From the NCBI GenBank assembly GCA_027858965.1, contig JAQIBS010000167.1:31416-95415 (forward strand): a stretch of 64,000 bases of DNA. The letters are read 5' to 3'. The translations under genes and the position numbers were made by a program. Source of the DNA: Kiritimatiellia bacterium (GTDB lineage: Bacteria; Verrucomicrobiota; Kiritimatiellia; RFP12; UBA1067). Positions 1 to 64,000 of the stretch are shown piece by piece. Each line of letters begins with the position of its first letter. Positions within the stretch are counted from its first letter, which is position 1. The notes beneath the pieces were generated by a model, which searched no databases, had not been told where the DNA came from, and saw only the letters and a program-made list of their open reading frames with translations.

Positions 1-57
1 GTAATGTGCTGGCGCGTGTTGTACTGCCGCCTGAAAACTGCCGCCTGACTCCTGAAT

Positions 58-1434
58 TTACAGTTGTTCGGCAGCGGTTGCGGCCAGCAGGCTACGTTCA
101 CTTTGGCGCAGTGTTACATGGCCATGGATCGGCAGTTCTTTGAGTCTTTCCGCTACATAGGTGAGTCCATTACTGGATGCATCCAGGTAGGGGTTATCAA
201 TCTGGTATGGGTCGCCGGTGAGGATAACTTTAGAGCCTTCTCCTGCGCGACTGATAACAGTTTTTACCTCATGAGGTGTTAAATTCTGAGCTTCATCAAT
301 GATAATGAACTGGTTGCTGATAGAGCGGCCGCGAATATAGGTGAGTGCTTCCAACTCCAGAACATTGGTCTGCATGAGGTGAGAGATGCGGGCCTGAGGG
401 GTGCTCTGTTTAATCGGCTTCTTGGCTCCCTGAGGGGTGGTTGCCGGATGGGTCCTGAAGATATAGTCCAGATTATCGAATATGGGTTCCATCCAGTGGG
501 ATAGCTTTTCCTCTTTGCTGCCCGGGAGATAGCCGATGTCTTTGCCGAGCGGTACAATTGGACGTGAGACTAGAATGCGGTCGTATTGATGGCCATGCTG
601 TACCAGCTCCAGCCCGGCAGCGATTGCCAGGAGGGTTTTGCCTGTTCCGGCCTGTCCGACTAAGGTGACAAGGCTGACTTCAGGATCCATCAGCAACTCA
701 AAGGCGATGCGCTGTTCAATATTACGTGCTTCAATACCGTAGATCACATTTGTTTTGAGATTAATTTCAGCTAAAGATCCGTTGGGAAAAACCCGGGCAA
801 TTGCATGATGGTCATCATCGGTATCGGATTTGAGTTCAAGAAACATGTTGGGAAAGTAGTCGGTGGGAACTGATTCAAGCACCTGTCCGTCATAGATCCG
901 GTCAATCATCTCATTGGTGACTACCAGGGAGGAGAGTCCGCTGTACAGCTCGTCAAAGTTGACTTTCTCATGTTCAAAGTCTTCAGCATCAAGTCCGAGT
1001 GCATTGGCTTTAACGCGTACGTTGATATCCATTGAGACAATGATGACACGTTCGCCTTCGCTTCCAAGGCGGCTGGCCAGTCGGATAATTGAATTGTCGG
1101 CATTGTTTACGGTCAGGCCCAGGGTCTCATCCGTGGGTGAGACCAGCACTCGTAAAGTGCCACCGCATGGGAGCCGGACCCCTTTGGAAAGATTGCCTTC
1201 AGCGCAGAGGGCATCCAGTTTACGGATGCTCTCGCGGGCGTTTCTTCCCAGCTCGGAGCTTTGGGTTTTAAAATTATCCAGCTCTTCCAGTACATCGATT
1301 GCCAGAACAATATGATTGTCGTCAAACACATCCAGCGCTACAGGTGAGTGCAACAGGACGTTGGTGTCCATAACGAATGTTTTTGTTTTAGGCAGTCGTT
1401 TAGCTTTTTTACGTGGTTCTTTTACTGGAGACAT
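58..1434 (-). CDS. PIN-domain PhoH-family ATPase (PhoH2/YlaK-like)
   Basis: N-terminal PIN motif FVMDTNVLLH; Walker A GQAGTGKT; GYLPG, RGRS and IIDEAQN motifs of PhoH. Confidence 0.92.
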   Translation of the reverse strand: MSPVKEPRKKAKRLPKTKTFVMDTNVLLHSPVALDVFDDNHIVLAIDVLEELDNFKTQSSELGRNARESIRKLDALCAEGNLSKGVRLPCGGTLRVLVSPTDETLGLTVNNADNSIIRLASRLGSEGERVIIVSMDINVRVKANALGLDAEDFEHEKVNFDELYSGLSSLVVTNEMIDRIYDGQVLESVPTDYFPNMFLELKSDTDDDHHAIARVFPNGSLAEINLKTNVIYGIEARNIEQRIAFELLMDPEVSLVTLVGQAGTGKTLLAIAAGLELVQHGHQYDRILVSRPIVPLGKDIGYLPGSKEEKLSHWMEPIFDNLDYIFRTHPATTPQGAKKPIKQSTPQARISHLMQTNVLELEALTYIRGRSISNQFIIIDEAQNLTPHEVKTVISRAGEGSKVILTGDPYQIDNPYLDASSNGLTYVAERLKELPIHGHVTLRQSERSLLAATAAEQL

Positions 1435-1449
1435 AGCGAATCAATAAAT

Positions 1450-2838
1450 TTAAGCTGTTTGAAGTTTTTGAGAACGGAAGGTTCTCCATCCAAATATGGA
1501 GATGACAATGAAGCTGATAAGCGGCAGAATGAAAGCAGCGCTTTCTCCTCTAAGAACTGTGAAGCCTATATTGATGGTATCCTGGTCGATGAACCAGCCA
1601 GCGCCCATGGGCATAAGAGCGCCACCTACGATAGCAAAGATAAGTCCGGCTGAGCCAAGTTTGGCATCTTCATCAAGTCCGTCCAGTGCAATGCCATAGA
1701 TCGTCGGGAACATGAGCGACATGCAGGCCGATACGCCTACGAGGCAGACCAGGCCAGCCTGGTTTTGAAGCAGGATTGTGAGGGTGGTCAGAATGGCTCC
1801 TCCTATGGAGAGGATAGTCAGCAGCTTGCTGGCATTTAAGTACTTCATTAGGAACGTACAGATGAAACGGCTGCAGAGGAATATGATCATAGCTACAATA
1901 TTCCAGTTCTGTGCTTTTTCTGCGAGAAAGCCGCAGTTTCTGCCTGCGTACTGGATGATGTAGGTCCAGCAGGTGATCTGTGCTGCTACGTAAAATGTCT
2001 GGGCAATCACACCGCCGACCCAGTTTTTGTTTCGGAAAAGGCGTTTGGCGGATTTAATCGGGTGCAAATGGTCGGCCTTGTGCTGGGCCGGAAGTTTGCT
2101 GAAGAGGAAAATGAAAAAGATTGTTGCAACTACGAGGCCCAGAATAACGTAGGGGTTGCGGATGATTCCGATGTCATGTGTTTTCATCGCTGCATATGCA
2201 ACTTCATTCGCAGGAAGCGTGATATATGCTTTAATAGCTTCCGGCAAGGCTTCGGCTGAGATTCCTTTGTCTGTGAGCATGGTAGTGATGTTTGCGAAGT
2301 ATTTCTCGGCTTGGATGTTTGCCAGAACAATTTTGCTGGCGACAACCATGCCAAGCAGGGAGCCCAGGGGATTGAAGGCCTGGGCCAGGTTAAGGCGTCG
2401 GGTGGCTGTGGCGGGGTCGCCCATTGAGAGAATGTAGGGGTTGGCTGTGGTTTCCAGAAAGGCCAGTCCAAAGGTCAGGATGTAGAGAGAGACAGGAAAC
2501 CAGAAAAAATTCTCCGTGATTGCGGCAGGCAGGAAGAGCAGTGCTCCCAGAGAGTAGAGAGCCAGACCGATAAGAATACCTGATTTATAGGAAAATTTAC
2601 GGATGAATAGCGCTGCTGGGATGGCCATTGTTGCATATCCGCCATAGAAGGCAAACTGCACCAGGCTGCTTTGGGTATTGCTGATTTCAATAAAGACTTT
2701 TTTGAATGCGGCAACCATGGGGTTTGTTATATCGTTTGCAAATCCCCAGAGTGCAAATAGGACTGTTACCAGTATAAAAGATTTAAGAAATTGTTTAGAA
2801 ACGACGGCGATTTTCGAATCATTATTATTCTGGCCCAT
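1450..2838 (-). CDS. fucP: L-fucose:H+ symporter-family MFS permease
   Basis: LFALWGFAND, LVQFAFYGGY, LETTANPY, RRLNLAQAFN and MFPTIY motifs; about 12 hydrophobic segments; substrate not proven. Confidence 0.8.
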   Translation of the reverse strand: MGQNNNDSKIAVVSKQFLKSFILVTVLFALWGFANDITNPMVAAFKKVFIEISNTQSSLVQFAFYGGYATMAIPAALFIRKFSYKSGILIGLALYSLGALLFLPAAITENFFWFPVSLYILTFGLAFLETTANPYILSMGDPATATRRLNLAQAFNPLGSLLGMVVASKIVLANIQAEKYFANITTMLTDKGISAEALPEAIKAYITLPANEVAYAAMKTHDIGIIRNPYVILGLVVATIFFIFLFSKLPAQHKADHLHPIKSAKRLFRNKNWVGGVIAQTFYVAAQITCWTYIIQYAGRNCGFLAEKAQNWNIVAMIIFLCSRFICTFLMKYLNASKLLTILSIGGAILTTLTILLQNQAGLVCLVGVSACMSLMFPTIYGIALDGLDEDAKLGSAGLIFAIVGGALMPMGAGWFIDQDTINIGFTVLRGESAAFILPLISFIVISIFGWRTFRSQKLQTA

Positions 2839-3100
2839 TACATTCTCCCTGTTACACTTTTTATTAATAACTTAGTTAATTAAATATACAGATTTTAGAT
2901 ATAGAATGAAACACTAATTTAGTGGCTTTTTTACGTTTCTTCATCTTTGACAGAGGCACAAAGCCACAGAGGTTATTGCTACGTAGTTATTTAGACGGGA
3001 TTGCCGCTCCCTTCGGTCACTGCCACCACAAGGGTGGCCTTACTACGTTTTCCAGGATTACTATCCGTTCATCATACAAAATATTTTTGAAAAAAACTAA

Positions 3101-3130
3101 AAAATCATGTTAATCATGTAATCCTGTCTA
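3101..3130. repeat. Tandem AATC(A/C)TGT(T) micro-repeat before a gene start
   Basis: aaaatcatgttaatcatgtaatcctgtcta; same family as 25108-25134. Confidence 0.6.
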
Positions 3131-3286
3131 AAATAGTAATTGGAATAAAAAAACTGAGTTGAAATTTTTATGTGCGATGGTACAGTGGGAAATCCTCTAT
3201 ATTATACAGAGTTGCGCACTGAGTGGGTCCATGGTAATATTTCTACATTGGGTATAAGTATTTTAAATCATCACAGGGGTTACAGG

Positions 3287-5038
3287 TTGGCGAAAAAAAC
3301 ACGAAAGATTGGTGAAGTGGCTACGGGGCTGTGGCAGGTGCGGGATGAAAACGGAGCTATTTTTGGGCCGGTGGATTTCAGTGCATTAAAGAGCTGGGTT
3401 GCGGACGGACGAGTTTCGCCGGTCAGTGAAGTATCTTCAGATGGTGAAGAGTGGGTACTGGCTGTGTTGGTTAACGACTTTGAAATGAATTGTGTGGCTG
3501 AGATTGAACCGGGATCTTTTTATGGGCCTATTCATCGTAAGGCAATGCGTGAACTTATTGCGGCTGGTTCGATATCTGCGGATGCGAAGGTTTACTGTAA
3601 AGATTCTAAAATTGAAGCTGCTTCGCAGCCTCACTCTGTTGAGGGAGTGGATCAGGGCGAATACGATGCTGTGTGCGTCCAGCTGGCAGCAGTAAAGGCA
3701 GACAAGGATGCTGTGGATTCTGAGCTGAAGAGTGATAAAGCCAGCATTGCGACCCTGCAGGGTGAAGCTGCCAATGACAAAGCGCTTATGAAATCACTGC
3801 AGGACGGGATTGCCAATGATAAAGCCTGCATTGAGACCCTGCAGGGTGAGATTGCTGAAGATAAAGTTCATATTGATGCATTGCAGGGTGAGATTACCAG
3901 AGGACAAAATTTCGTTGGCTCGCTTCAGGGAGAGGTTGCAAAGGAAAATGAGCGTATTGAATCGTTGCAAGGTGAGATAGTTGTATATAAAAAGGAAATT
4001 TCTGAGCTCCAGAGTGCATTAGATGAAATAACTGGCAAATACCAGATGGAGATCTCTTCTCTTAATGAGGTGAATAACGGATTGAAATCTCAGGTGGATG
4101 CATTAGTAGGGGAACAGAGTGATTTCAGGGTTGAGATAGAGGCTTTACGTAAGAATAATCACGATCAGATTAAGTTGATTGAGGAGAGAGACCGGCTTTA
4201 TGCAGCGGAGTTGAATGAGAAGGAGACAGCCAGCAACCTCAAGATTGAGAGTATGGTTTTGGAGCATGAATCTCTGATTAACAGGATAAAGCATCAGTCG
4301 ATTGAGGAAATTCACAGTTTGCAGGCCTCCAATTTATGTTTGCAGGAAAGTGCAAAATCTTTAAACAACGAGGTTAAAGAGTTGCAGGATGCCAGCCTGG
4401 CATTGGAAGATGAGAAACGAAAGATGGCTGCCGCGGTCCAGAAATCGGGACAATATTCTCTGAAAGAACATGAGATTCATGCAGATGTGATTGCCGTGAA
4501 GGACCGGGAGATCTCTCAGCTGGTTCAGCGGATTGGTGAGTTGGAGCAGAGTAATCAGGGGTTGAAAGAGGAGTTTGTTAAGTATGAAGAGCTGAAAACG
4601 CGCAACGGTTCGAATGATGTTGCGAAACGCAAGCTCGTTGTTATTAAGAATCTTTTTGCAGAGGCTGCCCTGCTATTAGAGGAGGAAGAGGACGGTTCGG
4701 TTGAGGCTGAGGGTGAGTCTGGCTCCAGTGATAGGGCGGGTGACGTTATTGAGCCTGAACTTTTGGACTATGAGGAGCTCCCCGTTGAAGAGTTGAAAGC
4801 AAAAAAGAACCCTCCGGTTGTGGTAAAGGATACGGTAAAAGAAAAAAAGGTATCGCGGAGTGTGCCTAAAAAGGCAAAAGAATCTAAGGCCAATGGAGAA
4901 AAGAAGTGGCCGTTTGGAAAAGGTAAAAAGAGCTTTAGTCAGGATTCTCTGGCCGAATTAGAGGCTCAGGCCCAGATGGAATTGCAGAGGATCTCCTCGT
5001 CACGGGATATTTCAGCAATATTTGAGAAGAAGAAGTGA
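3287..5038 (+). CDS. Tandem GYF_2-like domain plus long coiled-coil protein
   Basis: Probable TTG start at 3287 after AGGGGT (ORF track starts 3170); two W/F-x-(F/Y)GP-x-L modules, heptad-rich body, acidic then basic tail. Confidence 0.7.
   Translation: MAKKTRKIGEVATGLWQVRDENGAIFGPVDFSALKSWVADGRVSPVSEVSSDGEEWVLAVLVNDFEMNCVAEIEPGSFYGPIHRKAMRELIAAGSISADAKVYCKDSKIEAASQPHSVEGVDQGEYDAVCVQLAAVKADKDAVDSELKSDKASIATLQGEAANDKALMKSLQDGIANDKACIETLQGEIAEDKVHIDALQGEITRGQNFVGSLQGEVAKENERIESLQGEIVVYKKEISELQSALDEITGKYQMEISSLNEVNNGLKSQVDALVGEQSDFRVEIEALRKNNHDQIKLIEERDRLYAAELNEKETASNLKIESMVLEHESLINRIKHQSIEEIHSLQASNLCLQESAKSLNNEVKELQDASLALEDEKRKMAAAVQKSGQYSLKEHEIHADVIAVKDREISQLVQRIGELEQSNQGLKEEFVKYEELKTRNGSNDVAKRKLVVIKNLFAEAALLLEEEEDGSVEAEGESGSSDRAGDVIEPELLDYEELPVEELKAKKNPPVVVKDTVKEKKVSRSVPKKAKESKANGEKKWPFGKGKKSFSQDSLAELEAQAQMELQRISSSRDISAIFEKKK
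3734..3985 (+). repeat. Six degenerate 42-bp (14-aa) in-frame tandem repeats
   Basis: DKASIATLQGEAAN / DKALMKSLQDGIAN / DKACIETLQGEIAE / DKVHIDALQGEITR / GQNFVGSLQGEVAK / ENERIESLQGEIVV. Confidence 0.85.
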
Positions 5039-5099
5039 ATTGATAATAGCAGAGGAATCCGGTAAAATTCCGCTCTGTATCTATAAATTATAAAATCAT

Positions 5100-6677
5100 A
5101 TGGCAAAATCAAATAAAGAGTCTGGCTCTCAGCAATGGTTTCTTCGCACTGGAGTAAACGCTGAGTTTGGCCCAATAGAGAAAAACGGCTTGCAGTTGTG
5201 GGCTGAGCAGGCCCGTATACTTCCCGGTCATGAAGTTTCCTCTGACAGAGTTAACTGGGTGTCTGCTACATCAATCGATTTTCTGGATATGAACTGGTTT
5301 ATTGATGATGGCGATGGAGATTTGAAGGGGCCGTTGAATCATCTGGCTGCCGAGACTTTGATTAAGAACGGTAAGTTTTCTGAGGGCGCACGTATTATCG
5401 CCGCAGATCAGATTGATGCTCCTAGGAGTGAATCCGAGGAAAAACCGCTGTTAGAGAAAAAGGTGGTGGTGGTGGCTCCTGTTGTACTGGAAAAGAAAGA
5501 GAAGCCTAAGTCTGCCCCTGTGAAACTGGATTCCTTTGAACATGATGAACTTGATGGAGAACGTGATGCGGCTAAAGCGATGCTCTCTGCGATGAAGCTT
5601 GAACAGGAGCAAACGAAGAAAAAGGCCCAGGAGCTTGAGCTCAAAGTAAAACAGCTGGAAAAACTTCTGAGACAATCTAAGAATGAACAGAAGCAGCTGG
5701 AAGAACGTTATGTCAGCAGTGATGATCACCAGTCGCTGGTAACGGAAAACACGGCATTGCGTCGTGAATTGAATGGTGTTAAGAAGCGCTCTGATGATTT
5801 GCAGGAGGCTGGCCGTGAAAAAGAGGTGCAGATTGAGCGATTGAAGAGAGATGTTGCTGACAAAAACAAGAAGTTGGCCGTAAGCGAACAAACGATCATG
5901 GATGTTGTAAAGGCCCGTGAGAGTGCCTTGCAGCAATGCAGGGAGAGCGAACGCTCCTTTGCCCGTTTATTGAGCGATGCTAATAAAAGAGATATTGATT
6001 ATAAAACGAAGATTGAGGCGTTGAAGAAAACGAGTACATTGAGCCCCGAGGCAACGAGTCGTTTTTACAGTGATCAAAATGCGGTCTTTCAGATTTTAAA
6101 GCGTGAGGCGGATTCAATTACGAAAAAATTGGAGGCTGAGAGAGAGCACCTGAATGCGCTTAAATCCATGGGAGCACGCCGACAGCAGGAGCTGCAAAAT
6201 CAGCGACAGATCTTACAGAATCAGATTGGTAACAGTCCGCTTGAAATGACCAGTCGTGTGCTGCGGGAGCAGACAGTTGACCCCAATGCGGTGAGAATTC
6301 GTTCGGAACTGGATAACTTGAAGATTGCTCATGAGCGTACTTGCCGTCGGGCAGAGGAACGCGAACGGGAGTTGAATCTTAAATTGAAGGTGATGCATTC
6401 GGATTGTAATAAGCTGATGGAGCAGTTGCTGGAGAAGGCAGAGGAGAGTCTTGTCAACCAGAAATTACAAGATCAGCTGGCTGATTCGGAGCAGGCGTTG
6501 GTTGAAATTCGTCGGAATTATGAGGCGGAGCGTAAGCAGTTTATGGCCAACAATAATACTATGATAGCCCGGATTGATGAGCTGGAAAATGGAGTTAAGG
6601 GTGCGGTACCCGAAGTTGTTCAGTCATCAGAAGCTCGGGGCGTTAAGCTGGCTTCATGGATGTCATTTAAAAAATAA
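5100..6677 (+). CDS. Paralogous tandem GYF_2-like plus coiled-coil protein
   Basis: QWFLR..EFGPI..LQLWAEQARILPGHEVSSD aligns with LWQVR..IFGPV..LKSWVADGRVSPVSEVSSD of the upstream gene; coiled-coil body. Confidence 0.7.
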   Translation: MAKSNKESGSQQWFLRTGVNAEFGPIEKNGLQLWAEQARILPGHEVSSDRVNWVSATSIDFLDMNWFIDDGDGDLKGPLNHLAAETLIKNGKFSEGARIIAADQIDAPRSESEEKPLLEKKVVVVAPVVLEKKEKPKSAPVKLDSFEHDELDGERDAAKAMLSAMKLEQEQTKKKAQELELKVKQLEKLLRQSKNEQKQLEERYVSSDDHQSLVTENTALRRELNGVKKRSDDLQEAGREKEVQIERLKRDVADKNKKLAVSEQTIMDVVKARESALQQCRESERSFARLLSDANKRDIDYKTKIEALKKTSTLSPEATSRFYSDQNAVFQILKREADSITKKLEAEREHLNALKSMGARRQQELQNQRQILQNQIGNSPLEMTSRVLREQTVDPNAVRIRSELDNLKIAHERTCRRAEERERELNLKLKVMHSDCNKLMEQLLEKAEESLVNQKLQDQLADSEQALVEIRRNYEAERKQFMANNNTMIARIDELENGVKGAVPEVVQSSEARGVKLASWMSFKK

Positions 6678-6717
6678 GGAAGACCGGTTGATCTTTATTC
6701 AATCGGATGAGATATAA

Positions 6718-7428
6718 ATGAGTTCTGAGAATGATAAAGTGATTGTGCATGGAATACCCGGGGAGGGAGCCCGTGCCAAAGGTGTTATAAAAGGGATAAT
6801 TCCTCTTTTGCTAAGTATCTTCCTCTTTGGTTTATTCTCGGGGATAATACTGCCTGTTAAGGCAGCCGGGGTTGTATTGATCGGGTTTGTTGCTGTTTTT
6901 GTGGTTATGCTGTGGATGGCGTATAATTCCTATAGTGGGGTTGAATCATATTTTAAAGGGGCTCGCGGAGAAGAAATTGTTGCGGTTTGGCTCTCATCCC
7001 TGCCTGATGCTTATCATGTTTTTCATGATGTAGATGTGAGAGGAAGTGTCTCTCTTGATCATCTGGTGGTTGGTCCGGCTGGTATTTTTGTTATTGAAAC
7101 AAAGTTTTGGTCTGGTCGTGTGACCAGTGATGGATCATCTCTTCTTGTTGACGGGATTTCGCCCAGTCGCTCTCCCCGTGCTCAGGTGATGGATGAGGTG
7201 CAATCACTGGCTGGATTTCTCTCTCAGAAGATGAGCGATCGGCCGGTTGTAACTCCGGTAGTTTGTTTTGCTGGTAATACACTGGTTGTTGAGGGTGGCG
7301 GAAATAGTATTTTATTGGGGGATGTTGCCGTATGCAATGTCAATGATCTTTGTGATTTGATCACAAAGGGTGGCGAAGTTCTTTCAGCTGTGGATATCGA
7401 AAGATTTATTAAATTATTGGAGTATTAA
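6718..7428 (+). CDS. Membrane-anchored NERD (nuclease-related domain) protein
   Basis: Two N-terminal hydrophobic helices, then KGARGEE, LDHLVVGPAGIFVIETK. Confidence 0.85.
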   Translation: MSSENDKVIVHGIPGEGARAKGVIKGIIPLLLSIFLFGLFSGIILPVKAAGVVLIGFVAVFVVMLWMAYNSYSGVESYFKGARGEEIVAVWLSSLPDAYHVFHDVDVRGSVSLDHLVVGPAGIFVIETKFWSGRVTSDGSSLLVDGISPSRSPRAQVMDEVQSLAGFLSQKMSDRPVVTPVVCFAGNTLVVEGGGNSILLGDVAVCNVNDLCDLITKGGEVLSAVDIERFIKLLEY

Positions 7429-7432
7429 ATAT

Positions 7433-9667
7433 ATGAAAAACTTAAGTTTATTATTAGTTTGCCTTTTATTTTTGCCTGTTTTCGGTGTGCGCGGAGTCGC
7501 TGTTAAGAATGAGCCGGTTCCTCAGGATTACTATGGCGCAATCTCAAAAAAGCTGGCTCGGGCATTGTCTATGGGGCATGTCTCACAAAAACCTTTGACT
7601 GATAATGTCTCGCGTCAGGCATGGACAAATCTTCTGGATTTATTTGATTTTGACCGGTGCTATTTTTTGCAGAGTGATATTAATTCATTTACCAATGTTG
7701 AAGAGAAGATTGATAATATGATTAAGGATGGGAATGTATCTTTTCCTTATCAGGTTTACTCCGTTTTTCTGCATCGTGTACAGGATCGTTATAATTTTGT
7801 TACAAATCGGCTAAGTAAAGATTTTGATTTTGAGATTGATGAAGACTATACGATCAGACGTAAGGACGTTGCTATCTGGCCTGCTGATCAGAAGGCGCAG
7901 GATGAACTCTGGCGTAAGCGCATGAAGAGTGATCTTCTGGGTATGATTCTCAGTCGGGAACTGGCTGAGTCTGCTTCCACAAATAAGAGTGTTGCCGCTG
8001 TTAAGAGTGCTGCTGTTACGAATACACTTTCCGCTGCTGGCGAGAGTACCAATTCTGTTAAGTCTGCTGACAGTGCCGCTCCTAAAAAACCGCCATTGAC
8101 GCCTGCCGAGAATATCGCAAAGCGTTATAAGCAATATGTGCAGATTATTGAGGATATGGATGAAGAGGCAATTCTGCAGCGTTTTCTGAGTGCCGTTTCT
8201 CATGCGTATGATCCACATACTGACTATATGTCTCCAATGCGCAAAGAGGACTTTGATATTGACATGAATCTTTCCCTGTGCGGAATTGGTGCTTCGCTTC
8301 GTACAGAGGATGGTATGGCCAAGATTATGGGGATTATACCGGGCGGCCCGGCTGACAAAGATAAACGTGATATCCGCTTGACCAATGGCGACAAAATTAT
8401 TGGTGTAGGGCAGGATGATGACCCGATTGAGGATATTGTGCATTTGCCCCTCAGTAAGTCGGTGCGCAAGATCAGGGGCAAGAAGGGAACCAAGGTTGTT
8501 CTTGAGGTTATACCCGCTTCTGATCCAAGTGGTACTACCACTAAGATGGTTGATTTGATCCGAGACAATGTTAAACTTGAAGAGCAGGCTGCCACCGGAC
8601 ATGTTTCACGTGTGACGCTTGATGATGGACAGCAGCGTAAGATTGGTGTTGTGAGACTACCTACTTTTTATGCCACAATGGATAAACGTCTAGGGCAGCC
8701 GGGCTTCAGAAGTGCTACTGTGGATATCGCAAAATATATCGCTAAATTTAATAGCGAAGATGTGGAAGGCATGATTTTAGATCTCAGAAATAACGGGGGT
8801 GGGTCTTTGAGAGAGGCTATCAGTCTGACCGGTTTATTTATTCGCAGCGGTCCGGTTGTTCAGGTTCGCGAATCGAATAGAATTTTGGTTATGCCTGTTC
8901 CTAATATTGATGGAGCGCTTTCATTCAGGAAACCGGTTGCGGTTCTGATTAATCGTGCGAGTGCATCTGCTTCCGAGATTGTGGCAGGCGCATTACAGGA
9001 TTATGGTCGTGCGATTATTATTGGTGACAGTAAGTCTCATGGTAAGGGAACTGTTCAGACGGTGCTTCCACTGGGATCACAGAAATACGGTTCACTTAAA
9101 GTGACTACGGCAAGTTTTTACAGGATCAATGGTGCCTCAACCCAGCTTAAGGGAGTTCACTCTGATATTGTGATTCCCTCAAAGCTTGAGGGACTTGATA
9201 TTGGCGAGGATAAGCTGGGAGGGGCTTTGCCCTGGACTGAGGTTGAACCGGCTATGTTTGTTCCTGTTTTTGATATGCACCAATTTACAACTGAGCTTAA
9301 GAAGAAGTCGGCAGAGAGACTGGCCGAAAACAAGAAGTATTTGCGTTACTGCAAGCAGGTTCACGGTTTTGAAGAGGCTTATGAACGTAAGACGGTGCCT
9401 TTGCAGAGAGAGAGGCGCAAGAAGCTTATGGAAGCTGATCGTGCGTTAGGTGAAATGGATGATGAAAAGGTTGATGGGGTAGATTCTGTCTTGCTTCCCG
9501 ATGATGCGCCAGCTGTCAAAGATGCAGACAAAGATGATATTGTTTTGACTGAGTCGATGAACATACTCTCTGATTTGATTGAAATATCAGGCGGAGCAGA
9601 AATGGATATAGAGACTGAAGGAGATCTGTCCACTAGATTGATGCAGATTTTCGGGGGTACTAAGTAA
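7433..9667 (+). CDS. prc: Carboxy-terminal processing protease (S41A, Prc/Tsp)
   Basis: Signal peptide from M at 7433; YDPHTDY, PDZ GIGASL, DLRNNGGGSL, SASASEI, GKGTVQ. Confidence 0.9.
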   Translation: MKNLSLLLVCLLFLPVFGVRGVAVKNEPVPQDYYGAISKKLARALSMGHVSQKPLTDNVSRQAWTNLLDLFDFDRCYFLQSDINSFTNVEEKIDNMIKDGNVSFPYQVYSVFLHRVQDRYNFVTNRLSKDFDFEIDEDYTIRRKDVAIWPADQKAQDELWRKRMKSDLLGMILSRELAESASTNKSVAAVKSAAVTNTLSAAGESTNSVKSADSAAPKKPPLTPAENIAKRYKQYVQIIEDMDEEAILQRFLSAVSHAYDPHTDYMSPMRKEDFDIDMNLSLCGIGASLRTEDGMAKIMGIIPGGPADKDKRDIRLTNGDKIIGVGQDDDPIEDIVHLPLSKSVRKIRGKKGTKVVLEVIPASDPSGTTTKMVDLIRDNVKLEEQAATGHVSRVTLDDGQQRKIGVVRLPTFYATMDKRLGQPGFRSATVDIAKYIAKFNSEDVEGMILDLRNNGGGSLREAISLTGLFIRSGPVVQVRESNRILVMPVPNIDGALSFRKPVAVLINRASASASEIVAGALQDYGRAIIIGDSKSHGKGTVQTVLPLGSQKYGSLKVTTASFYRINGASTQLKGVHSDIVIPSKLEGLDIGEDKLGGALPWTEVEPAMFVPVFDMHQFTTELKKKSAERLAENKKYLRYCKQVHGFEEAYERKTVPLQRERRKKLMEADRALGEMDDEKVDGVDSVLLPDDAPAVKDADKDDIVLTESMNILSDLIEISGGAEMDIETEGDLSTRLMQIFGGTK

Positions 9668-9697
9668 GCAGCAATTGCATGTAAAAAGGGGGGGGAT

Positions 9698-10537
9698 ATG
9701 AAAATTAAATTTTTGAAGATGCATGGTGCAGGTAATGATTTTGTTTTGATTGATGATCGTCAGGAGCATGTTCCCTGGGAGGATCATTTTCGGATGGCAG
9801 CTTTGGCCAGTCGCCGCACCGGTATTGGGTGCGAAGGCATTATTCTTGTGCAGGAATCGGATAAAGCTGATTTTAAGATGAGGTTTCTTAATCCCGATGG
9901 CACTGAAGTGGAGCTGTGCGGGAATGGATCGCGTTGCGCAGCGGCGTTTGCTTATTCAATTGGAGCAGCTGGGAAAGAGTTGACGATTGAGACAACCTTT
10001 TGTGGGTTGATCGGTGCGAAAATCACTGATAAGGGAGTTTGTGTCTGGATGCCGGAGCCGACGCATCGCGAGTATGGTCTTGAGCTTAATGTTGGCGATG
10101 AAATAATTAAAGGTGATTTTATTAAAATGGGTGTTCCTCATCTGGTGGTGCAGGTGCCTAATGTCAATGTCGTGGATGTGGATGCGTTAGGTCGTGCTCT
10201 GCGATTGCATCCTGTTTTCGAGCCGGGTGGAACCAATGTTGATTTTGTGACCTTCCGTGCGCCTAGCCGCATGACAATGCGGACCTATGAACGTGGTGTT
10301 GAGGCTGAGTCCGGTGCTTGTGGAACAGGGGCTGTTGCATGTGGCGTTGTTGCCGTTGAAACCGCTGGGTTCACATTGCCGATCAAGGTGAAAACGCCCT
10401 CTGGATTTGATATTATGGTGGGTGGTGACTGGCGTAAATGCAAGTGTACCGGCTTGACACTGACTGGCCCTGTTAAATTTGTGTATGAGGGCGTGATTGA
10501 TCTGGATGAGCTTGAAATGGGCGGCGATGTTGATTAG
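9698..10537 (+). CDS. dapF: Diaminopimelate epimerase
   Basis: KMHGAGNDF, CGNGSRC, ERGVEAESGACGTG. Confidence 0.96.
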   Translation: MKIKFLKMHGAGNDFVLIDDRQEHVPWEDHFRMAALASRRTGIGCEGIILVQESDKADFKMRFLNPDGTEVELCGNGSRCAAAFAYSIGAAGKELTIETTFCGLIGAKITDKGVCVWMPEPTHREYGLELNVGDEIIKGDFIKMGVPHLVVQVPNVNVVDVDALGRALRLHPVFEPGGTNVDFVTFRAPSRMTMRTYERGVEAESGACGTGAVACGVVAVETAGFTLPIKVKTPSGFDIMVGGDWRKCKCTGLTLTGPVKFVYEGVIDLDELEMGGDVD

Positions 10538-10610
10538 CTTTGTATCCATGACGCGTATTATTAAAATTGGGTTGCGGATAAGTGCCGTACAGATTTCAGG
10601 TGAATTATAG

Positions 10611-11372
10611 ATGAATCGCATATTGGTTGAAGCGCAAGAGATAGATTCCAGCGGAAAAGTGATATTGAACGGCATTCGTGCTGAGCATATCAGGAATATT
10701 CTTAAAGCAGAACCTGGTAAAATTCTTAAAACAGGAACTCTTAACGGTAGAAGTGGAACATCCACAGTTGTTGCAATCTCCCCAGAGGAGGTTGTTCTGC
10801 AGAGTTCTCATACTGTTGACTCACCTGAGCCATGGTTTGATCTGATTTTGGCATCTCCCCGTCCTTTGGTTCTGAAAAGGCTCTGGCCGCAGCTGGCGGC
10901 CTTCGGTGCCCGCAAAATTATATTGGTTAATGCCTCTAAGGTAGAGAAATTTTATTTCAGCAGTCAATGGGTTGAAGAGAGCAGTGTTAGACCATTGCTG
11001 ATTGAAGGTGCTGTTCAGGCAGGTTTGACTCATATTCCTGAGTTTTCAGTAAAGATGCAGTTTAAAATCTTTATGGAAGATGAACTGGATCTTATGTTTC
11101 CTGAATCCAGGCGTCTGCTTGCTCATCCAGGTGTAGCAACCAGGCTTGATAGTGTTTATGATAAAAGCGTGTACCCCTTGATTGCCATCGGGCCTGAGGG
11201 TGGCTGGACGGATTATGAATTGAATATGTTTTCGGAACACCGCTTTAGTCGCTTTTCTTTAGGAGAGAGAATCTTACGCAGTGATACAGCCTGTATCTCT
11301 TTGATATCAGTGCTGGATTACTGGCGTAATGTGGAGGAAAAATATTTTGATAAAAAGAAACAAACAGTTTAA
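10611..11372 (+). CDS. rsmE: 16S rRNA m3U1498 methyltransferase
   Basis: IGPEGGW and LGERILRSDTA SPOUT motifs. Confidence 0.9.
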   Translation: MNRILVEAQEIDSSGKVILNGIRAEHIRNILKAEPGKILKTGTLNGRSGTSTVVAISPEEVVLQSSHTVDSPEPWFDLILASPRPLVLKRLWPQLAAFGARKIILVNASKVEKFYFSSQWVEESSVRPLLIEGAVQAGLTHIPEFSVKMQFKIFMEDELDLMFPESRRLLAHPGVATRLDSVYDKSVYPLIAIGPEGGWTDYELNMFSEHRFSRFSLGERILRSDTACISLISVLDYWRNVEEKYFDKKKQTV

Positions 11373-12156
11373 AGATTTTAAAGGAAGCCGAAACAAGACG
11401 AGCGTTTCTACGGAACGTGGTGACTGGATATATGGTCGGCGTCCTGTGATTGAGGTTATTGACTCCAAGGCGCGTCACATTTATGAGGCTGTTTTACCGC
11501 GTGCTGGTAAAGATAAGCCGGAGGTTGCTCACATTAGAGCCTCTGTTCTGGAGAGAGGAATCCCCTATAAATTGATGGAACGTGAGGAGCTGGATGATCT
11601 TTGTAAAGGAGGAAATCATCAGGGGGTGGCGCTTCGAACCGGTGGTTTTCCCTATATATCTTTTGAGCAGATTATCCATGATGTCAAAGAGGATGCGAAC
11701 GCTATGGTCCTGCTGCTGGATCATATCGAAGATCCGCAGAATATCGGTTCGCTGCTGCGCTCGGCTAATGCAGCCGGAGTGACCGGGGTGGTAATACCGG
11801 AGGATAGGGCGGCCGGGGTTACCCCGTCTGCTGTACGTGCCTCTGCCGGTGCATCTGAGTACATGAGGGTTGCCAAAGTTGTGAACCTTGTCCGGGCTAT
11901 TAAGAGTTTACAGGCCGAAGGGGTCTGGGTCAGTGCCCTGGATATAGGAGATGACAGCCGTGATTATACCGGGGTGGATTTTAAAGGCCGGGTTGGTCTG
12001 GTTGTCGGCAGCGAAGGAAAAGGGGTTTCGCGCCTGGTTCGTGAAACATCCGATTTTGTGGCATCTCTTCCCATGCTTGGGAAAGTGGCATCGCTTAATG
12101 CCGGTGTAGCCGGTGCGGTTGCCATGTATGAAATTCTGCGTCAGCGCGAAGCGTAG
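11347..12156 (+). CDS. rlmB: TrmH-family 23S rRNA Gm2251 methyltransferase
   Basis: HQGV, DPQNIGSLLR, GSEGKG, SLNAGVA; probable TTG start at 11347 after GGAGG (ORF track starts 11329). Confidence 0.88.
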   Translation: MIKRNKQFKDFKGSRNKTSVSTERGDWIYGRRPVIEVIDSKARHIYEAVLPRAGKDKPEVAHIRASVLERGIPYKLMEREELDDLCKGGNHQGVALRTGGFPYISFEQIIHDVKEDANAMVLLLDHIEDPQNIGSLLRSANAAGVTGVVIPEDRAAGVTPSAVRASAGASEYMRVAKVVNLVRAIKSLQAEGVWVSALDIGDDSRDYTGVDFKGRVGLVVGSEGKGVSRLVRETSDFVASLPMLGKVASLNAGVAGAVAMYEILRQREA

Positions 12157-12161
12157 TTTTA

Positions 12162-12274
12162 AACTACGAAATACACGAATGACACGAAATAATCACGACG
12201 CGGAGATTTTCCCGCAAAGGCACAAAGAAGAAATCAAAGCCTTCTTTTTCGTGAGTTTGGCGTTTTTCGTAGTT
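12162..12274. repeat. Intergenic hairpin built from ACACGAA-type tandem units
   Basis: Terminal inverted repeat aactacgaaa / tttcgtagtt, with tandem acacgaa units in the left arm. Confidence 0.7.
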
Positions 12275-12318
12275 AATAACTCAATGTATTCTGTGCCTCT
12301 ATTGTAAAATAAGTTTAG

Positions 12319-14154
12319 GTGGTTTATTTGAAAAGACAGTTTCCTTTCAGTGCTTTGATGCCAGCTGTACAGAGTGTTGCTGTTTCTGATGGAATTTTTG
12401 ATTTTACTGCCGGGGGGGAGTGGTATGCCCCGGCAAGTGAATGTTGCTTGCGACTGATCAGCAAACTGTTTGCGCAGTTAAAATGTGATTCATGGACTTC
12501 GACCTCGGGCCGGGGCGATGCCTCGGTTGTTTTTGAGCTCTGTGCAGATGGTTTTAAGTTACAAAGTTACAGGATCAAAATTACCCCGCAATCCGTTGTT
12601 GTGAGTGCCTCTGATGACTGCGGGCTCTATTACGGAGCACTGACCCTCTTTCAGCTGGTTGCGCTTCAGAATGGAGCTATAGCCTGTTGTACGATATATG
12701 ATGCGCCTGACTTTGAAGTGCGCGGTGTTATGCTGGATATATCGCGGGATAAAGTGCCGTTAATGCAGACACTCTTTGATCTGGTTGACAGCTTTTCGCG
12801 AATCAAAATTAATCACCTGCAGCTCTACATGGAGCATACATTTGCCTATGAGGGACATAAATGCGTCTGGAAAGATGCCTCGCCTTTGACACCTGCTGAG
12901 ATTAGGCAGCTGGATAAGTATTGTGTGGAACGTTTTATAGAGCTTGTTCCCAATCAGAACTCCTTCGGGCATATGGAGCGTTGGCTTGTTCGCCCGGAAT
13001 ATAATGCAATGGCGGCTTTGCCGGAGGGTGGAGCTTTATTACCATGGGGTGGAATTCAGCGTCAGCCAACGGCCCTAAACCCAATGGATGAGCGTTGCCT
13101 GCCATTTCTGGATGGACTCTTTTCCCAGCTTCTTCCCAATTTCTCAGCAAAGCAATTTAATGTCGGGTGTGATGAGGTCTTCGGTCTCAGTATCAGCCGT
13201 TGTGCGCAGGAAGTTGAAGCGCAGGGGGCTGGACGGGTCTACCTTGATTTTTTAAAAAAGGTATTTGATCTTGTCAGGAAGCATGGTTACAAACCGGCTT
13301 TCTGGGGGGATATTATTGTTAAATACCCTGAGTTGGTAGCAGAACTGCCGCATGATGCCATTGCGCTTGAGTGGGGCTATGAGGCGGATCATCCCTTTGC
13401 TGATCGCTGTCGCCTCTTCAGTGAGTCCGGGTTGTTCTTTTACGTGTGTCCTGGAACATCATCATGGAACAGCATTGCCGGCCGTTATGATAATATGCAC
13501 GCGAATATACTAAGTGCCGCTGAGAATGGATTGAAGTATGGAGCACAGGGGCTGGTAATAACCGACTGGGGTGATGCGGGACATTGGCAGCCACTATCGG
13601 CGGCTTATGCAGGGTTTGCATTTGCTGCCGGCGTTTCATGGTCGGTGAATGCGAATCGTGATATGGATATCGGATCTCAAGTTTCGCGGGGTTTTATAGG
13701 TGATGGAGGTGGTCTGGGAGAGATTCTGGTTGAGTTGGGGCATTTGTATAAGGATGTCGGGGCGCTGACGCCCAATAGCTCTGTGCTATTTCATTTGCTC
13801 TTTAAGGATATCGGTTACTTGATTCCCGAGGGGGTCAGCATTCAAAAGCTGAATGCTATTATGCGAAAACTTGATGATTTTAGTGGCCGTATGGATGCTC
13901 TGCCTGAGACAGGTGCCCAGGAGCCAGTAATGGTTCTGTATGAAATTCAACAGATGATTCGTTTGCTGAAGACCGCCTGCTTCAGGGGAATTGCCATGCT
14001 CAGCGGGACGATGGATGAAAAGGCGGTTAACTCCGAGTTGCAGGAGATGATTACTTCCTGTGCAGAAGCGCAGGAGATGGTTTGGTATTTGCGAAACCGC
14101 AGAGGTGGATTGAGCGACAGTTTGGCGCGGATCTTTAGAGCATCTTACGATTGA
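12319..14154 (+). CDS. GH20 beta-N-acetylhexosaminidase-like glycoside hydrolase
   Basis: RGVMLDISR, ELVPNQNSFGH, catalytic GCDE, TDWGD; no clear signal peptide. Confidence 0.88.
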   Translation: MVYLKRQFPFSALMPAVQSVAVSDGIFDFTAGGEWYAPASECCLRLISKLFAQLKCDSWTSTSGRGDASVVFELCADGFKLQSYRIKITPQSVVVSASDDCGLYYGALTLFQLVALQNGAIACCTIYDAPDFEVRGVMLDISRDKVPLMQTLFDLVDSFSRIKINHLQLYMEHTFAYEGHKCVWKDASPLTPAEIRQLDKYCVERFIELVPNQNSFGHMERWLVRPEYNAMAALPEGGALLPWGGIQRQPTALNPMDERCLPFLDGLFSQLLPNFSAKQFNVGCDEVFGLSISRCAQEVEAQGAGRVYLDFLKKVFDLVRKHGYKPAFWGDIIVKYPELVAELPHDAIALEWGYEADHPFADRCRLFSESGLFFYVCPGTSSWNSIAGRYDNMHANILSAAENGLKYGAQGLVITDWGDAGHWQPLSAAYAGFAFAAGVSWSVNANRDMDIGSQVSRGFIGDGGGLGEILVELGHLYKDVGALTPNSSVLFHLLFKDIGYLIPEGVSIQKLNAIMRKLDDFSGRMDALPETGAQEPVMVLYEIQQMIRLLKTACFRGIAMLSGTMDEKAVNSELQEMITSCAEAQEMVWYLRNRRGGLSDSLARIFRASYD

Positions 14155-14232
14155 TATGCCGTAAATAGGTTGAAATGTCAGATTTCCAGCTTGATGCGGT
14201 GGATGCGGATGATAAAGACGCGGTATTAAATT

Positions 14233-14266
14233 CGATACCGATGCCGATACCGATTGCGATACCGAC
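14233..14266. repeat. CGATAC-type hexamer tandem repeat
   Basis: cgataccgatgccgataccgattgcgataccgac. Confidence 0.7.
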
Positions 14267-14540
14267 AACAAAGACCAATATTCACGTATAAACTACAGTT
14301 TTAGTAACTTTGCACAGCCCTTCACAGCCATTTCAGCAGTCAAGGCCCTTTTGTTGAAAAAAGGTTACCCACACAAAAGTCGGAATAACCATTTTTTTTC
14401 CAATGTCCCTTTGTGGTTTAAAAAACGTGCATAAAAAACAAGAAAATGAATGATAGTAGTACGAATGTAATGTACGCTTCCGTTTTGGTCTCGGGACTAC
14501 TCAGTATTATCATGGAGTGATAGCGGCTCTTAACTTGCAT

Positions 14541-14571
14541 ATTGGATATTAGATATTGGATATTGGATATT
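14541..14571. repeat. ATTGGAT heptamer tandem repeat upstream of rnfA
   Basis: attggatattagatattggatattggatatt. Confidence 0.75.
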
Positions 14572-14661
14572 CAAATATTTTCACTCCTCTTACTTGAATT
14601 CACCTCTATTATTTAGTAATATGAATTCCGTTTTTTTGTCACAAAATCGGATTATTATCAT

Positions 14662-15240
14662 ATGGAATATATACTGTTAATTGTCAGCGCGGTTCTGGTA
14701 AACAACTTTGTTTTGAGCCGTTTTTTGGGGATTTGCCCCTTTTTAGGTGTTTCCAAGAAGATTCACACCGCCATGGGAATGTGCGGAGCGGTTATATTTG
14801 TTATGACTGTTGCCAGCGCAGTTACATGGTGTCTGCAGAAATTTCTTTTAGAACCCTTTGGGCTGGATAAATTCCTTCAGACCTTGACTTTCATTCTGGT
14901 GATTGCCTCTCTGGTGCAGCTGATTGATATTGTCATGAAGCGCTTTGTTCCACCTCTGCATGCGGCTCTCGGCATTTTTCTACCCCTGATCACCACCAAC
15001 TGCGCTGTTCTAGGTGTTGCTGTAATCAACATGAAAGAGGGCTTTGGTTTCTTCAAATCGGTTCTTTTCGGTTTTTCCGCGGCACTCGGGTTCTCACTGG
15101 CTTTGATTATATTCACAGGCCTGCGTGAAAAAATCGACAGAGCCGATCCGCCCCGCTGTTTTAAGGGAATAGCCATTGCCCTGGTCACCGCCGGCCTCCT
15201 AAGTCTGGCTTTTATGGGTTTTAACGGACTGGTCAAATAA
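14662..15240 (+). CDS. rnfA: Rnf electron transport complex subunit A
   Basis: NNFVLSRFLGICPFLGVS, LPLITTNCAVLG, LAFMGF. Confidence 0.95.
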   Translation: MEYILLIVSAVLVNNFVLSRFLGICPFLGVSKKIHTAMGMCGAVIFVMTVASAVTWCLQKFLLEPFGLDKFLQTLTFILVIASLVQLIDIVMKRFVPPLHAALGIFLPLITTNCAVLGVAVINMKEGFGFFKSVLFGFSAALGFSLALIIFTGLREKIDRADPPRCFKGIAIALVTAGLLSLAFMGFNGLVK

Positions 15241-15267
15241 CACATATCACGAGATGCGCAACAACTT

Positions 15268-16059
15268 ATGGACAATATAATTTTACAATCATTTGCATGG
15301 ATCGGTCTTTTAGGACTGATCATCGGGGCTTCGTTGGCTGTGGCAGCCAAATATCTGGCCGTAAAGGAAGATCCCCGTATCGGCGAGGTTAACGAATTGC
15401 TGCCGGCAGCTAACTGCGGAGGGTGCGGATATGCCGGCTGTGCCGAATATGCCAAAGCCATTGTGATGGACCATGCTGAGATCAATCTCTGTGCGCCGGG
15501 AGGCACGGATTGCATGAATGCCATAGCCGCCTTCATGGGAGTAAGAGCCACGGCAACTGAAAAGATGACTGCCATTGTGCTCTGCTGCGGTGATGATGAA
15601 GTAGCCAAACGCCGTTTTGCTTATAATGGAATTAATGATTGCGCGGCAGCTCATGCCACCGCAGGCGGAGACAAAGCCTGCACATGGGGATGTCTGGGTT
15701 ATGGCAGCTGTGCCCGGGTTTGTCCGGTTAATGCTATCCGCATAGAGAAAGGCATAGCCAAAGTCGACAAAACTCTCTGCATTGCCTGCGAAAAATGTAT
15801 TGCAGTCTGCCCCCGACACCTGATCAAACTGGTACCTGCCGCTGCCGAGATCCATGTTTTATGCAGTTCCAAGGACAAAGGTCCCGCGGTTAAAAAGGCC
15901 TGCTCCACCGGCTGTATCGGATGTCGCTTATGCACAAAGTTTGGCGATGAAGGCGCATTTGTCATGGATGGCTTTCTGGCAAAGGTTGACTACTCAATAC
16001 CAATTACCAAGGAAGAGGTCATTGAGAAATGCCCTGCAAAATGCATTGTAAAGGATTGA
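15268..16059 (+). CDS. rnfB: Rnf subunit B (Fe-S)
   Basis: LPAANCGGCGYAGC, CAPGG, several CxxCxxC ferredoxin motifs. Confidence 0.93.
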   Translation: MDNIILQSFAWIGLLGLIIGASLAVAAKYLAVKEDPRIGEVNELLPAANCGGCGYAGCAEYAKAIVMDHAEINLCAPGGTDCMNAIAAFMGVRATATEKMTAIVLCCGDDEVAKRRFAYNGINDCAAAHATAGGDKACTWGCLGYGSCARVCPVNAIRIEKGIAKVDKTLCIACEKCIAVCPRHLIKLVPAAAEIHVLCSSKDKGPAVKKACSTGCIGCRLCTKFGDEGAFVMDGFLAKVDYSIPITKEEVIEKCPAKCIVKD

Positions 16060-16073
16060 TAGTATTTTTTTAA

Positions 16074-16170
16074 ACCACGGAGTCCACGGAGGTACGGAGG
16101 AATAAACCACGAAAAACACGAAAAACACGAAAGCATGCTGTTTTCTCCGTAACTCCGTGTCCTCCGTGGT
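16074..16170. repeat. Nested intergenic hairpin repeat between rnfB and rnfC
   Basis: accacggagtccacggaggtacggag ... ctccgtaactccgtgtcctccgtggt enclosing aaccacgaaaaacacgaaaaacacgaaa. Confidence 0.75.
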
Positions 16171-16274
16171 AGAACTTTTGAGAAAAATATCCTTTCTATC
16201 CCTGTTAAATTTTTATTGGGTTACGGCTATGCTACGCTACGAACTTTATGAGAAAAATAAACCGACTATAATTT

Positions 16275-17624
16275 ATGCAAACAATAAAATCTCCATATAA
16301 TTTCAGAGGCGGAATTCATCCGGCCTACAACAAAAAGCTCTCCAACGGTTCTGCGATTGAATCTCTGCCGCTCCCCGCGGTTCTGAGCGTTCCGATGTCG
16401 CAACACCTGGGTGCACCAGCCAAACCGTGCGTCAAAGTTGGCGATGAAGTGAAAAAGGGAACTCTGATCGGCGCGCAGAATGGATTTATCTCAGCCCCGA
16501 TTCACTCACCTGCAAGCGGAAAAGTTAAGGTCATAACCGATGTGGCGACCGCATCCGGGCGTCCCTGTCAGGCCATTGTGATAGAGTGTGATGAGAGCAA
16601 TGAAACGGAATTCCTGCCCCCCATTGAGAACTGGCAGAAATCCGACAAAGATGATCTTCTGACCAGGATCGGAGAAACCGGTATTGTTGGCATGGGAGGC
16701 GCGGGCTTTCCGACCAAAGTCAAACTCTCTCCACCCATGGATAAACCGATAGACACCGTGATTATCAACGGAGCCGAGTGTGAGCCCTATCTGACATCTG
16801 ACCACCGCATGATGGTGGAACACGCCAAAGAGATTCGCATTGGCGCAGAGATCATCCGCTCCATTCTGGGAGCCAAAACACTGCGCATCGCCATTGAAGA
16901 CAACAAACCGGATGCCATTAAAGCTATAGAAGATGCCTTTCAGGATATTGAGGGCGATGTTGCCATAGCTGTTCTACACACCGTTTATCCTCAGGGATCC
17001 GAGAAACAACAGATTTACGCTGTGACTGGTCGCGAAGTACCAAGTGGCGGATTGCCGATGGATGTGGGATGCGTTGTTGAGAATACAAGTACAACCTTTG
17101 CTATCTACGAGGCTGTCATCAAGGGGCTCCCCCTGATGCAACGAGTAATCACAGTCACGGGTGATGCGGTGCAGAAACCAGCCAACCTGCTGGCCCCTTT
17201 CGGCACAAGCTACCAGGACCTAATTGACGCATGTGGTGGATTTACTGAGGATAAACCGGCTAAAGTTATCTCAGGCGGACCAATGATGGGATTTGCTGTC
17301 AGCTCACTGGAGACCCCGACCGGCAAGACCTCATCCGGATTGCTGCTGCTCTCCAAGAAGAGGGTCAGTCAGTATAGTTCACAGGCATGCATTGCCTGCG
17401 GACGTTGTGTAGAAGCCTGTCCGATGAACCTGATTCCCTCTGAGCTGAGCCAGTTTATTGAAGCTGAAGATATTGAAGGGGCAGAAGAAATTGCTCTGAT
17501 GAATTGTATTGAGTGCGGATCATGCGCCTTTGTATGTCCGGCACACCGTCCGCTGGTTCAACATATGCGCAGAGGCAAAGCCGCTGTAATGGCGAAGCGG
17601 ATGGCAGCGAATGCGAAAGGCTGA
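16275..17624 (+). CDS. rnfC: Rnf subunit C
   Basis: FRGGIHP, GMGGAGFP, NGAECEPYLTSD, GGPMMG, two CxxCxxCxxxCP clusters. Confidence 0.96.
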   Translation: MQTIKSPYNFRGGIHPAYNKKLSNGSAIESLPLPAVLSVPMSQHLGAPAKPCVKVGDEVKKGTLIGAQNGFISAPIHSPASGKVKVITDVATASGRPCQAIVIECDESNETEFLPPIENWQKSDKDDLLTRIGETGIVGMGGAGFPTKVKLSPPMDKPIDTVIINGAECEPYLTSDHRMMVEHAKEIRIGAEIIRSILGAKTLRIAIEDNKPDAIKAIEDAFQDIEGDVAIAVLHTVYPQGSEKQQIYAVTGREVPSGGLPMDVGCVVENTSTTFAIYEAVIKGLPLMQRVITVTGDAVQKPANLLAPFGTSYQDLIDACGGFTEDKPAKVISGGPMMGFAVSSLETPTGKTSSGLLLLSKKRVSQYSSQACIACGRCVEACPMNLIPSELSQFIEAEDIEGAEEIALMNCIECGSCAFVCPAHRPLVQHMRRGKAAVMAKRMAANAKG

Positions 17625-17637
17625 TGTTAAGAAAACT

Positions 17638-17726
17638 TGCGCGCCCTCCCGCATTCGCGTGAGAGGCACGCCCTACAACAACAACAACACAATATTGTAG
17701 GACACGCATCTCAAAGAGGGCGTGTG
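17638..17726. repeat. REP-like doublet (GTAG type) between rnfC and rnfD
   Basis: gcacgccctacaa ... ttgtaggacacgc inverted arrangement. Confidence 0.5.
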
Positions 17727-17759
17727 AAAACAGTAACGATTTTTATAATAGAGAATTAA

Positions 17760-18773
17760 ATGAAACCTGAAAACCAACCAGAGCTTTATATAATAAGTTC
17801 ATCACCGCACACCCACGAAGGGAGTTCGGTTGAGCGAATTATGCTGGATGTCCTGATTGCGCTTGCACCTGCATTCGCCGCATCCTTATACTTTTTTAAA
17901 CTCGATGCTCTCCGGCTGACAGGCACATGTGTTGCCACATGCCTGATTGCCGAGTGGCTTTGCCGTAAAGCCATGAAGCGCGAAAGTTCCATCCGCGATC
18001 TAAGCGCTGTAGTGACCGGAGTTCTGCTGGCATTCAATCTTCCACCGTCGCTTCCGACCTGGATGGCAGTTGCAGGTTCGTTGTTTGCCATCACTATCTG
18101 CAAACAAATTTTTGGCGGACTCGGATACAACGTCTTTAATCCGGCACTGGCAGCACGCGCCTTTATGCTGATCTCCTTTACCGGGGCGATGACACACTGG
18201 AGCAGCTCCGACTGGGCGGCATCATTGGCATCGGGCGCAGCTGATGCGGCAACGGGAGCCACGCCTCTTGGCCTGATCAAGGAAGCCGTTAAAACAGGTG
18301 CTTCAATTCCGCATTTTTCCACAGCCACCATCATGAAACTCGCCAGCGGCAATATCAACGGATGTCTTGGTGAAACCTCAGCTCTGGCCCTGTTGCTAGG
18401 CGGTGCTTATCTGCTCTACCGCAAAGTTATCACATGGCATATCCCCACGGCTTACATCGGCACCGTCTTTATCTACGCCTGCATTCTACACATGGTCTCC
18501 CCTGCTACATCTGCCCTACCCCATATGCATCTGCTTTCCGGCGGTCTGATTATCGGCGCATTTTTCATGGCAACTGACATGGTGACATCACCGGTAACAA
18601 AGAAAGGCATGCTGATATTCGGCGTAGGCTGTGGAATAATCACAATGCTAATCCGCACGGTTAAAACAGGCTCTTACCCTGAAGGTGTCAGCTTCGCCAT
18701 ATTGCTTATGAATGCAATCACCCCGCTTATTAATCGCGGTTGCCGCAACAGAGTTTTCGGGACAAAATCATGA
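17760..18773 (+). CDS. rnfD: Rnf subunit D
   Basis: SSPH, KQIFGGLG-NVFNPAL, FMN-attachment ATGATP, FMATD, YPEGV. Confidence 0.95.
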   Translation: MKPENQPELYIISSSPHTHEGSSVERIMLDVLIALAPAFAASLYFFKLDALRLTGTCVATCLIAEWLCRKAMKRESSIRDLSAVVTGVLLAFNLPPSLPTWMAVAGSLFAITICKQIFGGLGYNVFNPALAARAFMLISFTGAMTHWSSSDWAASLASGAADAATGATPLGLIKEAVKTGASIPHFSTATIMKLASGNINGCLGETSALALLLGGAYLLYRKVITWHIPTAYIGTVFIYACILHMVSPATSALPHMHLLSGGLIIGAFFMATDMVTSPVTKKGMLIFGVGCGIITMLIRTVKTGSYPEGVSFAILLMNAITPLINRGCRNRVFGTKS

Positions 18774-19327
18774 AAGAAACATTAAGACTAGTTGCAGTGC
18801 TTACAATTATCTGTGCGGTGAGTGCCGCGTTGCTGGCTACTGTTTACAACAAAACTATGGGGCCTATTCTTAAAGCCCTTGAGATCAAAACATCAGAGGC
18901 CGCACAAAAGGTTATGCCTCCGGATGCATCTGAAATCACCAAAGAGATTGTAGGAAAAGAGACCTTCTTTGTATGTCGGTCAGGTGATGGCAAAGTTGCA
19001 GCGGTTGCCGTTGAAGGTCTTTCAAAGAATGGTTATGGCGGCAACATCTCGCTGATGGTAGGACTCAGCGCAGAGAAAAAAGTTATCAGTTATCAGGTTA
19101 TCACAGCCAATGAGACACCGGGACTTGGTTCCAACATCTCATCGACGGAGTTTTCCGCGCCCTTCTGCGGCAAGCCTTTCTCATCCAATTGGAAGGTAAA
19201 AAAAGACGGGGGCGAATTTGATGCGATTACCTCCGCAACCATCTCATCCAGAGCAGCCCTTGAATGTATTAAAGATGCTATCTCAAAATATGAGAGCGCT
19301 CTTGCAAAGCTCAATACGAGCAGTTAG
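18770..19327 (+). CDS. rnfG: Rnf subunit G
   Basis: ATG at 18770 overlaps rnfD stop; N-terminal TM, GYGG, ETPGLG, DAITSATISS. Confidence 0.92.
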   Translation: MKETLRLVAVLTIICAVSAALLATVYNKTMGPILKALEIKTSEAAQKVMPPDASEITKEIVGKETFFVCRSGDGKVAAVAVEGLSKNGYGGNISLMVGLSAEKKVISYQVITANETPGLGSNISSTEFSAPFCGKPFSSNWKVKKDGGEFDAITSATISSRAALECIKDAISKYESALAKLNTSS

Positions 19328-19338
19328 ACGGATAAAAT

Positions 19339-19659
19339 ATGCACGTTCACAACCCGCCAGCAGAAAGTGATCACGCCCTAGCAGTTCTGATTATTACCCG
19401 CCGCCTCACAGAGGATGGCTGCAACATCATTACATCCAATACTGATGAAACGGCCGACCCGCAGATTTTTGCTCAGAATCAAGAGATGGAGTTTTCATTT
19501 TACTTTATCCGGGCCAATCCAAAAACAGCTCCTGATGTGGAGACACTGCAAAGATGGCGCAAACTGACCGAACATCACCAGGTTTGCTCTTTCTATATTC
19601 CGGTTACCCTAAGCACCGGAAATTTTGATATAATACCGATCGAAAAATTAACCCCCTAA
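19339..19659 (+). CDS. Small hypothetical protein following rnfG
   Basis: 106-aa ORF 11 nt after rnfG stop, co-oriented, globular composition. Confidence 0.6.
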   Translation: MHVHNPPAESDHALAVLIITRRLTEDGCNIITSNTDETADPQIFAQNQEMEFSFYFIRANPKTAPDVETLQRWRKLTEHHQVCSFYIPVTLSTGNFDIIPIEKLTP

Positions 19660-19685
19660 TCTCATATTTTTGAGGAGCTTTCCTA

Positions 19686-20228
19686 ATGCCTTTACATTGC
19701 TGGTGCTATACACTTAGTTTATTTCTCCTAATCTCCGGGGCGGCAGCTCTTCTTGTTCCTGAAAAAATGAACACCTTGATGGCTAAATTCTGCCGTTCTC
19801 AGGTCACAGGCATTGTACTCTCTCTGATTGCCTGGGCATGGGCCGGTCATGCGCTCTGGGTACTACCGATCGACTTCCTAACGCCCTACCGTCAATACAT
19901 TCCCTACTTTCTTTTGATCTGTGCACCACTTACCTTCATCGGGATGAAAAATCTGCTGGCCTGCCGGGCACTAGGGGCAATTCTGGTACTCTATCCATAC
20001 ACACTTCTACAGGTAGCACGCGTGCACCCCTCACCATGGCATATACTTATTGTCTCTATTGCCTATATCAGCATTGTAAAAGGCATGACCTTGATACTTT
20101 ATCCATGGAAGATGCGTCAATGCATTGAGTGGATCAAAGAGAAACCGCAACTGATGCGTCTTGGCGGAATGATCAATCTGATACTGGGCGGAATGCTCGT
20201 ATGGCTGGGAATCACAACCCTGCGTTAG
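19686..20228 (+). CDS. Hypothetical integral membrane protein (not RnfE)
   Basis: GAGGAG RBS; 5-6 hydrophobic segments; lacks RnfE LGLCP and LIVVNC motifs. Confidence 0.75.
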   Translation: MPLHCWCYTLSLFLLISGAAALLVPEKMNTLMAKFCRSQVTGIVLSLIAWAWAGHALWVLPIDFLTPYRQYIPYFLLICAPLTFIGMKNLLACRALGAILVLYPYTLLQVARVHPSPWHILIVSIAYISIVKGMTLILYPWKMRQCIEWIKEKPQLMRLGGMINLILGGMLVWLGITTLR

Positions 20229-20255
20229 TTGGCACCTGTGTTCGAAAAGGTCCAT

Positions 20256-20387
20256 GCCCTGAAAGGGCTTCACATACTAGCCCTGGGCAACGCCCTGGGT
20301 GCTGTATAACAGAACCATGAGCCCTGAAAGGGCGCGACACAGGAAGGTCTTCATTGATTGATCCATATGTTCCGCCCTTTCAGGGCT
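20256..20387. repeat. Composite REP-like element (gccctgaaagggc units)
   Basis: gccctgaaagggc twice, agccctgggcaacgccctggg, inverted gccctttcagggct; lies between convergent genes. Confidence 0.8.
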
Positions 20388-20434
20388 GTATTTCAGTATT
20401 AAGAGTGAGACAAGGATTGCAAGAATCTTAATCA

Positions 20435-21865
20435 TTATCCACGAATGTATTTAATCACATCCTCAGCGGTGTAATCAAGCGATCCATCCTTACAGAGATG
20501 GGTCACCTTGGGAAAATCATCGCCCAGCGTAACAACCGGTACGGATTTGCTTCCATCTCGCAGAGTCTGACCTAAGCCTATTGTAGCCAAAAGCGAGTTA
20601 CAAACGCAGGTGCGCCCGGCAATATTATCAGGATTGCCGCCCTTTGCAATAAAGGCAGCATCGGGTTCGGCTGGACAACGCCATCCGATCTTTCCGTCAT
20701 CCCGCTGATAGGCAGTGCGCAAATACCCCATATCACAGATTTTTTTACGTTTGGAATCGAGGACCTTATCAGAAACAGAACCTTCGATCTGAGCGACTTT
20801 AAAGGGAAACCCAGCCGGAGAGACCTGTGGATCAGTAAAGACCTTTGCTTTATCATCCAATGCAAGCTGAACCAGCTTATGACGCAATTCAGTAGTCATA
20901 CCCGACTCCATGCAAAGGGCAAAATCAGTGCCTACCTGAATTCCAGAGGCACCCTTATCCAGAGCCTTCTTCAAGCCTTCCGGCGATCCAAATCCACCGG
21001 CCAGCCAGAACGGTTTTCCGATCTTACGCAATTTTTCAAGGTTGCAGACATCGCGTGTACCGTAAATCGGCTCACCGCTTTCGGAGAGAGTCATCTTACC
21101 ACGAGGAGGGGCATTATGCCCTCCGGCAATTGAGGTCTCCACCACAAATCCATCTACTGTTCCCTCTGATTTACGAAGCAACATGGTTGCCAGAGAATCT
21201 GCCGAGATAATGGGGAGAAAACGCGGTCTGTTTAATTCAGGTACCGAAACCCCTTCTTCAATATAATCAGCGGGGTTGAAATATTTTTTACAATCGGTTT
21301 CGGGCAGTGCTCCATGAACATTGATAGTATATTCACTTTGTTCATGATTAACCAAGCACTCAATGACATTTGAAAACTCGAGAGGAATGCCGGCACCGAC
21401 AATTACAACACCGACACCAGCCAGAAGAGCCCCGTAGATTGAAGGCATATGAGGTAGCTGAATTTTTTCGAGATAGTTAATTCCCACAGGGTTGGAGTGA
21501 CCTTCGCGGGCCAGAAAGATCTCAACGTAATTTGCAACGATGCACACCTCATCAAACCACTTGCTGTTTTTCAGGGACATAACATTGAAAATTTTATAAG
21601 GAGAGTCCGATTCTTTACCTCCCTCAACAAAAAATGCATCCAAAACGCGCTGCGCCATCTTAGGAAAAAGAAAACTTGCCAGTGCACGTCGCATATCGCC
21701 GGCCAGGTCTCCATCCTGCAAACGTCGTACAAGAACCTGATCAAGGGCAGTTCCTGAAACAACACCAAGCTCGCCCAACTTAGACACGGCTTTCGCCAAC
21801 CGCCAGTTAGAGACACCAATGCCCATACCGCCCTGAATAATTTTAGGAATTGAAATATTCATCAA
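20435..21865 (-). CDS. Nitronate monooxygenase-family FMN TIM-barrel oxidoreductase, long Cys-containing form
   Basis: IIQGGMGIGVS, AGGHN, LAGG, GIQVGT; C-terminal CDMGYLR/RCPAEP/CVCN. Confidence 0.82.
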   Translation of the reverse strand: MMNISIPKIIQGGMGIGVSNWRLAKAVSKLGELGVVSGTALDQVLVRRLQDGDLAGDMRRALASFLFPKMAQRVLDAFFVEGGKESDSPYKIFNVMSLKNSKWFDEVCIVANYVEIFLAREGHSNPVGINYLEKIQLPHMPSIYGALLAGVGVVIVGAGIPLEFSNVIECLVNHEQSEYTINVHGALPETDCKKYFNPADYIEEGVSVPELNRPRFLPIISADSLATMLLRKSEGTVDGFVVETSIAGGHNAPPRGKMTLSESGEPIYGTRDVCNLEKLRKIGKPFWLAGGFGSPEGLKKALDKGASGIQVGTDFALCMESGMTTELRHKLVQLALDDKAKVFTDPQVSPAGFPFKVAQIEGSVSDKVLDSKRKKICDMGYLRTAYQRDDGKIGWRCPAEPDAAFIAKGGNPDNIAGRTCVCNSLLATIGLGQTLRDGSKSVPVVTLGDDFPKVTHLCKDGSLDYTAEDVIKYIRG

Positions 21866-22007
21866 ATAAAATCCTGCTTAAAAAATTTCGTCTATAATCT
21901 ACCTTTTCATAAAAAAGATAAGTAATATATTATCATTTTTAGCTGAAAAGTCCACTCTATTCAGATGAACTGCGGGCAATTTCTCGCTATCATACAGCGA
22001 CTTAATT

Positions 22008-22844
22008 CTATTTAACCGTATAACGGGTTGCCTTGCAAAGCGTCTTCCATAACAAAACAGGGGAATCTGCTGAAAGCAACGCCTTGCGATTCTGCTCCTT
22101 CGACAACGATTCTGTCAAGCCCGCCATCAACCGAAGATAAAAGGCGCTTACCGCTGCGGGGATAGTCATAAAAAAGACAATATTAACCTTTGAACCCTCA
22201 CCATCAAAAACAAAGCCCTCTTTTGAGGTCGCCATAGCCATCGTCAGACCACCACCTTCAACGCCGCGGACATGCGGAAACGCAATGCTGCTGCGCTCCA
22301 TTGCTGTACTCAGAACCGCCTCACGCTCCAGAGCAGATTCAATCAGCTTGTCAGGATTGGAGATATAACTTTGATCTGCCATCAAATTAGCAAGCGCAGT
22401 GATGGCTTCAGCGGCATTATTCGCTTTCACTCCGGGAAGCATCAATGTCTCTGCCGAAAAACGTGAGATTCCGGACTTACTCGGCGTAGCGCGACTCATT
22501 TTCTCTCCAACCCAGTGAGGGGCATCGCTCTCTTCAAACAAAATTCGCGCACAGCTGGGACAGTTCTGCATATTTTTACAAATCCGAACCGACTGCACCA
22601 TGCTCACAGGCAAGCGCATTCCACAAATTGAACAACAACCGTTATACATAGGGGCCATCACAATATGGTTTTTTTTATATAACCGAATGTATAGAGATTT
22701 GACATCACGCGGCAGTTTATCGGTCAGCTGGTCAATCGAATCATTCAACCGTTTCATGTGGCTGCCATCACCTGTTGCTCTATGTTCATCCCGAATGAGA
22801 ACCAATTCCTGAAGCTGACTTAAATGATTAACTAACCTCTGCAT
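22008..22844 (-). CDS. C4 zinc-ribbon plus PTS EIIA (Ntr/Fru-type) fusion protein
   Basis: Probable start MQRL at 22844 after GAGGT; CSIC..CPSC..L; REAVLST and IAFPH phospho-His motif. Confidence 0.8.
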   Translation of the reverse strand: MQRLVNHLSQLQELVLIRDEHRATGDGSHMKRLNDSIDQLTDKLPRDVKSLYIRLYKKNHIVMAPMYNGCCSICGMRLPVSMVQSVRICKNMQNCPSCARILFEESDAPHWVGEKMSRATPSKSGISRFSAETLMLPGVKANNAAEAITALANLMADQSYISNPDKLIESALEREAVLSTAMERSSIAFPHVRGVEGGGLTMAMATSKEGFVFDGEGSKVNIVFFMTIPAAVSAFYLRLMAGLTESLSKEQNRKALLSADSPVLLWKTLCKATRYTVK

Positions 22845-23007
22845 ATATACCTCATAATACTGTAAACTAAAAATCAATCGAACTACTTTTAACAAAGTGT
22901 TATTATTATCTCTTAAAAAGAATAAAAAGTCAATCTATGGCTCTCGTTTATTTGCGCAATTCAGGTCAATCTGATATACTTATTTATAAATAAATTTCGG
23001 GGGGAAA

Positions 23008-23955
23008 ATGTTATTAAAAGCGGCTTACAACCAGATGTTACTAATCAGATACTTCGAAGAGTCTATCGAAAGACTCTTTCTTGAAGGACGAGTCATGGGA
23101 ACCGCGCACACCTGCATTGGTCAGGAAGCGGTATCTGTTGGCGTAGCAACTGCGCTTCAACCGCAGGATGCCATGACTACCACCCATCGTGGACACGGAC
23201 ACTTCTTAGCTCGCGGGGCTGAACCCGCAAAAGCAATGGCGGAGCTCTTTGGCAAAAGCATTGGATACTCCAAAGGACGCGGCGGGAGCCAGATGATGAT
23301 GGCACCGGAGATGGGATTCTACGGATCCAACGGTATCACTGGTGGCAGTATTCCCTTTGCTACCGGCATAGCCTTGGATGCATCTATACGCAAAACAGAC
23401 AGAGTAAGCGCCTGTATGTTTGGCGATGGCGCCTCCAACCAGGGAGTTTTTCATGAAACACTCAATATGGCCGCTCTCTGGAAGCTGCCTGTGCTCTACA
23501 TTGTGGAAAATAACGGCTATGCCATGTCAACCTCCACTGACCAGGGGCTCGCTAATCCCTGTATCGCCGACCGGGCAAAAGCATACAACATTCCAGGCGT
23601 AACCATCAATGGAAACGATTTTGAAGAGGTATACAACTGCGTGCAGCAATACGCCGAAGCAGCCCGACAGGGCGAAGGTCCGGCTCTGATTGAATGTATG
23701 ACCTACCGTCTATCAGGACACTCACGTGGCGACCCGCGCGTCTACCGCACCCGGGAAGAAGAGCAGGAGGCCTGGAAAAGAGACCCTGTTAAAACGATGG
23801 AAAAGCAGCTACTTGAAAGAAAAGTTCTCACAGCAGCTCAAATTGAAGAGGTGCAGCAGAAAACCACAGCCATAATTGATAAAGCAATTATAACCTGTGA
23901 AAATGCCCCCCCTGCTAGTGCAGCTGAATTTCAAAACTCACTTTTTGCAGAGTAA
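23008..23955 (+). CDS. TPP-dependent dehydrogenase E1 alpha subunit (PdhA/AcoA family)
   Basis: GQEA, HRGHGH, TPP motif FGDGA..ENN, YRLSGHS. Confidence 0.92.
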   Translation: MLLKAAYNQMLLIRYFEESIERLFLEGRVMGTAHTCIGQEAVSVGVATALQPQDAMTTTHRGHGHFLARGAEPAKAMAELFGKSIGYSKGRGGSQMMMAPEMGFYGSNGITGGSIPFATGIALDASIRKTDRVSACMFGDGASNQGVFHETLNMAALWKLPVLYIVENNGYAMSTSTDQGLANPCIADRAKAYNIPGVTINGNDFEEVYNCVQQYAEAARQGEGPALIECMTYRLSGHSRGDPRVYRTREEEQEAWKRDPVKTMEKQLLERKVLTAAQIEEVQQKTTAIIDKAIITCENAPPASAAEFQNSLFAE

Positions 23956-23975
23956 TGCGCGTGCCGCGCATTACT
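23951..23975 (+). other. Perfect 11-bp stem-loop at the E1 alpha stop codon
   Basis: agtaatgcgcg-tgc-cgcgcattact; no U-tract, so not clearly a terminator. Confidence 0.55.
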
Positions 23976-24061
23976 AGATTCCATTACACGGAATTGTTTT
24001 ACAGAAGGGCCAGTTAATTAAAAGGCTTCGCCACTGATTATTAATATTACGTGAAAAATTT

Positions 24062-25039
24062 ATGAGAAATATCACCTTTACACAGATCATTCGTGAAACA
24101 CTCGAAGCCGAGCTGACACGCGATGAAACCATCTTCCTGATGGGAGAAGATATCGGAGTCTACGGAGGACCTTTTGGCGCCAGCCGTGGCCTGCTGGAAA
24201 AATTCGGTAGCGAACGCATACGGGACACCCCTATCTCAGAACAGGCTATCACCGGAATTGCAATCGGCGCAGCGGTTGCCGGTCAACGCCCGATCATAGA
24301 GATCATGTTCATGGATTTCATTACCCTTGCCGTTGACCAGATGGTTAACATGGCTGCAAAACTGCATCCCATCTACGGTCAGAACTGCCCGCTGGTACTA
24401 CGCACCACACCTGGAGCAGGACGCGGATATGGAGCCACACACTCACAATCTCTTGAACGCATCTTCTGCGGCATCCCAGGGATAAAAATAGCCGCACCAT
24501 CCAATGCACGTGATGGCTCAGCCCTCCTGCAAACAGCTATCCGCGACAACAACCCTGTTCTCTTTCTGGAGCACAAGCTTCTCTATCCGATGCGTTTTGA
24601 AGTTGACGATAAACTGCCTGAACCAACACCTTTCGGTTATGCAAAAATCACGCGTGAAGGTGAAGACCTGACAATTATAGCCTGGTCCTACATGTCGGTT
24701 CTAGCCCTGCAGGCCGCAGCAAAACTTTCCAATGATGATATTGAAGCAGAGGTAATAGATCTGCGCACCCTCGCTCCCCTGGATATAGATACAATCATAG
24801 AGTCAGTCAAATCAACCGGCCGGGTCATGATAATTGAAGAGGGCCCCCTTACCGGTGGTTTTGCAGGAGAGATCGCCGCCCAGATCACAGAACAGGCCTT
24901 TGAATATCTTGATTATCCAGTTAAACGTCTGGCTGGCGACGACCTGCCGATACCATCTGCTAAAAGCCTGGAACTCAACTGCATACCCTCGGTTGCCACA
25001 ATAACAAAAGCAGCCTCCGACCTCGCCCTCGCGGATTAA
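24062..25039 (+). CDS. TPP-dependent dehydrogenase E1 beta subunit (PdhB/AcoB family)
   Basis: GEDIGVYGG, DTPISE, EIMFMDF, HSQS, EVIDLRTL. Confidence 0.93.
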   Translation: MRNITFTQIIRETLEAELTRDETIFLMGEDIGVYGGPFGASRGLLEKFGSERIRDTPISEQAITGIAIGAAVAGQRPIIEIMFMDFITLAVDQMVNMAAKLHPIYGQNCPLVLRTTPGAGRGYGATHSQSLERIFCGIPGIKIAAPSNARDGSALLQTAIRDNNPVLFLEHKLLYPMRFEVDDKLPEPTPFGYAKITREGEDLTIIAWSYMSVLALQAAAKLSNDDIEAEVIDLRTLAPLDIDTIIESVKSTGRVMIIEEGPLTGGFAGEIAAQITEQAFEYLDYPVKRLAGDDLPIPSAKSLELNCIPSVATITKAASDLALAD

Positions 25040-25107
25040 ATGCAGAGCGCATGGAGCATGGCGCTATCTAAAACAAACAACAGAGCCGCAATAACACCTA
25101 ACAACTC

Positions 25108-25134
25108 AATCCTGTCAATCCTGTTAATCCTGTC
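25108..25134. repeat. AATCCTGT(C/T) nonamer tandem repeat before GT2 start
   Basis: aatcctgtcaatcctgttaatcctgtc. Confidence 0.75.
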
Positions 25135-25151
25135 AAAAAAACCACGCAACA

Positions 25152-26018
25152 ATGACCTACTCGTTAATAACACTATCCCACAACAAACTCGCGTGCACTC
25201 GCCGTTGCCTGTCAGCGCTGATCACAGAGTCGGTTTGCGAAGATTCATGGGAGATGATCGTTGTTGATAACGGATCAACTGACGGAAGTAAAGAATGGTG
25301 CGACACAGAGCTGAAAGCCCTCGGCAAAAAACACGAAATCCCGGTCACAGTACTGCATAATAACAGCAACATCGGCTGCTCGACAGCACGCAACCAGGCC
25401 ATTGAGGTAGCGAAAGGCAGATATCTGGTCTTCGCCGATAACGACATCTCACCGCGCACCCGCAACTGGATGCCAGCCATGCGCAAGCTCATGGACTCAG
25501 ATCCGAAAATCGGAATGGTTGGTCCTAAAATGATCTACACCTGGCAGCCTCACCCCATTCAATGCGCCGGGGTTGGCATATCCAGGCGCGGTCATGTCTG
25601 CTTTATCGGACGAGGCGAGTCCATCAGCAACCCACAGCTCAATCAGCAGCGTGAGGCACAATGCCTGATCAGCGCCTGTCTGATGATCCCCGCTGAATTA
25701 ATTGCCACCCATGGTGGTTTTGACAAGGCCTTTCACCCTGTCCAATTTGAAGATTTCGACCTTTGCTACCGACTGCGAGAGGCGGGATACACAGCGCTCT
25801 ACACCCCGGATGTTGAGATGTATCACTTTGAAAGCGTTACCACCCAAGGCACACCAACCGTACGCAATCAGGCAGTAGTTATCCGCAATGGAATCCTTTT
25901 TCAGAAACGCTGGCGTCACATGTTTACGACGGAGAACGGCCCACCTGAAGAGGACTGCCGCTGGAAGAAAATCCCCTCTGTTTCATTCAGTGATATACCA
26001 GAACTGCCGGTTTTTTAG
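25152..26018 (+). CDS. GT2-family glycosyltransferase
   Basis: VVDNGSTDG, ARNQA, DND, EDFDLCYR. Confidence 0.9.
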   Translation: MTYSLITLSHNKLACTRRCLSALITESVCEDSWEMIVVDNGSTDGSKEWCDTELKALGKKHEIPVTVLHNNSNIGCSTARNQAIEVAKGRYLVFADNDISPRTRNWMPAMRKLMDSDPKIGMVGPKMIYTWQPHPIQCAGVGISRRGHVCFIGRGESISNPQLNQQREAQCLISACLMIPAELIATHGGFDKAFHPVQFEDFDLCYRLREAGYTALYTPDVEMYHFESVTTQGTPTVRNQAVVIRNGILFQKRWRHMFTTENGPPEEDCRWKKIPSVSFSDIPELPVF

Positions 26019-26022
26019 ATCA

Positions 26023-26050
26023 GGCTTTGGGCTTTGGGCTTTGGGCTTTG
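26023..26050. repeat. GGCTTTG heptamer x4 after GT2 stop
   Basis: Perfect tandem array read directly. Confidence 0.9.
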
Positions 26051-26121
26051 GGCGGGAATGCGCTTCGCTTGAAATAAAGGGCGCGTAATTAAGGTTACAC
26101 ACACACAATCAAAGGAACGTA

Positions 26122-27405
26122 ATGAAGAACACATTCCACATTCCACTTTCCACATTTCACAATTTTCTGCATGCGCTCTGCGCTCTGCTCTTTGCAGTTT
26201 CAGCAAGCGCAGTTGCCGAAACCTGGCCACAGTTCCGCGGACCCAACGGAGATGGACTCGCCTCTGCCAAAGGCCTGCCGACTGAGTGGAGCGAAACCAA
26301 AAACATCACATGGAAAACCGCAATCCCCGGCAAAGGCCACTCATCACCTGTAATTCTCCAAGATCAGATATGGCTGACAACAGCGTTGAACAAAGGAAAA
26401 TCCCGCAATGTGCTGACTGTTGATTATGTAACAGGTAAAATCATCCGCAACAAAACCCTTTTCACAGTTGAAGAACCGGAGAAATGTCACAAAGGCAATA
26501 GCTATGCCACCCCCACCCCCGTATTGGAGGAGGACCGGATCTATGTGACCTTCGGTCCAGCCGGCACCGCCTGCCTCTCCTCTGAAACCGGAGAGGTCAT
26601 CTGGCAGAGAACCGACTTCAAGGTGACCTACTGGGATGTAGGTGCGGCCAGTTCTCCGACCTTATACAGGGACAAGCTGATCATGATCTGCGATGGCGAT
26701 AACGGTAGCGAACGCTTTGTTACCGCACTTGACAAGATGACGGGGAAAACCATCTGGAGATCCGATCGCGTGTACACAGCAGAACAACTCAAGCATATGG
26801 TTCACTCATCCTGCATCCCGCACGTTATAACAGTAGCGGGCAAGGATCAGATAATATGTCCCGGCGGCAAAATGGTTACCGCATACGATCCTGAAACAGG
26901 CAATGAGATATGGACTGTAAAATACAATAGCTGGTCGGTTGTCCCCCGTCCTCTATATGCAGATGGGCTGCTTTATATCTGTGCTGGCGTAATTAAACCG
27001 ATTATGCTCTGCATCAACCCGGCGGGAGCCAAAGGCGATATCACTGGGACAAAACACATTATATGGCAGACAAAAAAGATGGTCCCCAACATGCCCTCAC
27101 CGCTTTATATCAACAAACGCTTCTACACTATGACATCAGCCAAACTGGCCTGCCGCAAACCAAAAACCGGTGAAATCATCTGGAATGAACGTATCCCGGG
27201 GCAACATGAATCATCACCGGTTTCTGCCGAAGGAAATATCTACCTCTTCAACAAAACTGGAGGTAGCATGGTTGTCAAAGCATCCGATGATTTCCAAGCC
27301 ATCAGCACCAACAAGCTTGAGAGCGGTTGCTGGGCCTCTCCCGCAATCATCGATAAATCCCTGATTCTCCGAACCAAAACCCATCTGTACAGGATAGAAG
27401 AGTGA
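26122..27405 (+). CDS. Secreted PQQ-like beta-propeller protein
   Basis: Signal peptide ending ASA; WPQFRGP, GHSSP, repeated ALD/AYD..TG..IW blades. Confidence 0.88.
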   Translation: MKNTFHIPLSTFHNFLHALCALLFAVSASAVAETWPQFRGPNGDGLASAKGLPTEWSETKNITWKTAIPGKGHSSPVILQDQIWLTTALNKGKSRNVLTVDYVTGKIIRNKTLFTVEEPEKCHKGNSYATPTPVLEEDRIYVTFGPAGTACLSSETGEVIWQRTDFKVTYWDVGAASSPTLYRDKLIMICDGDNGSERFVTALDKMTGKTIWRSDRVYTAEQLKHMVHSSCIPHVITVAGKDQIICPGGKMVTAYDPETGNEIWTVKYNSWSVVPRPLYADGLLYICAGVIKPIMLCINPAGAKGDITGTKHIIWQTKKMVPNMPSPLYINKRFYTMTSAKLACRKPKTGEIIWNERIPGQHESSPVSAEGNIYLFNKTGGSMVVKASDDFQAISTNKLESGCWASPAIIDKSLILRTKTHLYRIEE

Positions 27406-27460
27406 AGAAGTGCGAGAGTGCGAGAGTTCTAAAGTTCTAAAGTGCTGAAGTTCTAAAGTT
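27404..27460. repeat. AGTTCTAA/AGTGCGAG octamer tandem repeat after stop codon
   Basis: gaagaagtgcgagagtgcgagagttctaaagttctaaagtgctgaagttctaaagtt; related copies at 36233, 61754, 63048. Confidence 0.8.
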
Positions 27461-27524
27461 ATCAATTTTGCAGAATGCGTCTCGTCGGACGCATCTGTGA
27501 ATCGTTACAACAATGTGCAATTTC

Positions 27525-27589
27525 AAGGTAACCCAAGCTTCCTGCTTGGCTTATCGGACGGAAAGCAAGCTGGAAGCTTGCATTACTTT
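27525..27589. repeat. REP-like inverted repeat
   Basis: aaggtaacccaagcttcctgcttg ... caagctggaagcttgcattacttt; related half at 41971-42036. Confidence 0.7.
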
Positions 27590-27703
27590 AATCCACTTTA
27601 CTTTACGCAAGAGAATACTCAACGGAAGTGAAATGCGCCCCGGCTCTTCTGCAATGAAACAATTAAACTTTGTGTCGCTGGGTCTCTGTGATAAAATCTA
27701 AAC

Positions 27704-29146
27704 ATGAAAAAACAAGCCACAGATGTTTATATAAAATCCGCTGATGAAATTGAAGCGGTTGTGCAGGATTTTATTGAACAATATCTGGGGCTAGGTAGCA
27801 TCAAACGGCTGGGGATCGCTGTTTCGAGCGGGGCCGATTCCATTGCGCTCTTTCATCTGCTGCTACCAATCTGTAAAGAGAGAGGGATCACCCCTGTTGT
27901 GATGCACCTCAACCACGGACTGCGAGCCGAATCAGAGGAGGAGGCCCTGTTTGTAACCGAACTGGCCAAATCTAATGGTCTTCTGCTGGCAACTGAAACA
28001 ATTGATCTCAGGAACCGGAAGCCCAACAATCAGTCGTTGGAGATGTCGGCCCGCAATGCCCGCCTGCGCTTCTACGGGGATTGCATGCAAAGCTGTAAGC
28101 TTGATGCCCTCGCAACAGGTCACCATGCCAATGATGTCTGCGAAACTCTTCTGCTGCGGCTCGCCCGTGGCTCCGGCATCGCCGGAATGTCAGGAATGCG
28201 ACCGGTAACGCTCTTAAAAGTTGGTGATAATCAAGAAACCAGCATCACCATTCTTCGCCCTCTTTTAAACATTGCATCCCGCGCACTGCGGGAGTGGCTT
28301 AAAAGTCGCGAGCTGACATGGCACGATGACCTCTCTAATCTGGATACCTCCATTCCACGCAATAATATTCGTCACATTGTGCTTCCCTTTCTTCGCGATA
28401 ACCTCAGCTCTGAAATTGACTCCCGGTTATGTCACTCGGCCGCCACACTACGTGAAGACGACGCCTTCCTGAACGAGCTTGCCGGCGAGAAACTCAACGC
28501 CATCAGATATGACAAATCGCTTCTGGTTCCAGCTCTGCTGAAACTGCCTCTGGCAATTCGAAGGCGAATCCTGCGCCTCTGGTTTTTCGAGCAGGATCTC
28601 GCGGCAGCCGCCGGTTTCAGATCTATCAACGATCTGCTTCTTCAATGTGAAACTGCTGATTCCAACTGGAGATTTCAACTGGCTGAAAACGTAATTGCCA
28701 AGCTGAATAACAACCTGCTATCTCTGATCAACCCCCAGACACACGAGATGCTGCCTGAGGTTGAGATAGCCCCCGATGAAACTATCCTCTGGGGCGACTT
28801 TGATATCAGAATTGAACGCTCGCAAGGCATTGAGGCACAATCGCAAGGTGTTGGATTTTTTCCAAGCTCCTGCTCCCTGGATGCAAAAAAACTCAAGGGC
28901 AAAAAACTCATCGTTCGTCAGCGTCAAACTGGCGACCGTATCAACCCCACGGGATTAAAGGGATCCAAGAAGGTCAAAGATATCTTTATTGATGCTAAAA
29001 TTCCACAGGAGGAGCGTGATGCTATTCCCATCATCGCCTGTGGAGATGATGTGCTCTGGATACCGGGCTACCGCATATCGCGGGATTATGCACTCAGTGA
29101 TGACAAAGCTGAGTCAATCCATATCACAGTGTCTAAGAGTCTTTAG
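27704..29146 (+). CDS. tilS: tRNA(Ile)-lysidine synthetase
   Basis: PP-loop AVSSGADS, NHGLR, ATGHHAND, RPLL, RNNIRH, C-terminal TilS domain. Confidence 0.93.
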   Translation: MKKQATDVYIKSADEIEAVVQDFIEQYLGLGSIKRLGIAVSSGADSIALFHLLLPICKERGITPVVMHLNHGLRAESEEEALFVTELAKSNGLLLATETIDLRNRKPNNQSLEMSARNARLRFYGDCMQSCKLDALATGHHANDVCETLLLRLARGSGIAGMSGMRPVTLLKVGDNQETSITILRPLLNIASRALREWLKSRELTWHDDLSNLDTSIPRNNIRHIVLPFLRDNLSSEIDSRLCHSAATLREDDAFLNELAGEKLNAIRYDKSLLVPALLKLPLAIRRRILRLWFFEQDLAAAAGFRSINDLLLQCETADSNWRFQLAENVIAKLNNNLLSLINPQTHEMLPEVEIAPDETILWGDFDIRIERSQGIEAQSQGVGFFPSSCSLDAKKLKGKKLIVRQRQTGDRINPTGLKGSKKVKDIFIDAKIPQEERDAIPIIACGDDVLWIPGYRISRDYALSDDKAESIHITVSKSL

Positions 29147-29531
29147 CTAGAAAAGTTTGAGGTAAAAAAATAGAGGGGTAGAAAAATTTAGCGTTTCAAG
29201 TCATCAACTTCTGCGCTTTCATTTAAAACTGTGAGCTGGATGCCGAAAAGTTCAAACCTAAAAATAAAAATAGCATTTATTGAAGTTGCGCGTCATCAGA
29301 GTATCAACGTTTACAAATTAACTGAATAAAACAACCGACACTCAGCATTCATGATTCAGCGTTTTTCAAGTCCGACCACAAATCAACACCAGCACATTCA
29401 GCCGATTAATGATAATTAGAACCAAGTCATAGGTCAAGTTGTCACATAAGGATTGACGGTGACATATAATAGCGCTAATGTAAAAAAGGTTAGACATATT
29501 TAGCAAATTAGGCTCAGTTGTTATCTTCTTC

Positions 29532-32273
29532 ATGAGTCAAAAAAGAGGAGCTCTTTTGAAAACGTTTGTTTCTTTGATTTTTACGTTTTGTTTTGTGACC
29601 TGTATTATGCATTGTGCGATTGGAAGTATGTATTATGTAGACGATTCAAAACCGAATGATTCAGGTGACGGCACAAGCTGGGGCACGGCTAAGAAAACAA
29701 TCCAGGCGGCAGTTGATGTGACAGTGGATGGAGACACCATCCAAGTGACAGATGGAACGTATCCGCTGACCTCAGAGATTCTAGTTGCAACGGATATTGT
29801 AATAGAAAGTATCAATGGTCCCGGTGTTACGGTGGTTGACGGACAGGACGGGGTACGTGTATTTAATCTGGAAGATAGTTTCTGTATGCTTAGTGGTTTT
29901 ATGATCACGAATGGTTATACAACTATTGGTGGTGGAGGAATTTCCTGCGTGAACACAAATCCGGTTATTTCGGATTGTGTGATTTCCGGGTGTTATGGTG
30001 GGTATGGTGGAGGATCTTATTACGGAACGCTGAATAACTGTACAATATCCGGTAATGCCTCCAGTCGCCTAGGTGGCGGATCTTATAGCGGAACGTTGAA
30101 TAACTGTATAATATCAGATAATGCAACAAATAATGACGGAGGGGGCTCTTATGGAGGAGCGCTGAATAACTGCATAATATCCGGTAATACTGCTCATTAC
30201 AAGGGAGGAGGGACTTATGGAGGGTTGCAGAATAATTGTGCTATATTCGGCAATACAGCTGATAGCTATGGAGGAGGATCTTACCAAGGGACGCTGAATA
30301 ATTGTGCTATATTCGGTAATACAGCTAATAGAAATGGTGGCGGATCTTATTACGGAACGCTGAATAACTGCACAATTATTGGAAATACATCTTCGGAAGG
30401 TGGCGGTTCTTGGATCAGCACTCTCAGAAACAGTATTGTCTATTACAACGAGGCAAAATATAGCCCCAACTATTATTCCGGAAATTTTTATAGTTCATGT
30501 ACTACGCCATTGCCTTCCGGTTCAGGTAATTTCGATGATCCACCACAGATTGCAGGAACAAACAACTGGCATCTTCTTTTGGATTCTCCCTGTGTCAACG
30601 CTGGCTCTATGGAGTATTTGAACGGCACTCTCGATTTTTACGGTGAACCTCGTACCAACGGTGTTGTGGATGTGGGGTGTGACGAGCTTTGGGCAGACGG
30701 CCTGACCGGAGATCTGGAGATGGCTATTGACATGCCTTGCGGCACGAATGGAGTAATGGGAATTCCGATTGAATTCAGGGTGATGATTTTTGGTCAGCCA
30801 TCCATGTACTTTCTTGATTTCGATGATGGGACTGCGACAACGAATCTGTGTTTTGTGTCGCATGTATTTACTAATCCCGGTAGTTATACAGTAACTCTCA
30901 CTGCTTCGAATTCAACGGGCATGGTATCGACCGATATTGTGGTTATTGTTGACGATGGTTGTCGTTATGTAAGTACGGATGGGGATGATGCCAACAGTGG
31001 TCTGAGCTGGACAGAGGCCAAAGCGACAATCCAGGCAGGTGTAGATTCTGCAATCAACGGATGTGTGGTATGGGTGGATGATGGCATTTACTCTCTCTCT
31101 TCGCAAGTAACATTAGTAACGGATGGGATTACGGTCAGTTCTGCCAATGGTCCTGAGAAGACTGTCATTGATTGCGGTAGAGTCTGTCGTGGATTCTGTC
31201 TGGAATGTCCGGAAGATTGTTTTTTTGCTATTAGTGGATTTACAATTACAAATGGTTATACAACTTCTGGAGGTGGAGGAGTTTACTGCGTAAATATGAA
31301 TCCGGTTATTTCGGATTGTGTGATATCCGGGTGTTATAGCGGGTATGGAGGAGGAGCTTGTTATGGCACGCTGAATAACTGTACAATATCAGGTAATGTC
31401 TCTGGTGGGAGAGGAGGAGGATCTTGTTACGCAACTCTGAATAACTGTACAATATCCGGTAATACTGCTAATAGCGAAGGAGGAGGATCTTGTAACGGAA
31501 CGCTGAATAACTGTGCAATATCCGGTAATACTGCTAATAGCTATGGTGGCGGATCTTATTACGGAACGCTGAATAACTGTACAATTATTGGGAATAAGTC
31601 TTCGAAAGGTGGCGGTTCTTGTGGAGGTACTCTGAAAAACAGTATCGTATATTACAACATGGCCCCGTCCAATCCGAACTTTTATAATGGTAGTTTCTAT
31701 TATTCCTGCTCAACGCCACTACCCTCCGGTTCCGGTAATTTCAATGCCCCGCCGCAGTTTGAAGGAACAAGCAACTGGCATCTTCTTCCTGGGTCTCCCT
31801 GTGTCGATGCCGGTTCAATGGAGTATCTGCAGGGGGCTCTCGATCTTGATGGTGAACCCCGTGCCAACGGTGTTGCGGACGTGGGGTGTGATGAGTTGTG
31901 GTATAGCTTTGATCATTGGATGGGTATTAATGGATTAACAGGTTTTCCTGAAGATGTTTTTGTTGAGGACCGGAACGATGATGGAATAATCAACGGCTTT
32001 GATTATGTGTTTGGCGACAACTTGTCTTCTGGAGAAAAAATGCTCGATATCGACATGGTTAACAAAATTCCTGTTGTAATAGTTCCTGTACAGGATGCAG
32101 CCACTATTCCTTATGTTGATGTTAATGTTTTAGGAAGTACTAATTTAACAGATTGGAATTTGTCTGTTATTCCAATGCTTGATCCTGTTGGAAAACCAGC
32201 GAACAGAAGTTGGCTCCAGACGGAAGATGAATATGACAAGGCCTTTTTTAAACTGAAAGCCATACTTAAATGA
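29532..32273 (+). CDS. Secreted beta-helix repeat protein with PKD domain and internal duplication
   Basis: Signal peptide; many GGGSYxGTLNNCxIxGN repeats; PKD-like DFDDG..HVFTNPGSYTVTLT; two copies of SPCVxAG..DxxGEPR..VDVGCDE. Confidence 0.8.
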   Translation: MSQKRGALLKTFVSLIFTFCFVTCIMHCAIGSMYYVDDSKPNDSGDGTSWGTAKKTIQAAVDVTVDGDTIQVTDGTYPLTSEILVATDIVIESINGPGVTVVDGQDGVRVFNLEDSFCMLSGFMITNGYTTIGGGGISCVNTNPVISDCVISGCYGGYGGGSYYGTLNNCTISGNASSRLGGGSYSGTLNNCIISDNATNNDGGGSYGGALNNCIISGNTAHYKGGGTYGGLQNNCAIFGNTADSYGGGSYQGTLNNCAIFGNTANRNGGGSYYGTLNNCTIIGNTSSEGGGSWISTLRNSIVYYNEAKYSPNYYSGNFYSSCTTPLPSGSGNFDDPPQIAGTNNWHLLLDSPCVNAGSMEYLNGTLDFYGEPRTNGVVDVGCDELWADGLTGDLEMAIDMPCGTNGVMGIPIEFRVMIFGQPSMYFLDFDDGTATTNLCFVSHVFTNPGSYTVTLTASNSTGMVSTDIVVIVDDGCRYVSTDGDDANSGLSWTEAKATIQAGVDSAINGCVVWVDDGIYSLSSQVTLVTDGITVSSANGPEKTVIDCGRVCRGFCLECPEDCFFAISGFTITNGYTTSGGGGVYCVNMNPVISDCVISGCYSGYGGGACYGTLNNCTISGNVSGGRGGGSCYATLNNCTISGNTANSEGGGSCNGTLNNCAISGNTANSYGGGSYYGTLNNCTIIGNKSSKGGGSCGGTLKNSIVYYNMAPSNPNFYNGSFYYSCSTPLPSGSGNFNAPPQFEGTSNWHLLPGSPCVDAGSMEYLQGALDLDGEPRANGVADVGCDELWYSFDHWMGINGLTGFPEDVFVEDRNDDGIINGFDYVFGDNLSSGEKMLDIDMVNKIPVVIVPVQDAATIPYVDVNVLGSTNLTDWNLSVIPMLDPVGKPANRSWLQTEDEYDKAFFKLKAILK

Positions 32274-32343
32274 CGTACACATTTGATTAGCAGGCATGAT
32301 CACTTAGTGACTATTTTAAGCGGGCATCAGGGGCTTGCTTGCC

Positions 32344-33321
32344 TTAGGATGCGAAAGGATCATCATGCCAGACGAATGGTTCGTGCGGAAGCAGACTCAT
32401 ATCAAAGCGCAGGAGCAGGTCAGAGAGAGAGAGCTCTTCATTTTCTTCAGCCCAGCCACAGGAGGCGGCCAGGGCTCCGATAATTTTTTCAGGAGAGACA
32501 CCTGCCTCCCGGAAGAAAGAGACCCGCGTATCGCCATGGCGTTTAGCCAGCCTGCGTCCATCAGGCCCTACCACCAGCGGAAGATGAATGTACTCAGGCA
32601 ATTCAAGACCCAGCGCTCGGTAAATCAGTATCTGACGCGGTGTGGCACTCAACAAATCATCACCGCGCACAATCTGATTGATGCCCATAAGCGCGTCATC
32701 CACTACCACCGCCAGCATATAGCCGGCACCGAATTCATGACGAGCCAGCACAAAATCACCGCTCACATCTGATGGAATCTGAGAATACTTACCACAAAAG
32801 CTATCGATAAAACTTATACTCTCCCCCTCTGGAACTTTAAAACGCCAAGCAGGAATGCGTCCATCAGGCAATACTGCCTGCGCACTTGCAAAATCCAGAT
32901 ATTTTGTTCGACAGGTTCCACTGTAAAGCAGACACTCATCGCTATGCGGAGCAGATAGCCCCGCCTCAACATCCTTGCGGGAACAGGTGCAGGGATAAAT
33001 CAGATTTTGCGCTTTCAGCTTTTCCAGGGCCTCGGCATAGAGCTCAATTCTGCGACTCTGAATATACTCTTCATCATTGCCTCCAGAACCATAACCCTCA
33101 TCCCAGTCAAAACCGAGCCAACGCAGATCATCGATCATTCCAACAACCGCACCCGGCTTATTTTTGGGATGATCCAGATCCTCAATGCGCATCACCAGCT
33201 CCCCGCCCCGGCTGCGTGCCAGCAGACAGGTAATCATAAAGGTGCGGATGTTGCCAAGATGGAGCGCCCCAGTGGGACTGGGCGCAAGTCGTCCTCGTAG
33301 TTTCAGTGGAGTATTTTTCAT
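32344..33321 (-). CDS. gluQ: Glutamyl-queuosine tRNA(Asp) synthetase
   Basis: RLAPSPTGALHLGN, RIEDLD, CTCSR, RGDDL, RLAKR; no anticodon-binding domain. Confidence 0.88.
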   Translation of the reverse strand: MKNTPLKLRGRLAPSPTGALHLGNIRTFMITCLLARSRGGELVMRIEDLDHPKNKPGAVVGMIDDLRWLGFDWDEGYGSGGNDEEYIQSRRIELYAEALEKLKAQNLIYPCTCSRKDVEAGLSAPHSDECLLYSGTCRTKYLDFASAQAVLPDGRIPAWRFKVPEGESISFIDSFCGKYSQIPSDVSGDFVLARHEFGAGYMLAVVVDDALMGINQIVRGDDLLSATPRQILIYRALGLELPEYIHLPLVVGPDGRRLAKRHGDTRVSFFREAGVSPEKIIGALAASCGWAEENEELSLSDLLLRFDMSLLPHEPFVWHDDPFAS

Positions 33322-33360
33322 AAATTAAACATAATTTAATTTCGCCAATATGTTTATCCG

Positions 33361-33410
33361 ATAAACATATTTTTTTTAAGTGTCGATAAAACAGAAAAAT
33401 ATCGACATAT
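33361..33410. repeat. Palindromic direct-repeat copy downstream of Fic gene
   Basis: gtgtcgataaaacagaaaaatatcgacat; 40/50 identical by manual alignment to 34621-34670. Confidence 0.8.
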
Positions 33411-33441
33411 GTCAAAAACTCATTTATTGCAAAAAAAGCCA

Positions 33442-34527
33442 TTACTCAGATAGAATCTCAAGCAAAGCCGGATTCTTATAAACTTTGTCTCGTCCTACTT
33501 TCTCACCCTCAAGCACTCCTATCTGTTCAAGTTTTTGCAGATAGGAAGATGCTGCCTGACGCTTTGCTAAACCGGCCTCAACAACAAAATTTATCTTGCA
33601 GTAGGGCTGACGAAAGATCAAATCAATCAACTCGCGGGAATAAACTTTAGGAATATCATTACGACACTTTTCTATTGTTTCCCGTTGCAGATCTTCTATT
33701 GCACGAATACGATTACAAGTCCATAGTGCGGTTTTCTCTACCCCCTCAAGCATGTAAAGCAACCAGGGCTCCCAGTCGCCATATTCCGTGACACCTCTTA
33801 GAAGCCGGTAATAAGCTGACTTATTCTTGATGATGAAACGGCTCAGATACAAAACAGGAATATCCAGCAAACCGGAGTGAACCAGCTGCAAAATATTGAG
33901 GATTCGCCCTGTACGGCCATTACCATCTAAAAATGGATGAATGGCTTCAAACTGATAGTGAGTAATGGCCATCTTCACTAGAGGATCAATACCATTCTTA
34001 GTCTGCATAAATTTTTCAAGATTGCGCAACTTTGTTTGCAACTTCTGCCCACCTGACGGCGGTGTATATATCACATTTCGGCTAAAAGCATTACCAATTA
34101 CCACTTTCTCGTTTTTTGACCGGAAATCAAGCTCCGGCACTCCCCTTAAAATGCGACAAATATTGAGAATTAGATCAACCGACAAGGATTGCTTCTGAAT
34201 TATATCACAACCGGCTTTAAGAGCAGTCCTGTAACGGAACACCTCCTTTGTTGCCGGATCAGAGATCCCTGATTCATCGAGAGCGGCACGAAACAACTCA
34301 TCTTGAGTTGTAACAATATTTTCAATCTCAGAGCTAAACTGAGCTTCCTGTAACGGAATTGAGTTTATTAGGATTGACTGATCAGGAATCAAACTCCCAA
34401 CACCCTTCAATTCAGCCAGCGCCCGGGTTGCAGCCAAGCACTGCTTTAACACAACCTTTGACTCAACATCCATTGAAGGGGGAAGTATAGGAAGATTGTC
34501 ATACGGAACATCAGGTTTAAACTCCAT
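33442..34527 (-). CDS. Fic-family protein adenylyltransferase with C-terminal HTH (SoFic-like)
   Basis: Fic motif HPFLDGNGRTGR; inhibitory SSEIEN; probable start MEFKP at 34527 after AGAGGTGA. Confidence 0.93.
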   Translation of the reverse strand: MEFKPDVPYDNLPILPPSMDVESKVVLKQCLAATRALAELKGVGSLIPDQSILINSIPLQEAQFSSEIENIVTTQDELFRAALDESGISDPATKEVFRYRTALKAGCDIIQKQSLSVDLILNICRILRGVPELDFRSKNEKVVIGNAFSRNVIYTPPSGGQKLQTKLRNLEKFMQTKNGIDPLVKMAITHYQFEAIHPFLDGNGRTGRILNILQLVHSGLLDIPVLYLSRFIIKNKSAYYRLLRGVTEYGDWEPWLLYMLEGVEKTALWTCNRIRAIEDLQRETIEKCRNDIPKVYSRELIDLIFRQPYCKINFVVEAGLAKRQAASSYLQKLEQIGVLEGEKVGRDKVYKNPALLEILSE

Positions 34528-34620
34528 TTTATCACCTCTTATTACTGCACTCTTCACCCGGCGACGAATGTTTTTTGACTCGGACTGAAATCTGTATTAT
34601 ACACCCACAAACTATCGACG

Positions 34621-34670
34621 CAAAACATATTTGTCAGACGTGTCGAAAAAACAGAGAAATATCGACGTAT
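34621..34670. repeat. Palindromic direct-repeat copy upstream of Fic gene
   Basis: gtgtcgaaaaaacagagaaatatcgacgt. Confidence 0.8.
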
Positions 34671-34781
34671 TTCTATTCGTAGAACTTCAAATGTTTATGC
34701 ACAAGCTACCCGCAAATGTGATATTATTCTGCCAATAATTGTCCAAGCCCTAGTAAACTAACTTTATTGTAGGTGAGAGAA

Positions 34782-36155
34782 ATGAAAAGACGTGATTTTT
34801 TAGCACTTAGCGGTGTGGTCGCTGTTTCCCCGACATTGATCAAAAGCAGCACTGGCACCGCCTTGACGGCTACAGGAGCAACCGTGCGTGAACCGGCAAA
34901 AGATCTTCCAATTAAAGGCAGCTATGATGTTGTAGTGAGTGGCGGCGGTCCCGCTGGCGCAATGGCTGCTATTGCAGCGGGTCGCAAAGGAGCCAAAACC
35001 CTGTTGATTGAACAACACGGATGTCTGGGCGGAATATGGACATCAGGGCTGCTGGCATACATTCTCGATTATCAGAACAAAGCAGGGCTGATGAAAGAGT
35101 TCATAACCACCCTTAGAGAACGCAATGCCCATGTTAAGAATGACAAAGGAGGCTACACCTCTGTCTGCGACATTGAAGCTTGTAAAATACTACTTGAAGA
35201 GATGTGTGCCGAAGCCGGGGTGGAAATTGCCTATCATACCCGCACAACTGCAACTCTCAAATCCGGACGTAAAATCTCACATATCCTGACAGAATCAAAG
35301 TCAGGACGTGAAGCTGTGACAGCCTCCAACTTTATCGACACCACTGGTGATGGAGATCTTGGTTTTTATGCAGGTTGCAACTATGATTTCGGTCATCCTG
35401 AATCCAAGCTGACCCAACCGATGAGCCTGATCTGCCTGGTGGCGGGTATAAACGCCAAAGATGTGCAGGACTTCTACCGTGATGGCAGCAGAGGTTTATC
35501 CTGGAGCTTACCAAAAAGTAATCTCCGAAAGGCAATGGAGGCAGGCGGAGTATCCCCCTCCTATGGCAGTCCCAGTCTCTTCCGTATGCGTGATGATCTT
35601 TTTCTTCTGATGTCCAACCATGAATATAAGGTTATGGGAACGAAAGCCGAGGATGTGACCACCGCAACTCTGCGAGCCCGCAAGGAACTCAATGCTCAGA
35701 TCAATGCACTGAGAAGTACCGGCGGGGTCTGGGAAAACATTATGCTGGTGGCCACAGCCGAGCAGATAGGTGTGCGCGAAGGCCGCCGGCTCAAAGGGCT
35801 CTACACTGTCAGCGATGATGATATCAGAACTGGCAGAAGATTTGAAGATGGCATATGTCCGGTGACATTCGGCATTGATGTACACTCACTTGATCCGGAT
35901 AAAACCAAAAGTATTGAAGGAAAGAAGTGGCACTCCAAACCGTATGACATTCCGATGCGTTCTCTGATTGCAGCCGATGTTGACAATCTGCTCTTTGCAG
36001 GTCGCTGTATCAGCGGCGGATTCCTGCCACATTCAAGCTATCGTGTCACCGGAAATGCCGCAGCCATGGGTGAAGCCGCCGGAAAAGCAGCGGCAATTGC
36101 GGCAGCCAAAGGGATTGCACCCGCGAAAGTGCCATTTAAAGAAGTTAAAGGATAA
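34782..36155 (+). CDS. Tat-exported FAD-dependent oxidoreductase
   Basis: MKRRDFL Tat motif; GGGPAG, IDTTGDGD, REGRR, AGRCIS. Confidence 0.88.
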   Translation: MKRRDFLALSGVVAVSPTLIKSSTGTALTATGATVREPAKDLPIKGSYDVVVSGGGPAGAMAAIAAGRKGAKTLLIEQHGCLGGIWTSGLLAYILDYQNKAGLMKEFITTLRERNAHVKNDKGGYTSVCDIEACKILLEEMCAEAGVEIAYHTRTTATLKSGRKISHILTESKSGREAVTASNFIDTTGDGDLGFYAGCNYDFGHPESKLTQPMSLICLVAGINAKDVQDFYRDGSRGLSWSLPKSNLRKAMEAGGVSPSYGSPSLFRMRDDLFLLMSNHEYKVMGTKAEDVTTATLRARKELNAQINALRSTGGVWENIMLVATAEQIGVREGRRLKGLYTVSDDDIRTGRRFEDGICPVTFGIDVHSLDPDKTKSIEGKKWHSKPYDIPMRSLIAADVDNLLFAGRCISGGFLPHSSYRVTGNAAAMGEAAGKAAAIAAAKGIAPAKVPFKEVKG

Positions 36156-36232
36156 GTTTATTGCACCATGCAAGGGTACCCGGCCTACAATGGAGCCCAA
36201 AGCTTTGATTTCAAGGTTTTTGATTATCAACA

Positions 36233-36282
36233 TTCAGAACTTTAGAACTCGCGCACTTTAGAACTTTAGAACTTTAGAACTT
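36233..36282. repeat. TTAGAACT octamer tandem repeat before MFS start
   Basis: Reverse complement of the 27404 family, ending 6 nt before ATG. Confidence 0.8.
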
Positions 36283-36288
36283 CCCCAT

Positions 36289-37467
36289 ATGACTATCAAA
36301 AACCAACAATGGAAACAACTTGCGGCACTGACCTTTGCGCATGCCGTGGCCGACACCTACGTGGGCATAATTGCGCCAGTGCTGGTGCCAATGCAGGAAC
36401 ACTACAAGGTCTCCTTGTCGCTGTTAGTTATTGTAGCATCGATGATGGGATTCTGCTCGAATGTTTTCCAGGTGCCTATCGGTCATGTCAGGGCAACCTG
36501 GAAAACTCCGGTCTTTATTGCCATGGGCGTTATGCTGGCAGGCACATCGGTATTTATTCCGAATCTGCCGGCCATGGGCAACCTCTCTCTCATATGCATG
36601 GTTGCCATAGCAGCAGTTGCCGGATTTGGTGTTGCAACAGTTCATCCGGAGGGATTAAGGGCGGTGCATGGTCTGGACAAACTGCCGCCATCTCTGGCAA
36701 CAGCGATCTTTATGGTCACAGGATTCTGCGGTTTTGCCAGCGGCGCCTATCTTTCATCATCGCTGACGCAGCACTTCGGGCTGAACAGTATTATGTGGCT
36801 ATATCTGGCAGCACCCGTCTCAATTATTCCCCTGCTACTATGCAAAGTCAAACTGCATGTAGACACACGAAAAGCCGATGACAAACCGGAGACCAGTGAT
36901 GAAATTCCCTCAGTCCCCTTCGTGCCTATCTTCATAATGGCCACAGTACTGGCGACATGTTCCTTTATGCAGGCAACTCTCCTGCCGACATTCCTGCATA
37001 AAGAGGCGGGATATGAGCTCTCTTTCAGCGGACTTTCCTTCACCCTCTTCGGAGTGGGCGGAGTTGTCGGAGCCATCACATGGGGAGCATTGGCACCACG
37101 CATAGGGCATCTGAAGGTTTTAATCATAGGAACCCTGCTGGGCGCACCACTCACAGCACTCTACCTATGGCTGGCGCCACAGAGCAAGTGGGCAGCCATT
37201 CTGCTTATTTTTACCGCATTTATTGTCTACACCGGCTTTCCGCTCTGCGTCACGCTGGCGCGATATGCCAAATCATCACTTCATTTCAGTCAGCGTATAG
37301 GATTAATCAGCGGTGGCACATGGGGAACAGCGGCAGTAGTTATCTGGATATTGAGTCCGATCACAGAGCACACAGGTTTCGGCCCCCTGTTGCATCTGGT
37401 CTGGATCGGGTATCTGATCGCCTGTGGCATTGCGATATATATTTTAAGAAAGATGAAACAGCAATAA
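36289..37467 (+). CDS. MFS transporter (Fsr-like)
   Basis: AHAVAD, HPEG, about 12 TM segments. Confidence 0.82.
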   Translation: MTIKNQQWKQLAALTFAHAVADTYVGIIAPVLVPMQEHYKVSLSLLVIVASMMGFCSNVFQVPIGHVRATWKTPVFIAMGVMLAGTSVFIPNLPAMGNLSLICMVAIAAVAGFGVATVHPEGLRAVHGLDKLPPSLATAIFMVTGFCGFASGAYLSSSLTQHFGLNSIMWLYLAAPVSIIPLLLCKVKLHVDTRKADDKPETSDEIPSVPFVPIFIMATVLATCSFMQATLLPTFLHKEAGYELSFSGLSFTLFGVGGVVGAITWGALAPRIGHLKVLIIGTLLGAPLTALYLWLAPQSKWAAILLIFTAFIVYTGFPLCVTLARYAKSSLHFSQRIGLISGGTWGTAAVVIWILSPITEHTGFGPLLHLVWIGYLIACGIAIYILRKMKQQ

Positions 37468-37489
37468 AATTGATCACGAATCTTTTTTA

Positions 37490-37591
37490 CTTCGCTGTTA
37501 ATTTTATCCACAACCAGCCGTCGCCTCCGGCTATGGCGGTCACAGAAGAGCGCATAGAACTCAAAGAAAGAGTAGGCTTTTTCAGTGCTTC
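37490..37591. repeat. Left copy of direct repeat flanking the 37810 gene, with a hairpin insertion
   Basis: cttcgctgttaatt(t)tatccacaa..catagaac.caaagaaagag..gctttt..agtgcttc also at 39981-40046. Confidence 0.8.
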
Positions 37592-37809
37592 GCTGGATTA
37601 AACTCCACCTTCCTATTTATCGCTACCCTTTCGCGTGATTGCTGAAATTAATGATCAAATTTTCTGAAGTTTCAAAAATTACAACTTTACGGTTGACTTA
37701 TTTTTCATATCCTGTTAAGTGTTAACAAAGTTGAAAGTGTTTCCGGTAATCCCTGCGAGTTATCAGCGTGGTGTATAGTTTATAATAAAACATTAAATAG
37801 GAGTATGAA

Positions 37810-39729
37810 ATGAGTAAAGTAATCAGCAGATTATTAAGTGTTGCATTAATTGTGGCATTAACTTTTGTTTTATCATCAGAAGTTCAGGCGGCAGAACTTT
37901 TCTATAAAATTCCAGTCGGTACAACTAGCAGCTGGTTTACCGTGGAAAATTGGAACACAGCGTACAATGGCACTGGCGACAATTATCTTCCCGCACCTAC
38001 TAATGATACAACTCTTAGTGGAGGTGTATGTGTTATTGATGGTGGATCAAACGCTGAGGTAACCAGAGTAAGTAATATGGCTCGTTGGATGGGTGGCACA
38101 GGATTTACATTGGATATTGAATCAGGAGCAACTTTATCTATCAGTAATTATCTTGTCCTTGGCAACGAATTTGTGGATGCGACAATGAATGTCAGGGGAC
38201 AGCTTAATGTAATAAATGCACCAAACAATGGTTTTTCACTTGGAGGTTACAGGGCTGGATTAACAAACAATATTGGCCTTCTTAATATTGATGGTGGAAC
38301 TGTGATATATGGAACTGGTGAGGGCACATCGCCAATTATTTTGGGCGGGGCATCAACTGGTCGTGTGGAAATCACCAATGGCGGGATATTTATTAATAAT
38401 AATTCATGTAATATTGGACCTGGTGCTGATTCTCAATCAGATGGCACTGTGATCATCCAGGATGGTTCATGGACTAATTTCGGTGGTATATCTGTAGGTA
38501 ACAATGGTGGAACTGGCAGGATTATTGTAAATGGTGGCGGCGTATATTCTATGAGTATCGGAGGTCCTATGTCAGTTGGAAACGGCGGTGCAACTGGATA
38601 TTTCGAAATAAATGGCGGAGAGTTTATTGGGCGGCATGGATACAATGATATAGCTTCCAGTGCAAATCGCTCTTTGATTACTGTGGGTTCAGGAACCGGG
38701 AGTACAGGTAAATTCATTCAGAATGGCGGTGTTGTTGAAGCTGTTGGACTGTCTTTAGGAAATGGTGGTTCAGCACATGCAATCATCAGCAATGGCCTTT
38801 TCAAGGCAATGTCCAACAATGGTTCATGGCCATGTTTTTTTATATATGATGATGCTACATTGACTATTGCCGGTGGAGAATTCTCCTGCTATACGAATGG
38901 AGCAGCAAGCACTATCAGAGACGGCGGAACATTAGAATTTATCTCCGGTAAATTTACGGCTCGTTACGCCGGTGCAACACTGTACACCTATTCTAATACA
39001 ACTATCAGAGTTATTGGTCCCAAATGTGATATTGATGTTGGCTGGTGGCGACACACTTCTCCATATGATGGCAAGGGAGCGGCAAGTTCTACTTTGGAAC
39101 TTATTTTGACTCAGGATGCAGGTCATTTGAGTACATTTAAGTCTCCACGTACGGATCAAGATACGGCACTGGCAGGAACAATGGATGTTGCGTTTGATGG
39201 GGGGGCATGTCTGTTAGCAACTAACAAGCTGATTTGTATGAGAGCCGGCAGGTATCTTTCAACAACTTTTGTAGATCCTTCTAATTACGGATTAGAGCTT
39301 TGGGATACCGGCCGAACAGGAACATATGGTAATGATGAACTTTATATTACTCTCAAGGATGGTGCTTCTCTTGGAAGTGTTTCTATACCGAATGCAAAGT
39401 ATGCCAGTTTTGCACCGCAGGCTTACGGATATGTAGATGTTGAAAATCTTGATTTAGGCACACTACCTGAATTAACCGTTGAGATGACAATGACCGCTGG
39501 CGATAAGACTCTTGATCAGGTTGTGACAGATCTTCAGAGAGCGGGATACACTAACTCGGTTATGAAAGATGCAGAGACCATTGTAATGATAGTGCCAGCA
39601 GATAAGATTGTATCTACTACTGGATATTTCGCATGGGATTTCCGCGAATTTGATGGTTCGGTAAATGCAACAGTTAGCGCTGTTTCATTTCAGCCTGGTT
39701 TAAAAGGTACAATTTTATTGATTCAGTAG
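37810..39729 (+). CDS. Secreted Gly/Asn-rich beta-solenoid (passenger-like) protein with no barrel domain
   Basis: AGGAG RBS, signal peptide ending VQA; repeated VGxxGxxGxxxIxGG units; ends KGTILLIQ; visibly AT-richer than neighbours. Confidence 0.78.
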   Translation: MSKVISRLLSVALIVALTFVLSSEVQAAELFYKIPVGTTSSWFTVENWNTAYNGTGDNYLPAPTNDTTLSGGVCVIDGGSNAEVTRVSNMARWMGGTGFTLDIESGATLSISNYLVLGNEFVDATMNVRGQLNVINAPNNGFSLGGYRAGLTNNIGLLNIDGGTVIYGTGEGTSPIILGGASTGRVEITNGGIFINNNSCNIGPGADSQSDGTVIIQDGSWTNFGGISVGNNGGTGRIIVNGGGVYSMSIGGPMSVGNGGATGYFEINGGEFIGRHGYNDIASSANRSLITVGSGTGSTGKFIQNGGVVEAVGLSLGNGGSAHAIISNGLFKAMSNNGSWPCFFIYDDATLTIAGGEFSCYTNGAASTIRDGGTLEFISGKFTARYAGATLYTYSNTTIRVIGPKCDIDVGWWRHTSPYDGKGAASSTLELILTQDAGHLSTFKSPRTDQDTALAGTMDVAFDGGACLLATNKLICMRAGRYLSTTFVDPSNYGLELWDTGRTGTYGNDELYITLKDGASLGSVSIPNAKYASFAPQAYGYVDVENLDLGTLPELTVEMTMTAGDKTLDQVVTDLQRAGYTNSVMKDAETIVMIVPADKIVSTTGYFAWDFREFDGSVNATVSAVSFQPGLKGTILLIQ

Positions 39730-39740
39730 TTACGAATTAA

Positions 39741-39864
39741 GTAACTTCTCAATAATCGGTCAGAGAACTAATACACCCTAAAGGGTGAACAACAAACGGG
39801 GATTGGTACACCTGTTTGTTGTCCAGGCTTTAGCCTGTCTCAAAGCGGGTTATTGAGAAGTTAC
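39741..39864. mobile_element. 124-bp MITE
   Basis: Perfect 15-bp terminal inverted repeats gtaacttctcaataa / ttattgagaagttac; 8-bp target duplication cgaattaa at 39733-39740 and 39865-39872. Confidence 0.85.
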
Positions 39865-39876
39865 CGAATTAAGACT

Positions 39877-39920
39877 AAAAAAATACGCTCTGAATTGATA
39901 GTCAATTCTGAGCGTATTTT
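39877..39920 (+). terminator. Probable bidirectional intrinsic terminator
   Basis: aaaaaatacgctctgaattga-tag-tcaattctgagcgtatttt between convergent genes. Confidence 0.7.
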
Positions 39921-39980
39921 ATTGGCACTTTGTTAGAGGGCGAGTGCTGTTGGTTATCCATATCGAGAATCTCGTAGTTG

Positions 39981-40046
39981 CTTCGCTGTTAATTTATCCA
40001 CAAAGAGCATAGAACACAAAGAAAGAGCAAGCTTTTATAGTGCTTC
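39981..40046. repeat. Right copy of direct repeat flanking the 37810 gene
   Basis: Matches 37490-37591 without the insertion. Confidence 0.8.
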
Positions 40047-40306
40047 CTCCTCCGCCAAGGCTTCGACGGGACAAGACGGCGGACATACTGAAAAATGTAA
40101 AATATTGTATTTCATACACTTAACTCAACCACTGATCGCACGTAATTAAATCCTGTTACGCGATACAGATATGATTCACTAGCATGTGACAGAACAGAAA
40201 TCACACACAACTTGATCACACGCTTTTTCATACACCGAAGAAATACTTCCACCCTCATTATCGCAAAAAACTAGAGCTTCGAATCAGCAGAAATTATCAA
40301 GTTCCA

Positions 40307-40534
40307 TCAAGAAGCCCAGGTCAGATCTAATTTCCGATGCTCTGTGACACAGTCCTGCAGATACAAATTAATCAGCGTTTGATACGGAACTCCTGATTCC
40401 TCAGACATGTTCTTGAAATAATCAATCACATCCGGTCTTACCCGTATGGTCAGTTGCTTCTTTAATGCCTTCGCATATGGATTCCTGCGGGATTGCATTG
40501 TTGACAAATCATACTCTTTTTTCATTATCATCAC
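40307..40534 (-). CDS. brnA: BrnA-family antitoxin
   Basis: KKEYD..RRNPY..KKQLTIR..VIDYFK..VPYQTLINLYL; overlaps toxin stop. Confidence 0.88.
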   Translation of the reverse strand: MMIMKKEYDLSTMQSRRNPYAKALKKQLTIRVRPDVIDYFKNMSEESGVPYQTLINLYLQDCVTEHRKLDLTWAS

Positions 40535-40815
40535 CTCTTATATTGCTTAGCTTCATTTTTTGTCGCTTTTCGAGCGGATATAATTCTTAAAACATCACCC
40601 GTTTCTCTCAGACAATGACAAACCAGTATTAACCTCAAAGCTGAACTCAACCCGAGTAATAAGAAACGGTCTTCCATTTCCGAATTATTTGTATCAAAAA
40701 ACTCTATAGCAAACTCATCATAGAAAGCTGAAGCTGCCTCTTCAAAAGAAACACCGTGCTTTCTAAGGTTAATCGTCGCCTTACGAGAGTCCCATTCAAA
40801 TCTGTATTTTTTCAT
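40531..40815 (-). CDS. brnT: BrnT-family ribonuclease toxin
   Basis: FEWD..K..NLRKHGVSFEEA..EDRF..RIISARKAT; probable start 40815. Confidence 0.92.
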   Translation of the reverse strand: MKKYRFEWDSRKATINLRKHGVSFEEAASAFYDEFAIEFFDTNNSEMEDRFLLLGLSSALRLILVCHCLRETGDVLRIISARKATKNEAKQYKR

Positions 40816-40820
40816 ATGCG

Positions 40821-40857
40821 TAACTACATTATAACTACAAAGTAATTGATTTTGCAA
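40821..40857 (-). promoter_or_regulatory. Sigma70-like promoter of brnTA with repeated operator-like boxes
   Basis: Minus strand TTGCAA-18 nt-TATAAT; TGTAGTTA repeated on both sides of the -10. Confidence 0.6.
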
Positions 40858-40864
40858 TCAAACT

Positions 40865-41974
40865 TTAATCTTTATTGTCCCATCCTTTAAAACCTTTATC
40901 CGGATAAGTGCGGCTGTTCATAGCATCACCGAGGCCATCCCACTTCGGATCAGGTTTTATGTAAGCAGGAGCTTTTGCATCGCCCCCCTTCTCAACCACA
41001 ATGCACTCTTTAAAAACAGCCGTTCCCTTGCTGCTATGATGTGTTGTTTTCTCGGCACCTGAGATCAGGCAAGCTGTCAAAGTAAGCGGAAAAGAAGCAC
41101 GGTCATCCGTCTCTACAGCCGCACCTGTAAGATTGCAGAACGTCGAATGATTAACATCCACTGGTCCACCATTATTCCAGATGCCGGTCTTTCCTCCAGT
41201 CGCTATGTAGTTATCCAGAGTACCTGTATTCCAGATACGGAAGTTGCGAGTGTTACGCAAAGCGACACAATCCTTAAGCTTCACATCCGGCACTTTGAGG
41301 TCAAAGCCACCATCCTGATTATTAATAGCCCGACAACGCAGAAAAGTGACATCGTAAGCATTACCTTCAACCACAAACCCATCACCGTTTTTATAATGCG
41401 TGGTCTGCAACGGCATCAGGTTGTTGACAGCAAGACAATCCTCAAAGCAAACATCCGTACAGCCATCTCCCTTATTGTTCAGAATATACCCAAATGGAAA
41501 GAGCTCGGTTTTAGTCTCCCACTCGGCATCGTCTCCGGTGCAATCGGCCACACATCGAAGGATCTGAACATTGCTGCAACCCGCATCAAGGCGGAAGCCA
41601 TGCTTGGTATAGTGCTTCAATATGCAATCCTCTATCTGTAAATTATGGCAGTCGGATAGATAAAATCCGTATCGGCAATTATTTATTGATATATTCTTTA
41701 AAGCCAGTTCTACCCTGAGGGCTTTACCCTTTGTAACACGGGCTTGAATTCCAAAGACATATCCATCCATACGCAAACCGGATATTTCAAGATGCGATAC
41801 GCCTGCATCGATACTTATGGCCGTTGCTCCTTTATCAGGAGTATCAACAGACCACGCCCCTTTTAAGAGGGGCAAACCCTCACCATCGTCAACGCCCATG
41901 ATGCACTTAGGCTTTCCTTTTAAGTCCCCCTTGGCTGATCTGCAGTGAAAACTCCTTATAAACACCGGAACCAA
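40865..41974 (-). pseudogene. Right-handed beta-helix protein, probably 5'-truncated
   Basis: NGDGF/NQDGGFDLK beta-helix coils; no signal peptide or credible start; ORF runs into a REP-like repeat at 41971-42036. Confidence 0.55.
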
Positions 41975-42085
41975 GCAACAGCCGGTCTTCGCCCTCTGGG
42001 CTACGCCCCGACACGGCAGGATGCTTGCACTACTTTAATTACTTAAAAAGATGTTCAACGGAACATAACAGGAGATGCACCATAA

Positions 42086-43267
42086 TTATCTCTGCATCCG
42101 TCGGTTAGCTTCCGAAACCGTTTTCAACATATAGGCCCGTTGATTGTTAAATGTCACATTCCAATCTTTATTCTGACCGGAGTGATCAAAAACCCAGAGA
42201 GCGGAAAGCGGAACTTCACTTGTTTCAATAGCTGAAATCAATTGAGAGAACTTCTTTTTTTCGCCCGGTTCTCCTAAAGCCAAAGAAGCACCAAACTCAC
42301 CAATAAAAAGTGGTTTCTTTGAGTCTCCGGCGATTTTATGCACGCCATCAATCAGCTCAGGCAACGATATAAACCCACCAGGATATTTATTGTTATCACG
42401 TGGATAGATGTGAACACAGAGCATAGAAAAGGGATCAGGATTATCACGCTGCAGCACCTCGGCAAACTGATCTCGTGAATCCAGAGTCCAGCTTTTCTCT
42501 TTTGAGTTATGCCACGCATGTGGACGGGGAATAGAATTACCGGTAATTAAAATACGGTGTTTATCATAGCGACGAACAACCCTGGCAAACTCAGCATAGG
42601 CGCTCAGCATCATTTCCGCTGAAATATCATCACGTTCTGAACGGGATAAAGCGGTTTTCAACTTTGGCCAGACCTTAGGACGATGCGATGCTGCATTCGG
42701 CAGATCCACATGCAGATTATACTCATTGCCGAACTCCCAAGCCCAGATGGCAGGCGAATTTTTATAACGCAGAACAAGCTCTGCGGTATACTGCCGAATA
42801 AATGCAATCGTTCTGCTATCCTGATTACCCAGCTGATCCATGGGTTCACCAACAATATCAGGCACTGTTGCCATATTCCAGAACAGGGAGGGAATTAAGC
42901 CAATCTTATTTTTTTCAGCACAGCGCACCACATCATCAAGCTGCTTGAAGTATTTCTCTTTGTCAGTCAGATAAAGCTCCCAGTCAGAGGGCCAGAATCC
43001 ACAGGCCATAAAACGGACAAAGGGAATACCGGCCTCTGAAAGGCTCTTTAATCCCTCCTGATAAGAGCTATCAGAGTTGTCCTTTAATGTCCTGTAGAAA
43101 AGACTGAAGTAATTCACTCCCATTCCGCGGTAGGGCTTGCCTTTGAGGCAGAGCTGTCCCGCTACCAGAGTCAATCCAGCGGATGATTCAGATTGTTCCT
43201 TTGCAGCATTGCTGTATGGACAGAGAGCGAGTAATCCAAGAACAAACACATAATTCAAAATTTTCAA
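42086..43267 (-). CDS. Secreted clan GH-A (GH5-like) glycoside hydrolase
   Basis: Signal peptide; GVNY, WEFGNEY acid/base, IGEFG nucleophile. Confidence 0.82.
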   Translation of the reverse strand: MKILNYVFVLGLLALCPYSNAAKEQSESSAGLTLVAGQLCLKGKPYRGMGVNYFSLFYRTLKDNSDSSYQEGLKSLSEAGIPFVRFMACGFWPSDWELYLTDKEKYFKQLDDVVRCAEKNKIGLIPSLFWNMATVPDIVGEPMDQLGNQDSRTIAFIRQYTAELVLRYKNSPAIWAWEFGNEYNLHVDLPNAASHRPKVWPKLKTALSRSERDDISAEMMLSAYAEFARVVRRYDKHRILITGNSIPRPHAWHNSKEKSWTLDSRDQFAEVLQRDNPDPFSMLCVHIYPRDNNKYPGGFISLPELIDGVHKIAGDSKKPLFIGEFGASLALGEPGEKKKFSQLISAIETSEVPLSALWVFDHSGQNKDWNVTFNNQRAYMLKTVSEANRRMQR

Positions 43268-43587
43268 GCAACATTCTCCTCTATTGAAAGCAGAGCGAGG
43301 TAATCGCGTCTCGCATACAAGACACGGATTATAGAGACAAGGTTTTCATCCGTTCTGTAAAACACAAGATAGTTTTTGATAATCAGGAAACGATAGTTTT
43401 GAAGAGAGGAAATCTCACTCTGTATCTGTGTGCCGGTCTGCGGGAAATTCTCCAGTATATTTATTTTTTCAAAAATTTGTGTGATCTGCGTTGCGGCAGC
43501 CTGAGGGTTTAACAGATGGTCAGCTATGTAGCTTCTGATCTCTTCCATATCTGTGAGTGATTGCGGTGTAAACCGTATGTCGAACAT
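43264..43587 (-). CDS. RelE/ParE-family toxin
   Basis: IRFTPQS..D..EI..YIA..L.NPQAA..LENFP..G..YR..NYLVFYR..IIRVLY..RD; probable start 43587. Confidence 0.88.
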   Translation of the reverse strand: MFDIRFTPQSLTDMEEIRSYIADHLLNPQAAATQITQIFEKINILENFPQTGTQIQSEISSLQNYRFLIIKNYLVFYRTDENLVSIIRVLYARRDYLALLSIEENVA

Positions 43588-43588
43588 T

Positions 43589-43837
43589 TTACACTCCGAG
43601 TCTTTTCTTGGCGGAATCCATGTCAACCCAACCGCTTTCTCTAACCGATGCTTCCCCTTTAGCCAATGCTGACATTAAATCCAACTCTGAACGCAGTTTT
43701 TCATAACCGTTTAAATCCACAATAGCGTAACGGCCGTGTCCGTTCTTGGTTAGAAAAACGGGTGTTTCCGGGGTAACTTCCCGCAGCACAGTGTTATAGT
43801 TTCTCAATTCAGAGACAGGTTTTATTATAGTCGGCAT
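43589..43837 (-). CDS. Phd/YefM-family antitoxin
   Basis: IKPVSELRNY..PVFLTKNG; directly upstream of the toxin. Confidence 0.9.
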   Translation of the reverse strand: MPTIIKPVSELRNYNTVLREVTPETPVFLTKNGHGRYAIVDLNGYEKLRSELDLMSALAKGEASVRESGWVDMDSAKKRLGV

Positions 43838-44016
43838 CGTCAATTTCTCCTTAATCAACTTAAATGTAGCAGAATCTTACGAAAGAAACAACAGCAGATA
43901 TCTTTCATGGCTTTTTCCCAGTCAACGAATTCATCTTTGCCTTCGCGAACATTCAACTCCCGTTGTTTTTAAGAACTCGCCATGACACTGAGGAAAACTG
44001 ATATCCGGTGCATAAT

Positions 44017-47000
44017 TTAAGGCTTTGTTGCAACAGGCTTCACAAATGGTTCATGGGTAATCCCGATGCAGAGCTCACTCGGCTCGCTTCTATGTCCATC
44101 CTTATCCACAGCCAACACACGATAGAAATATGTTGTATGTGGCTTCAACCCTTTATCTTCGTATGGAACAGTCGCATAGGGTCCTGGCTCAACTTTTGCA
44201 ACAAATGTTTTCTCATCCAATTCAAACTCAGGGGTTTCGGCTCTGAAAAGCTCATAATGCGACAGATCAGATTCCTGATTCTGCCCCCACTGAAGATAGA
44301 GCAGATCAGATTCAACACCACGCCAGGCACGAGGATCAGAGATAAGGCCCGTATAATGAGATCCCACTTTTGCCGGGGGCGAATCGCCTTTATCGAGAGT
44401 CAGCCCTTTAATTTCCGGTGAACACTCGCCCTGATGAGTTGCGGCATCCACAGCTGCAACTCGATAGTAATACGCTGAACCGGATATTAATCCTGAATCG
44501 GTCAAACACGGCTCGCATGTTGTTGTCAGCAGATGGTAGGCATCAGCAGTAAAACCGGCCCGATCGCCTCTGTACACATTGTATTGTACGACACTCTTAA
44601 CAGGCTCCCAACGCAATGCAACCGACTCATCAGTCGCCTCAAAAAGGGTTACATTGGGCACCGAAGTCAATCCACCCTGCTCCTCCATCCGAAGCGTTGC
44701 ATAGCCAAATGGCGAAAGAGAGACCACAGAGTCTTTCAACAGATTGCCATCATGCTCTGTCACAGAACATTTGGTCAGACGCAGGTCGCGCCCCCACCCC
44801 ACTTTAACCTTCACCTTATCAAGCTCTTGACCATCATTTTCATGAAAGCGGGCAATAATGCCGGCACCGGGTCTTTCACTCAATTTAAGGGCAAGCAGAT
44901 TTACGCCGGGCTGATCGGTTGAAAGGAAACTGTGGGACGTTGAAGGCAGAGAGCCTTTCTGAGCCTGAGGAATCACTGCTGTTAAGAGGGGCGTACATAC
45001 CCGCTCTGCCAACTGCTCCACCCCTGACTCGGCAAAACTGCAGGGATGGCTGACAATCACATAGCGGTAACGCAGATTGATATGAGATGGTCCTGTGACA
45101 TAGGCATGTGAGAAAAGCCAGTCATTGAAAATGTAGGAATACAGATGTGAGCTCTCAGGTTTATCCCCAGTTGTATTCTTCTGTTTATGAATACTGCCAC
45201 ACTCAATCAGCATGCTGTCCAGCTGCACCAGCGACACCCCGAACTCACCATTCCCCACATACGACCAGTCCCGTGCGGCATGATAGGTATCCGTGCCATG
45301 GTCTGTCTGATCTTTGAGGGCATCAGCATTGCAACCATTGAGACCTACCCGGAACTTGCCCTGAGGCACATTGAAAGGAAATGCATAATAGCCGAAAGAG
45401 TTGTAGCGTTTTCCATCCGCCAGATCCATTACATGCTTAAGGCGATTATCGATATCAATGCGCTTCTCATAAGATGGAAGCGTGACGCGCTGAACAATCT
45501 CGGCTCGCGTGGCAGGATCATTAAGCGTAACTGTCACCGTTGTTTCCAAAGCAGATCTCTCCACTTCAAACATGGCCTTAGAAGGTGTCGTAAACGTTGC
45601 ATTGCAATCAGCTGAATAGACCAGCTGGTTGCAGCGATAAGGGGCCTTTGCATCAATAAGCTCACGTTCCAGCTCCTTATCAAAGATAGATGTAACAGCT
45701 CCATCCGCATCGAACATTACACGGTAGAATTTATTCTCCAGCACCGGAGGTCCCTGTACGGATTGTTTGCTGACGCTCCCGCCATCACCTTCCAAAAGAT
45801 CAAAGCGGGTATAGCCCATGGATGGGATCTCCGATGTAGCGAATCTCAGTCTGCCATCAGAGACCACCCCTGAGATTGTACTCCCCTGCGGTGTACGGAT
45901 AAGGTAATGCTCAGCAGTTACGGCTGTCAGATCAACTTCAGCAATTCCTGATCGTGGTTGAAGAGTAGGGTTGAAAACCAGAACCGCCAGCCCATCGCTA
46001 CTTACCTGTGCCGCCAGAGATTTCAATGCACGGGAACACTCTGTTTCAGCTGTTTCATGTGAGCGGGCAATCCAATCTTTTTTCTGCATCCAGGTATCAA
46101 AGACCTTTCGCCCTTTGTAACTGCTGACTCCATAGCCATGTTCATCGTTACAGATCAGAGCATCCCAGGCCAGCCGGAGAGCCAATGTGGGATACACAAA
46201 TCCGGGGTTGGTCAAGCGTGCCACCGTCGCCAGTTTTTCCGCAACCGGAAGAAGGCGGTCAACCTCACGTTTTGCTGCCAATATCGAGGGGGTGGAGACC
46301 GGATGCTGCGCCCAGCCTGCGGTAATCATACCACTCAGAACCGGAATCTGATCACCGAAGCGGGCCTCCACTGCGTGAAACGGCACAGAGAGGTCACCAA
46401 CAGTCCGAACCTCCGGCCAGCGCCAGCGGGCATTCCATTTCTTTGCAAACGTGGGTATCGACAAATTGGGAGATTCATCGTCTTTATAAAACGGAAGAAG
46501 CCAGATGTCATAGGGATACTTTTTTTCCAGTTTGGCAAACTGCCTTGCCATTTTATTTTCAGCAATGCTCTGAACCGAGTCACTGAGGCCGAATTCATAC
46601 CCACCACTGGTATAGGTAGGAGCCGTCCAGACCAGCAGACGGCTCTTTTTATCGGCACCCTGCCAGTAAAAGAGATGAGGTAGTTCAGAATCCCAGCCCA
46701 CATCAATGCGGCTGCCACCTCCATCGCCTCCTGCTCCGAAATGATCACGTGTGGCATCCTTCCCCCAACCCAGAACCGCCTTTGTAATACCCGGGTTCCA
46801 TGCATTTGCAAAAAACCCGGCATATTTGATTCCGGCATCCGCATATGCCGTTACCAATGGCCAGGTCAACCCGTTATTATCGACCATCATCATGGTATCC
46901 ATAGGAAGGTTCCAACGATCCCTTGCCTGCTGAACACAATAGGTGCTGCGGCACAGCTCCTCTGTGCTATACACCTCTGTACGATTACCTGAATGAGAGG

Positions 47001-47625
47001 CGCCAATCCCAAAGACACCTGATTGGCAATATCGTTCTACGATCTGATCACTTTGATCTTCCGGACGATCCTGCACATAGTTCAGCCACCACCAGAGTCC
47101 TTCAATCACATAACGGAAACGGGATGGTTCCGGCCAGGATGAGGTTTTTTCAGCTAACTTGACGGCATTATCGATATGCCCGTTAGCCATGTAACGCTGT
47201 TTGAACTGAGAATCATGCAGACCGATATCCACATGCGATGATTTAATCACATAGAGCTGCCAGTGTCGCGGAGGATTCCAGGTTACGGTTTGTTCAGCCA
47301 TTATTTTATTGTCATTCAGAAGTTCCCAACGGGTTTGCATGGTTTTTTGAGGTTCAGGCAGAAGAACTTCAACCTGATTGGTCCCCGCGCGCAATTCCCC
47401 CAGCGCCTTCTCTGCCAGAAGTTTATCCCCCACCCAGACTTTCAGCAGGCTCTTATCCAGCGCATCCGTACCCAGAATATCCATATCAATATTCTGAAGC
47501 GCAGGAATATCGCGTGTGACCAATGCCGAAGGCTTGATCTCCCATTTTAAGATCTCCGCATGCACAACGCCGGAAAGCGTCAGTAAAAGAGCCAGTCCAT
47601 AGATTTTCAATTTCATAATCATCAT
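44017..47625 (-). CDS. Secreted GH38-like glycoside hydrolase with C-terminal fibronectin type III domains
   Basis: Signal peptide; SHVDIG, DEHG, VFNP, LENKFY; two YxYRVxAVD FN3 motifs. Confidence 0.75.
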   Translation of the reverse strand: MMIMKLKIYGLALLLTLSGVVHAEILKWEIKPSALVTRDIPALQNIDMDILGTDALDKSLLKVWVGDKLLAEKALGELRAGTNQVEVLLPEPQKTMQTRWELLNDNKIMAEQTVTWNPPRHWQLYVIKSSHVDIGLHDSQFKQRYMANGHIDNAVKLAEKTSSWPEPSRFRYVIEGLWWWLNYVQDRPEDQSDQIVERYCQSGVFGIGASHSGNRTEVYSTEELCRSTYCVQQARDRWNLPMDTMMMVDNNGLTWPLVTAYADAGIKYAGFFANAWNPGITKAVLGWGKDATRDHFGAGGDGGGSRIDVGWDSELPHLFYWQGADKKSRLLVWTAPTYTSGGYEFGLSDSVQSIAENKMARQFAKLEKKYPYDIWLLPFYKDDESPNLSIPTFAKKWNARWRWPEVRTVGDLSVPFHAVEARFGDQIPVLSGMITAGWAQHPVSTPSILAAKREVDRLLPVAEKLATVARLTNPGFVYPTLALRLAWDALICNDEHGYGVSSYKGRKVFDTWMQKKDWIARSHETAETECSRALKSLAAQVSSDGLAVLVFNPTLQPRSGIAEVDLTAVTAEHYLIRTPQGSTISGVVSDGRLRFATSEIPSMGYTRFDLLEGDGGSVSKQSVQGPPVLENKFYRVMFDADGAVTSIFDKELERELIDAKAPYRCNQLVYSADCNATFTTPSKAMFEVERSALETTVTVTLNDPATRAEIVQRVTLPSYEKRIDIDNRLKHVMDLADGKRYNSFGYYAFPFNVPQGKFRVGLNGCNADALKDQTDHGTDTYHAARDWSYVGNGEFGVSLVQLDSMLIECGSIHKQKNTTGDKPESSHLYSYIFNDWLFSHAYVTGPSHINLRYRYVIVSHPCSFAESGVEQLAERVCTPLLTAVIPQAQKGSLPSTSHSFLSTDQPGVNLLALKLSERPGAGIIARFHENDGQELDKVKVKVGWGRDLRLTKCSVTEHDGNLLKDSVVSLSPFGYATLRMEEQGGLTSVPNVTLFEATDESVALRWEPVKSVVQYNVYRGDRAGFTADAYHLLTTTCEPCLTDSGLISGSAYYYRVAAVDAATHQGECSPEIKGLTLDKGDSPPAKVGSHYTGLISDPRAWRGVESDLLYLQWGQNQESDLSHYELFRAETPEFELDEKTFVAKVEPGPYATVPYEDKGLKPHTTYFYRVLAVDKDGHRSEPSELCIGITHEPFVKPVATKP

Positions 47626-47716
47626 TTCTGCTTTTAAAGATTGTAGCTCCTAGTTTGCTTTGCTACCAACTACCAGCTAAACTCCTGCATCCTAACGGGA
47701 TGCTAGCAACTCTTTT

Positions 47717-48643
47717 TCATGGTCCTTGCCAATTTTTTTTCACATCAGGCAGACCTCTCAATTTACGCCAGACACCCGGTGCGGAACCCGTGCGACGCTT
47801 AAAAAACCTGGTGAAATAGAAAACCGAAGAAAATCCCGTTTCCGATGCAATCTGAGTGATCGTCATATCGGTCTGCTGTAACAAAGCCTTGGCGCGGTTA
47901 ACTCTGATTTCAAGCATATAGGCATGCGGCGCATAACCGGTCTCCTCCTTGAACGCTTTACGAAACGCCGAATATCCCATTCCAACCACCTCACAGATGC
48001 GTTGCATCTCAACCTCTTCAAAGGCATGCTCTGAGAGCCAGTTGCGGGCCAGAGCAATTTTCGACAGACTGGCCTGTTCCCGAAGTGGTGCTTTTTTTCT
48101 AACAAAGAGCACCAGCCGGGATATGAGAGTAATAATATCCGCGGCCAGCAGCGGTGCGGCATCAGAAGATGCCTCTTTATACCTTTTGACAATGCCCTGC
48201 ATGAGCCGATTGATCTGCGGAGTTGCAGCACCCCGCAGAACAGGAGAGTGCGGTAAAAAGAATGCATGCATCAGATGTTTGGCATAGTCTCCGTCAAATC
48301 CCACCCAACACTCATTCCAGCCGCAATCGTAGTCGGGCCTAAACCGGTGCCACTCCCCTGGGAATAAAACAAAAATATCACCCGTTTCCAACTCCAGGAG
48401 TCCGGCCGATGCGGTTTCAATCGAACCACGACCATGCGTCACAGCTAAAAACTGATACTCTGAGAAAATCCGTCCCCGCTCCCATGTAAACAGATAGGAG
48501 TCCGGGTGATGTTGAGGCGGATACTCCGTTTTAGGAGGAATGACCGTATACCCCACATCAATTGCACGCACCCCCCAAACCCGCGCATTCTTATCCGGGG
48601 GGTGATACAGTGCGAGGTATCGCTTCAATCCCAACTTTTTCAT
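47717..48643 (-). CDS. AraC-family transcriptional regulator
   Basis: Cupin LFPGEWHRF; C-terminal double HTH IASETGFSSVFYFTRFFK; probable start 48643. Confidence 0.92.
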   Translation of the reverse strand: MKKLGLKRYLALYHPPDKNARVWGVRAIDVGYTVIPPKTEYPPQHHPDSYLFTWERGRIFSEYQFLAVTHGRGSIETASAGLLELETGDIFVLFPGEWHRFRPDYDCGWNECWVGFDGDYAKHLMHAFFLPHSPVLRGAATPQINRLMQGIVKRYKEASSDAAPLLAADIITLISRLVLFVRKKAPLREQASLSKIALARNWLSEHAFEEVEMQRICEVVGMGYSAFRKAFKEETGYAPHAYMLEIRVNRAKALLQQTDMTITQIASETGFSSVFYFTRFFKRRTGSAPGVWRKLRGLPDVKKNWQGP

Positions 48644-48797
48644 GGATAAAAGTATAAATAGACCAACCACATAAGGCGACAATAAAAATCAAAAAGTGCA
48701 AAATAAATATCAAAGCGTGTATGGTGTTTTAATAGAAAACATGGTTAAATAAAGATAATTCAAACAGTGGCTATGAAACAAATGACAGGATGTTAAA

Positions 48798-51700
48798 ATG
48801 AAAAAAAATAATGAATCCAACGTGTATAGGTGTAAATTGCGTGTTTTGACGGCAATCACTCTGATATCGTCCTTCACCGGGCTGCTGCCAGCAGAAGCCG
48901 GCGTACCGGTCGGGCAGTCAACGCTCATTGACACGCCGGATTACAGCGACACCTTTACCGTCAATACGGCCAGCCGGCCCGGGATTTCCTACTACAAGAA
49001 CCCGGATGCCATAGATCCCTACTACAACGTCGAAAGCGGAACACCCACCGTGCAGTGGCACCCGACCCAGAACTTCAGCTTCAATACCGATGCAAATGTC
49101 GAAGCGCCATATCCGGGCAATACCGGCAACACCGGTGCTGCCACCGGCATGGCCCAGACCGGCGGCTTCAACGCCAACTTCGCTTACGGCGTGCGGGACA
49201 CCTTTGTTGTCCAGATGGATGCAACTTTCGTGGGAACAGATCATATTAAGCTCGGCACCTACGCCAGCGTAGGCGATCAGAGCGGAGCGGCCGGCAGTCT
49301 GGTCGCCTATTTCCGACGCGGGACAATCGGTCTGGTCTCCATTGTCGAGACGTCAACCGGCATTAGCACCGGAATTGATGCTGCCGACACCTCCTGGCAC
49401 AATCTTGCGGTCGAATTCAACAAAGCCGACAATACCGTCTCTTTCTTCGTTGATGAAGTGCTGAAAGGCACCCTTGACCTGACAACCTTTGCGGGCGGAG
49501 CCTACCTCAACTACTCCAACGGCGCTGTCGGCGCGGGAGTAAGCGGATATGTGGGCTGGTTCGACAATTTCCAGGTCGGCAAGCCGAAGGGGTTTGTCGA
49601 CGGCACTCTGATAAATGGTCACCGTACCGAGCAAACAAGCGTGAGCGGTAACGATTCGATCACAACACTGGTTGATGCCGGCCGGCTGATCAAGCAGGGC
49701 GCAGGTACCCTGAGCATCACCAATGCCCACATATATAATGGCACCATAGAGGTCGCGGATGGCACACTGGACATTGGAACCGGCACAAGCGATCTTCCTT
49801 CAGCTCTGAGATCCGGCCTTGCTTTCTGGGTGGATGCCAACCGCAATGTCGAAGTCAACGGCGGTGAAGTGACCTGCTGGTATGATGTGCGTGAAGATTC
49901 CGGCGGCGTGACCTATCCCATGGCGCGCCGGTTTGTGTCAACCAATGCGGTCGTCGACCCAGGCCCGACATGGGTGCAGGGCGGCGATGACGTATCCGGC
50001 CTCAAGCTCGTTGATTTCGGTGCCTATGGCAGCGGAAAGTGGCTGCAGTGGCAGGATGCGGAAAGCAACCGTCTGAGCATCGCGAATATCCGCACGGTCT
50101 TCATGGTCGTCTCCTGCACCAACGGCTACGGCTTCCTGCTGGGAGACTGGGATGACGCCATCGCGAACACCAACGCCGGCACCGGCGACTTCCACACGGG
50201 CGGCAACACAGGAGACGGCAATCCGGCAGGTGTGGCGCTTAAGGGGGCCAGCTGGTGGAACGGAAGCGCCTCTCCCTATGTGTACAGGGGGCAGACCTTC
50301 ATTAATGGAGATTACGTGAATGGTGTGGGACAGACGGTATCCTCCATCGGCGAGCTGATGTCGTTGGCGGCGACCGGCAACACACAGGCTTCGAACTTCG
50401 GCAACAACCGCAACTTCAAGGCGAGCGACGGTCTCCCGGGCGTCAATATCGACCGACAGGGCGGCGGACGGATCGGCGAGGTTTTGATCTACTCATCGGC
50501 GCTAACGATCAGCCAGCGACTCCAGATTGAGTCGTACCTGATGAAAAAATGGTTTGGCCAGGGTCTCGGCTCACTCCGTATAGACGAAGGCGCGGTAGCG
50601 ACACTGCATGCCGACGGCACAAACAACCTGTCAAACGCAACCATCTCCGGTATCGGCACACTGAATATGCAAGGATCCGGCACCCTGCAGGTCTCTGATA
50701 TGGCCGATCCCCTCCTTCCGCCGGTACGCCTCAACGCAGGTGCGGGTATTGACAGCGGCACCCTGTACCAGCGGACAGACCAGCCCTATATGCTGGAAGG
50801 CGGTTCCCTCTACAGCGTCTCCAACGGTCTCTCCTCACGGCAGTCATTGGAGGACGGAACTCGCATTGAAAAAAGCGGTGACGGCGTGCTGACCGCCGCG
50901 TCAATCGAAGCCGGCGTCCAGCGAGTGGAGGTCAAAGCCGGCACCCTGCGTCTGGCCCCTCCGCTGCCCGGCACGGCTGCTTTAACCAATGCTCTGGAAA
51001 ACGCCAGTTTCGAAACCTTCACATCTGTGGGCACAGGCGGAGACGCCAACTGGGGCTACACCCCCACGGGCACAGGCTGGACCATCACAGAAGACCTCTC
51101 CTCCGGCAACTCATTAGAATGGTCCGGAGCAGGACTGGCTAGATGCTCAGCAGGCACACCCTGGTGTGCAGCCCAAATCGCACCTGAAGGCGACTGGTGC
51201 ATCTTCCTGAAACGTGCCGGGGAAATTAAACGCACTTTTGAAGTGCCGGTTTCCGGCCGCTATGAGATCTCTTTCTACACCTCCGCCCGACCAAACTGGA
51301 ACAACCATCTCTACCAGGTTCTGGTCGACACGACCAATGTCATCGGAAGTGTACGAACCAAAAAAACAACGTTCGGACTTATTACCTGCACCACGCCCCC
51401 ACTTTCAGCCGGCACCCATACGCTCTGCTTCAAGGGAATTTATGGGACCAGCGACGGGGCATCAAATATTGATGCCATCGAAATCAAGCTGTTCAACGGA
51501 ATGGATTATGTGAAAGTTCCTAACGCTGACTTCGAAGAACCGGATGTCCCTGTTGTAAATCTTGCAGGGAACGATTACTATTTTGCATACAACCCCTCCG
51601 GTGCGAGCTGGAATTTTATTCCCGCCCCGGCAGTCACCAACAGCGGCATCACAAGCGGCAACAATGTCTGGTACTACACCCAGATGAAAAATGGCGGTCA

Positions 51701-52739
51701 AGCGGCATTTTTGCGCCAGACAGGAGGGATGTCCACCTCGATCACCTTCCCGACAACAGGGGTCTACCGGCTTTCGTTTCGAGCCGCCGCACGGGTTGGA
51801 GACTGGGGAGATCTTTTCAGCTGGTACAACGGTCATGACTTGGAGATCTCGCTTGGCGGCACGCTGACAGCCCGCATGACAACGTGGAAGCCGGATTTCG
51901 AAACGGTCTCATACGTCCTGCCGGTCATCGAAGAGGGGGATCCGCTGACGCAGACCCTGACCTTCACCGGTTTGAACTCCGCAGGGGGCGACCGGGCAAC
52001 GCTCATCGACGAAGTCAGCATCTGTCGCATGCCTACCTTTGCCAACCCAGGTTTTGAAAGCTCCGCCACGCTGGCAAACGGGACCTGGGAGGCTGGCATC
52101 GAGAATGCGGGATGGTCGTTCGATCTCGGAGCGGGAGCAACGAGCCAAAGCGGCATTGCACAGACCGGTTCTGATTGGGGCAACACCGCGCCGGACGGGG
52201 GATGCAATGCCTTCCTGCAGATGATCGCCCAAATCAGTCAGACAATCACATTTGATGAGGCCGGCACCTATGAAATCTCTTTTCTAGCCGCAGGCCGGCC
52301 TCAGAACCAAAATTATCTGAACCACGACTTCCAGGTAACCTTCGACGGCATGAAAGTGGGGTATGTCCGCACAGTGGACGGCACCTTTCGCCGGTACACG
52401 TTCCGTCTACCCTTCGTGAAAGCGAATGTTCCTTACGTTCTGGCCTTCGAGGGCATCAACCACGGCGACACCACGGACCGCGCCTCCTTTATTGACTCAG
52501 TTATACTCACAAAAATCGAGGAACCCACATTCGATCCCGCCGCCTTTGCCAAAACTGAAATCGCCCTCTCGGCTGGAACCACATTGGAGCTCGACTACGA
52601 TGGTCTCCTCACAATGGAACGCATCATCTACAGCGGACGTTCATACTCCGGCATGATGACAGCCGAAAACACACCCTTTATTCAAGGCACCGGATCGCTC
52701 TATGCAACCCCTCAAGGAACTATAATCATTCTACAATAA
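48798..52739 (+). CDS. Large secreted non-catalytic multidomain protein (LamG-like, autotransporter-associated repeats, three CBM-like domains)
   Basis: Signal peptide ending AEA; KQGAGTL and KSGDGVL repeats; GEVLIYSSAL..YLMKKW; three NxxFE..IDxV modules; ends QGTIIILQ. Confidence 0.75.
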   Translation: MKKNNESNVYRCKLRVLTAITLISSFTGLLPAEAGVPVGQSTLIDTPDYSDTFTVNTASRPGISYYKNPDAIDPYYNVESGTPTVQWHPTQNFSFNTDANVEAPYPGNTGNTGAATGMAQTGGFNANFAYGVRDTFVVQMDATFVGTDHIKLGTYASVGDQSGAAGSLVAYFRRGTIGLVSIVETSTGISTGIDAADTSWHNLAVEFNKADNTVSFFVDEVLKGTLDLTTFAGGAYLNYSNGAVGAGVSGYVGWFDNFQVGKPKGFVDGTLINGHRTEQTSVSGNDSITTLVDAGRLIKQGAGTLSITNAHIYNGTIEVADGTLDIGTGTSDLPSALRSGLAFWVDANRNVEVNGGEVTCWYDVREDSGGVTYPMARRFVSTNAVVDPGPTWVQGGDDVSGLKLVDFGAYGSGKWLQWQDAESNRLSIANIRTVFMVVSCTNGYGFLLGDWDDAIANTNAGTGDFHTGGNTGDGNPAGVALKGASWWNGSASPYVYRGQTFINGDYVNGVGQTVSSIGELMSLAATGNTQASNFGNNRNFKASDGLPGVNIDRQGGGRIGEVLIYSSALTISQRLQIESYLMKKWFGQGLGSLRIDEGAVATLHADGTNNLSNATISGIGTLNMQGSGTLQVSDMADPLLPPVRLNAGAGIDSGTLYQRTDQPYMLEGGSLYSVSNGLSSRQSLEDGTRIEKSGDGVLTAASIEAGVQRVEVKAGTLRLAPPLPGTAALTNALENASFETFTSVGTGGDANWGYTPTGTGWTITEDLSSGNSLEWSGAGLARCSAGTPWCAAQIAPEGDWCIFLKRAGEIKRTFEVPVSGRYEISFYTSARPNWNNHLYQVLVDTTNVIGSVRTKKTTFGLITCTTPPLSAGTHTLCFKGIYGTSDGASNIDAIEIKLFNGMDYVKVPNADFEEPDVPVVNLAGNDYYFAYNPSGASWNFIPAPAVTNSGITSGNNVWYYTQMKNGGQAAFLRQTGGMSTSITFPTTGVYRLSFRAAARVGDWGDLFSWYNGHDLEISLGGTLTARMTTWKPDFETVSYVLPVIEEGDPLTQTLTFTGLNSAGGDRATLIDEVSICRMPTFANPGFESSATLANGTWEAGIENAGWSFDLGAGATSQSGIAQTGSDWGNTAPDGGCNAFLQMIAQISQTITFDEAGTYEISFLAAGRPQNQNYLNHDFQVTFDGMKVGYVRTVDGTFRRYTFRLPFVKANVPYVLAFEGINHGDTTDRASFIDSVILTKIEEPTFDPAAFAKTEIALSAGTTLELDYDGLLTMERIIYSGRSYSGMMTAENTPFIQGTGSLYATPQGTIIILQ

Positions 52740-52768
52740 AGTAACAACGTTAAAACTTACGTATGCCG

Positions 52769-52799
52769 CAAGCTGTCTGACTCTCAGTCAGAGAGCTTG
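52769..52799 (+). terminator. Stem-loop, possible terminator or processing site
   Basis: caagctgtctgact-ctc-agtcagagagcttg followed by tttatt. Confidence 0.55.
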
Positions 52800-52870
52800 T
52801 TTATTACTCGATGACATATCTGATAACTGACCTATAACCCGATTAACTCTAAATACTTTCACGACTAATA

Positions 52871-55186
52871 ATGAAAACTTCGCTCCTCAGTTTATTTGCA
52901 CTTCTGATCACTCTCCCATTTACAGCAATAGCTCAGACGGCTTTTCAAGGTGCGCAATGGTTACGCGATCCACGCTTTAAGAACGAACCGACACTGGGCA
53001 TCTTCGACGTGCATCGCAAGAAGAGCCAAGAAGCCCGGCTTAAAAACATTCACACCTATTTTCGCAAATCATTCAATCTGCAGACACTCCCGCAACGGGC
53101 TGTCCTGCGATTTACGGCGGACGACTATGCAAAGCTGTATATCAACGGAACTTTTGTCATTCAGGGACCTGAACCCGCCTATCCTTTTGCTCATCCATAC
53201 TATGATGTCGATGTAACAAAATATCTGTGCACCGGTGAAAACGTACTGGCGGCGCACACCTACTATCACGGTTTAGCAACACGAGCGTTCAACTCTGCTG
53301 ACAACCGCAGCGGTTTGATTGCGCAACTAGTCTTAACCACAGAGGGCCTTCCTGAACAACGCATTGTAACTGACAAATCATGGCGCTGTTTCGCCTCCCG
53401 GACATTCTCTTCTGACAAGGTGTTTGGTTATGAAACGCAGTTTAATGAGAATATGGATCTTAATCTTGAACCGATCAACTGGCGAAAGCCAGGCTTTGCT
53501 GACACCACATGGAGCGCACCATTAACCGGCTTTCAGGATCACACTTTTATCGCTGCAATCACAGCCCCGCTGCAACACACAAACGCCTTTCCCATCGCTT
53601 TAAAGCAGACAGAGACAAATCGCTGGTTCGCAGATATGGGCACCGAAGTAGTTGGCCACACGCGCATTCGTGTCAAGGGATACCCCGGCCAGATCATCAC
53701 AGTCTGGCACGGAGAAGAACTCTCAGCACCCAATGTTGTCCGTCATAAAATGCGCTGTAACTGCGATTATGTCGATCAGATCACTTTGACTGAAGGTAAC
53801 AACCTGATCGAGTTTTTCGACTACCGCGCCTTTCGTTACGTCGAAATAATTGGAACAACCAATACGCCCGACATTCAGGTGGATGTCCGACACTATCCTT
53901 TTGAATGGACAGCCAGTAGCTGCCAATCGTCCGATACAGCTCTGAACAGGATCTGGGAAATATCCAAACGCGGAGTACAGATGGGCAGTCAGGGCATATT
54001 CGTCGACTGCCCCTCACGGGAGAAGGGGCAATATACCGGCGACACCTACATGACAGTTCTCTCACAGCTCCTTCTGACTGGTGATCCGTCTCTAACCCGC
54101 AAGGCACTTATTGATTTCCAACAGACCCAACGGTTTGATCCCGGCATGTTATGTGTGGCACCCGGCGGATTCTGGCAGGAGTTGGCGGAGTGGTCTTTGC
54201 TGTGGCCGCAGATGGTTGTTTATTACTATCGAGTGACAGGAGACAAAGCCCTCGTTAAAACCTTAGTTGAAGCGGGTGCGACTGAAAAACTGATGAGGTA
54301 TTTCTCAAAACTGGAACGTGAAGACGGCCTGTTGAGTGGAGTGGACCGGCACAAGTGGGTTCTGGTCGATTGGCCCTCCAACCTGCGGGGCGGCTACGAC
54401 TACGACAAAACTAAAAACGGTGTGAATACTGTGATCAACGCCTTCTATTATGGATCTTTGCTAGCCGTTGCAGAGATGATGCGTATTGCTGACCGTCCTG
54501 ATCTGGAATACACCAACAAAGCCGAACGACTCGAAAAAGCCTTTAACAAATCTTTGCTGGACCCAGCCAGCGGCTTGTATATTGACGGCATCCATGAAGA
54601 TGATACCCGTTCATCGAAAACAAGCCTCCATGCAAACGGGTTTCCGCTCTATTTCGGATTGGTGCCCGAAACAAATCAAACAGCGGTTGTCAACTTGATC
54701 CGGCAGCAACGTCTCAACTGCGGAATCTACGGTGGACCTTATTTTATTGCCGCCCTGTTTAAGAACGGCCACTCCGACCTCGCCTACGATCTGCTGACCA
54801 GCAAAGATACCCACTCATGGAACCAGATGCTCAAAGAGGGAGCAACGACCACATTCGAAGCATGGGGCGCAGATCAGAAGTGGAATACAAGCCTCTGTCA
54901 CCCGGCAGCAGGAATGCCGGTCTGGATTATCATCGAACATCTGATGGGACTGACACCTGCTGAACCGGGTTTCAAAACAGTGCGGGTTGCGCCGCGTATC
55001 CCCGCTGCCCTCACCTCCATTGAAGTCAGATTTCCGACCGTGTCCGGCACCATCTCGGCCCTCTATAAAAAGGACAAAGGCTATTTTTTATCCGTTCCTG
55101 AAAACACCCCTGTCATCGACGATACCCCACAGCACATTAAGTTAAAACTCGTTAATACCCTCCCGCCTGAAGAAAGTGTAAAATAG
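52871..55186 (+). CDS. GH78 alpha-L-rhamnosidase-family protein
   Basis: Signal peptide; TADD, FRYVE, DCPSREKGQYTGD, GATTTFEAW, SLCHP. Confidence 0.88.
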   Translation: MKTSLLSLFALLITLPFTAIAQTAFQGAQWLRDPRFKNEPTLGIFDVHRKKSQEARLKNIHTYFRKSFNLQTLPQRAVLRFTADDYAKLYINGTFVIQGPEPAYPFAHPYYDVDVTKYLCTGENVLAAHTYYHGLATRAFNSADNRSGLIAQLVLTTEGLPEQRIVTDKSWRCFASRTFSSDKVFGYETQFNENMDLNLEPINWRKPGFADTTWSAPLTGFQDHTFIAAITAPLQHTNAFPIALKQTETNRWFADMGTEVVGHTRIRVKGYPGQIITVWHGEELSAPNVVRHKMRCNCDYVDQITLTEGNNLIEFFDYRAFRYVEIIGTTNTPDIQVDVRHYPFEWTASSCQSSDTALNRIWEISKRGVQMGSQGIFVDCPSREKGQYTGDTYMTVLSQLLLTGDPSLTRKALIDFQQTQRFDPGMLCVAPGGFWQELAEWSLLWPQMVVYYYRVTGDKALVKTLVEAGATEKLMRYFSKLEREDGLLSGVDRHKWVLVDWPSNLRGGYDYDKTKNGVNTVINAFYYGSLLAVAEMMRIADRPDLEYTNKAERLEKAFNKSLLDPASGLYIDGIHEDDTRSSKTSLHANGFPLYFGLVPETNQTAVVNLIRQQRLNCGIYGGPYFIAALFKNGHSDLAYDLLTSKDTHSWNQMLKEGATTTFEAWGADQKWNTSLCHPAAGMPVWIIIEHLMGLTPAEPGFKTVRVAPRIPAALTSIEVRFPTVSGTISALYKKDKGYFLSVPENTPVIDDTPQHIKLKLVNTLPPEESVK

Positions 55187-55258
55187 ACAACCTCATTTAA
55201 TTCTTTACCCACCTTATCGAATCCGAATTCAGAATTTTATTCAAACCGAAAGGCATTC

Positions 55259-58200
55259 ATGATCTCATTCAAATCATCCTATTCCCTGCTTCTCCTATTT
55301 TTTATGCTCATTTCAATCGCTAATGGCCTGAGTGTTGATAATCTGCGTTGCGAGTATCTTGAAAATCCCATCGGTATTGATATTGCATCACCCCGTCTCT
55401 CATGGATACTGCAGTCGAACGAACGCGGACAGAGGCAGACCGCCTATCAGGTGATCGTGTCCAGCACACCGGAGTTACTGGCTACGGAACAGGGCGATCT
55501 GTGGGACAGCGGCAAAGTTGTCTCTGATCGGACTCTTCATATTGTCTATGCCGGTTCTGCTCTGACAGCCCGGCAGCAGTGTCACTGGAAAGTCCGCACA
55601 TGGGACAAAAACAACCAGCCCTCGCCCTGGAGTCCCCCAGCGAGATGGAGTATGGGTCTGCTGCAGCTCTCCGACTGGGGTGGCGCAGACTGGATCGCCT
55701 TCACCTCCCCTACGGCAACATCCAACGCCCACAACGGCTATCACTGCATCATGACAAACACCGCCGATGTTTCCAAATGGGTAGCCGTTGATCTGGGTAC
55801 CGCACAGTCAGTCGAGGCTGTACGCCTCCACCCCACCCGTCCTTACGACTGGCCAACGGATACCCCCGGATTTCTCTTCCCCGTCCGCTTCAAAATTGAA
55901 ACTGCGCTGAATGCCGATTTCTCTGATGCCGTCACCGTGGTTGACCAGACAGCCGCCGATGTACCCAATCCCGGTACCAACGCACCACTCTATGCCTTTA
56001 CAGCACGCTCAGCCCGGTACATACGTCTGAACGTCACCAGATTGGCTCTGCGCGATCCCGGCAACTACGCCTTCACCCTGGCCGAACTGCAAACCCTCTC
56101 GGGTGGCACCAATGTGGCGCAGGGTGCCGCGGTCTCAGCACTCGACAGCATCGAATTGGGTGGCTGGTCAAAAACAAAACTGACCGACGGACGCCTGCTG
56201 CCCGACCCAGGGACGCCTGTTGCGAGCCCACCGGCCACCATGCTGCGTAAGGAGTTTACACTGAGCAGTCCCGCAAAACGTGCGGTCGTATCAGTCACAG
56301 GACTCGGCCTTTACGAGCTGTGGATCAACGGGCAGCGGGTCGGCGACCACCTGCTGGCTCCCGAGTGGACCTGCTACAAAAAACGGATTCAGTACCAGAC
56401 ATATGATGTCACATCACTCCTGCAGGAGGGTGCTAATGTTATCGGGGCCCAACTCTGCGGTGGCTGGTGGTCCGGTCCCCTTATGACCATGCCCGCGGTA
56501 ACAGCACCTCAATACTGCCTGTTGCTTCGGATGGACACTGAACTGAACGATGACACAACGCAAACCCTTGTAAGTGATGGTTCGTGGCAGGCGACCGATG
56601 CAGGTCCGATCCGCCGTTCGGAGATCTATTACGGTGAAATCTATGATGCCACCAAAGAGCAACCGGGATGGAACCAGACCGGATTTGACGCCACTGGCTG
56701 GATTCCGACCGTTACCCTGACAGCCCCAGCAGGATCAGAAAACACACCGCTCGTGGCACAGCCAAGTGAACCCATCCGTGTCACAGAGGAGCTGACACCT
56801 GTAAACATCACTCAACCCACACCCGGCACCTATGTCTTTGATATGGGACAGAACATGGTCGGCTGGTGCCGGTTGCATACGGATGCCCCCGCCGGTACGC
56901 AGATCTCCATGCGCTTCGGCGAGGCACTGAACGAGGATGGCACCGTCTATCTGGCCAACCTCCGAGGAGCAACCCAAGTCAATACCTACACCTGGCGGGG
57001 CGGAGAGGCCACACTCGAACCGCATTTTACCTATTTCGGCTTCCGTTACGTTCAGGTCACGGGACTGACCACACCGCCGAACACTGGCACCCTGCTCGGC
57101 CGGGTCTTTCACTCCAGCGCTCCGGAAACAGGAACCTTCTCCAGCTCCAATGAACTGCTCAATTCCATCATGCGCTGCGTCGACTGGGTTCAACGTGCTA
57201 ATATGCACAGCGCCCCCACCGACTGTCCTCAGCGGGATGAACGACTAGGCTGGATGGGGGATATTCTCTCTTTCTCACAGACCGCCATCTTCAACCGGAA
57301 CATGGCCGGATTCTTCACCAAGTGGATTCCTGATATTCGCGATTCGCAGGCCGATGACGGACGTTATCCGGATTTTGCACCGCATCTCGGCGATCCCAAT
57401 GGTAATTTCAACAGTGTCCCCGGATGGGGCGATGCCGGCACTGTTGTGCCATGGCGCATGTATCAGAACTATGCTGATACCCGCATTCTGGAACAGCACT
57501 TCGATTCAGCTAAACGATGGGTAGATTTCATCCATAACGCCAACCCCAACCTCCTCTGGCAGAACAGCCGCGGCAATGACTATAACGACTGGCTCAACGG
57601 CGATACGCTTATTCTTGACGGTTACCCACGCGGCATCAGTGAAATTCCAAAGGAGATATTCGCCACCGCCTTCTTTGCTCGCTCAACCGAGATCGTGGCA
57701 AAAATGGCCAAGACTCTGGGACGCACCGAGGATGCCGCCACCTATACTACTCTTCACAACTCAATCAAAGCCGCATTCAACGCCGCTTACGTCACACCGG
57801 AAGGCCGCATCAACGGCGAAACACAGGCTGGCTATGCGCTGGCGCTGAACTTCAATCTGCTTGACCCCAATCTGCGGCCTCAAGCCGCAAGTCACCTGCT
57901 GGAGTCCATTGCCGCCTACAAGTCCCATCCCTCAACCGGCATCCACGCAACCCACCGCATGCTGTTGGAGCTCTCTGCCAACGGACAGCACGAAGAGGCC
58001 TGCCGCCTCGTCAATCTCCGTACCGTCCCCTCCTGGGGTTATATGATTGATATGGGGGCGACAACCATCTGGGAACGATGGGACGGCTATGTTGAAGGAC
58101 GCGGCTTTCAGAACCCCGGCATGAACTCGATGAACCACTGGGCCTTCGGTTCAGTCGGCGAATGGGTCTGGCGGACACTGGTCGGCATCAATCCCGATGA

Positions 58201-59770
58201 GTCGCAGCCGGGTTTCAAACACATCATCTTTCATCCGCGTCCCGGCGGTGGCCTCACCTGGGCCAAAGGCCGCTACGAATCCATCCGCGGACCGATCGTC
58301 AGCGAGTGGGCCATCCAGGCCAACACCCTCTCGATGCACATCGAAATCCCGCCCAATACATCTGCAACCGTTTTTATTCCCACCGCGAATGCCGCTGCCA
58401 TTACCGAAGGCGGCACATCGGCTGCCCAAACTAGCGGACTGACATTCCTGCGTATGGAGGAGGAGTGCGCTGTTTATGAGGCTGAACCGGGCAGCTACTC
58501 CTTTGAAGGGCCCGCCCCGGCAACCAGCGCAGCGGACCGTACCGAGGTTCATGTATCCAATCCGGGCTTTGAAATACCGACCGAACTGGCGACCTCAACA
58601 AACGACTCCTACTATGAGTACAATCCGTCCGGAGCAGGCTGGACCTTTATTGATAATCCGGCGGTCACCAACAGCGGAATCACGGAAGGTAACGGGGTCT
58701 GGTACTACACCCACATGGCTGAAGGGAACCATGCCGCCTTCCTGCGCCAGACAGGTCAGGTGTCAACACCGGTCACCTTTCCGGCGGCAGGTGTCTACCG
58801 TCTGACCTTTCAGAGTGCCGCACGCGTAGCCGACTGGGGGATTTCATTCCAATGGTACAACGGCCATGATTTCGATATCCAGCTCAACGGCAGGCAGGTT
58901 GCCCGTCTGCAGACATGGGATGCCAAATTTGCAAAACGTTCGTTTGTTCTGCCAGTCATTAAGGAGGGAGATCCGCTGACCCAGACGCTGAGCTTCACGG
59001 GAGTGAACTCACAGGGCGATGACAGGACCTCACTCATCGATGATATCGGCATCACCCGGATGCCGACTTTCGGCAATCCCGGTTTCGAAAGCGATGCAAC
59101 CCTGGCAAACGGCACATGGGAGGCGGGTATCACAAATGCTGGCTGGGAATTTTGTGCAGGTGAAAATCAAACCTCCCAAAGCGGCATTGCCCTAGCGGAT
59201 TCCGACTGGGGCAATACCGTTCCGGAAGGACTCTCCTGCGCCTTTCTGCAGATGACAGCCACCATCCGACAGACGATCACCTTCGAGACCGGCGGAACCT
59301 ACGCGCTTTCATTTCTCACCGCTGCCCGCAGTCAACAGAGCCGATACATGAACCACGATTTCAATGTACTCTTCAACGGTATGGTCGTGGGATATGTCCG
59401 CACTGCCGAAGCCGCATACCGGCGTTACTCCTTCAGACTGCCGCTGGTCAAAGCGGGAGTCCCTTATGTCCTCTCCTTTGAAGGCATCAACCAGGGTGAT
59501 GCCACTGACCGCGCCTCGTTTCTCGACTCAGTCATGATTGTCAAAACAGATGATCCCGCTTTCGACCCTGCCGCCTTTGCTAAAACATCTCTGAATCTGT
59601 CGCCCGGAACCATGCTGGAACTGGACTACGACGGTCTGCTCAGGATGGACCAAATCGCTTATGACGGGCACTCATTGACCGGTCTGCTGAACGCGGACAA
59701 CACACCTTTCATTCAAGGATCCGGTTACATCTATGCCGCTGTCGTAGGGACTTTGATCAACGTTCAGTAA
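55259..59770 (+). CDS. GH78 alpha-L-rhamnosidase with inserted discoidin-like domain and C-terminal CBM-like cassette
   Basis: LRCEY..PRLSW, DCPQRDERLGWMGD, GATTIWERW, NSMNH; VDLG..ARYIRL insert; ends VGTLINVQ. Confidence 0.92.
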   Translation: MISFKSSYSLLLLFFMLISIANGLSVDNLRCEYLENPIGIDIASPRLSWILQSNERGQRQTAYQVIVSSTPELLATEQGDLWDSGKVVSDRTLHIVYAGSALTARQQCHWKVRTWDKNNQPSPWSPPARWSMGLLQLSDWGGADWIAFTSPTATSNAHNGYHCIMTNTADVSKWVAVDLGTAQSVEAVRLHPTRPYDWPTDTPGFLFPVRFKIETALNADFSDAVTVVDQTAADVPNPGTNAPLYAFTARSARYIRLNVTRLALRDPGNYAFTLAELQTLSGGTNVAQGAAVSALDSIELGGWSKTKLTDGRLLPDPGTPVASPPATMLRKEFTLSSPAKRAVVSVTGLGLYELWINGQRVGDHLLAPEWTCYKKRIQYQTYDVTSLLQEGANVIGAQLCGGWWSGPLMTMPAVTAPQYCLLLRMDTELNDDTTQTLVSDGSWQATDAGPIRRSEIYYGEIYDATKEQPGWNQTGFDATGWIPTVTLTAPAGSENTPLVAQPSEPIRVTEELTPVNITQPTPGTYVFDMGQNMVGWCRLHTDAPAGTQISMRFGEALNEDGTVYLANLRGATQVNTYTWRGGEATLEPHFTYFGFRYVQVTGLTTPPNTGTLLGRVFHSSAPETGTFSSSNELLNSIMRCVDWVQRANMHSAPTDCPQRDERLGWMGDILSFSQTAIFNRNMAGFFTKWIPDIRDSQADDGRYPDFAPHLGDPNGNFNSVPGWGDAGTVVPWRMYQNYADTRILEQHFDSAKRWVDFIHNANPNLLWQNSRGNDYNDWLNGDTLILDGYPRGISEIPKEIFATAFFARSTEIVAKMAKTLGRTEDAATYTTLHNSIKAAFNAAYVTPEGRINGETQAGYALALNFNLLDPNLRPQAASHLLESIAAYKSHPSTGIHATHRMLLELSANGQHEEACRLVNLRTVPSWGYMIDMGATTIWERWDGYVEGRGFQNPGMNSMNHWAFGSVGEWVWRTLVGINPDESQPGFKHIIFHPRPGGGLTWAKGRYESIRGPIVSEWAIQANTLSMHIEIPPNTSATVFIPTANAAAITEGGTSAAQTSGLTFLRMEEECAVYEAEPGSYSFEGPAPATSAADRTEVHVSNPGFEIPTELATSTNDSYYEYNPSGAGWTFIDNPAVTNSGITEGNGVWYYTHMAEGNHAAFLRQTGQVSTPVTFPAAGVYRLTFQSAARVADWGISFQWYNGHDFDIQLNGRQVARLQTWDAKFAKRSFVLPVIKEGDPLTQTLSFTGVNSQGDDRTSLIDDIGITRMPTFGNPGFESDATLANGTWEAGITNAGWEFCAGENQTSQSGIALADSDWGNTVPEGLSCAFLQMTATIRQTITFETGGTYALSFLTAARSQQSRYMNHDFNVLFNGMVVGYVRTAEAAYRRYSFRLPLVKAGVPYVLSFEGINQGDATDRASFLDSVMIVKTDDPAFDPAAFAKTSLNLSPGTMLELDYDGLLRMDQIAYDGHSLTGLLNADNTPFIQGSGYIYAAVVGTLINVQ

Positions 59771-60027
59771 ACGTCAACCCGTTTGGAGAGCGGGACGCCT
59801 GCTCTCCAGACACTGGGGTACTGTCAAAAGTTTATAATTGTTATGAAAACAAGGACGCGGGTGGACGATGATGGGCGACGATGCTGGATTCCGATTGGGA
59901 TTACGACGGGAATCGTCAACCTCCATCGTCGCCGTTGTCGTCAACCGAATGTTGAGCCGTGCCTCTTGGCAACCTCCGGCCAACCTTTATTATGACCTCA
60001 GGACACAAGCACGTTAACCTGTCCCGC

Positions 60028-61548
60028 TCAGAACAGCCCGGCACGCGTAACAAATGAAATTCCGTCCAGGTAGAGCTGCGCGGTTTTAGGTGGTTTCTGA
60101 AGGGTCACATCACCGTTTTTATGGACGAGAAGAACCACTAACTCGTCACGCGCAACTCCTCCGATACAGGAGACGGTGGTCACCTCATTGAAGGGGCGAT
60201 AGCCTTCCGGTAACGTGAACAGCAAGGTGCCGGGGGCCAGCGCGCCACCGGACAGATTGCCCTGAAAGTAGACAACCTCGTCCCGTTTCACCATGCGGGC
60301 TCCCCCGTCACTGGCACCATCGATCCAGTCATTCTGGAACTGAGGCGACAGGAAGGCAACGGGAGTCTTGCCGCTTTTGCCGCTGTCAGAAGTCCACGTT
60401 CCCCATCCCGTACCAGCTGCATTCCCGGTGCGGATGGACAATTGAGATTCGTTACCCTCCCTCGAGGTCAGATATTGCACGGCCATTCCGTCTGGCGAGC
60501 GGACCGTCATGACCATGCCGTCCAGCGGCCATGAGCCAGCCACGCCCGCACTCCGGCTGACCGTAATACCATACGGATAAGCCGCCGGCGATTCAGTGCT
60601 GCCGCGTGGATTCAAAGAACCCAGGTTCTGAACATTGTTGAACGCAAAATTCCGTACCCCCGGCACCGCCAGAGCGTCGGCCAATCGGCCCCAGATCCAG
60701 GAGTTGGCAAGCTCCAAAGGATGAACGGTGTTGCCAAAGCTCAGCGGATCGTGGAAGTTGGGATCGGTACGGAAAGGGTCATCCATCCAGCCGGGCGTGA
60801 TAGGGACTGATGGATTGAGGGTGTCATTCCACGTCCCGCTGGCCCCGTTCCGTGCGTCGGCCAGATATCCTGCAGTGTCGAAATAAAAGCATTGGTAATC
60901 GCGGGCGGCCTTCCGCAGGGCTTGGCGTTGCGGCCAGGCTTGGGTTTCATCGCGCTTGTGGGTAGTGTCTCCCACCGCATTTGAGACCTTGATGATCACT
61001 GCGGTCTGCAGGTAAGAGCGCAGCAACCGGATGTGCGCCAGCTTGGCCCGGTAGCGCTTGACAAACTCGTCAACAGGCTCGGTATCATTGATTCCGAAGC
61101 TAATGATGATGCACTGAGCCGAGTTGATGTTCGCGTCCGACAGGTGAAACTGGGCGATGGTTGCACCGCTTACCGCCAGATTGGTGATTTTGGCGTCAAA
61201 TCCCCGCAGCCGCAACTGGGTCAGAAGAATGTTGTGCGGCAGATAGGCCCCGTCGGCAATGTAGGCACCGATAATGGTCGAGTCACCATCCAGAAAGATG
61301 ACTGGCGGCTGTGCGACATCCTGCCGGCGCCAGCACTGGTGCAGCGCATACAGGTATTCCTCCCCGAATGTCCGCTGATACCGATCCGTCTCCGGCATAA
61401 CATCAAGATAACTGCCCCGCGCGGGCATTTGGGGGTCAACGGGACGCATTCGCAGAGCAGACCCGGTTCCATCACCAGTGACTGACGGGATGATTCCCCC
61501 CATGATTACCGCTGACCAAAGAGCCGCAATAAGTGTTTTATGTAACAT
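60028..61548 (-). CDS. SGNH/GDSL esterase fused to phage tail-fibre-like C-terminal domains
   Basis: GDS, SG, GIND, VHP blocks; AYPYGIT..IRT..WGTW knob-like segment; VYFQG..LFTLPEGYRP; signal-peptide-like start at 61548. Confidence 0.72.
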   Translation of the reverse strand: MLHKTLIAALWSAVIMGGIIPSVTGDGTGSALRMRPVDPQMPARGSYLDVMPETDRYQRTFGEEYLYALHQCWRRQDVAQPPVIFLDGDSTIIGAYIADGAYLPHNILLTQLRLRGFDAKITNLAVSGATIAQFHLSDANINSAQCIIISFGINDTEPVDEFVKRYRAKLAHIRLLRSYLQTAVIIKVSNAVGDTTHKRDETQAWPQRQALRKAARDYQCFYFDTAGYLADARNGASGTWNDTLNPSVPITPGWMDDPFRTDPNFHDPLSFGNTVHPLELANSWIWGRLADALAVPGVRNFAFNNVQNLGSLNPRGSTESPAAYPYGITVSRSAGVAGSWPLDGMVMTVRSPDGMAVQYLTSREGNESQLSIRTGNAAGTGWGTWTSDSGKSGKTPVAFLSPQFQNDWIDGASDGGARMVKRDEVVYFQGNLSGGALAPGTLLFTLPEGYRPFNEVTTVSCIGGVARDELVVLLVHKNGDVTLQKPPKTAQLYLDGISFVTRAGLF

Positions 61549-61753
61549 GATTTTTATTGTACGCGGACGAGGTCTGGCGGTCAACCGATTACTGTGATTT
61601 TTTCGGCTTTTTCAAAAAGGCCCATCAAGTGGGCTCGGCATCAACGACCCGCGGGACCAGCCTCAGAGACTACCGCTGAAAAGCGCCAGCCTTCCAAATA
61701 CATACAGTTAGGTCTTTCCCAGTTTCCCGTTTCAATTTTCCAGCGTCCATCCC

Positions 61754-61826
61754 AACTCCCGCACTCTCTCACTTTAGAACTCCCGCACTTTAGAACTTCA
61801 GAACTCCCGCACTTTAGAACTTCTTC
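61754..61826. repeat. Octamer tandem repeat abutting the regulator stop codon
   Basis: actttagaactcccgc units, same family as 27404 and 36233. Confidence 0.8.
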
Positions 61827-62996
61827 TCACCTGTTCCGTCGGTACTCGCGCATAGTCATGCCGAACTTCTTTTTGAAGAGTCGCTTGAGATAAGACTCTG
61901 TATGATATCCGCAACGTTCACCGATCTCTCCGATAGATAGCGGTGTTTCACGCAAAAGAGTGCAGAGGCGTTCCAAGCGGCGCGTTTGAATCTCTTCAAG
62001 AATCGAATGACCCAACGCCTTTCTAAAGGTCTTCTCAGCAAAGCTACGTGAAACATGCAGATGATGGGCAACATCAGGAACTGTAATCCCTTCACAGGCA
62101 TTCAATCGGATAAACTCCGCAGCAGCTGTGGCACACCAGTTTTTTTCAGAGATAAACTGTGAAGACTGGCGATGTATAATTCCGTTAAAACCGTATGAAA
62201 GAGTAACCGACTTGCGAATCTTGCCTCTCATAAGCTGATCCAGCAATTCCGCTGCCATAAACCCTCCATCTGCATAATTGGACTGAACACTGGAAAGAGT
62301 CGGGATGGTGTTTTCGCAGATCATTTCGTCATCATCAGCACCAATTACCGCCACTTCCTCCGGCACACGTATACCTGCACTGAGGCATGTATCCAGCACC
62401 TGCTTTGCCTGAGAATCAAAAGCTGCAAAAAGCCCGCAAGGTTTAGGAAGCGACAGCAACCATTCCGACATATCTTGCTGCTCGGCCCCCCAGTCTTTAG
62501 TGGTCTTGGGCGCATAGATTTCACACTCGTAACCACCCTCCTTCAACCGTCGTGCGAAAGCCTCGCCCCGCATTGACGACCAAAAAGGCTGTGGTTCTGA
62601 TGCAGAGGCTACATAAGTGAAATGCCGCAGTCTCTTCTGTTTCATATAGTAATCGGCTACAGCCTCGCTGGCCTTGCTGACATCGTGTTGAACCCTCATC
62701 CGACGACTGGAACTTAGAGGATCAGCATCAAAAAAAACAGTGGGCGTTTTTTCCACTCTCGGGATATGTGAGGCAAGCACCTTGGGAGTTTCGCGGGTAA
62801 TAATGCCATCCGGCTGCCATTTATTGAATGCCTCAAGCTTAGAGATAAAAGAGCGGTCATCCAGAATCTGCACCTCCCAGGGTCCATGAAGACGCGCATA
62901 TCTCAGAATGCCCTGCGCTTTCTCTCGCAGAACCTTCTGGGAGGTAGGAGTCACCATAACCAGGACACGTGGAACTTTTTTTAGAAATTTTGACAT
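61827..62996 (-). CDS. XylR-type regulator (periplasmic-binding-protein-like domain plus AraC HTH)
   Basis: LPKPCGLFA, VPEEVAVIGADD, PTLSSV, C-terminal HTH; probable start 62996. Confidence 0.9.
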   Translation of the reverse strand: MSKFLKKVPRVLVMVTPTSQKVLREKAQGILRYARLHGPWEVQILDDRSFISKLEAFNKWQPDGIITRETPKVLASHIPRVEKTPTVFFDADPLSSSRRMRVQHDVSKASEAVADYYMKQKRLRHFTYVASASEPQPFWSSMRGEAFARRLKEGGYECEIYAPKTTKDWGAEQQDMSEWLLSLPKPCGLFAAFDSQAKQVLDTCLSAGIRVPEEVAVIGADDDEMICENTIPTLSSVQSNYADGGFMAAELLDQLMRGKIRKSVTLSYGFNGIIHRQSSQFISEKNWCATAAAEFIRLNACEGITVPDVAHHLHVSRSFAEKTFRKALGHSILEEIQTRRLERLCTLLRETPLSIGEIGERCGYHTESYLKRLFKKKFGMTMREYRRNR

Positions 62997-63321
62997 AATA
63001 AAATACTTAACCACTAAAACACAGTGCGTCAGAGTCGCAGACAAGTTAGTGCGCGAGTTCTAAAATGCGAGAGTGCTCGAGTTTGAAAGGTAGCGCTCCG
63101 CGCAGTCTAAAATTTTTAATACACAAATCGTGCATAGCAACAGCTACGTACTTCAAGTGAAATATTAAACTAAATAACAGCACCTGACAAGAGAGTAGTG
63201 CTCAAAAAGTCATGTTTTCTGTACGTGATTGTATGTGGTCCAAAATTGATATGAGTGCTACACTTATATAAACATTGTAAAAGAATTGGGTACTGATAAA
63301 TCAAACAACAGGGAAAACAGG

Positions 63322-64000
63322 ATGAGCAACAGACAATCGGGAAAAGGCATATCAAGACGCAATGCATTGCAAATGGGAGCAGGCACAGCGGCGTCACTGG
63401 CTATAGGAGGTTGCGGCAACATGGGAAAAGGATCTTTGAGCTCGCAGCGCAAGGTCCCCCGTTTACGCAAACCCGGGGAAAAGCTTAATATCGGCGTGGT
63501 CGGCGTCGGCGGCAAAGGATGGTCTAACTGGGAACCGATGTTCAATATGGGTGAAAATATCGTGGCCTTGTGTGATGTTGATAGCAATCCGGTTGAACGG
63601 GCTTTGTCAATTGTCCGGGAGCGTAACAAAGACGTAAAAGGCTACAGTGATTATCGCAGAATGCTGGATGATTGCAAAAACCTGGATGTGGTTCTAGTTT
63701 CAACGCCGGATCATACCCATGCACGGGCAGCGATTGATGCCATGAAGCTGGGCTGTCACGTGTATGTCGAAAAGCCGCTGGTCCGCACGATCTGGGAGGC
63801 GCGTTATTTCGACAAAGTCGCCAGGGAATGCAAGGTGATTACTCAAATGGGTAATCAAGGCAGCGGGGATAATGGACTTCGGCGTAACGTTGAAATACTG
63901 CACTCAGGCATTCTCGGGAAAATCTCAGAGGTGCATGTCTGGGTACGTTCCCCTTTTATCAATGGAAAGGTCTATTGGCCCCAAGGAGTTACCCGGCCTC
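63322..64000 (+). CDS. Tat-exported Gfo/Idh/MocA oxidoreductase (runs off window; absent from ORF track)
   Basis: Manual translation: MSNRQSGKGISRRNALQ.., GVVGVGGKG, ALCDVD, STPDHTH, VYVEKPL, TQMGNQG. Confidence 0.9.
   Translation, partial: MSNRQSGKGISRRNALQMGAGTAASLAIGGCGNMGKGSLSSQRKVPRLRKPGEKLNIGVVGVGGKGWSNWEPMFNMGENIVALCDVDSNPVERALSIVRERNKDVKGYSDYRRMLDDCKNLDVVLVSTPDHTHARAAIDAMKLGCHVYVEKPLVRTIWEARYFDKVARECKVITQMGNQGSGDNGLRRNVEILHSGILGKISEVHVWVRSPFINGKVYWPQGVTRP

Follow-up and report, generated by a model that had tools for sequence, protein, structure and literature searches.

The C-terminal domain (CTD) of the T9SS is a folded domain of about 70-80 amino acids in Bacteroidota, which ends in a beta-strand; in its type A form (PF18962) it marks proteins at the C-terminus for transport across the outer membrane once Sec has exported them. 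The tripartite signals (PEP-CTERM/exosortase, LPXTG, GlyGly-CTERM and MYXO-CTERM) are suffixes of which a genome carries many copies, on signal-peptide proteins whose bodies are otherwise unrelated, and homologues exchange them for other signals. The criteria of Haft for these signals (10.1101/2023.06.07.544157) include at least three nearly invariant residues in a signature motif, a transmembrane (TM) helix after the motif, and a terminal cluster of 2-5 basic residues. The T2SS is stated to have no universal linear signal (PMC12369372); targeting information is carried by the Fn3 domain of PelI and Pel3 (PMC7949064) and by the Ig domain of VesB (PMC12369372). The GspC subunit is described as normally binding the N0 domain of the secretin via beta-strand augmentation (PMC3169554).

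The window analyzed here is a stretch of 64,000 nucleotides from a Kiritimatiellia genome (G000), in which a seven-residue suffix, hereafter the tail, ends three open reading frames. The relevant features are as follows.

29532..32273, + strand: 913-aa signal-peptide protein (choice-of-anchor Q, beta-helix) with an FN3-like domain at its C-terminus (roughly the final 70 aa, ending ...AFFKLKAILK-stop) as an alternative suffix
37810..39729, + strand: tail carrier, 639-aa signal-peptide protein with Gly-rich repeats and no Pfam family, ending ...PGLKGTILLIQ-stop
39706..39729, + strand: tail 1, G-T-I-L-L-I-Q-stop
47717..48682, - strand: AraC-like regulator (name read from sequence), divergent from the tail-bearing glycan locus
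48798..52739, + strand: 1313-aa signal-peptide protein with a passenger-associated repeat (aa 297-327), DUF642-like modules, a small terminal beta domain and the tail, no barrel, ending ...ATPQGTIIILQ-stop
51510..52739, + strand: 409-aa C-terminal module, tail included, common to 58547-59770 (64% identity)
52716..52739, + strand: tail 2, G-T-I-I-I-L-Q-stop, unpacked in the predicted model
52871..55186, + strand: GH78 rhamnosidase with a signal peptide and no tail, an internal control
55259..59770, + strand: 1503-aa GH78 alpha-L-rhamnosidase fused to the shared 409-aa module and tail, ending ...AAVVGTLINVQ-stop
59747..59770, + strand: tail 3, G-T-L-I-N-V-Q-stop

The positions and C-termini of the three carriers given in the preliminary description were confirmed, and each N-terminus is signal-peptide-like. 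As it had also stated, ORF 37810 is dissimilar to the other two (no BLAST match at E<=1), and only two cases are independent, ORFs 48798 and 55259 having the 409-aa module in common. Neither an autotransporter barrel nor PEP-CTERM, both reported as absent, was matched in the three window carriers. The claim that two carriers hold passenger-like repeats stood in part: an HMM search of the window proteins matched the TIGR02601/PF12951 passenger repeat in ORF 48798 only, ORF 37810 having no Pfam match and ORF 55259 being a GH78 rhamnosidase with appended modules. Eight homologues of ORF 37810 were found, and all six examined (39-75% identity) end in a tail variant.

The regular expression put forward in the preliminary description, run on all genes of at least 100 aa in G000, matched 108 of 3,917, where the internal rate predicts 0.13, and none of 4,400 shadow ORFs; a refined profile gave 168 carriers, against 0.22 expected. 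Chance is excluded as the origin of the motif. The consensus is G-T-[LVI]-I-[LIM]-[IVL]-[RQHK]-stop, with G in 167, T in 150 and I in 142 of the 168 tails. The G-T-hydrophobic-Q motif first described is therefore real but was drawn too narrowly, as 68 tails finish in Arg and 38 in Gln (with 17 in His, 13 in Lys, 12 in Tyr, 9 in Asn and 6 in Leu) and Thr is replaceable; in a wider set of 129 tails, T is found in only 77 and I in 60. Gly stands at -7 in 148 proteins and in at most one at any other offset within the last 40 residues, positions -4 and -2 are invariantly hydrophobic, and polar residues are frequent at -3. All four Gly codons, all four Thr codons, all three Ile codons and all three stop codons are used, which shows that the constraint acts on the protein and is not that of a DNA repeat. 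Tail-marked proteins take up 8.6% of the coding capacity of G000. In family f3, G-Y-R-L-R-L-R and its kin terminate six long ORFs; loose DNA patterns were too noisy for counting such variants.

Genes were called by a longest-ORF rule rather than a trained predictor, and signal peptides by a home-made heuristic that is positive on 14% of shadow ORFs (173/1,226); on this basis a signal peptide is called in 126 of the 162 complete carriers, as compared with 1,447 of 4,015 other genes, an enrichment that had been proposed as a check. Equal frequency in cytoplasmic proteins, which would have spoken against a sorting role, was not seen: the single tail among 1,650 cytoplasmic-like proteins is on a fragment behind an overlapping signal-peptide ORF. 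The carriers are long, with a composition of extracellular type, and range up to 3,207 aa with multi-domain enzymes included; clustered on the domain ahead of the tail, they make up 75 groups. Their T+S+G+N fraction is 0.373, that of proteins bearing the FN3-like suffix 0.335, and that of the remaining signal-peptide proteins 0.247; 140 of the 165 signal-peptide proteins with a fraction of at least 0.32 bear one of the two suffixes. Over the aligned region, the GH78 part of ORF 55259 exceeds all six tail-less paralogues compared in T/S/G/N; K/E/R content is not below that of tail-less paralogues in 6 of 17 carriers. Among 81 matches to a passenger-repeat-like regular expression, 62 have the tail and none the FN3-like domain. 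Two anti-sigma-like proteins with an inner-membrane anchor also bear the tail, and these are not explained by a simple export route. Tiny carriers of 63-125 aa exist as well, and no longer homologues of a 90-aa carrier were found.

In 120 homologues of one carrier, a script identified 41 PEP-CTERM and 12 tail ends, Pfam models identified 2 T9SS CTDs and 5 autotransporter barrels, and 9 further tail variants and about 13 FN3-like domain ends were recognized by eye. Elsewhere in the analysis, one search profile contained the tail itself, and its matches lean towards carriers. In homologues P0086 and P0116 PEP-CTERM begins at the tail's start point, and in P0019 and P0080 a T9SS CTD replaces the tail. 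An excess of tails was found only in the window's own class. The many copies of the tail per genome, its presence on exported proteins with unrelated bodies, and its exchange for known signals in homologues bear out the proposal of a lineage-specific sorting suffix, and we consider it very probable that the tail has some kind of sorting function. It matches no catalogued sorting signal. NCBIfam, suggested as a place to look for an existing model, holds none that covers the tail in three whole carriers or 29 C-terminal 40-mers, and there is none in Pfam; nor was a T9SS CTD (PF18962/TIGR04183) found on the three window proteins or the 29 40-mers. A literature search, which reached few subscription journals, gave no relevant description.

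Several described systems can be compared with the tail. The tail shares with the tripartite signals the extreme C-terminal position, with Gly at -7 in many carriers per genome, together with the signal peptides, unrelated bodies and swapping; it has neither a TM helix after the motif nor the terminal basic residues. Its G-T-hydrophobic core resembles residues 4-8 of PEP-CTERM, from which it differs in having seven residues, no Pro-Glu-Pro, no TM helix, and one terminal basic or polar residue rather than a cluster. Nor is there strict co-occurrence with exosortase (PF09721), which was found in none of five family f7 genomes (92-100% complete); one of this family, G221, encodes five tail proteins, and G003 encodes one small tail protein. 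The tail lacks the folded domain of the T9SS CTD; in size, the class's own FN3-like domain comes closer to that CTD. The BAM beta-signal is likewise an amphipathic strand at the terminus, in which Gly is joined by two hydrophobic residues in alternation, but no barrel precedes the tail, and an extra, usually basic, last residue stands instead of the terminal aromatic, the absence of which had been noted (Phe or Trp in 3 of 168). The T2SS determinants of PelI/Pel3 and VesB are small beta-sandwich modules, as the FN3-like suffix is predicted to be (PMC7949064, PMC12369372); those signals are composite loops serving one substrate each, whereas here a linear suffix and a portable domain are common to about 230 proteins.

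With five hydrophobic residues at most, and a variant with alternating Arg, the tail has no TM helix; that it is too short for one had been argued. The residue pattern and the predicted model, in which tail 2 is unpacked (residues 126-130 of the modelled fragment, with pLDDT below 50), fit the terminal beta-strand that had been suggested. On this evidence, and given its drift to G-Y-R-L-R-L-R and its persistence where exosortase was not found, the tail behaves as a free beta-strand and not as a membrane anchor.

The FN3-like domain ends 60 further proteins of G000, never together with the tail, and is found across Kiritimatiellia and several other families. It is predicted to be an FN3 fold minus its last strand (strand G), with an open edge; the predicted model matches FN3-type folds with Z up to 7.2. 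NCBIfam and Pfam hold no model for it, the best Pfam matches being EF-hand, on an upstream Asp-Gly motif, and a weak fn3. Two proteins hold the domain circularly permuted, which indicates that its last strand need not be terminal. Counts of the two suffixes are inversely related per genome (rho -0.37, 85 genomes) but not significantly per family (rho -0.28, p 0.15, 28 families), with G000, the training genome, and 14 f3 genomes whose variant the strict pattern misses omitted, and with FN3-like counts drawn from at most 17 scored candidates per genome by a profile that includes the upstream Asp-Gly repeat. FN3-like proteins are few in small, tail-rich genomes and numerous in tail-negative families. 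Descent of the tail from the last FN3-like strand is not supported for the G000 tail: in register the G000 tail profile scores -5.6, and only the f3 variant peaks on that strand (+0.6).

The preliminary description had proposed a dedicated export or attachment machine; none was found, and the proposal is so far not supported. Among the matches listed for 20 loci, no gene next to the tails is common to nine low-copy genomes; tail neighbors in G000 are glycan enzymes and regulators; a single Omp85 match is found in 21 of 25 genomes of the order; and secretion genes are class-wide. G000 encodes a complete T2SS in which GspC was not found, with the operon gspE-F-G-H-I-J-K-L-M-D on contig C46 (named partly by Pfam, partly by sequence and order). 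In relatives gspM adjoins gspD with no conserved gene between them, and no accessory gene beside the operon is conserved in 80 loci. Profiling for co-occurring outer-membrane or T2SS-like genes, which had been recommended, showed that the T2SS accompanies the tail and is present across the whole class: GspK (PF21687) occurs in 100 of 100 class genomes and, outside the class, in 46 of 47 genomes with the FN3-like domain against 74 of 154 without it. Kin not being independent, and with the T2SS in the whole class and in those 74 of 154 genomes, which have neither suffix, this profile shows compatibility, not dedication. Two candidate discriminators were discarded, namely the number of secretins, which are present in 80 of 80 genomes, and a giant GspK-like protein (contig C165), considered as a specific reader of the tail, which is present in 57 of 80, tail-negative ones included. 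SprA (PF14349) had no match in G000, with a control that matched nowhere; PF03865 (TpsB) and PF04575 (Slam) also gave no match, with both controls blank.

Our leading explanation, which we hold tentatively and at somewhat less than even odds, is that the T2SS, canonical save that no GspC was found, reads the tail as a free beta-strand label. The protein would leave the cytoplasm through Sec by way of its ordinary signal peptide, as its heuristically called N-terminus suggests. The tail, which has one hydrophobic face between Gly at -7 and a final Arg, Gln or Lys, is predicted to hang free past the last domain, and a putative periplasmic receptor might pair with it by beta-strand addition. The folded protein would then cross the outer membrane via the GspD secretin of the operon, a step suggested by elimination and co-occurrence; four other secretins and two further pseudopilin clusters in G000 each offer a possible route. 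The FN3-like domain would likely follow the same route, the two suffixes being alternative labels. A wider proposal, possible but doubtful, is that Verrucomicrobiota label many substrates for one T2SS with a portable open-edge FN3-like domain, a heptapeptide doing the same job in one branch; this would be a transferable linear signal that engages a GspC-less secretin directly by beta-strand addition, for about 230 proteins per cell, giant passengers included.

An attachment tag is an unlikely alternative, in which exit is tail-independent and the free strand docks in a surface scaffold or receptor, in donor-strand fashion, holding enzymes and lectins at the cell. The replacement of the tail by PEP-CTERM, an anchoring signal, in homologues, the tiny size of some carriers, and the predicted open edge of the FN3-like domain, which could accept a strand, are consistent with such a tag. 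However, homologues also swap the tail for pure translocation signals (T9SS CTD and barrel), apart from one broken ORF, a search of G000 gave no stand-alone acceptor (the FN3-like domain minus its last strand), and the FN3-like domain is disfavored as acceptor by its scarcity in tail-rich small genomes and abundance in tail-negative families.

We regard as quite improbable a shortened PEP-CTERM-like processing site, at which a putative protease or transpeptidase cuts near Gly-Thr and adds a lipid or glycan anchor. The G000 tail profile does peak on PEP-CTERM residues 4-10 (+3.8; [SG]-[TS]-[LA]-[AL]-L-L), Pro is enriched at -10 and -9, and G000 has two exosortases yet only about seven PEP-CTERM proteins; but the tail has no TM helix or basic cluster, the Arg-rich f3 variant is unable to enter the membrane, tail proteins are present where exosortase was not found, and rhombosortase (TIGR03902) was not found over the cut-off in five of five tail genomes, ordinary rhomboids falling below it. 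Gly-Thr self-cleavage is a feature of FecR-type proteins; as a general mechanism here it was rejected, position -6 being non-hydroxyl in 45 of 129 tails, a count that also weighs against processing.

No more probable is the reading of the tail by BamA, or an unrecognized barrel, as a beta-signal mimic, threading barrel-less passengers over the outer membrane. G-x-x-hydrophobic-x-hydrophobic fits the beta-signal consensus plus one residue, all 54 genomes searched encode BamA, and the passenger-repeat-like proteins favor the tail over the FN3-like domain; against this, the tail has no terminal aromatic, while the barrel-like proteins of G000 end in normal Phe/Trp signals, most tail genomes are without a dedicated Omp85 paralogue, and the carriers include multi-domain enzymes as well as very large proteins. 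It is highly improbable that the tail is a strand that caps the structure, or a decayed remnant, and plays no part in sorting: beta-rich carriers are common, and duplicated C-terminal modules bring the tail with them, but 75 different domain groups stand ahead of it, its spacing from the stop codon is constant, orthologues of 39-75% identity keep it, and the predicted model leaves it unpacked.

Substrate selection by the T2SS has long been an open question, and a linear signal is generally held not to exist. Whatever machine reads the tail, it predicts, together with the FN3-like domain, the glycan-degrading enzymes and lectins that act extracellularly in these bacteria of rumen, gut and digester. 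The tail also suggests an exit path for passenger-like proteins where no autotransporter barrel (PF03797) was found, as in G000 and four of five other tail genomes.

Three forward-strand ORFs of the window (37810-39729, 48798-52739 and 55259-59770) end as the preliminary description had stated, in a seven-residue C-terminal suffix, hereafter the tail, and domain searches found neither an autotransporter barrel nor a PEP-CTERM signal on any of them. ORFs 48798 and 55259 have a 409-residue terminal module in common and no relationship to ORF 37810, so that two independent cases are present, as proposed. Of the passenger repeats attributed to two of the ORFs, HMM searches recovered only the one in ORF 48798. 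ORF 55259 is a GH78 rhamnosidase and belongs to a glycan locus:

42086-59770 (window): AraC-like regulator and two GH78 rhamnosidases, one tailed and one tail-less

The two rhamnosidases would form a natural outside/inside pair.

The regular expression put forward for the motif matches 108 of the 3,917 genes of the same genome (5.9 Mb in 256 contigs, with a completeness of 91.8%), where 0.13 are expected, and none of 4,400 shadow ORFs. An iterated profile, the cut of which excludes around ten further variants, gives 168 proteins ending in the tail (carriers) against 0.22 expected. The tail is real and beyond chance. Its residues are Gly (167 carriers), Thr (150), [LVIM], Ile (142), [LIM] and [IVL], followed by Arg (68), Gln (38), His (17), Lys (13), Tyr (12), Asn (9) or Leu (6); proline is over-represented at -10 and -9. 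The glycine lies at -7 in 148 proteins, with at most one at every other offset, and synonymous codons within the tail vary freely. The median carrier is 789 residues long, versus 323, and carriers together hold 8.6% of the coding residues.

When 301 genomes of the phylum were scanned, only the organism's own class showed an excess of the strict pattern over its reversed control. It occurs in all 12 own-family genomes, 1 to 32 times each, with 48 and 30 matches in genomes G007 and G269; other-class genomes have 0 to 4 matches, versus 0 to 5 in controls. Family f3 of the class lacks the strict form, and six of its long ORFs end in G-Y-R-L-R-L-R and kin. Of 150 sequences distantly related to the terminal module in the window, 129 end in G-x-x-hydrophobic-x-hydrophobic-[RKQH], only 77 of these with Thr at -6. 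The pattern is broader than the original G-T-hydrophobic-Q motif, whose Thr and Gln are replaceable. What stays constant is an alternating hydrophobic face, which favours the terminal beta-strand first suggested and, judged from sequence, is that of a predicted strand and not of a membrane anchor or self-cleavage site. FecR-type proteins undergo self-cleavage at Gly-Thr. An AlphaFold model from a ten-sequence alignment gave the pre-tail domain a pLDDT of 86-94 and left the tail unpacked, below 50. In genome G245 (L015:119-17681), six adjacent large genes carry degenerate tails (...LTLLIN, ...TAILLY, ...GTIFMLR), which suggest that the signal tolerates loss of the glycine.

The predicted enrichment in signal-peptide proteins was borne out: a heuristic assigned a signal peptide to 126 of the 162 carriers whose 5' end is complete, versus 1,447 of 4,015 other genes. 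Inspected by eye, many of the remaining 36 proved to be fragments preceded by an overlapping ORF, to sit close to the end of a contig or to start further downstream. Equal frequency in cytoplasmic proteins, which would have spoken against sorting, was not seen, the tail being on one of 1,650 cytoplasmic-like proteins. The domains preceding it fall into 75 clusters, the annotated ones being passenger repeats, LamG, DUF2341 and glycoside hydrolases. The T+S+G+N fraction is 0.373 in carriers versus 0.247 in ordinary signal-peptide proteins, and in the window's tailed rhamnosidase it is above that of all six paralogues compared; K/E/R over the aligned region is lower than in tail-less paralogues in 11 of 17 carriers and not lower in 6. 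We infer an extracellular site of action for the carriers.

Two further groups of carriers are these:

L031:4458-5621 (-), L032:8649-12803 (-), L016:6730-10047 (+): anti-sigma-like tail proteins, named from sequence, behind an ECF-sigma-like gene
L031:523-792 (-), L008 ~9860-10050 (+), L018 ~9795-10035 (+): tiny tail proteins of 63-90 residues with a signal peptide

The former have an N-terminal domain, a TM helix and a large outer part ending in the tail, and are possible surface sensors. The tiny carriers of L031 and L008, from distant families, have Gly-Gly-Ser-x-Asp-Gly-Tyr repeats in common.

The 120 listed homologues of one 791-residue carrier, most of them matching the query over the passenger repeat only, were sorted by script into 41 with PEP-CTERM, 12 with the tail, 7 F/W-ending and 60 other; inspection by eye added 9 tail variants and around 13 FN3-like-domain ends, and Pfam placed a T9SS CTD on 2 and an autotransporter barrel on 5. 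The alignments of two homologues, P0086 and P0116, reach residues 786-788 of the 791, and PEP-CTERM therefore starts where the tail starts. The tail is an exchangeable suffix. Of the Haft sorting-signal criteria (10.1101/2023.06.07.544157, PMC3237569), it agrees with 1, 2, 6, 7 and 8, but lacks the TM helix and basic cluster of 4 and 5.

The FN3-like domain is a second suffix, of about 70 residues, finishing in F-[YF]-[RK]-[VLI]-x-[VAL] 7-12 residues before the stop. It ends 60 proteins of the genome, including window ORF 29532-32273 (+), and none of the 60 also bears the tail; one or the other suffix is on 140 of the 165 signal-peptide proteins with T+S+G+N of at least 0.32. Pfam and NCBIfam hold no model for it, and the Atlas gave unnamed Verrucomicrobiota clusters. 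Its structural model (pLDDT 83) matches FN3 structures at modest Z, up to 7.2, over ranges that repeatedly end some 15-20 residues short of the FN3 chain end (7jgu, 2-75 of 90; 3mpc, 3-78 of 96). On this modelling we read it as a probable FN3 domain lacking one strand, which we take to be strand G. Of 100 class genomes, 91 have it, the tail-less families most plentifully, as do 47 of 201 other-class genomes. Genome by genome, FN3-like counts fall as tail counts rise (rho -0.37, n=85); by family the relation is not significant (p 0.15). That the tail descends from this domain is unsupported: in the window's genome its profile matches residues 4-10 of PEP-CTERM, and the f3 variant alone fits the domain's last strand. 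A circularly permuted form is terminal in two paralogues, presumably ice-binding-like:

C226:24304-25263 and C226:27664-28623 (contig of the window's genome): circularly permuted FN3-like domain

It is very probable that the tail is a functional sorting signal of some kind. The secretion system of type II (T2SS) is the most economical route, on grounds of elimination and compatibility, and we tentatively propose that it reads the tail. The genome has five secretins and these clusters:

L024:6854-19345 (-), contig C46: canonical T2SS operon E-F-G-H-I-J-K-L-M-D, conserved in relatives
L025:1593-18109 (+): pseudopilin cluster ending in a giant GspK/PilX-like protein of 1,253 residues
L026:3468-13028 (-): pseudopilin cluster ending in another, of 1,021 residues

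The L026 giant has relatives in 57 of 80 class genomes. The GspK family of the T2SS operon is in all 100 class genomes and, outside the class, in 46 of 47 genomes with the FN3-like domain versus 74 of 154 without. GspC was not found in the window's genome, and relatives have no conserved gene between gspM and gspD. In E. coli, the N0 domain of the secretin is bound by GspC through beta-strand augmentation (PMC3169554); elsewhere among bacteria, information for T2SS targeting resides in Fn3 or Ig modules (PMC7949064, PMC12369372).

A dedicated machine for the tail, as originally envisaged, found no backing, there being no gene common to the tail surroundings in low-copy genomes; docking of the tail after export is unlikely. 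Cleavage and anchoring at the tail is more doubtful still. The genome has two exosortases and about seven PEP-CTERM proteins; no exosortase was found in five of five genomes of family f7 (G003, G173, G182, G221, G272), one of which, G221, has five tail proteins. Every other class family searched yielded an exosortase; f7 has few FN3-like domains too. No rhombosortase scored above cut-off in the five tail genomes searched. Repeated pairs of unknown genes lie directly upstream of a stand-alone exosortase at L029:1044-8389 (+). Reading by BamA is marginally less probable again. One BamA and no autotransporter barrel were found in the window's genome; searches for TpsB, SprA and Slam were blank, as were their controls. 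That this exchangeable suffix is structural or vestigial is highly improbable.

The readings above do not account for the inner-membrane-anchored anti-sigma-like tail proteins, the tiny carriers and the permuted FN3-like domains. The proposed check for an existing NCBIfam model returned none; the tail is absent from Pfam as well, and searches of the open-access literature found no description. The tail is a real, not previously catalogued suffix of the C-terminal sorting-signal kind, and the FN3-like domain, on exported proteins of Kiritimatiellia and several other Verrucomicrobiota families, is itself a candidate for a sorting domain.
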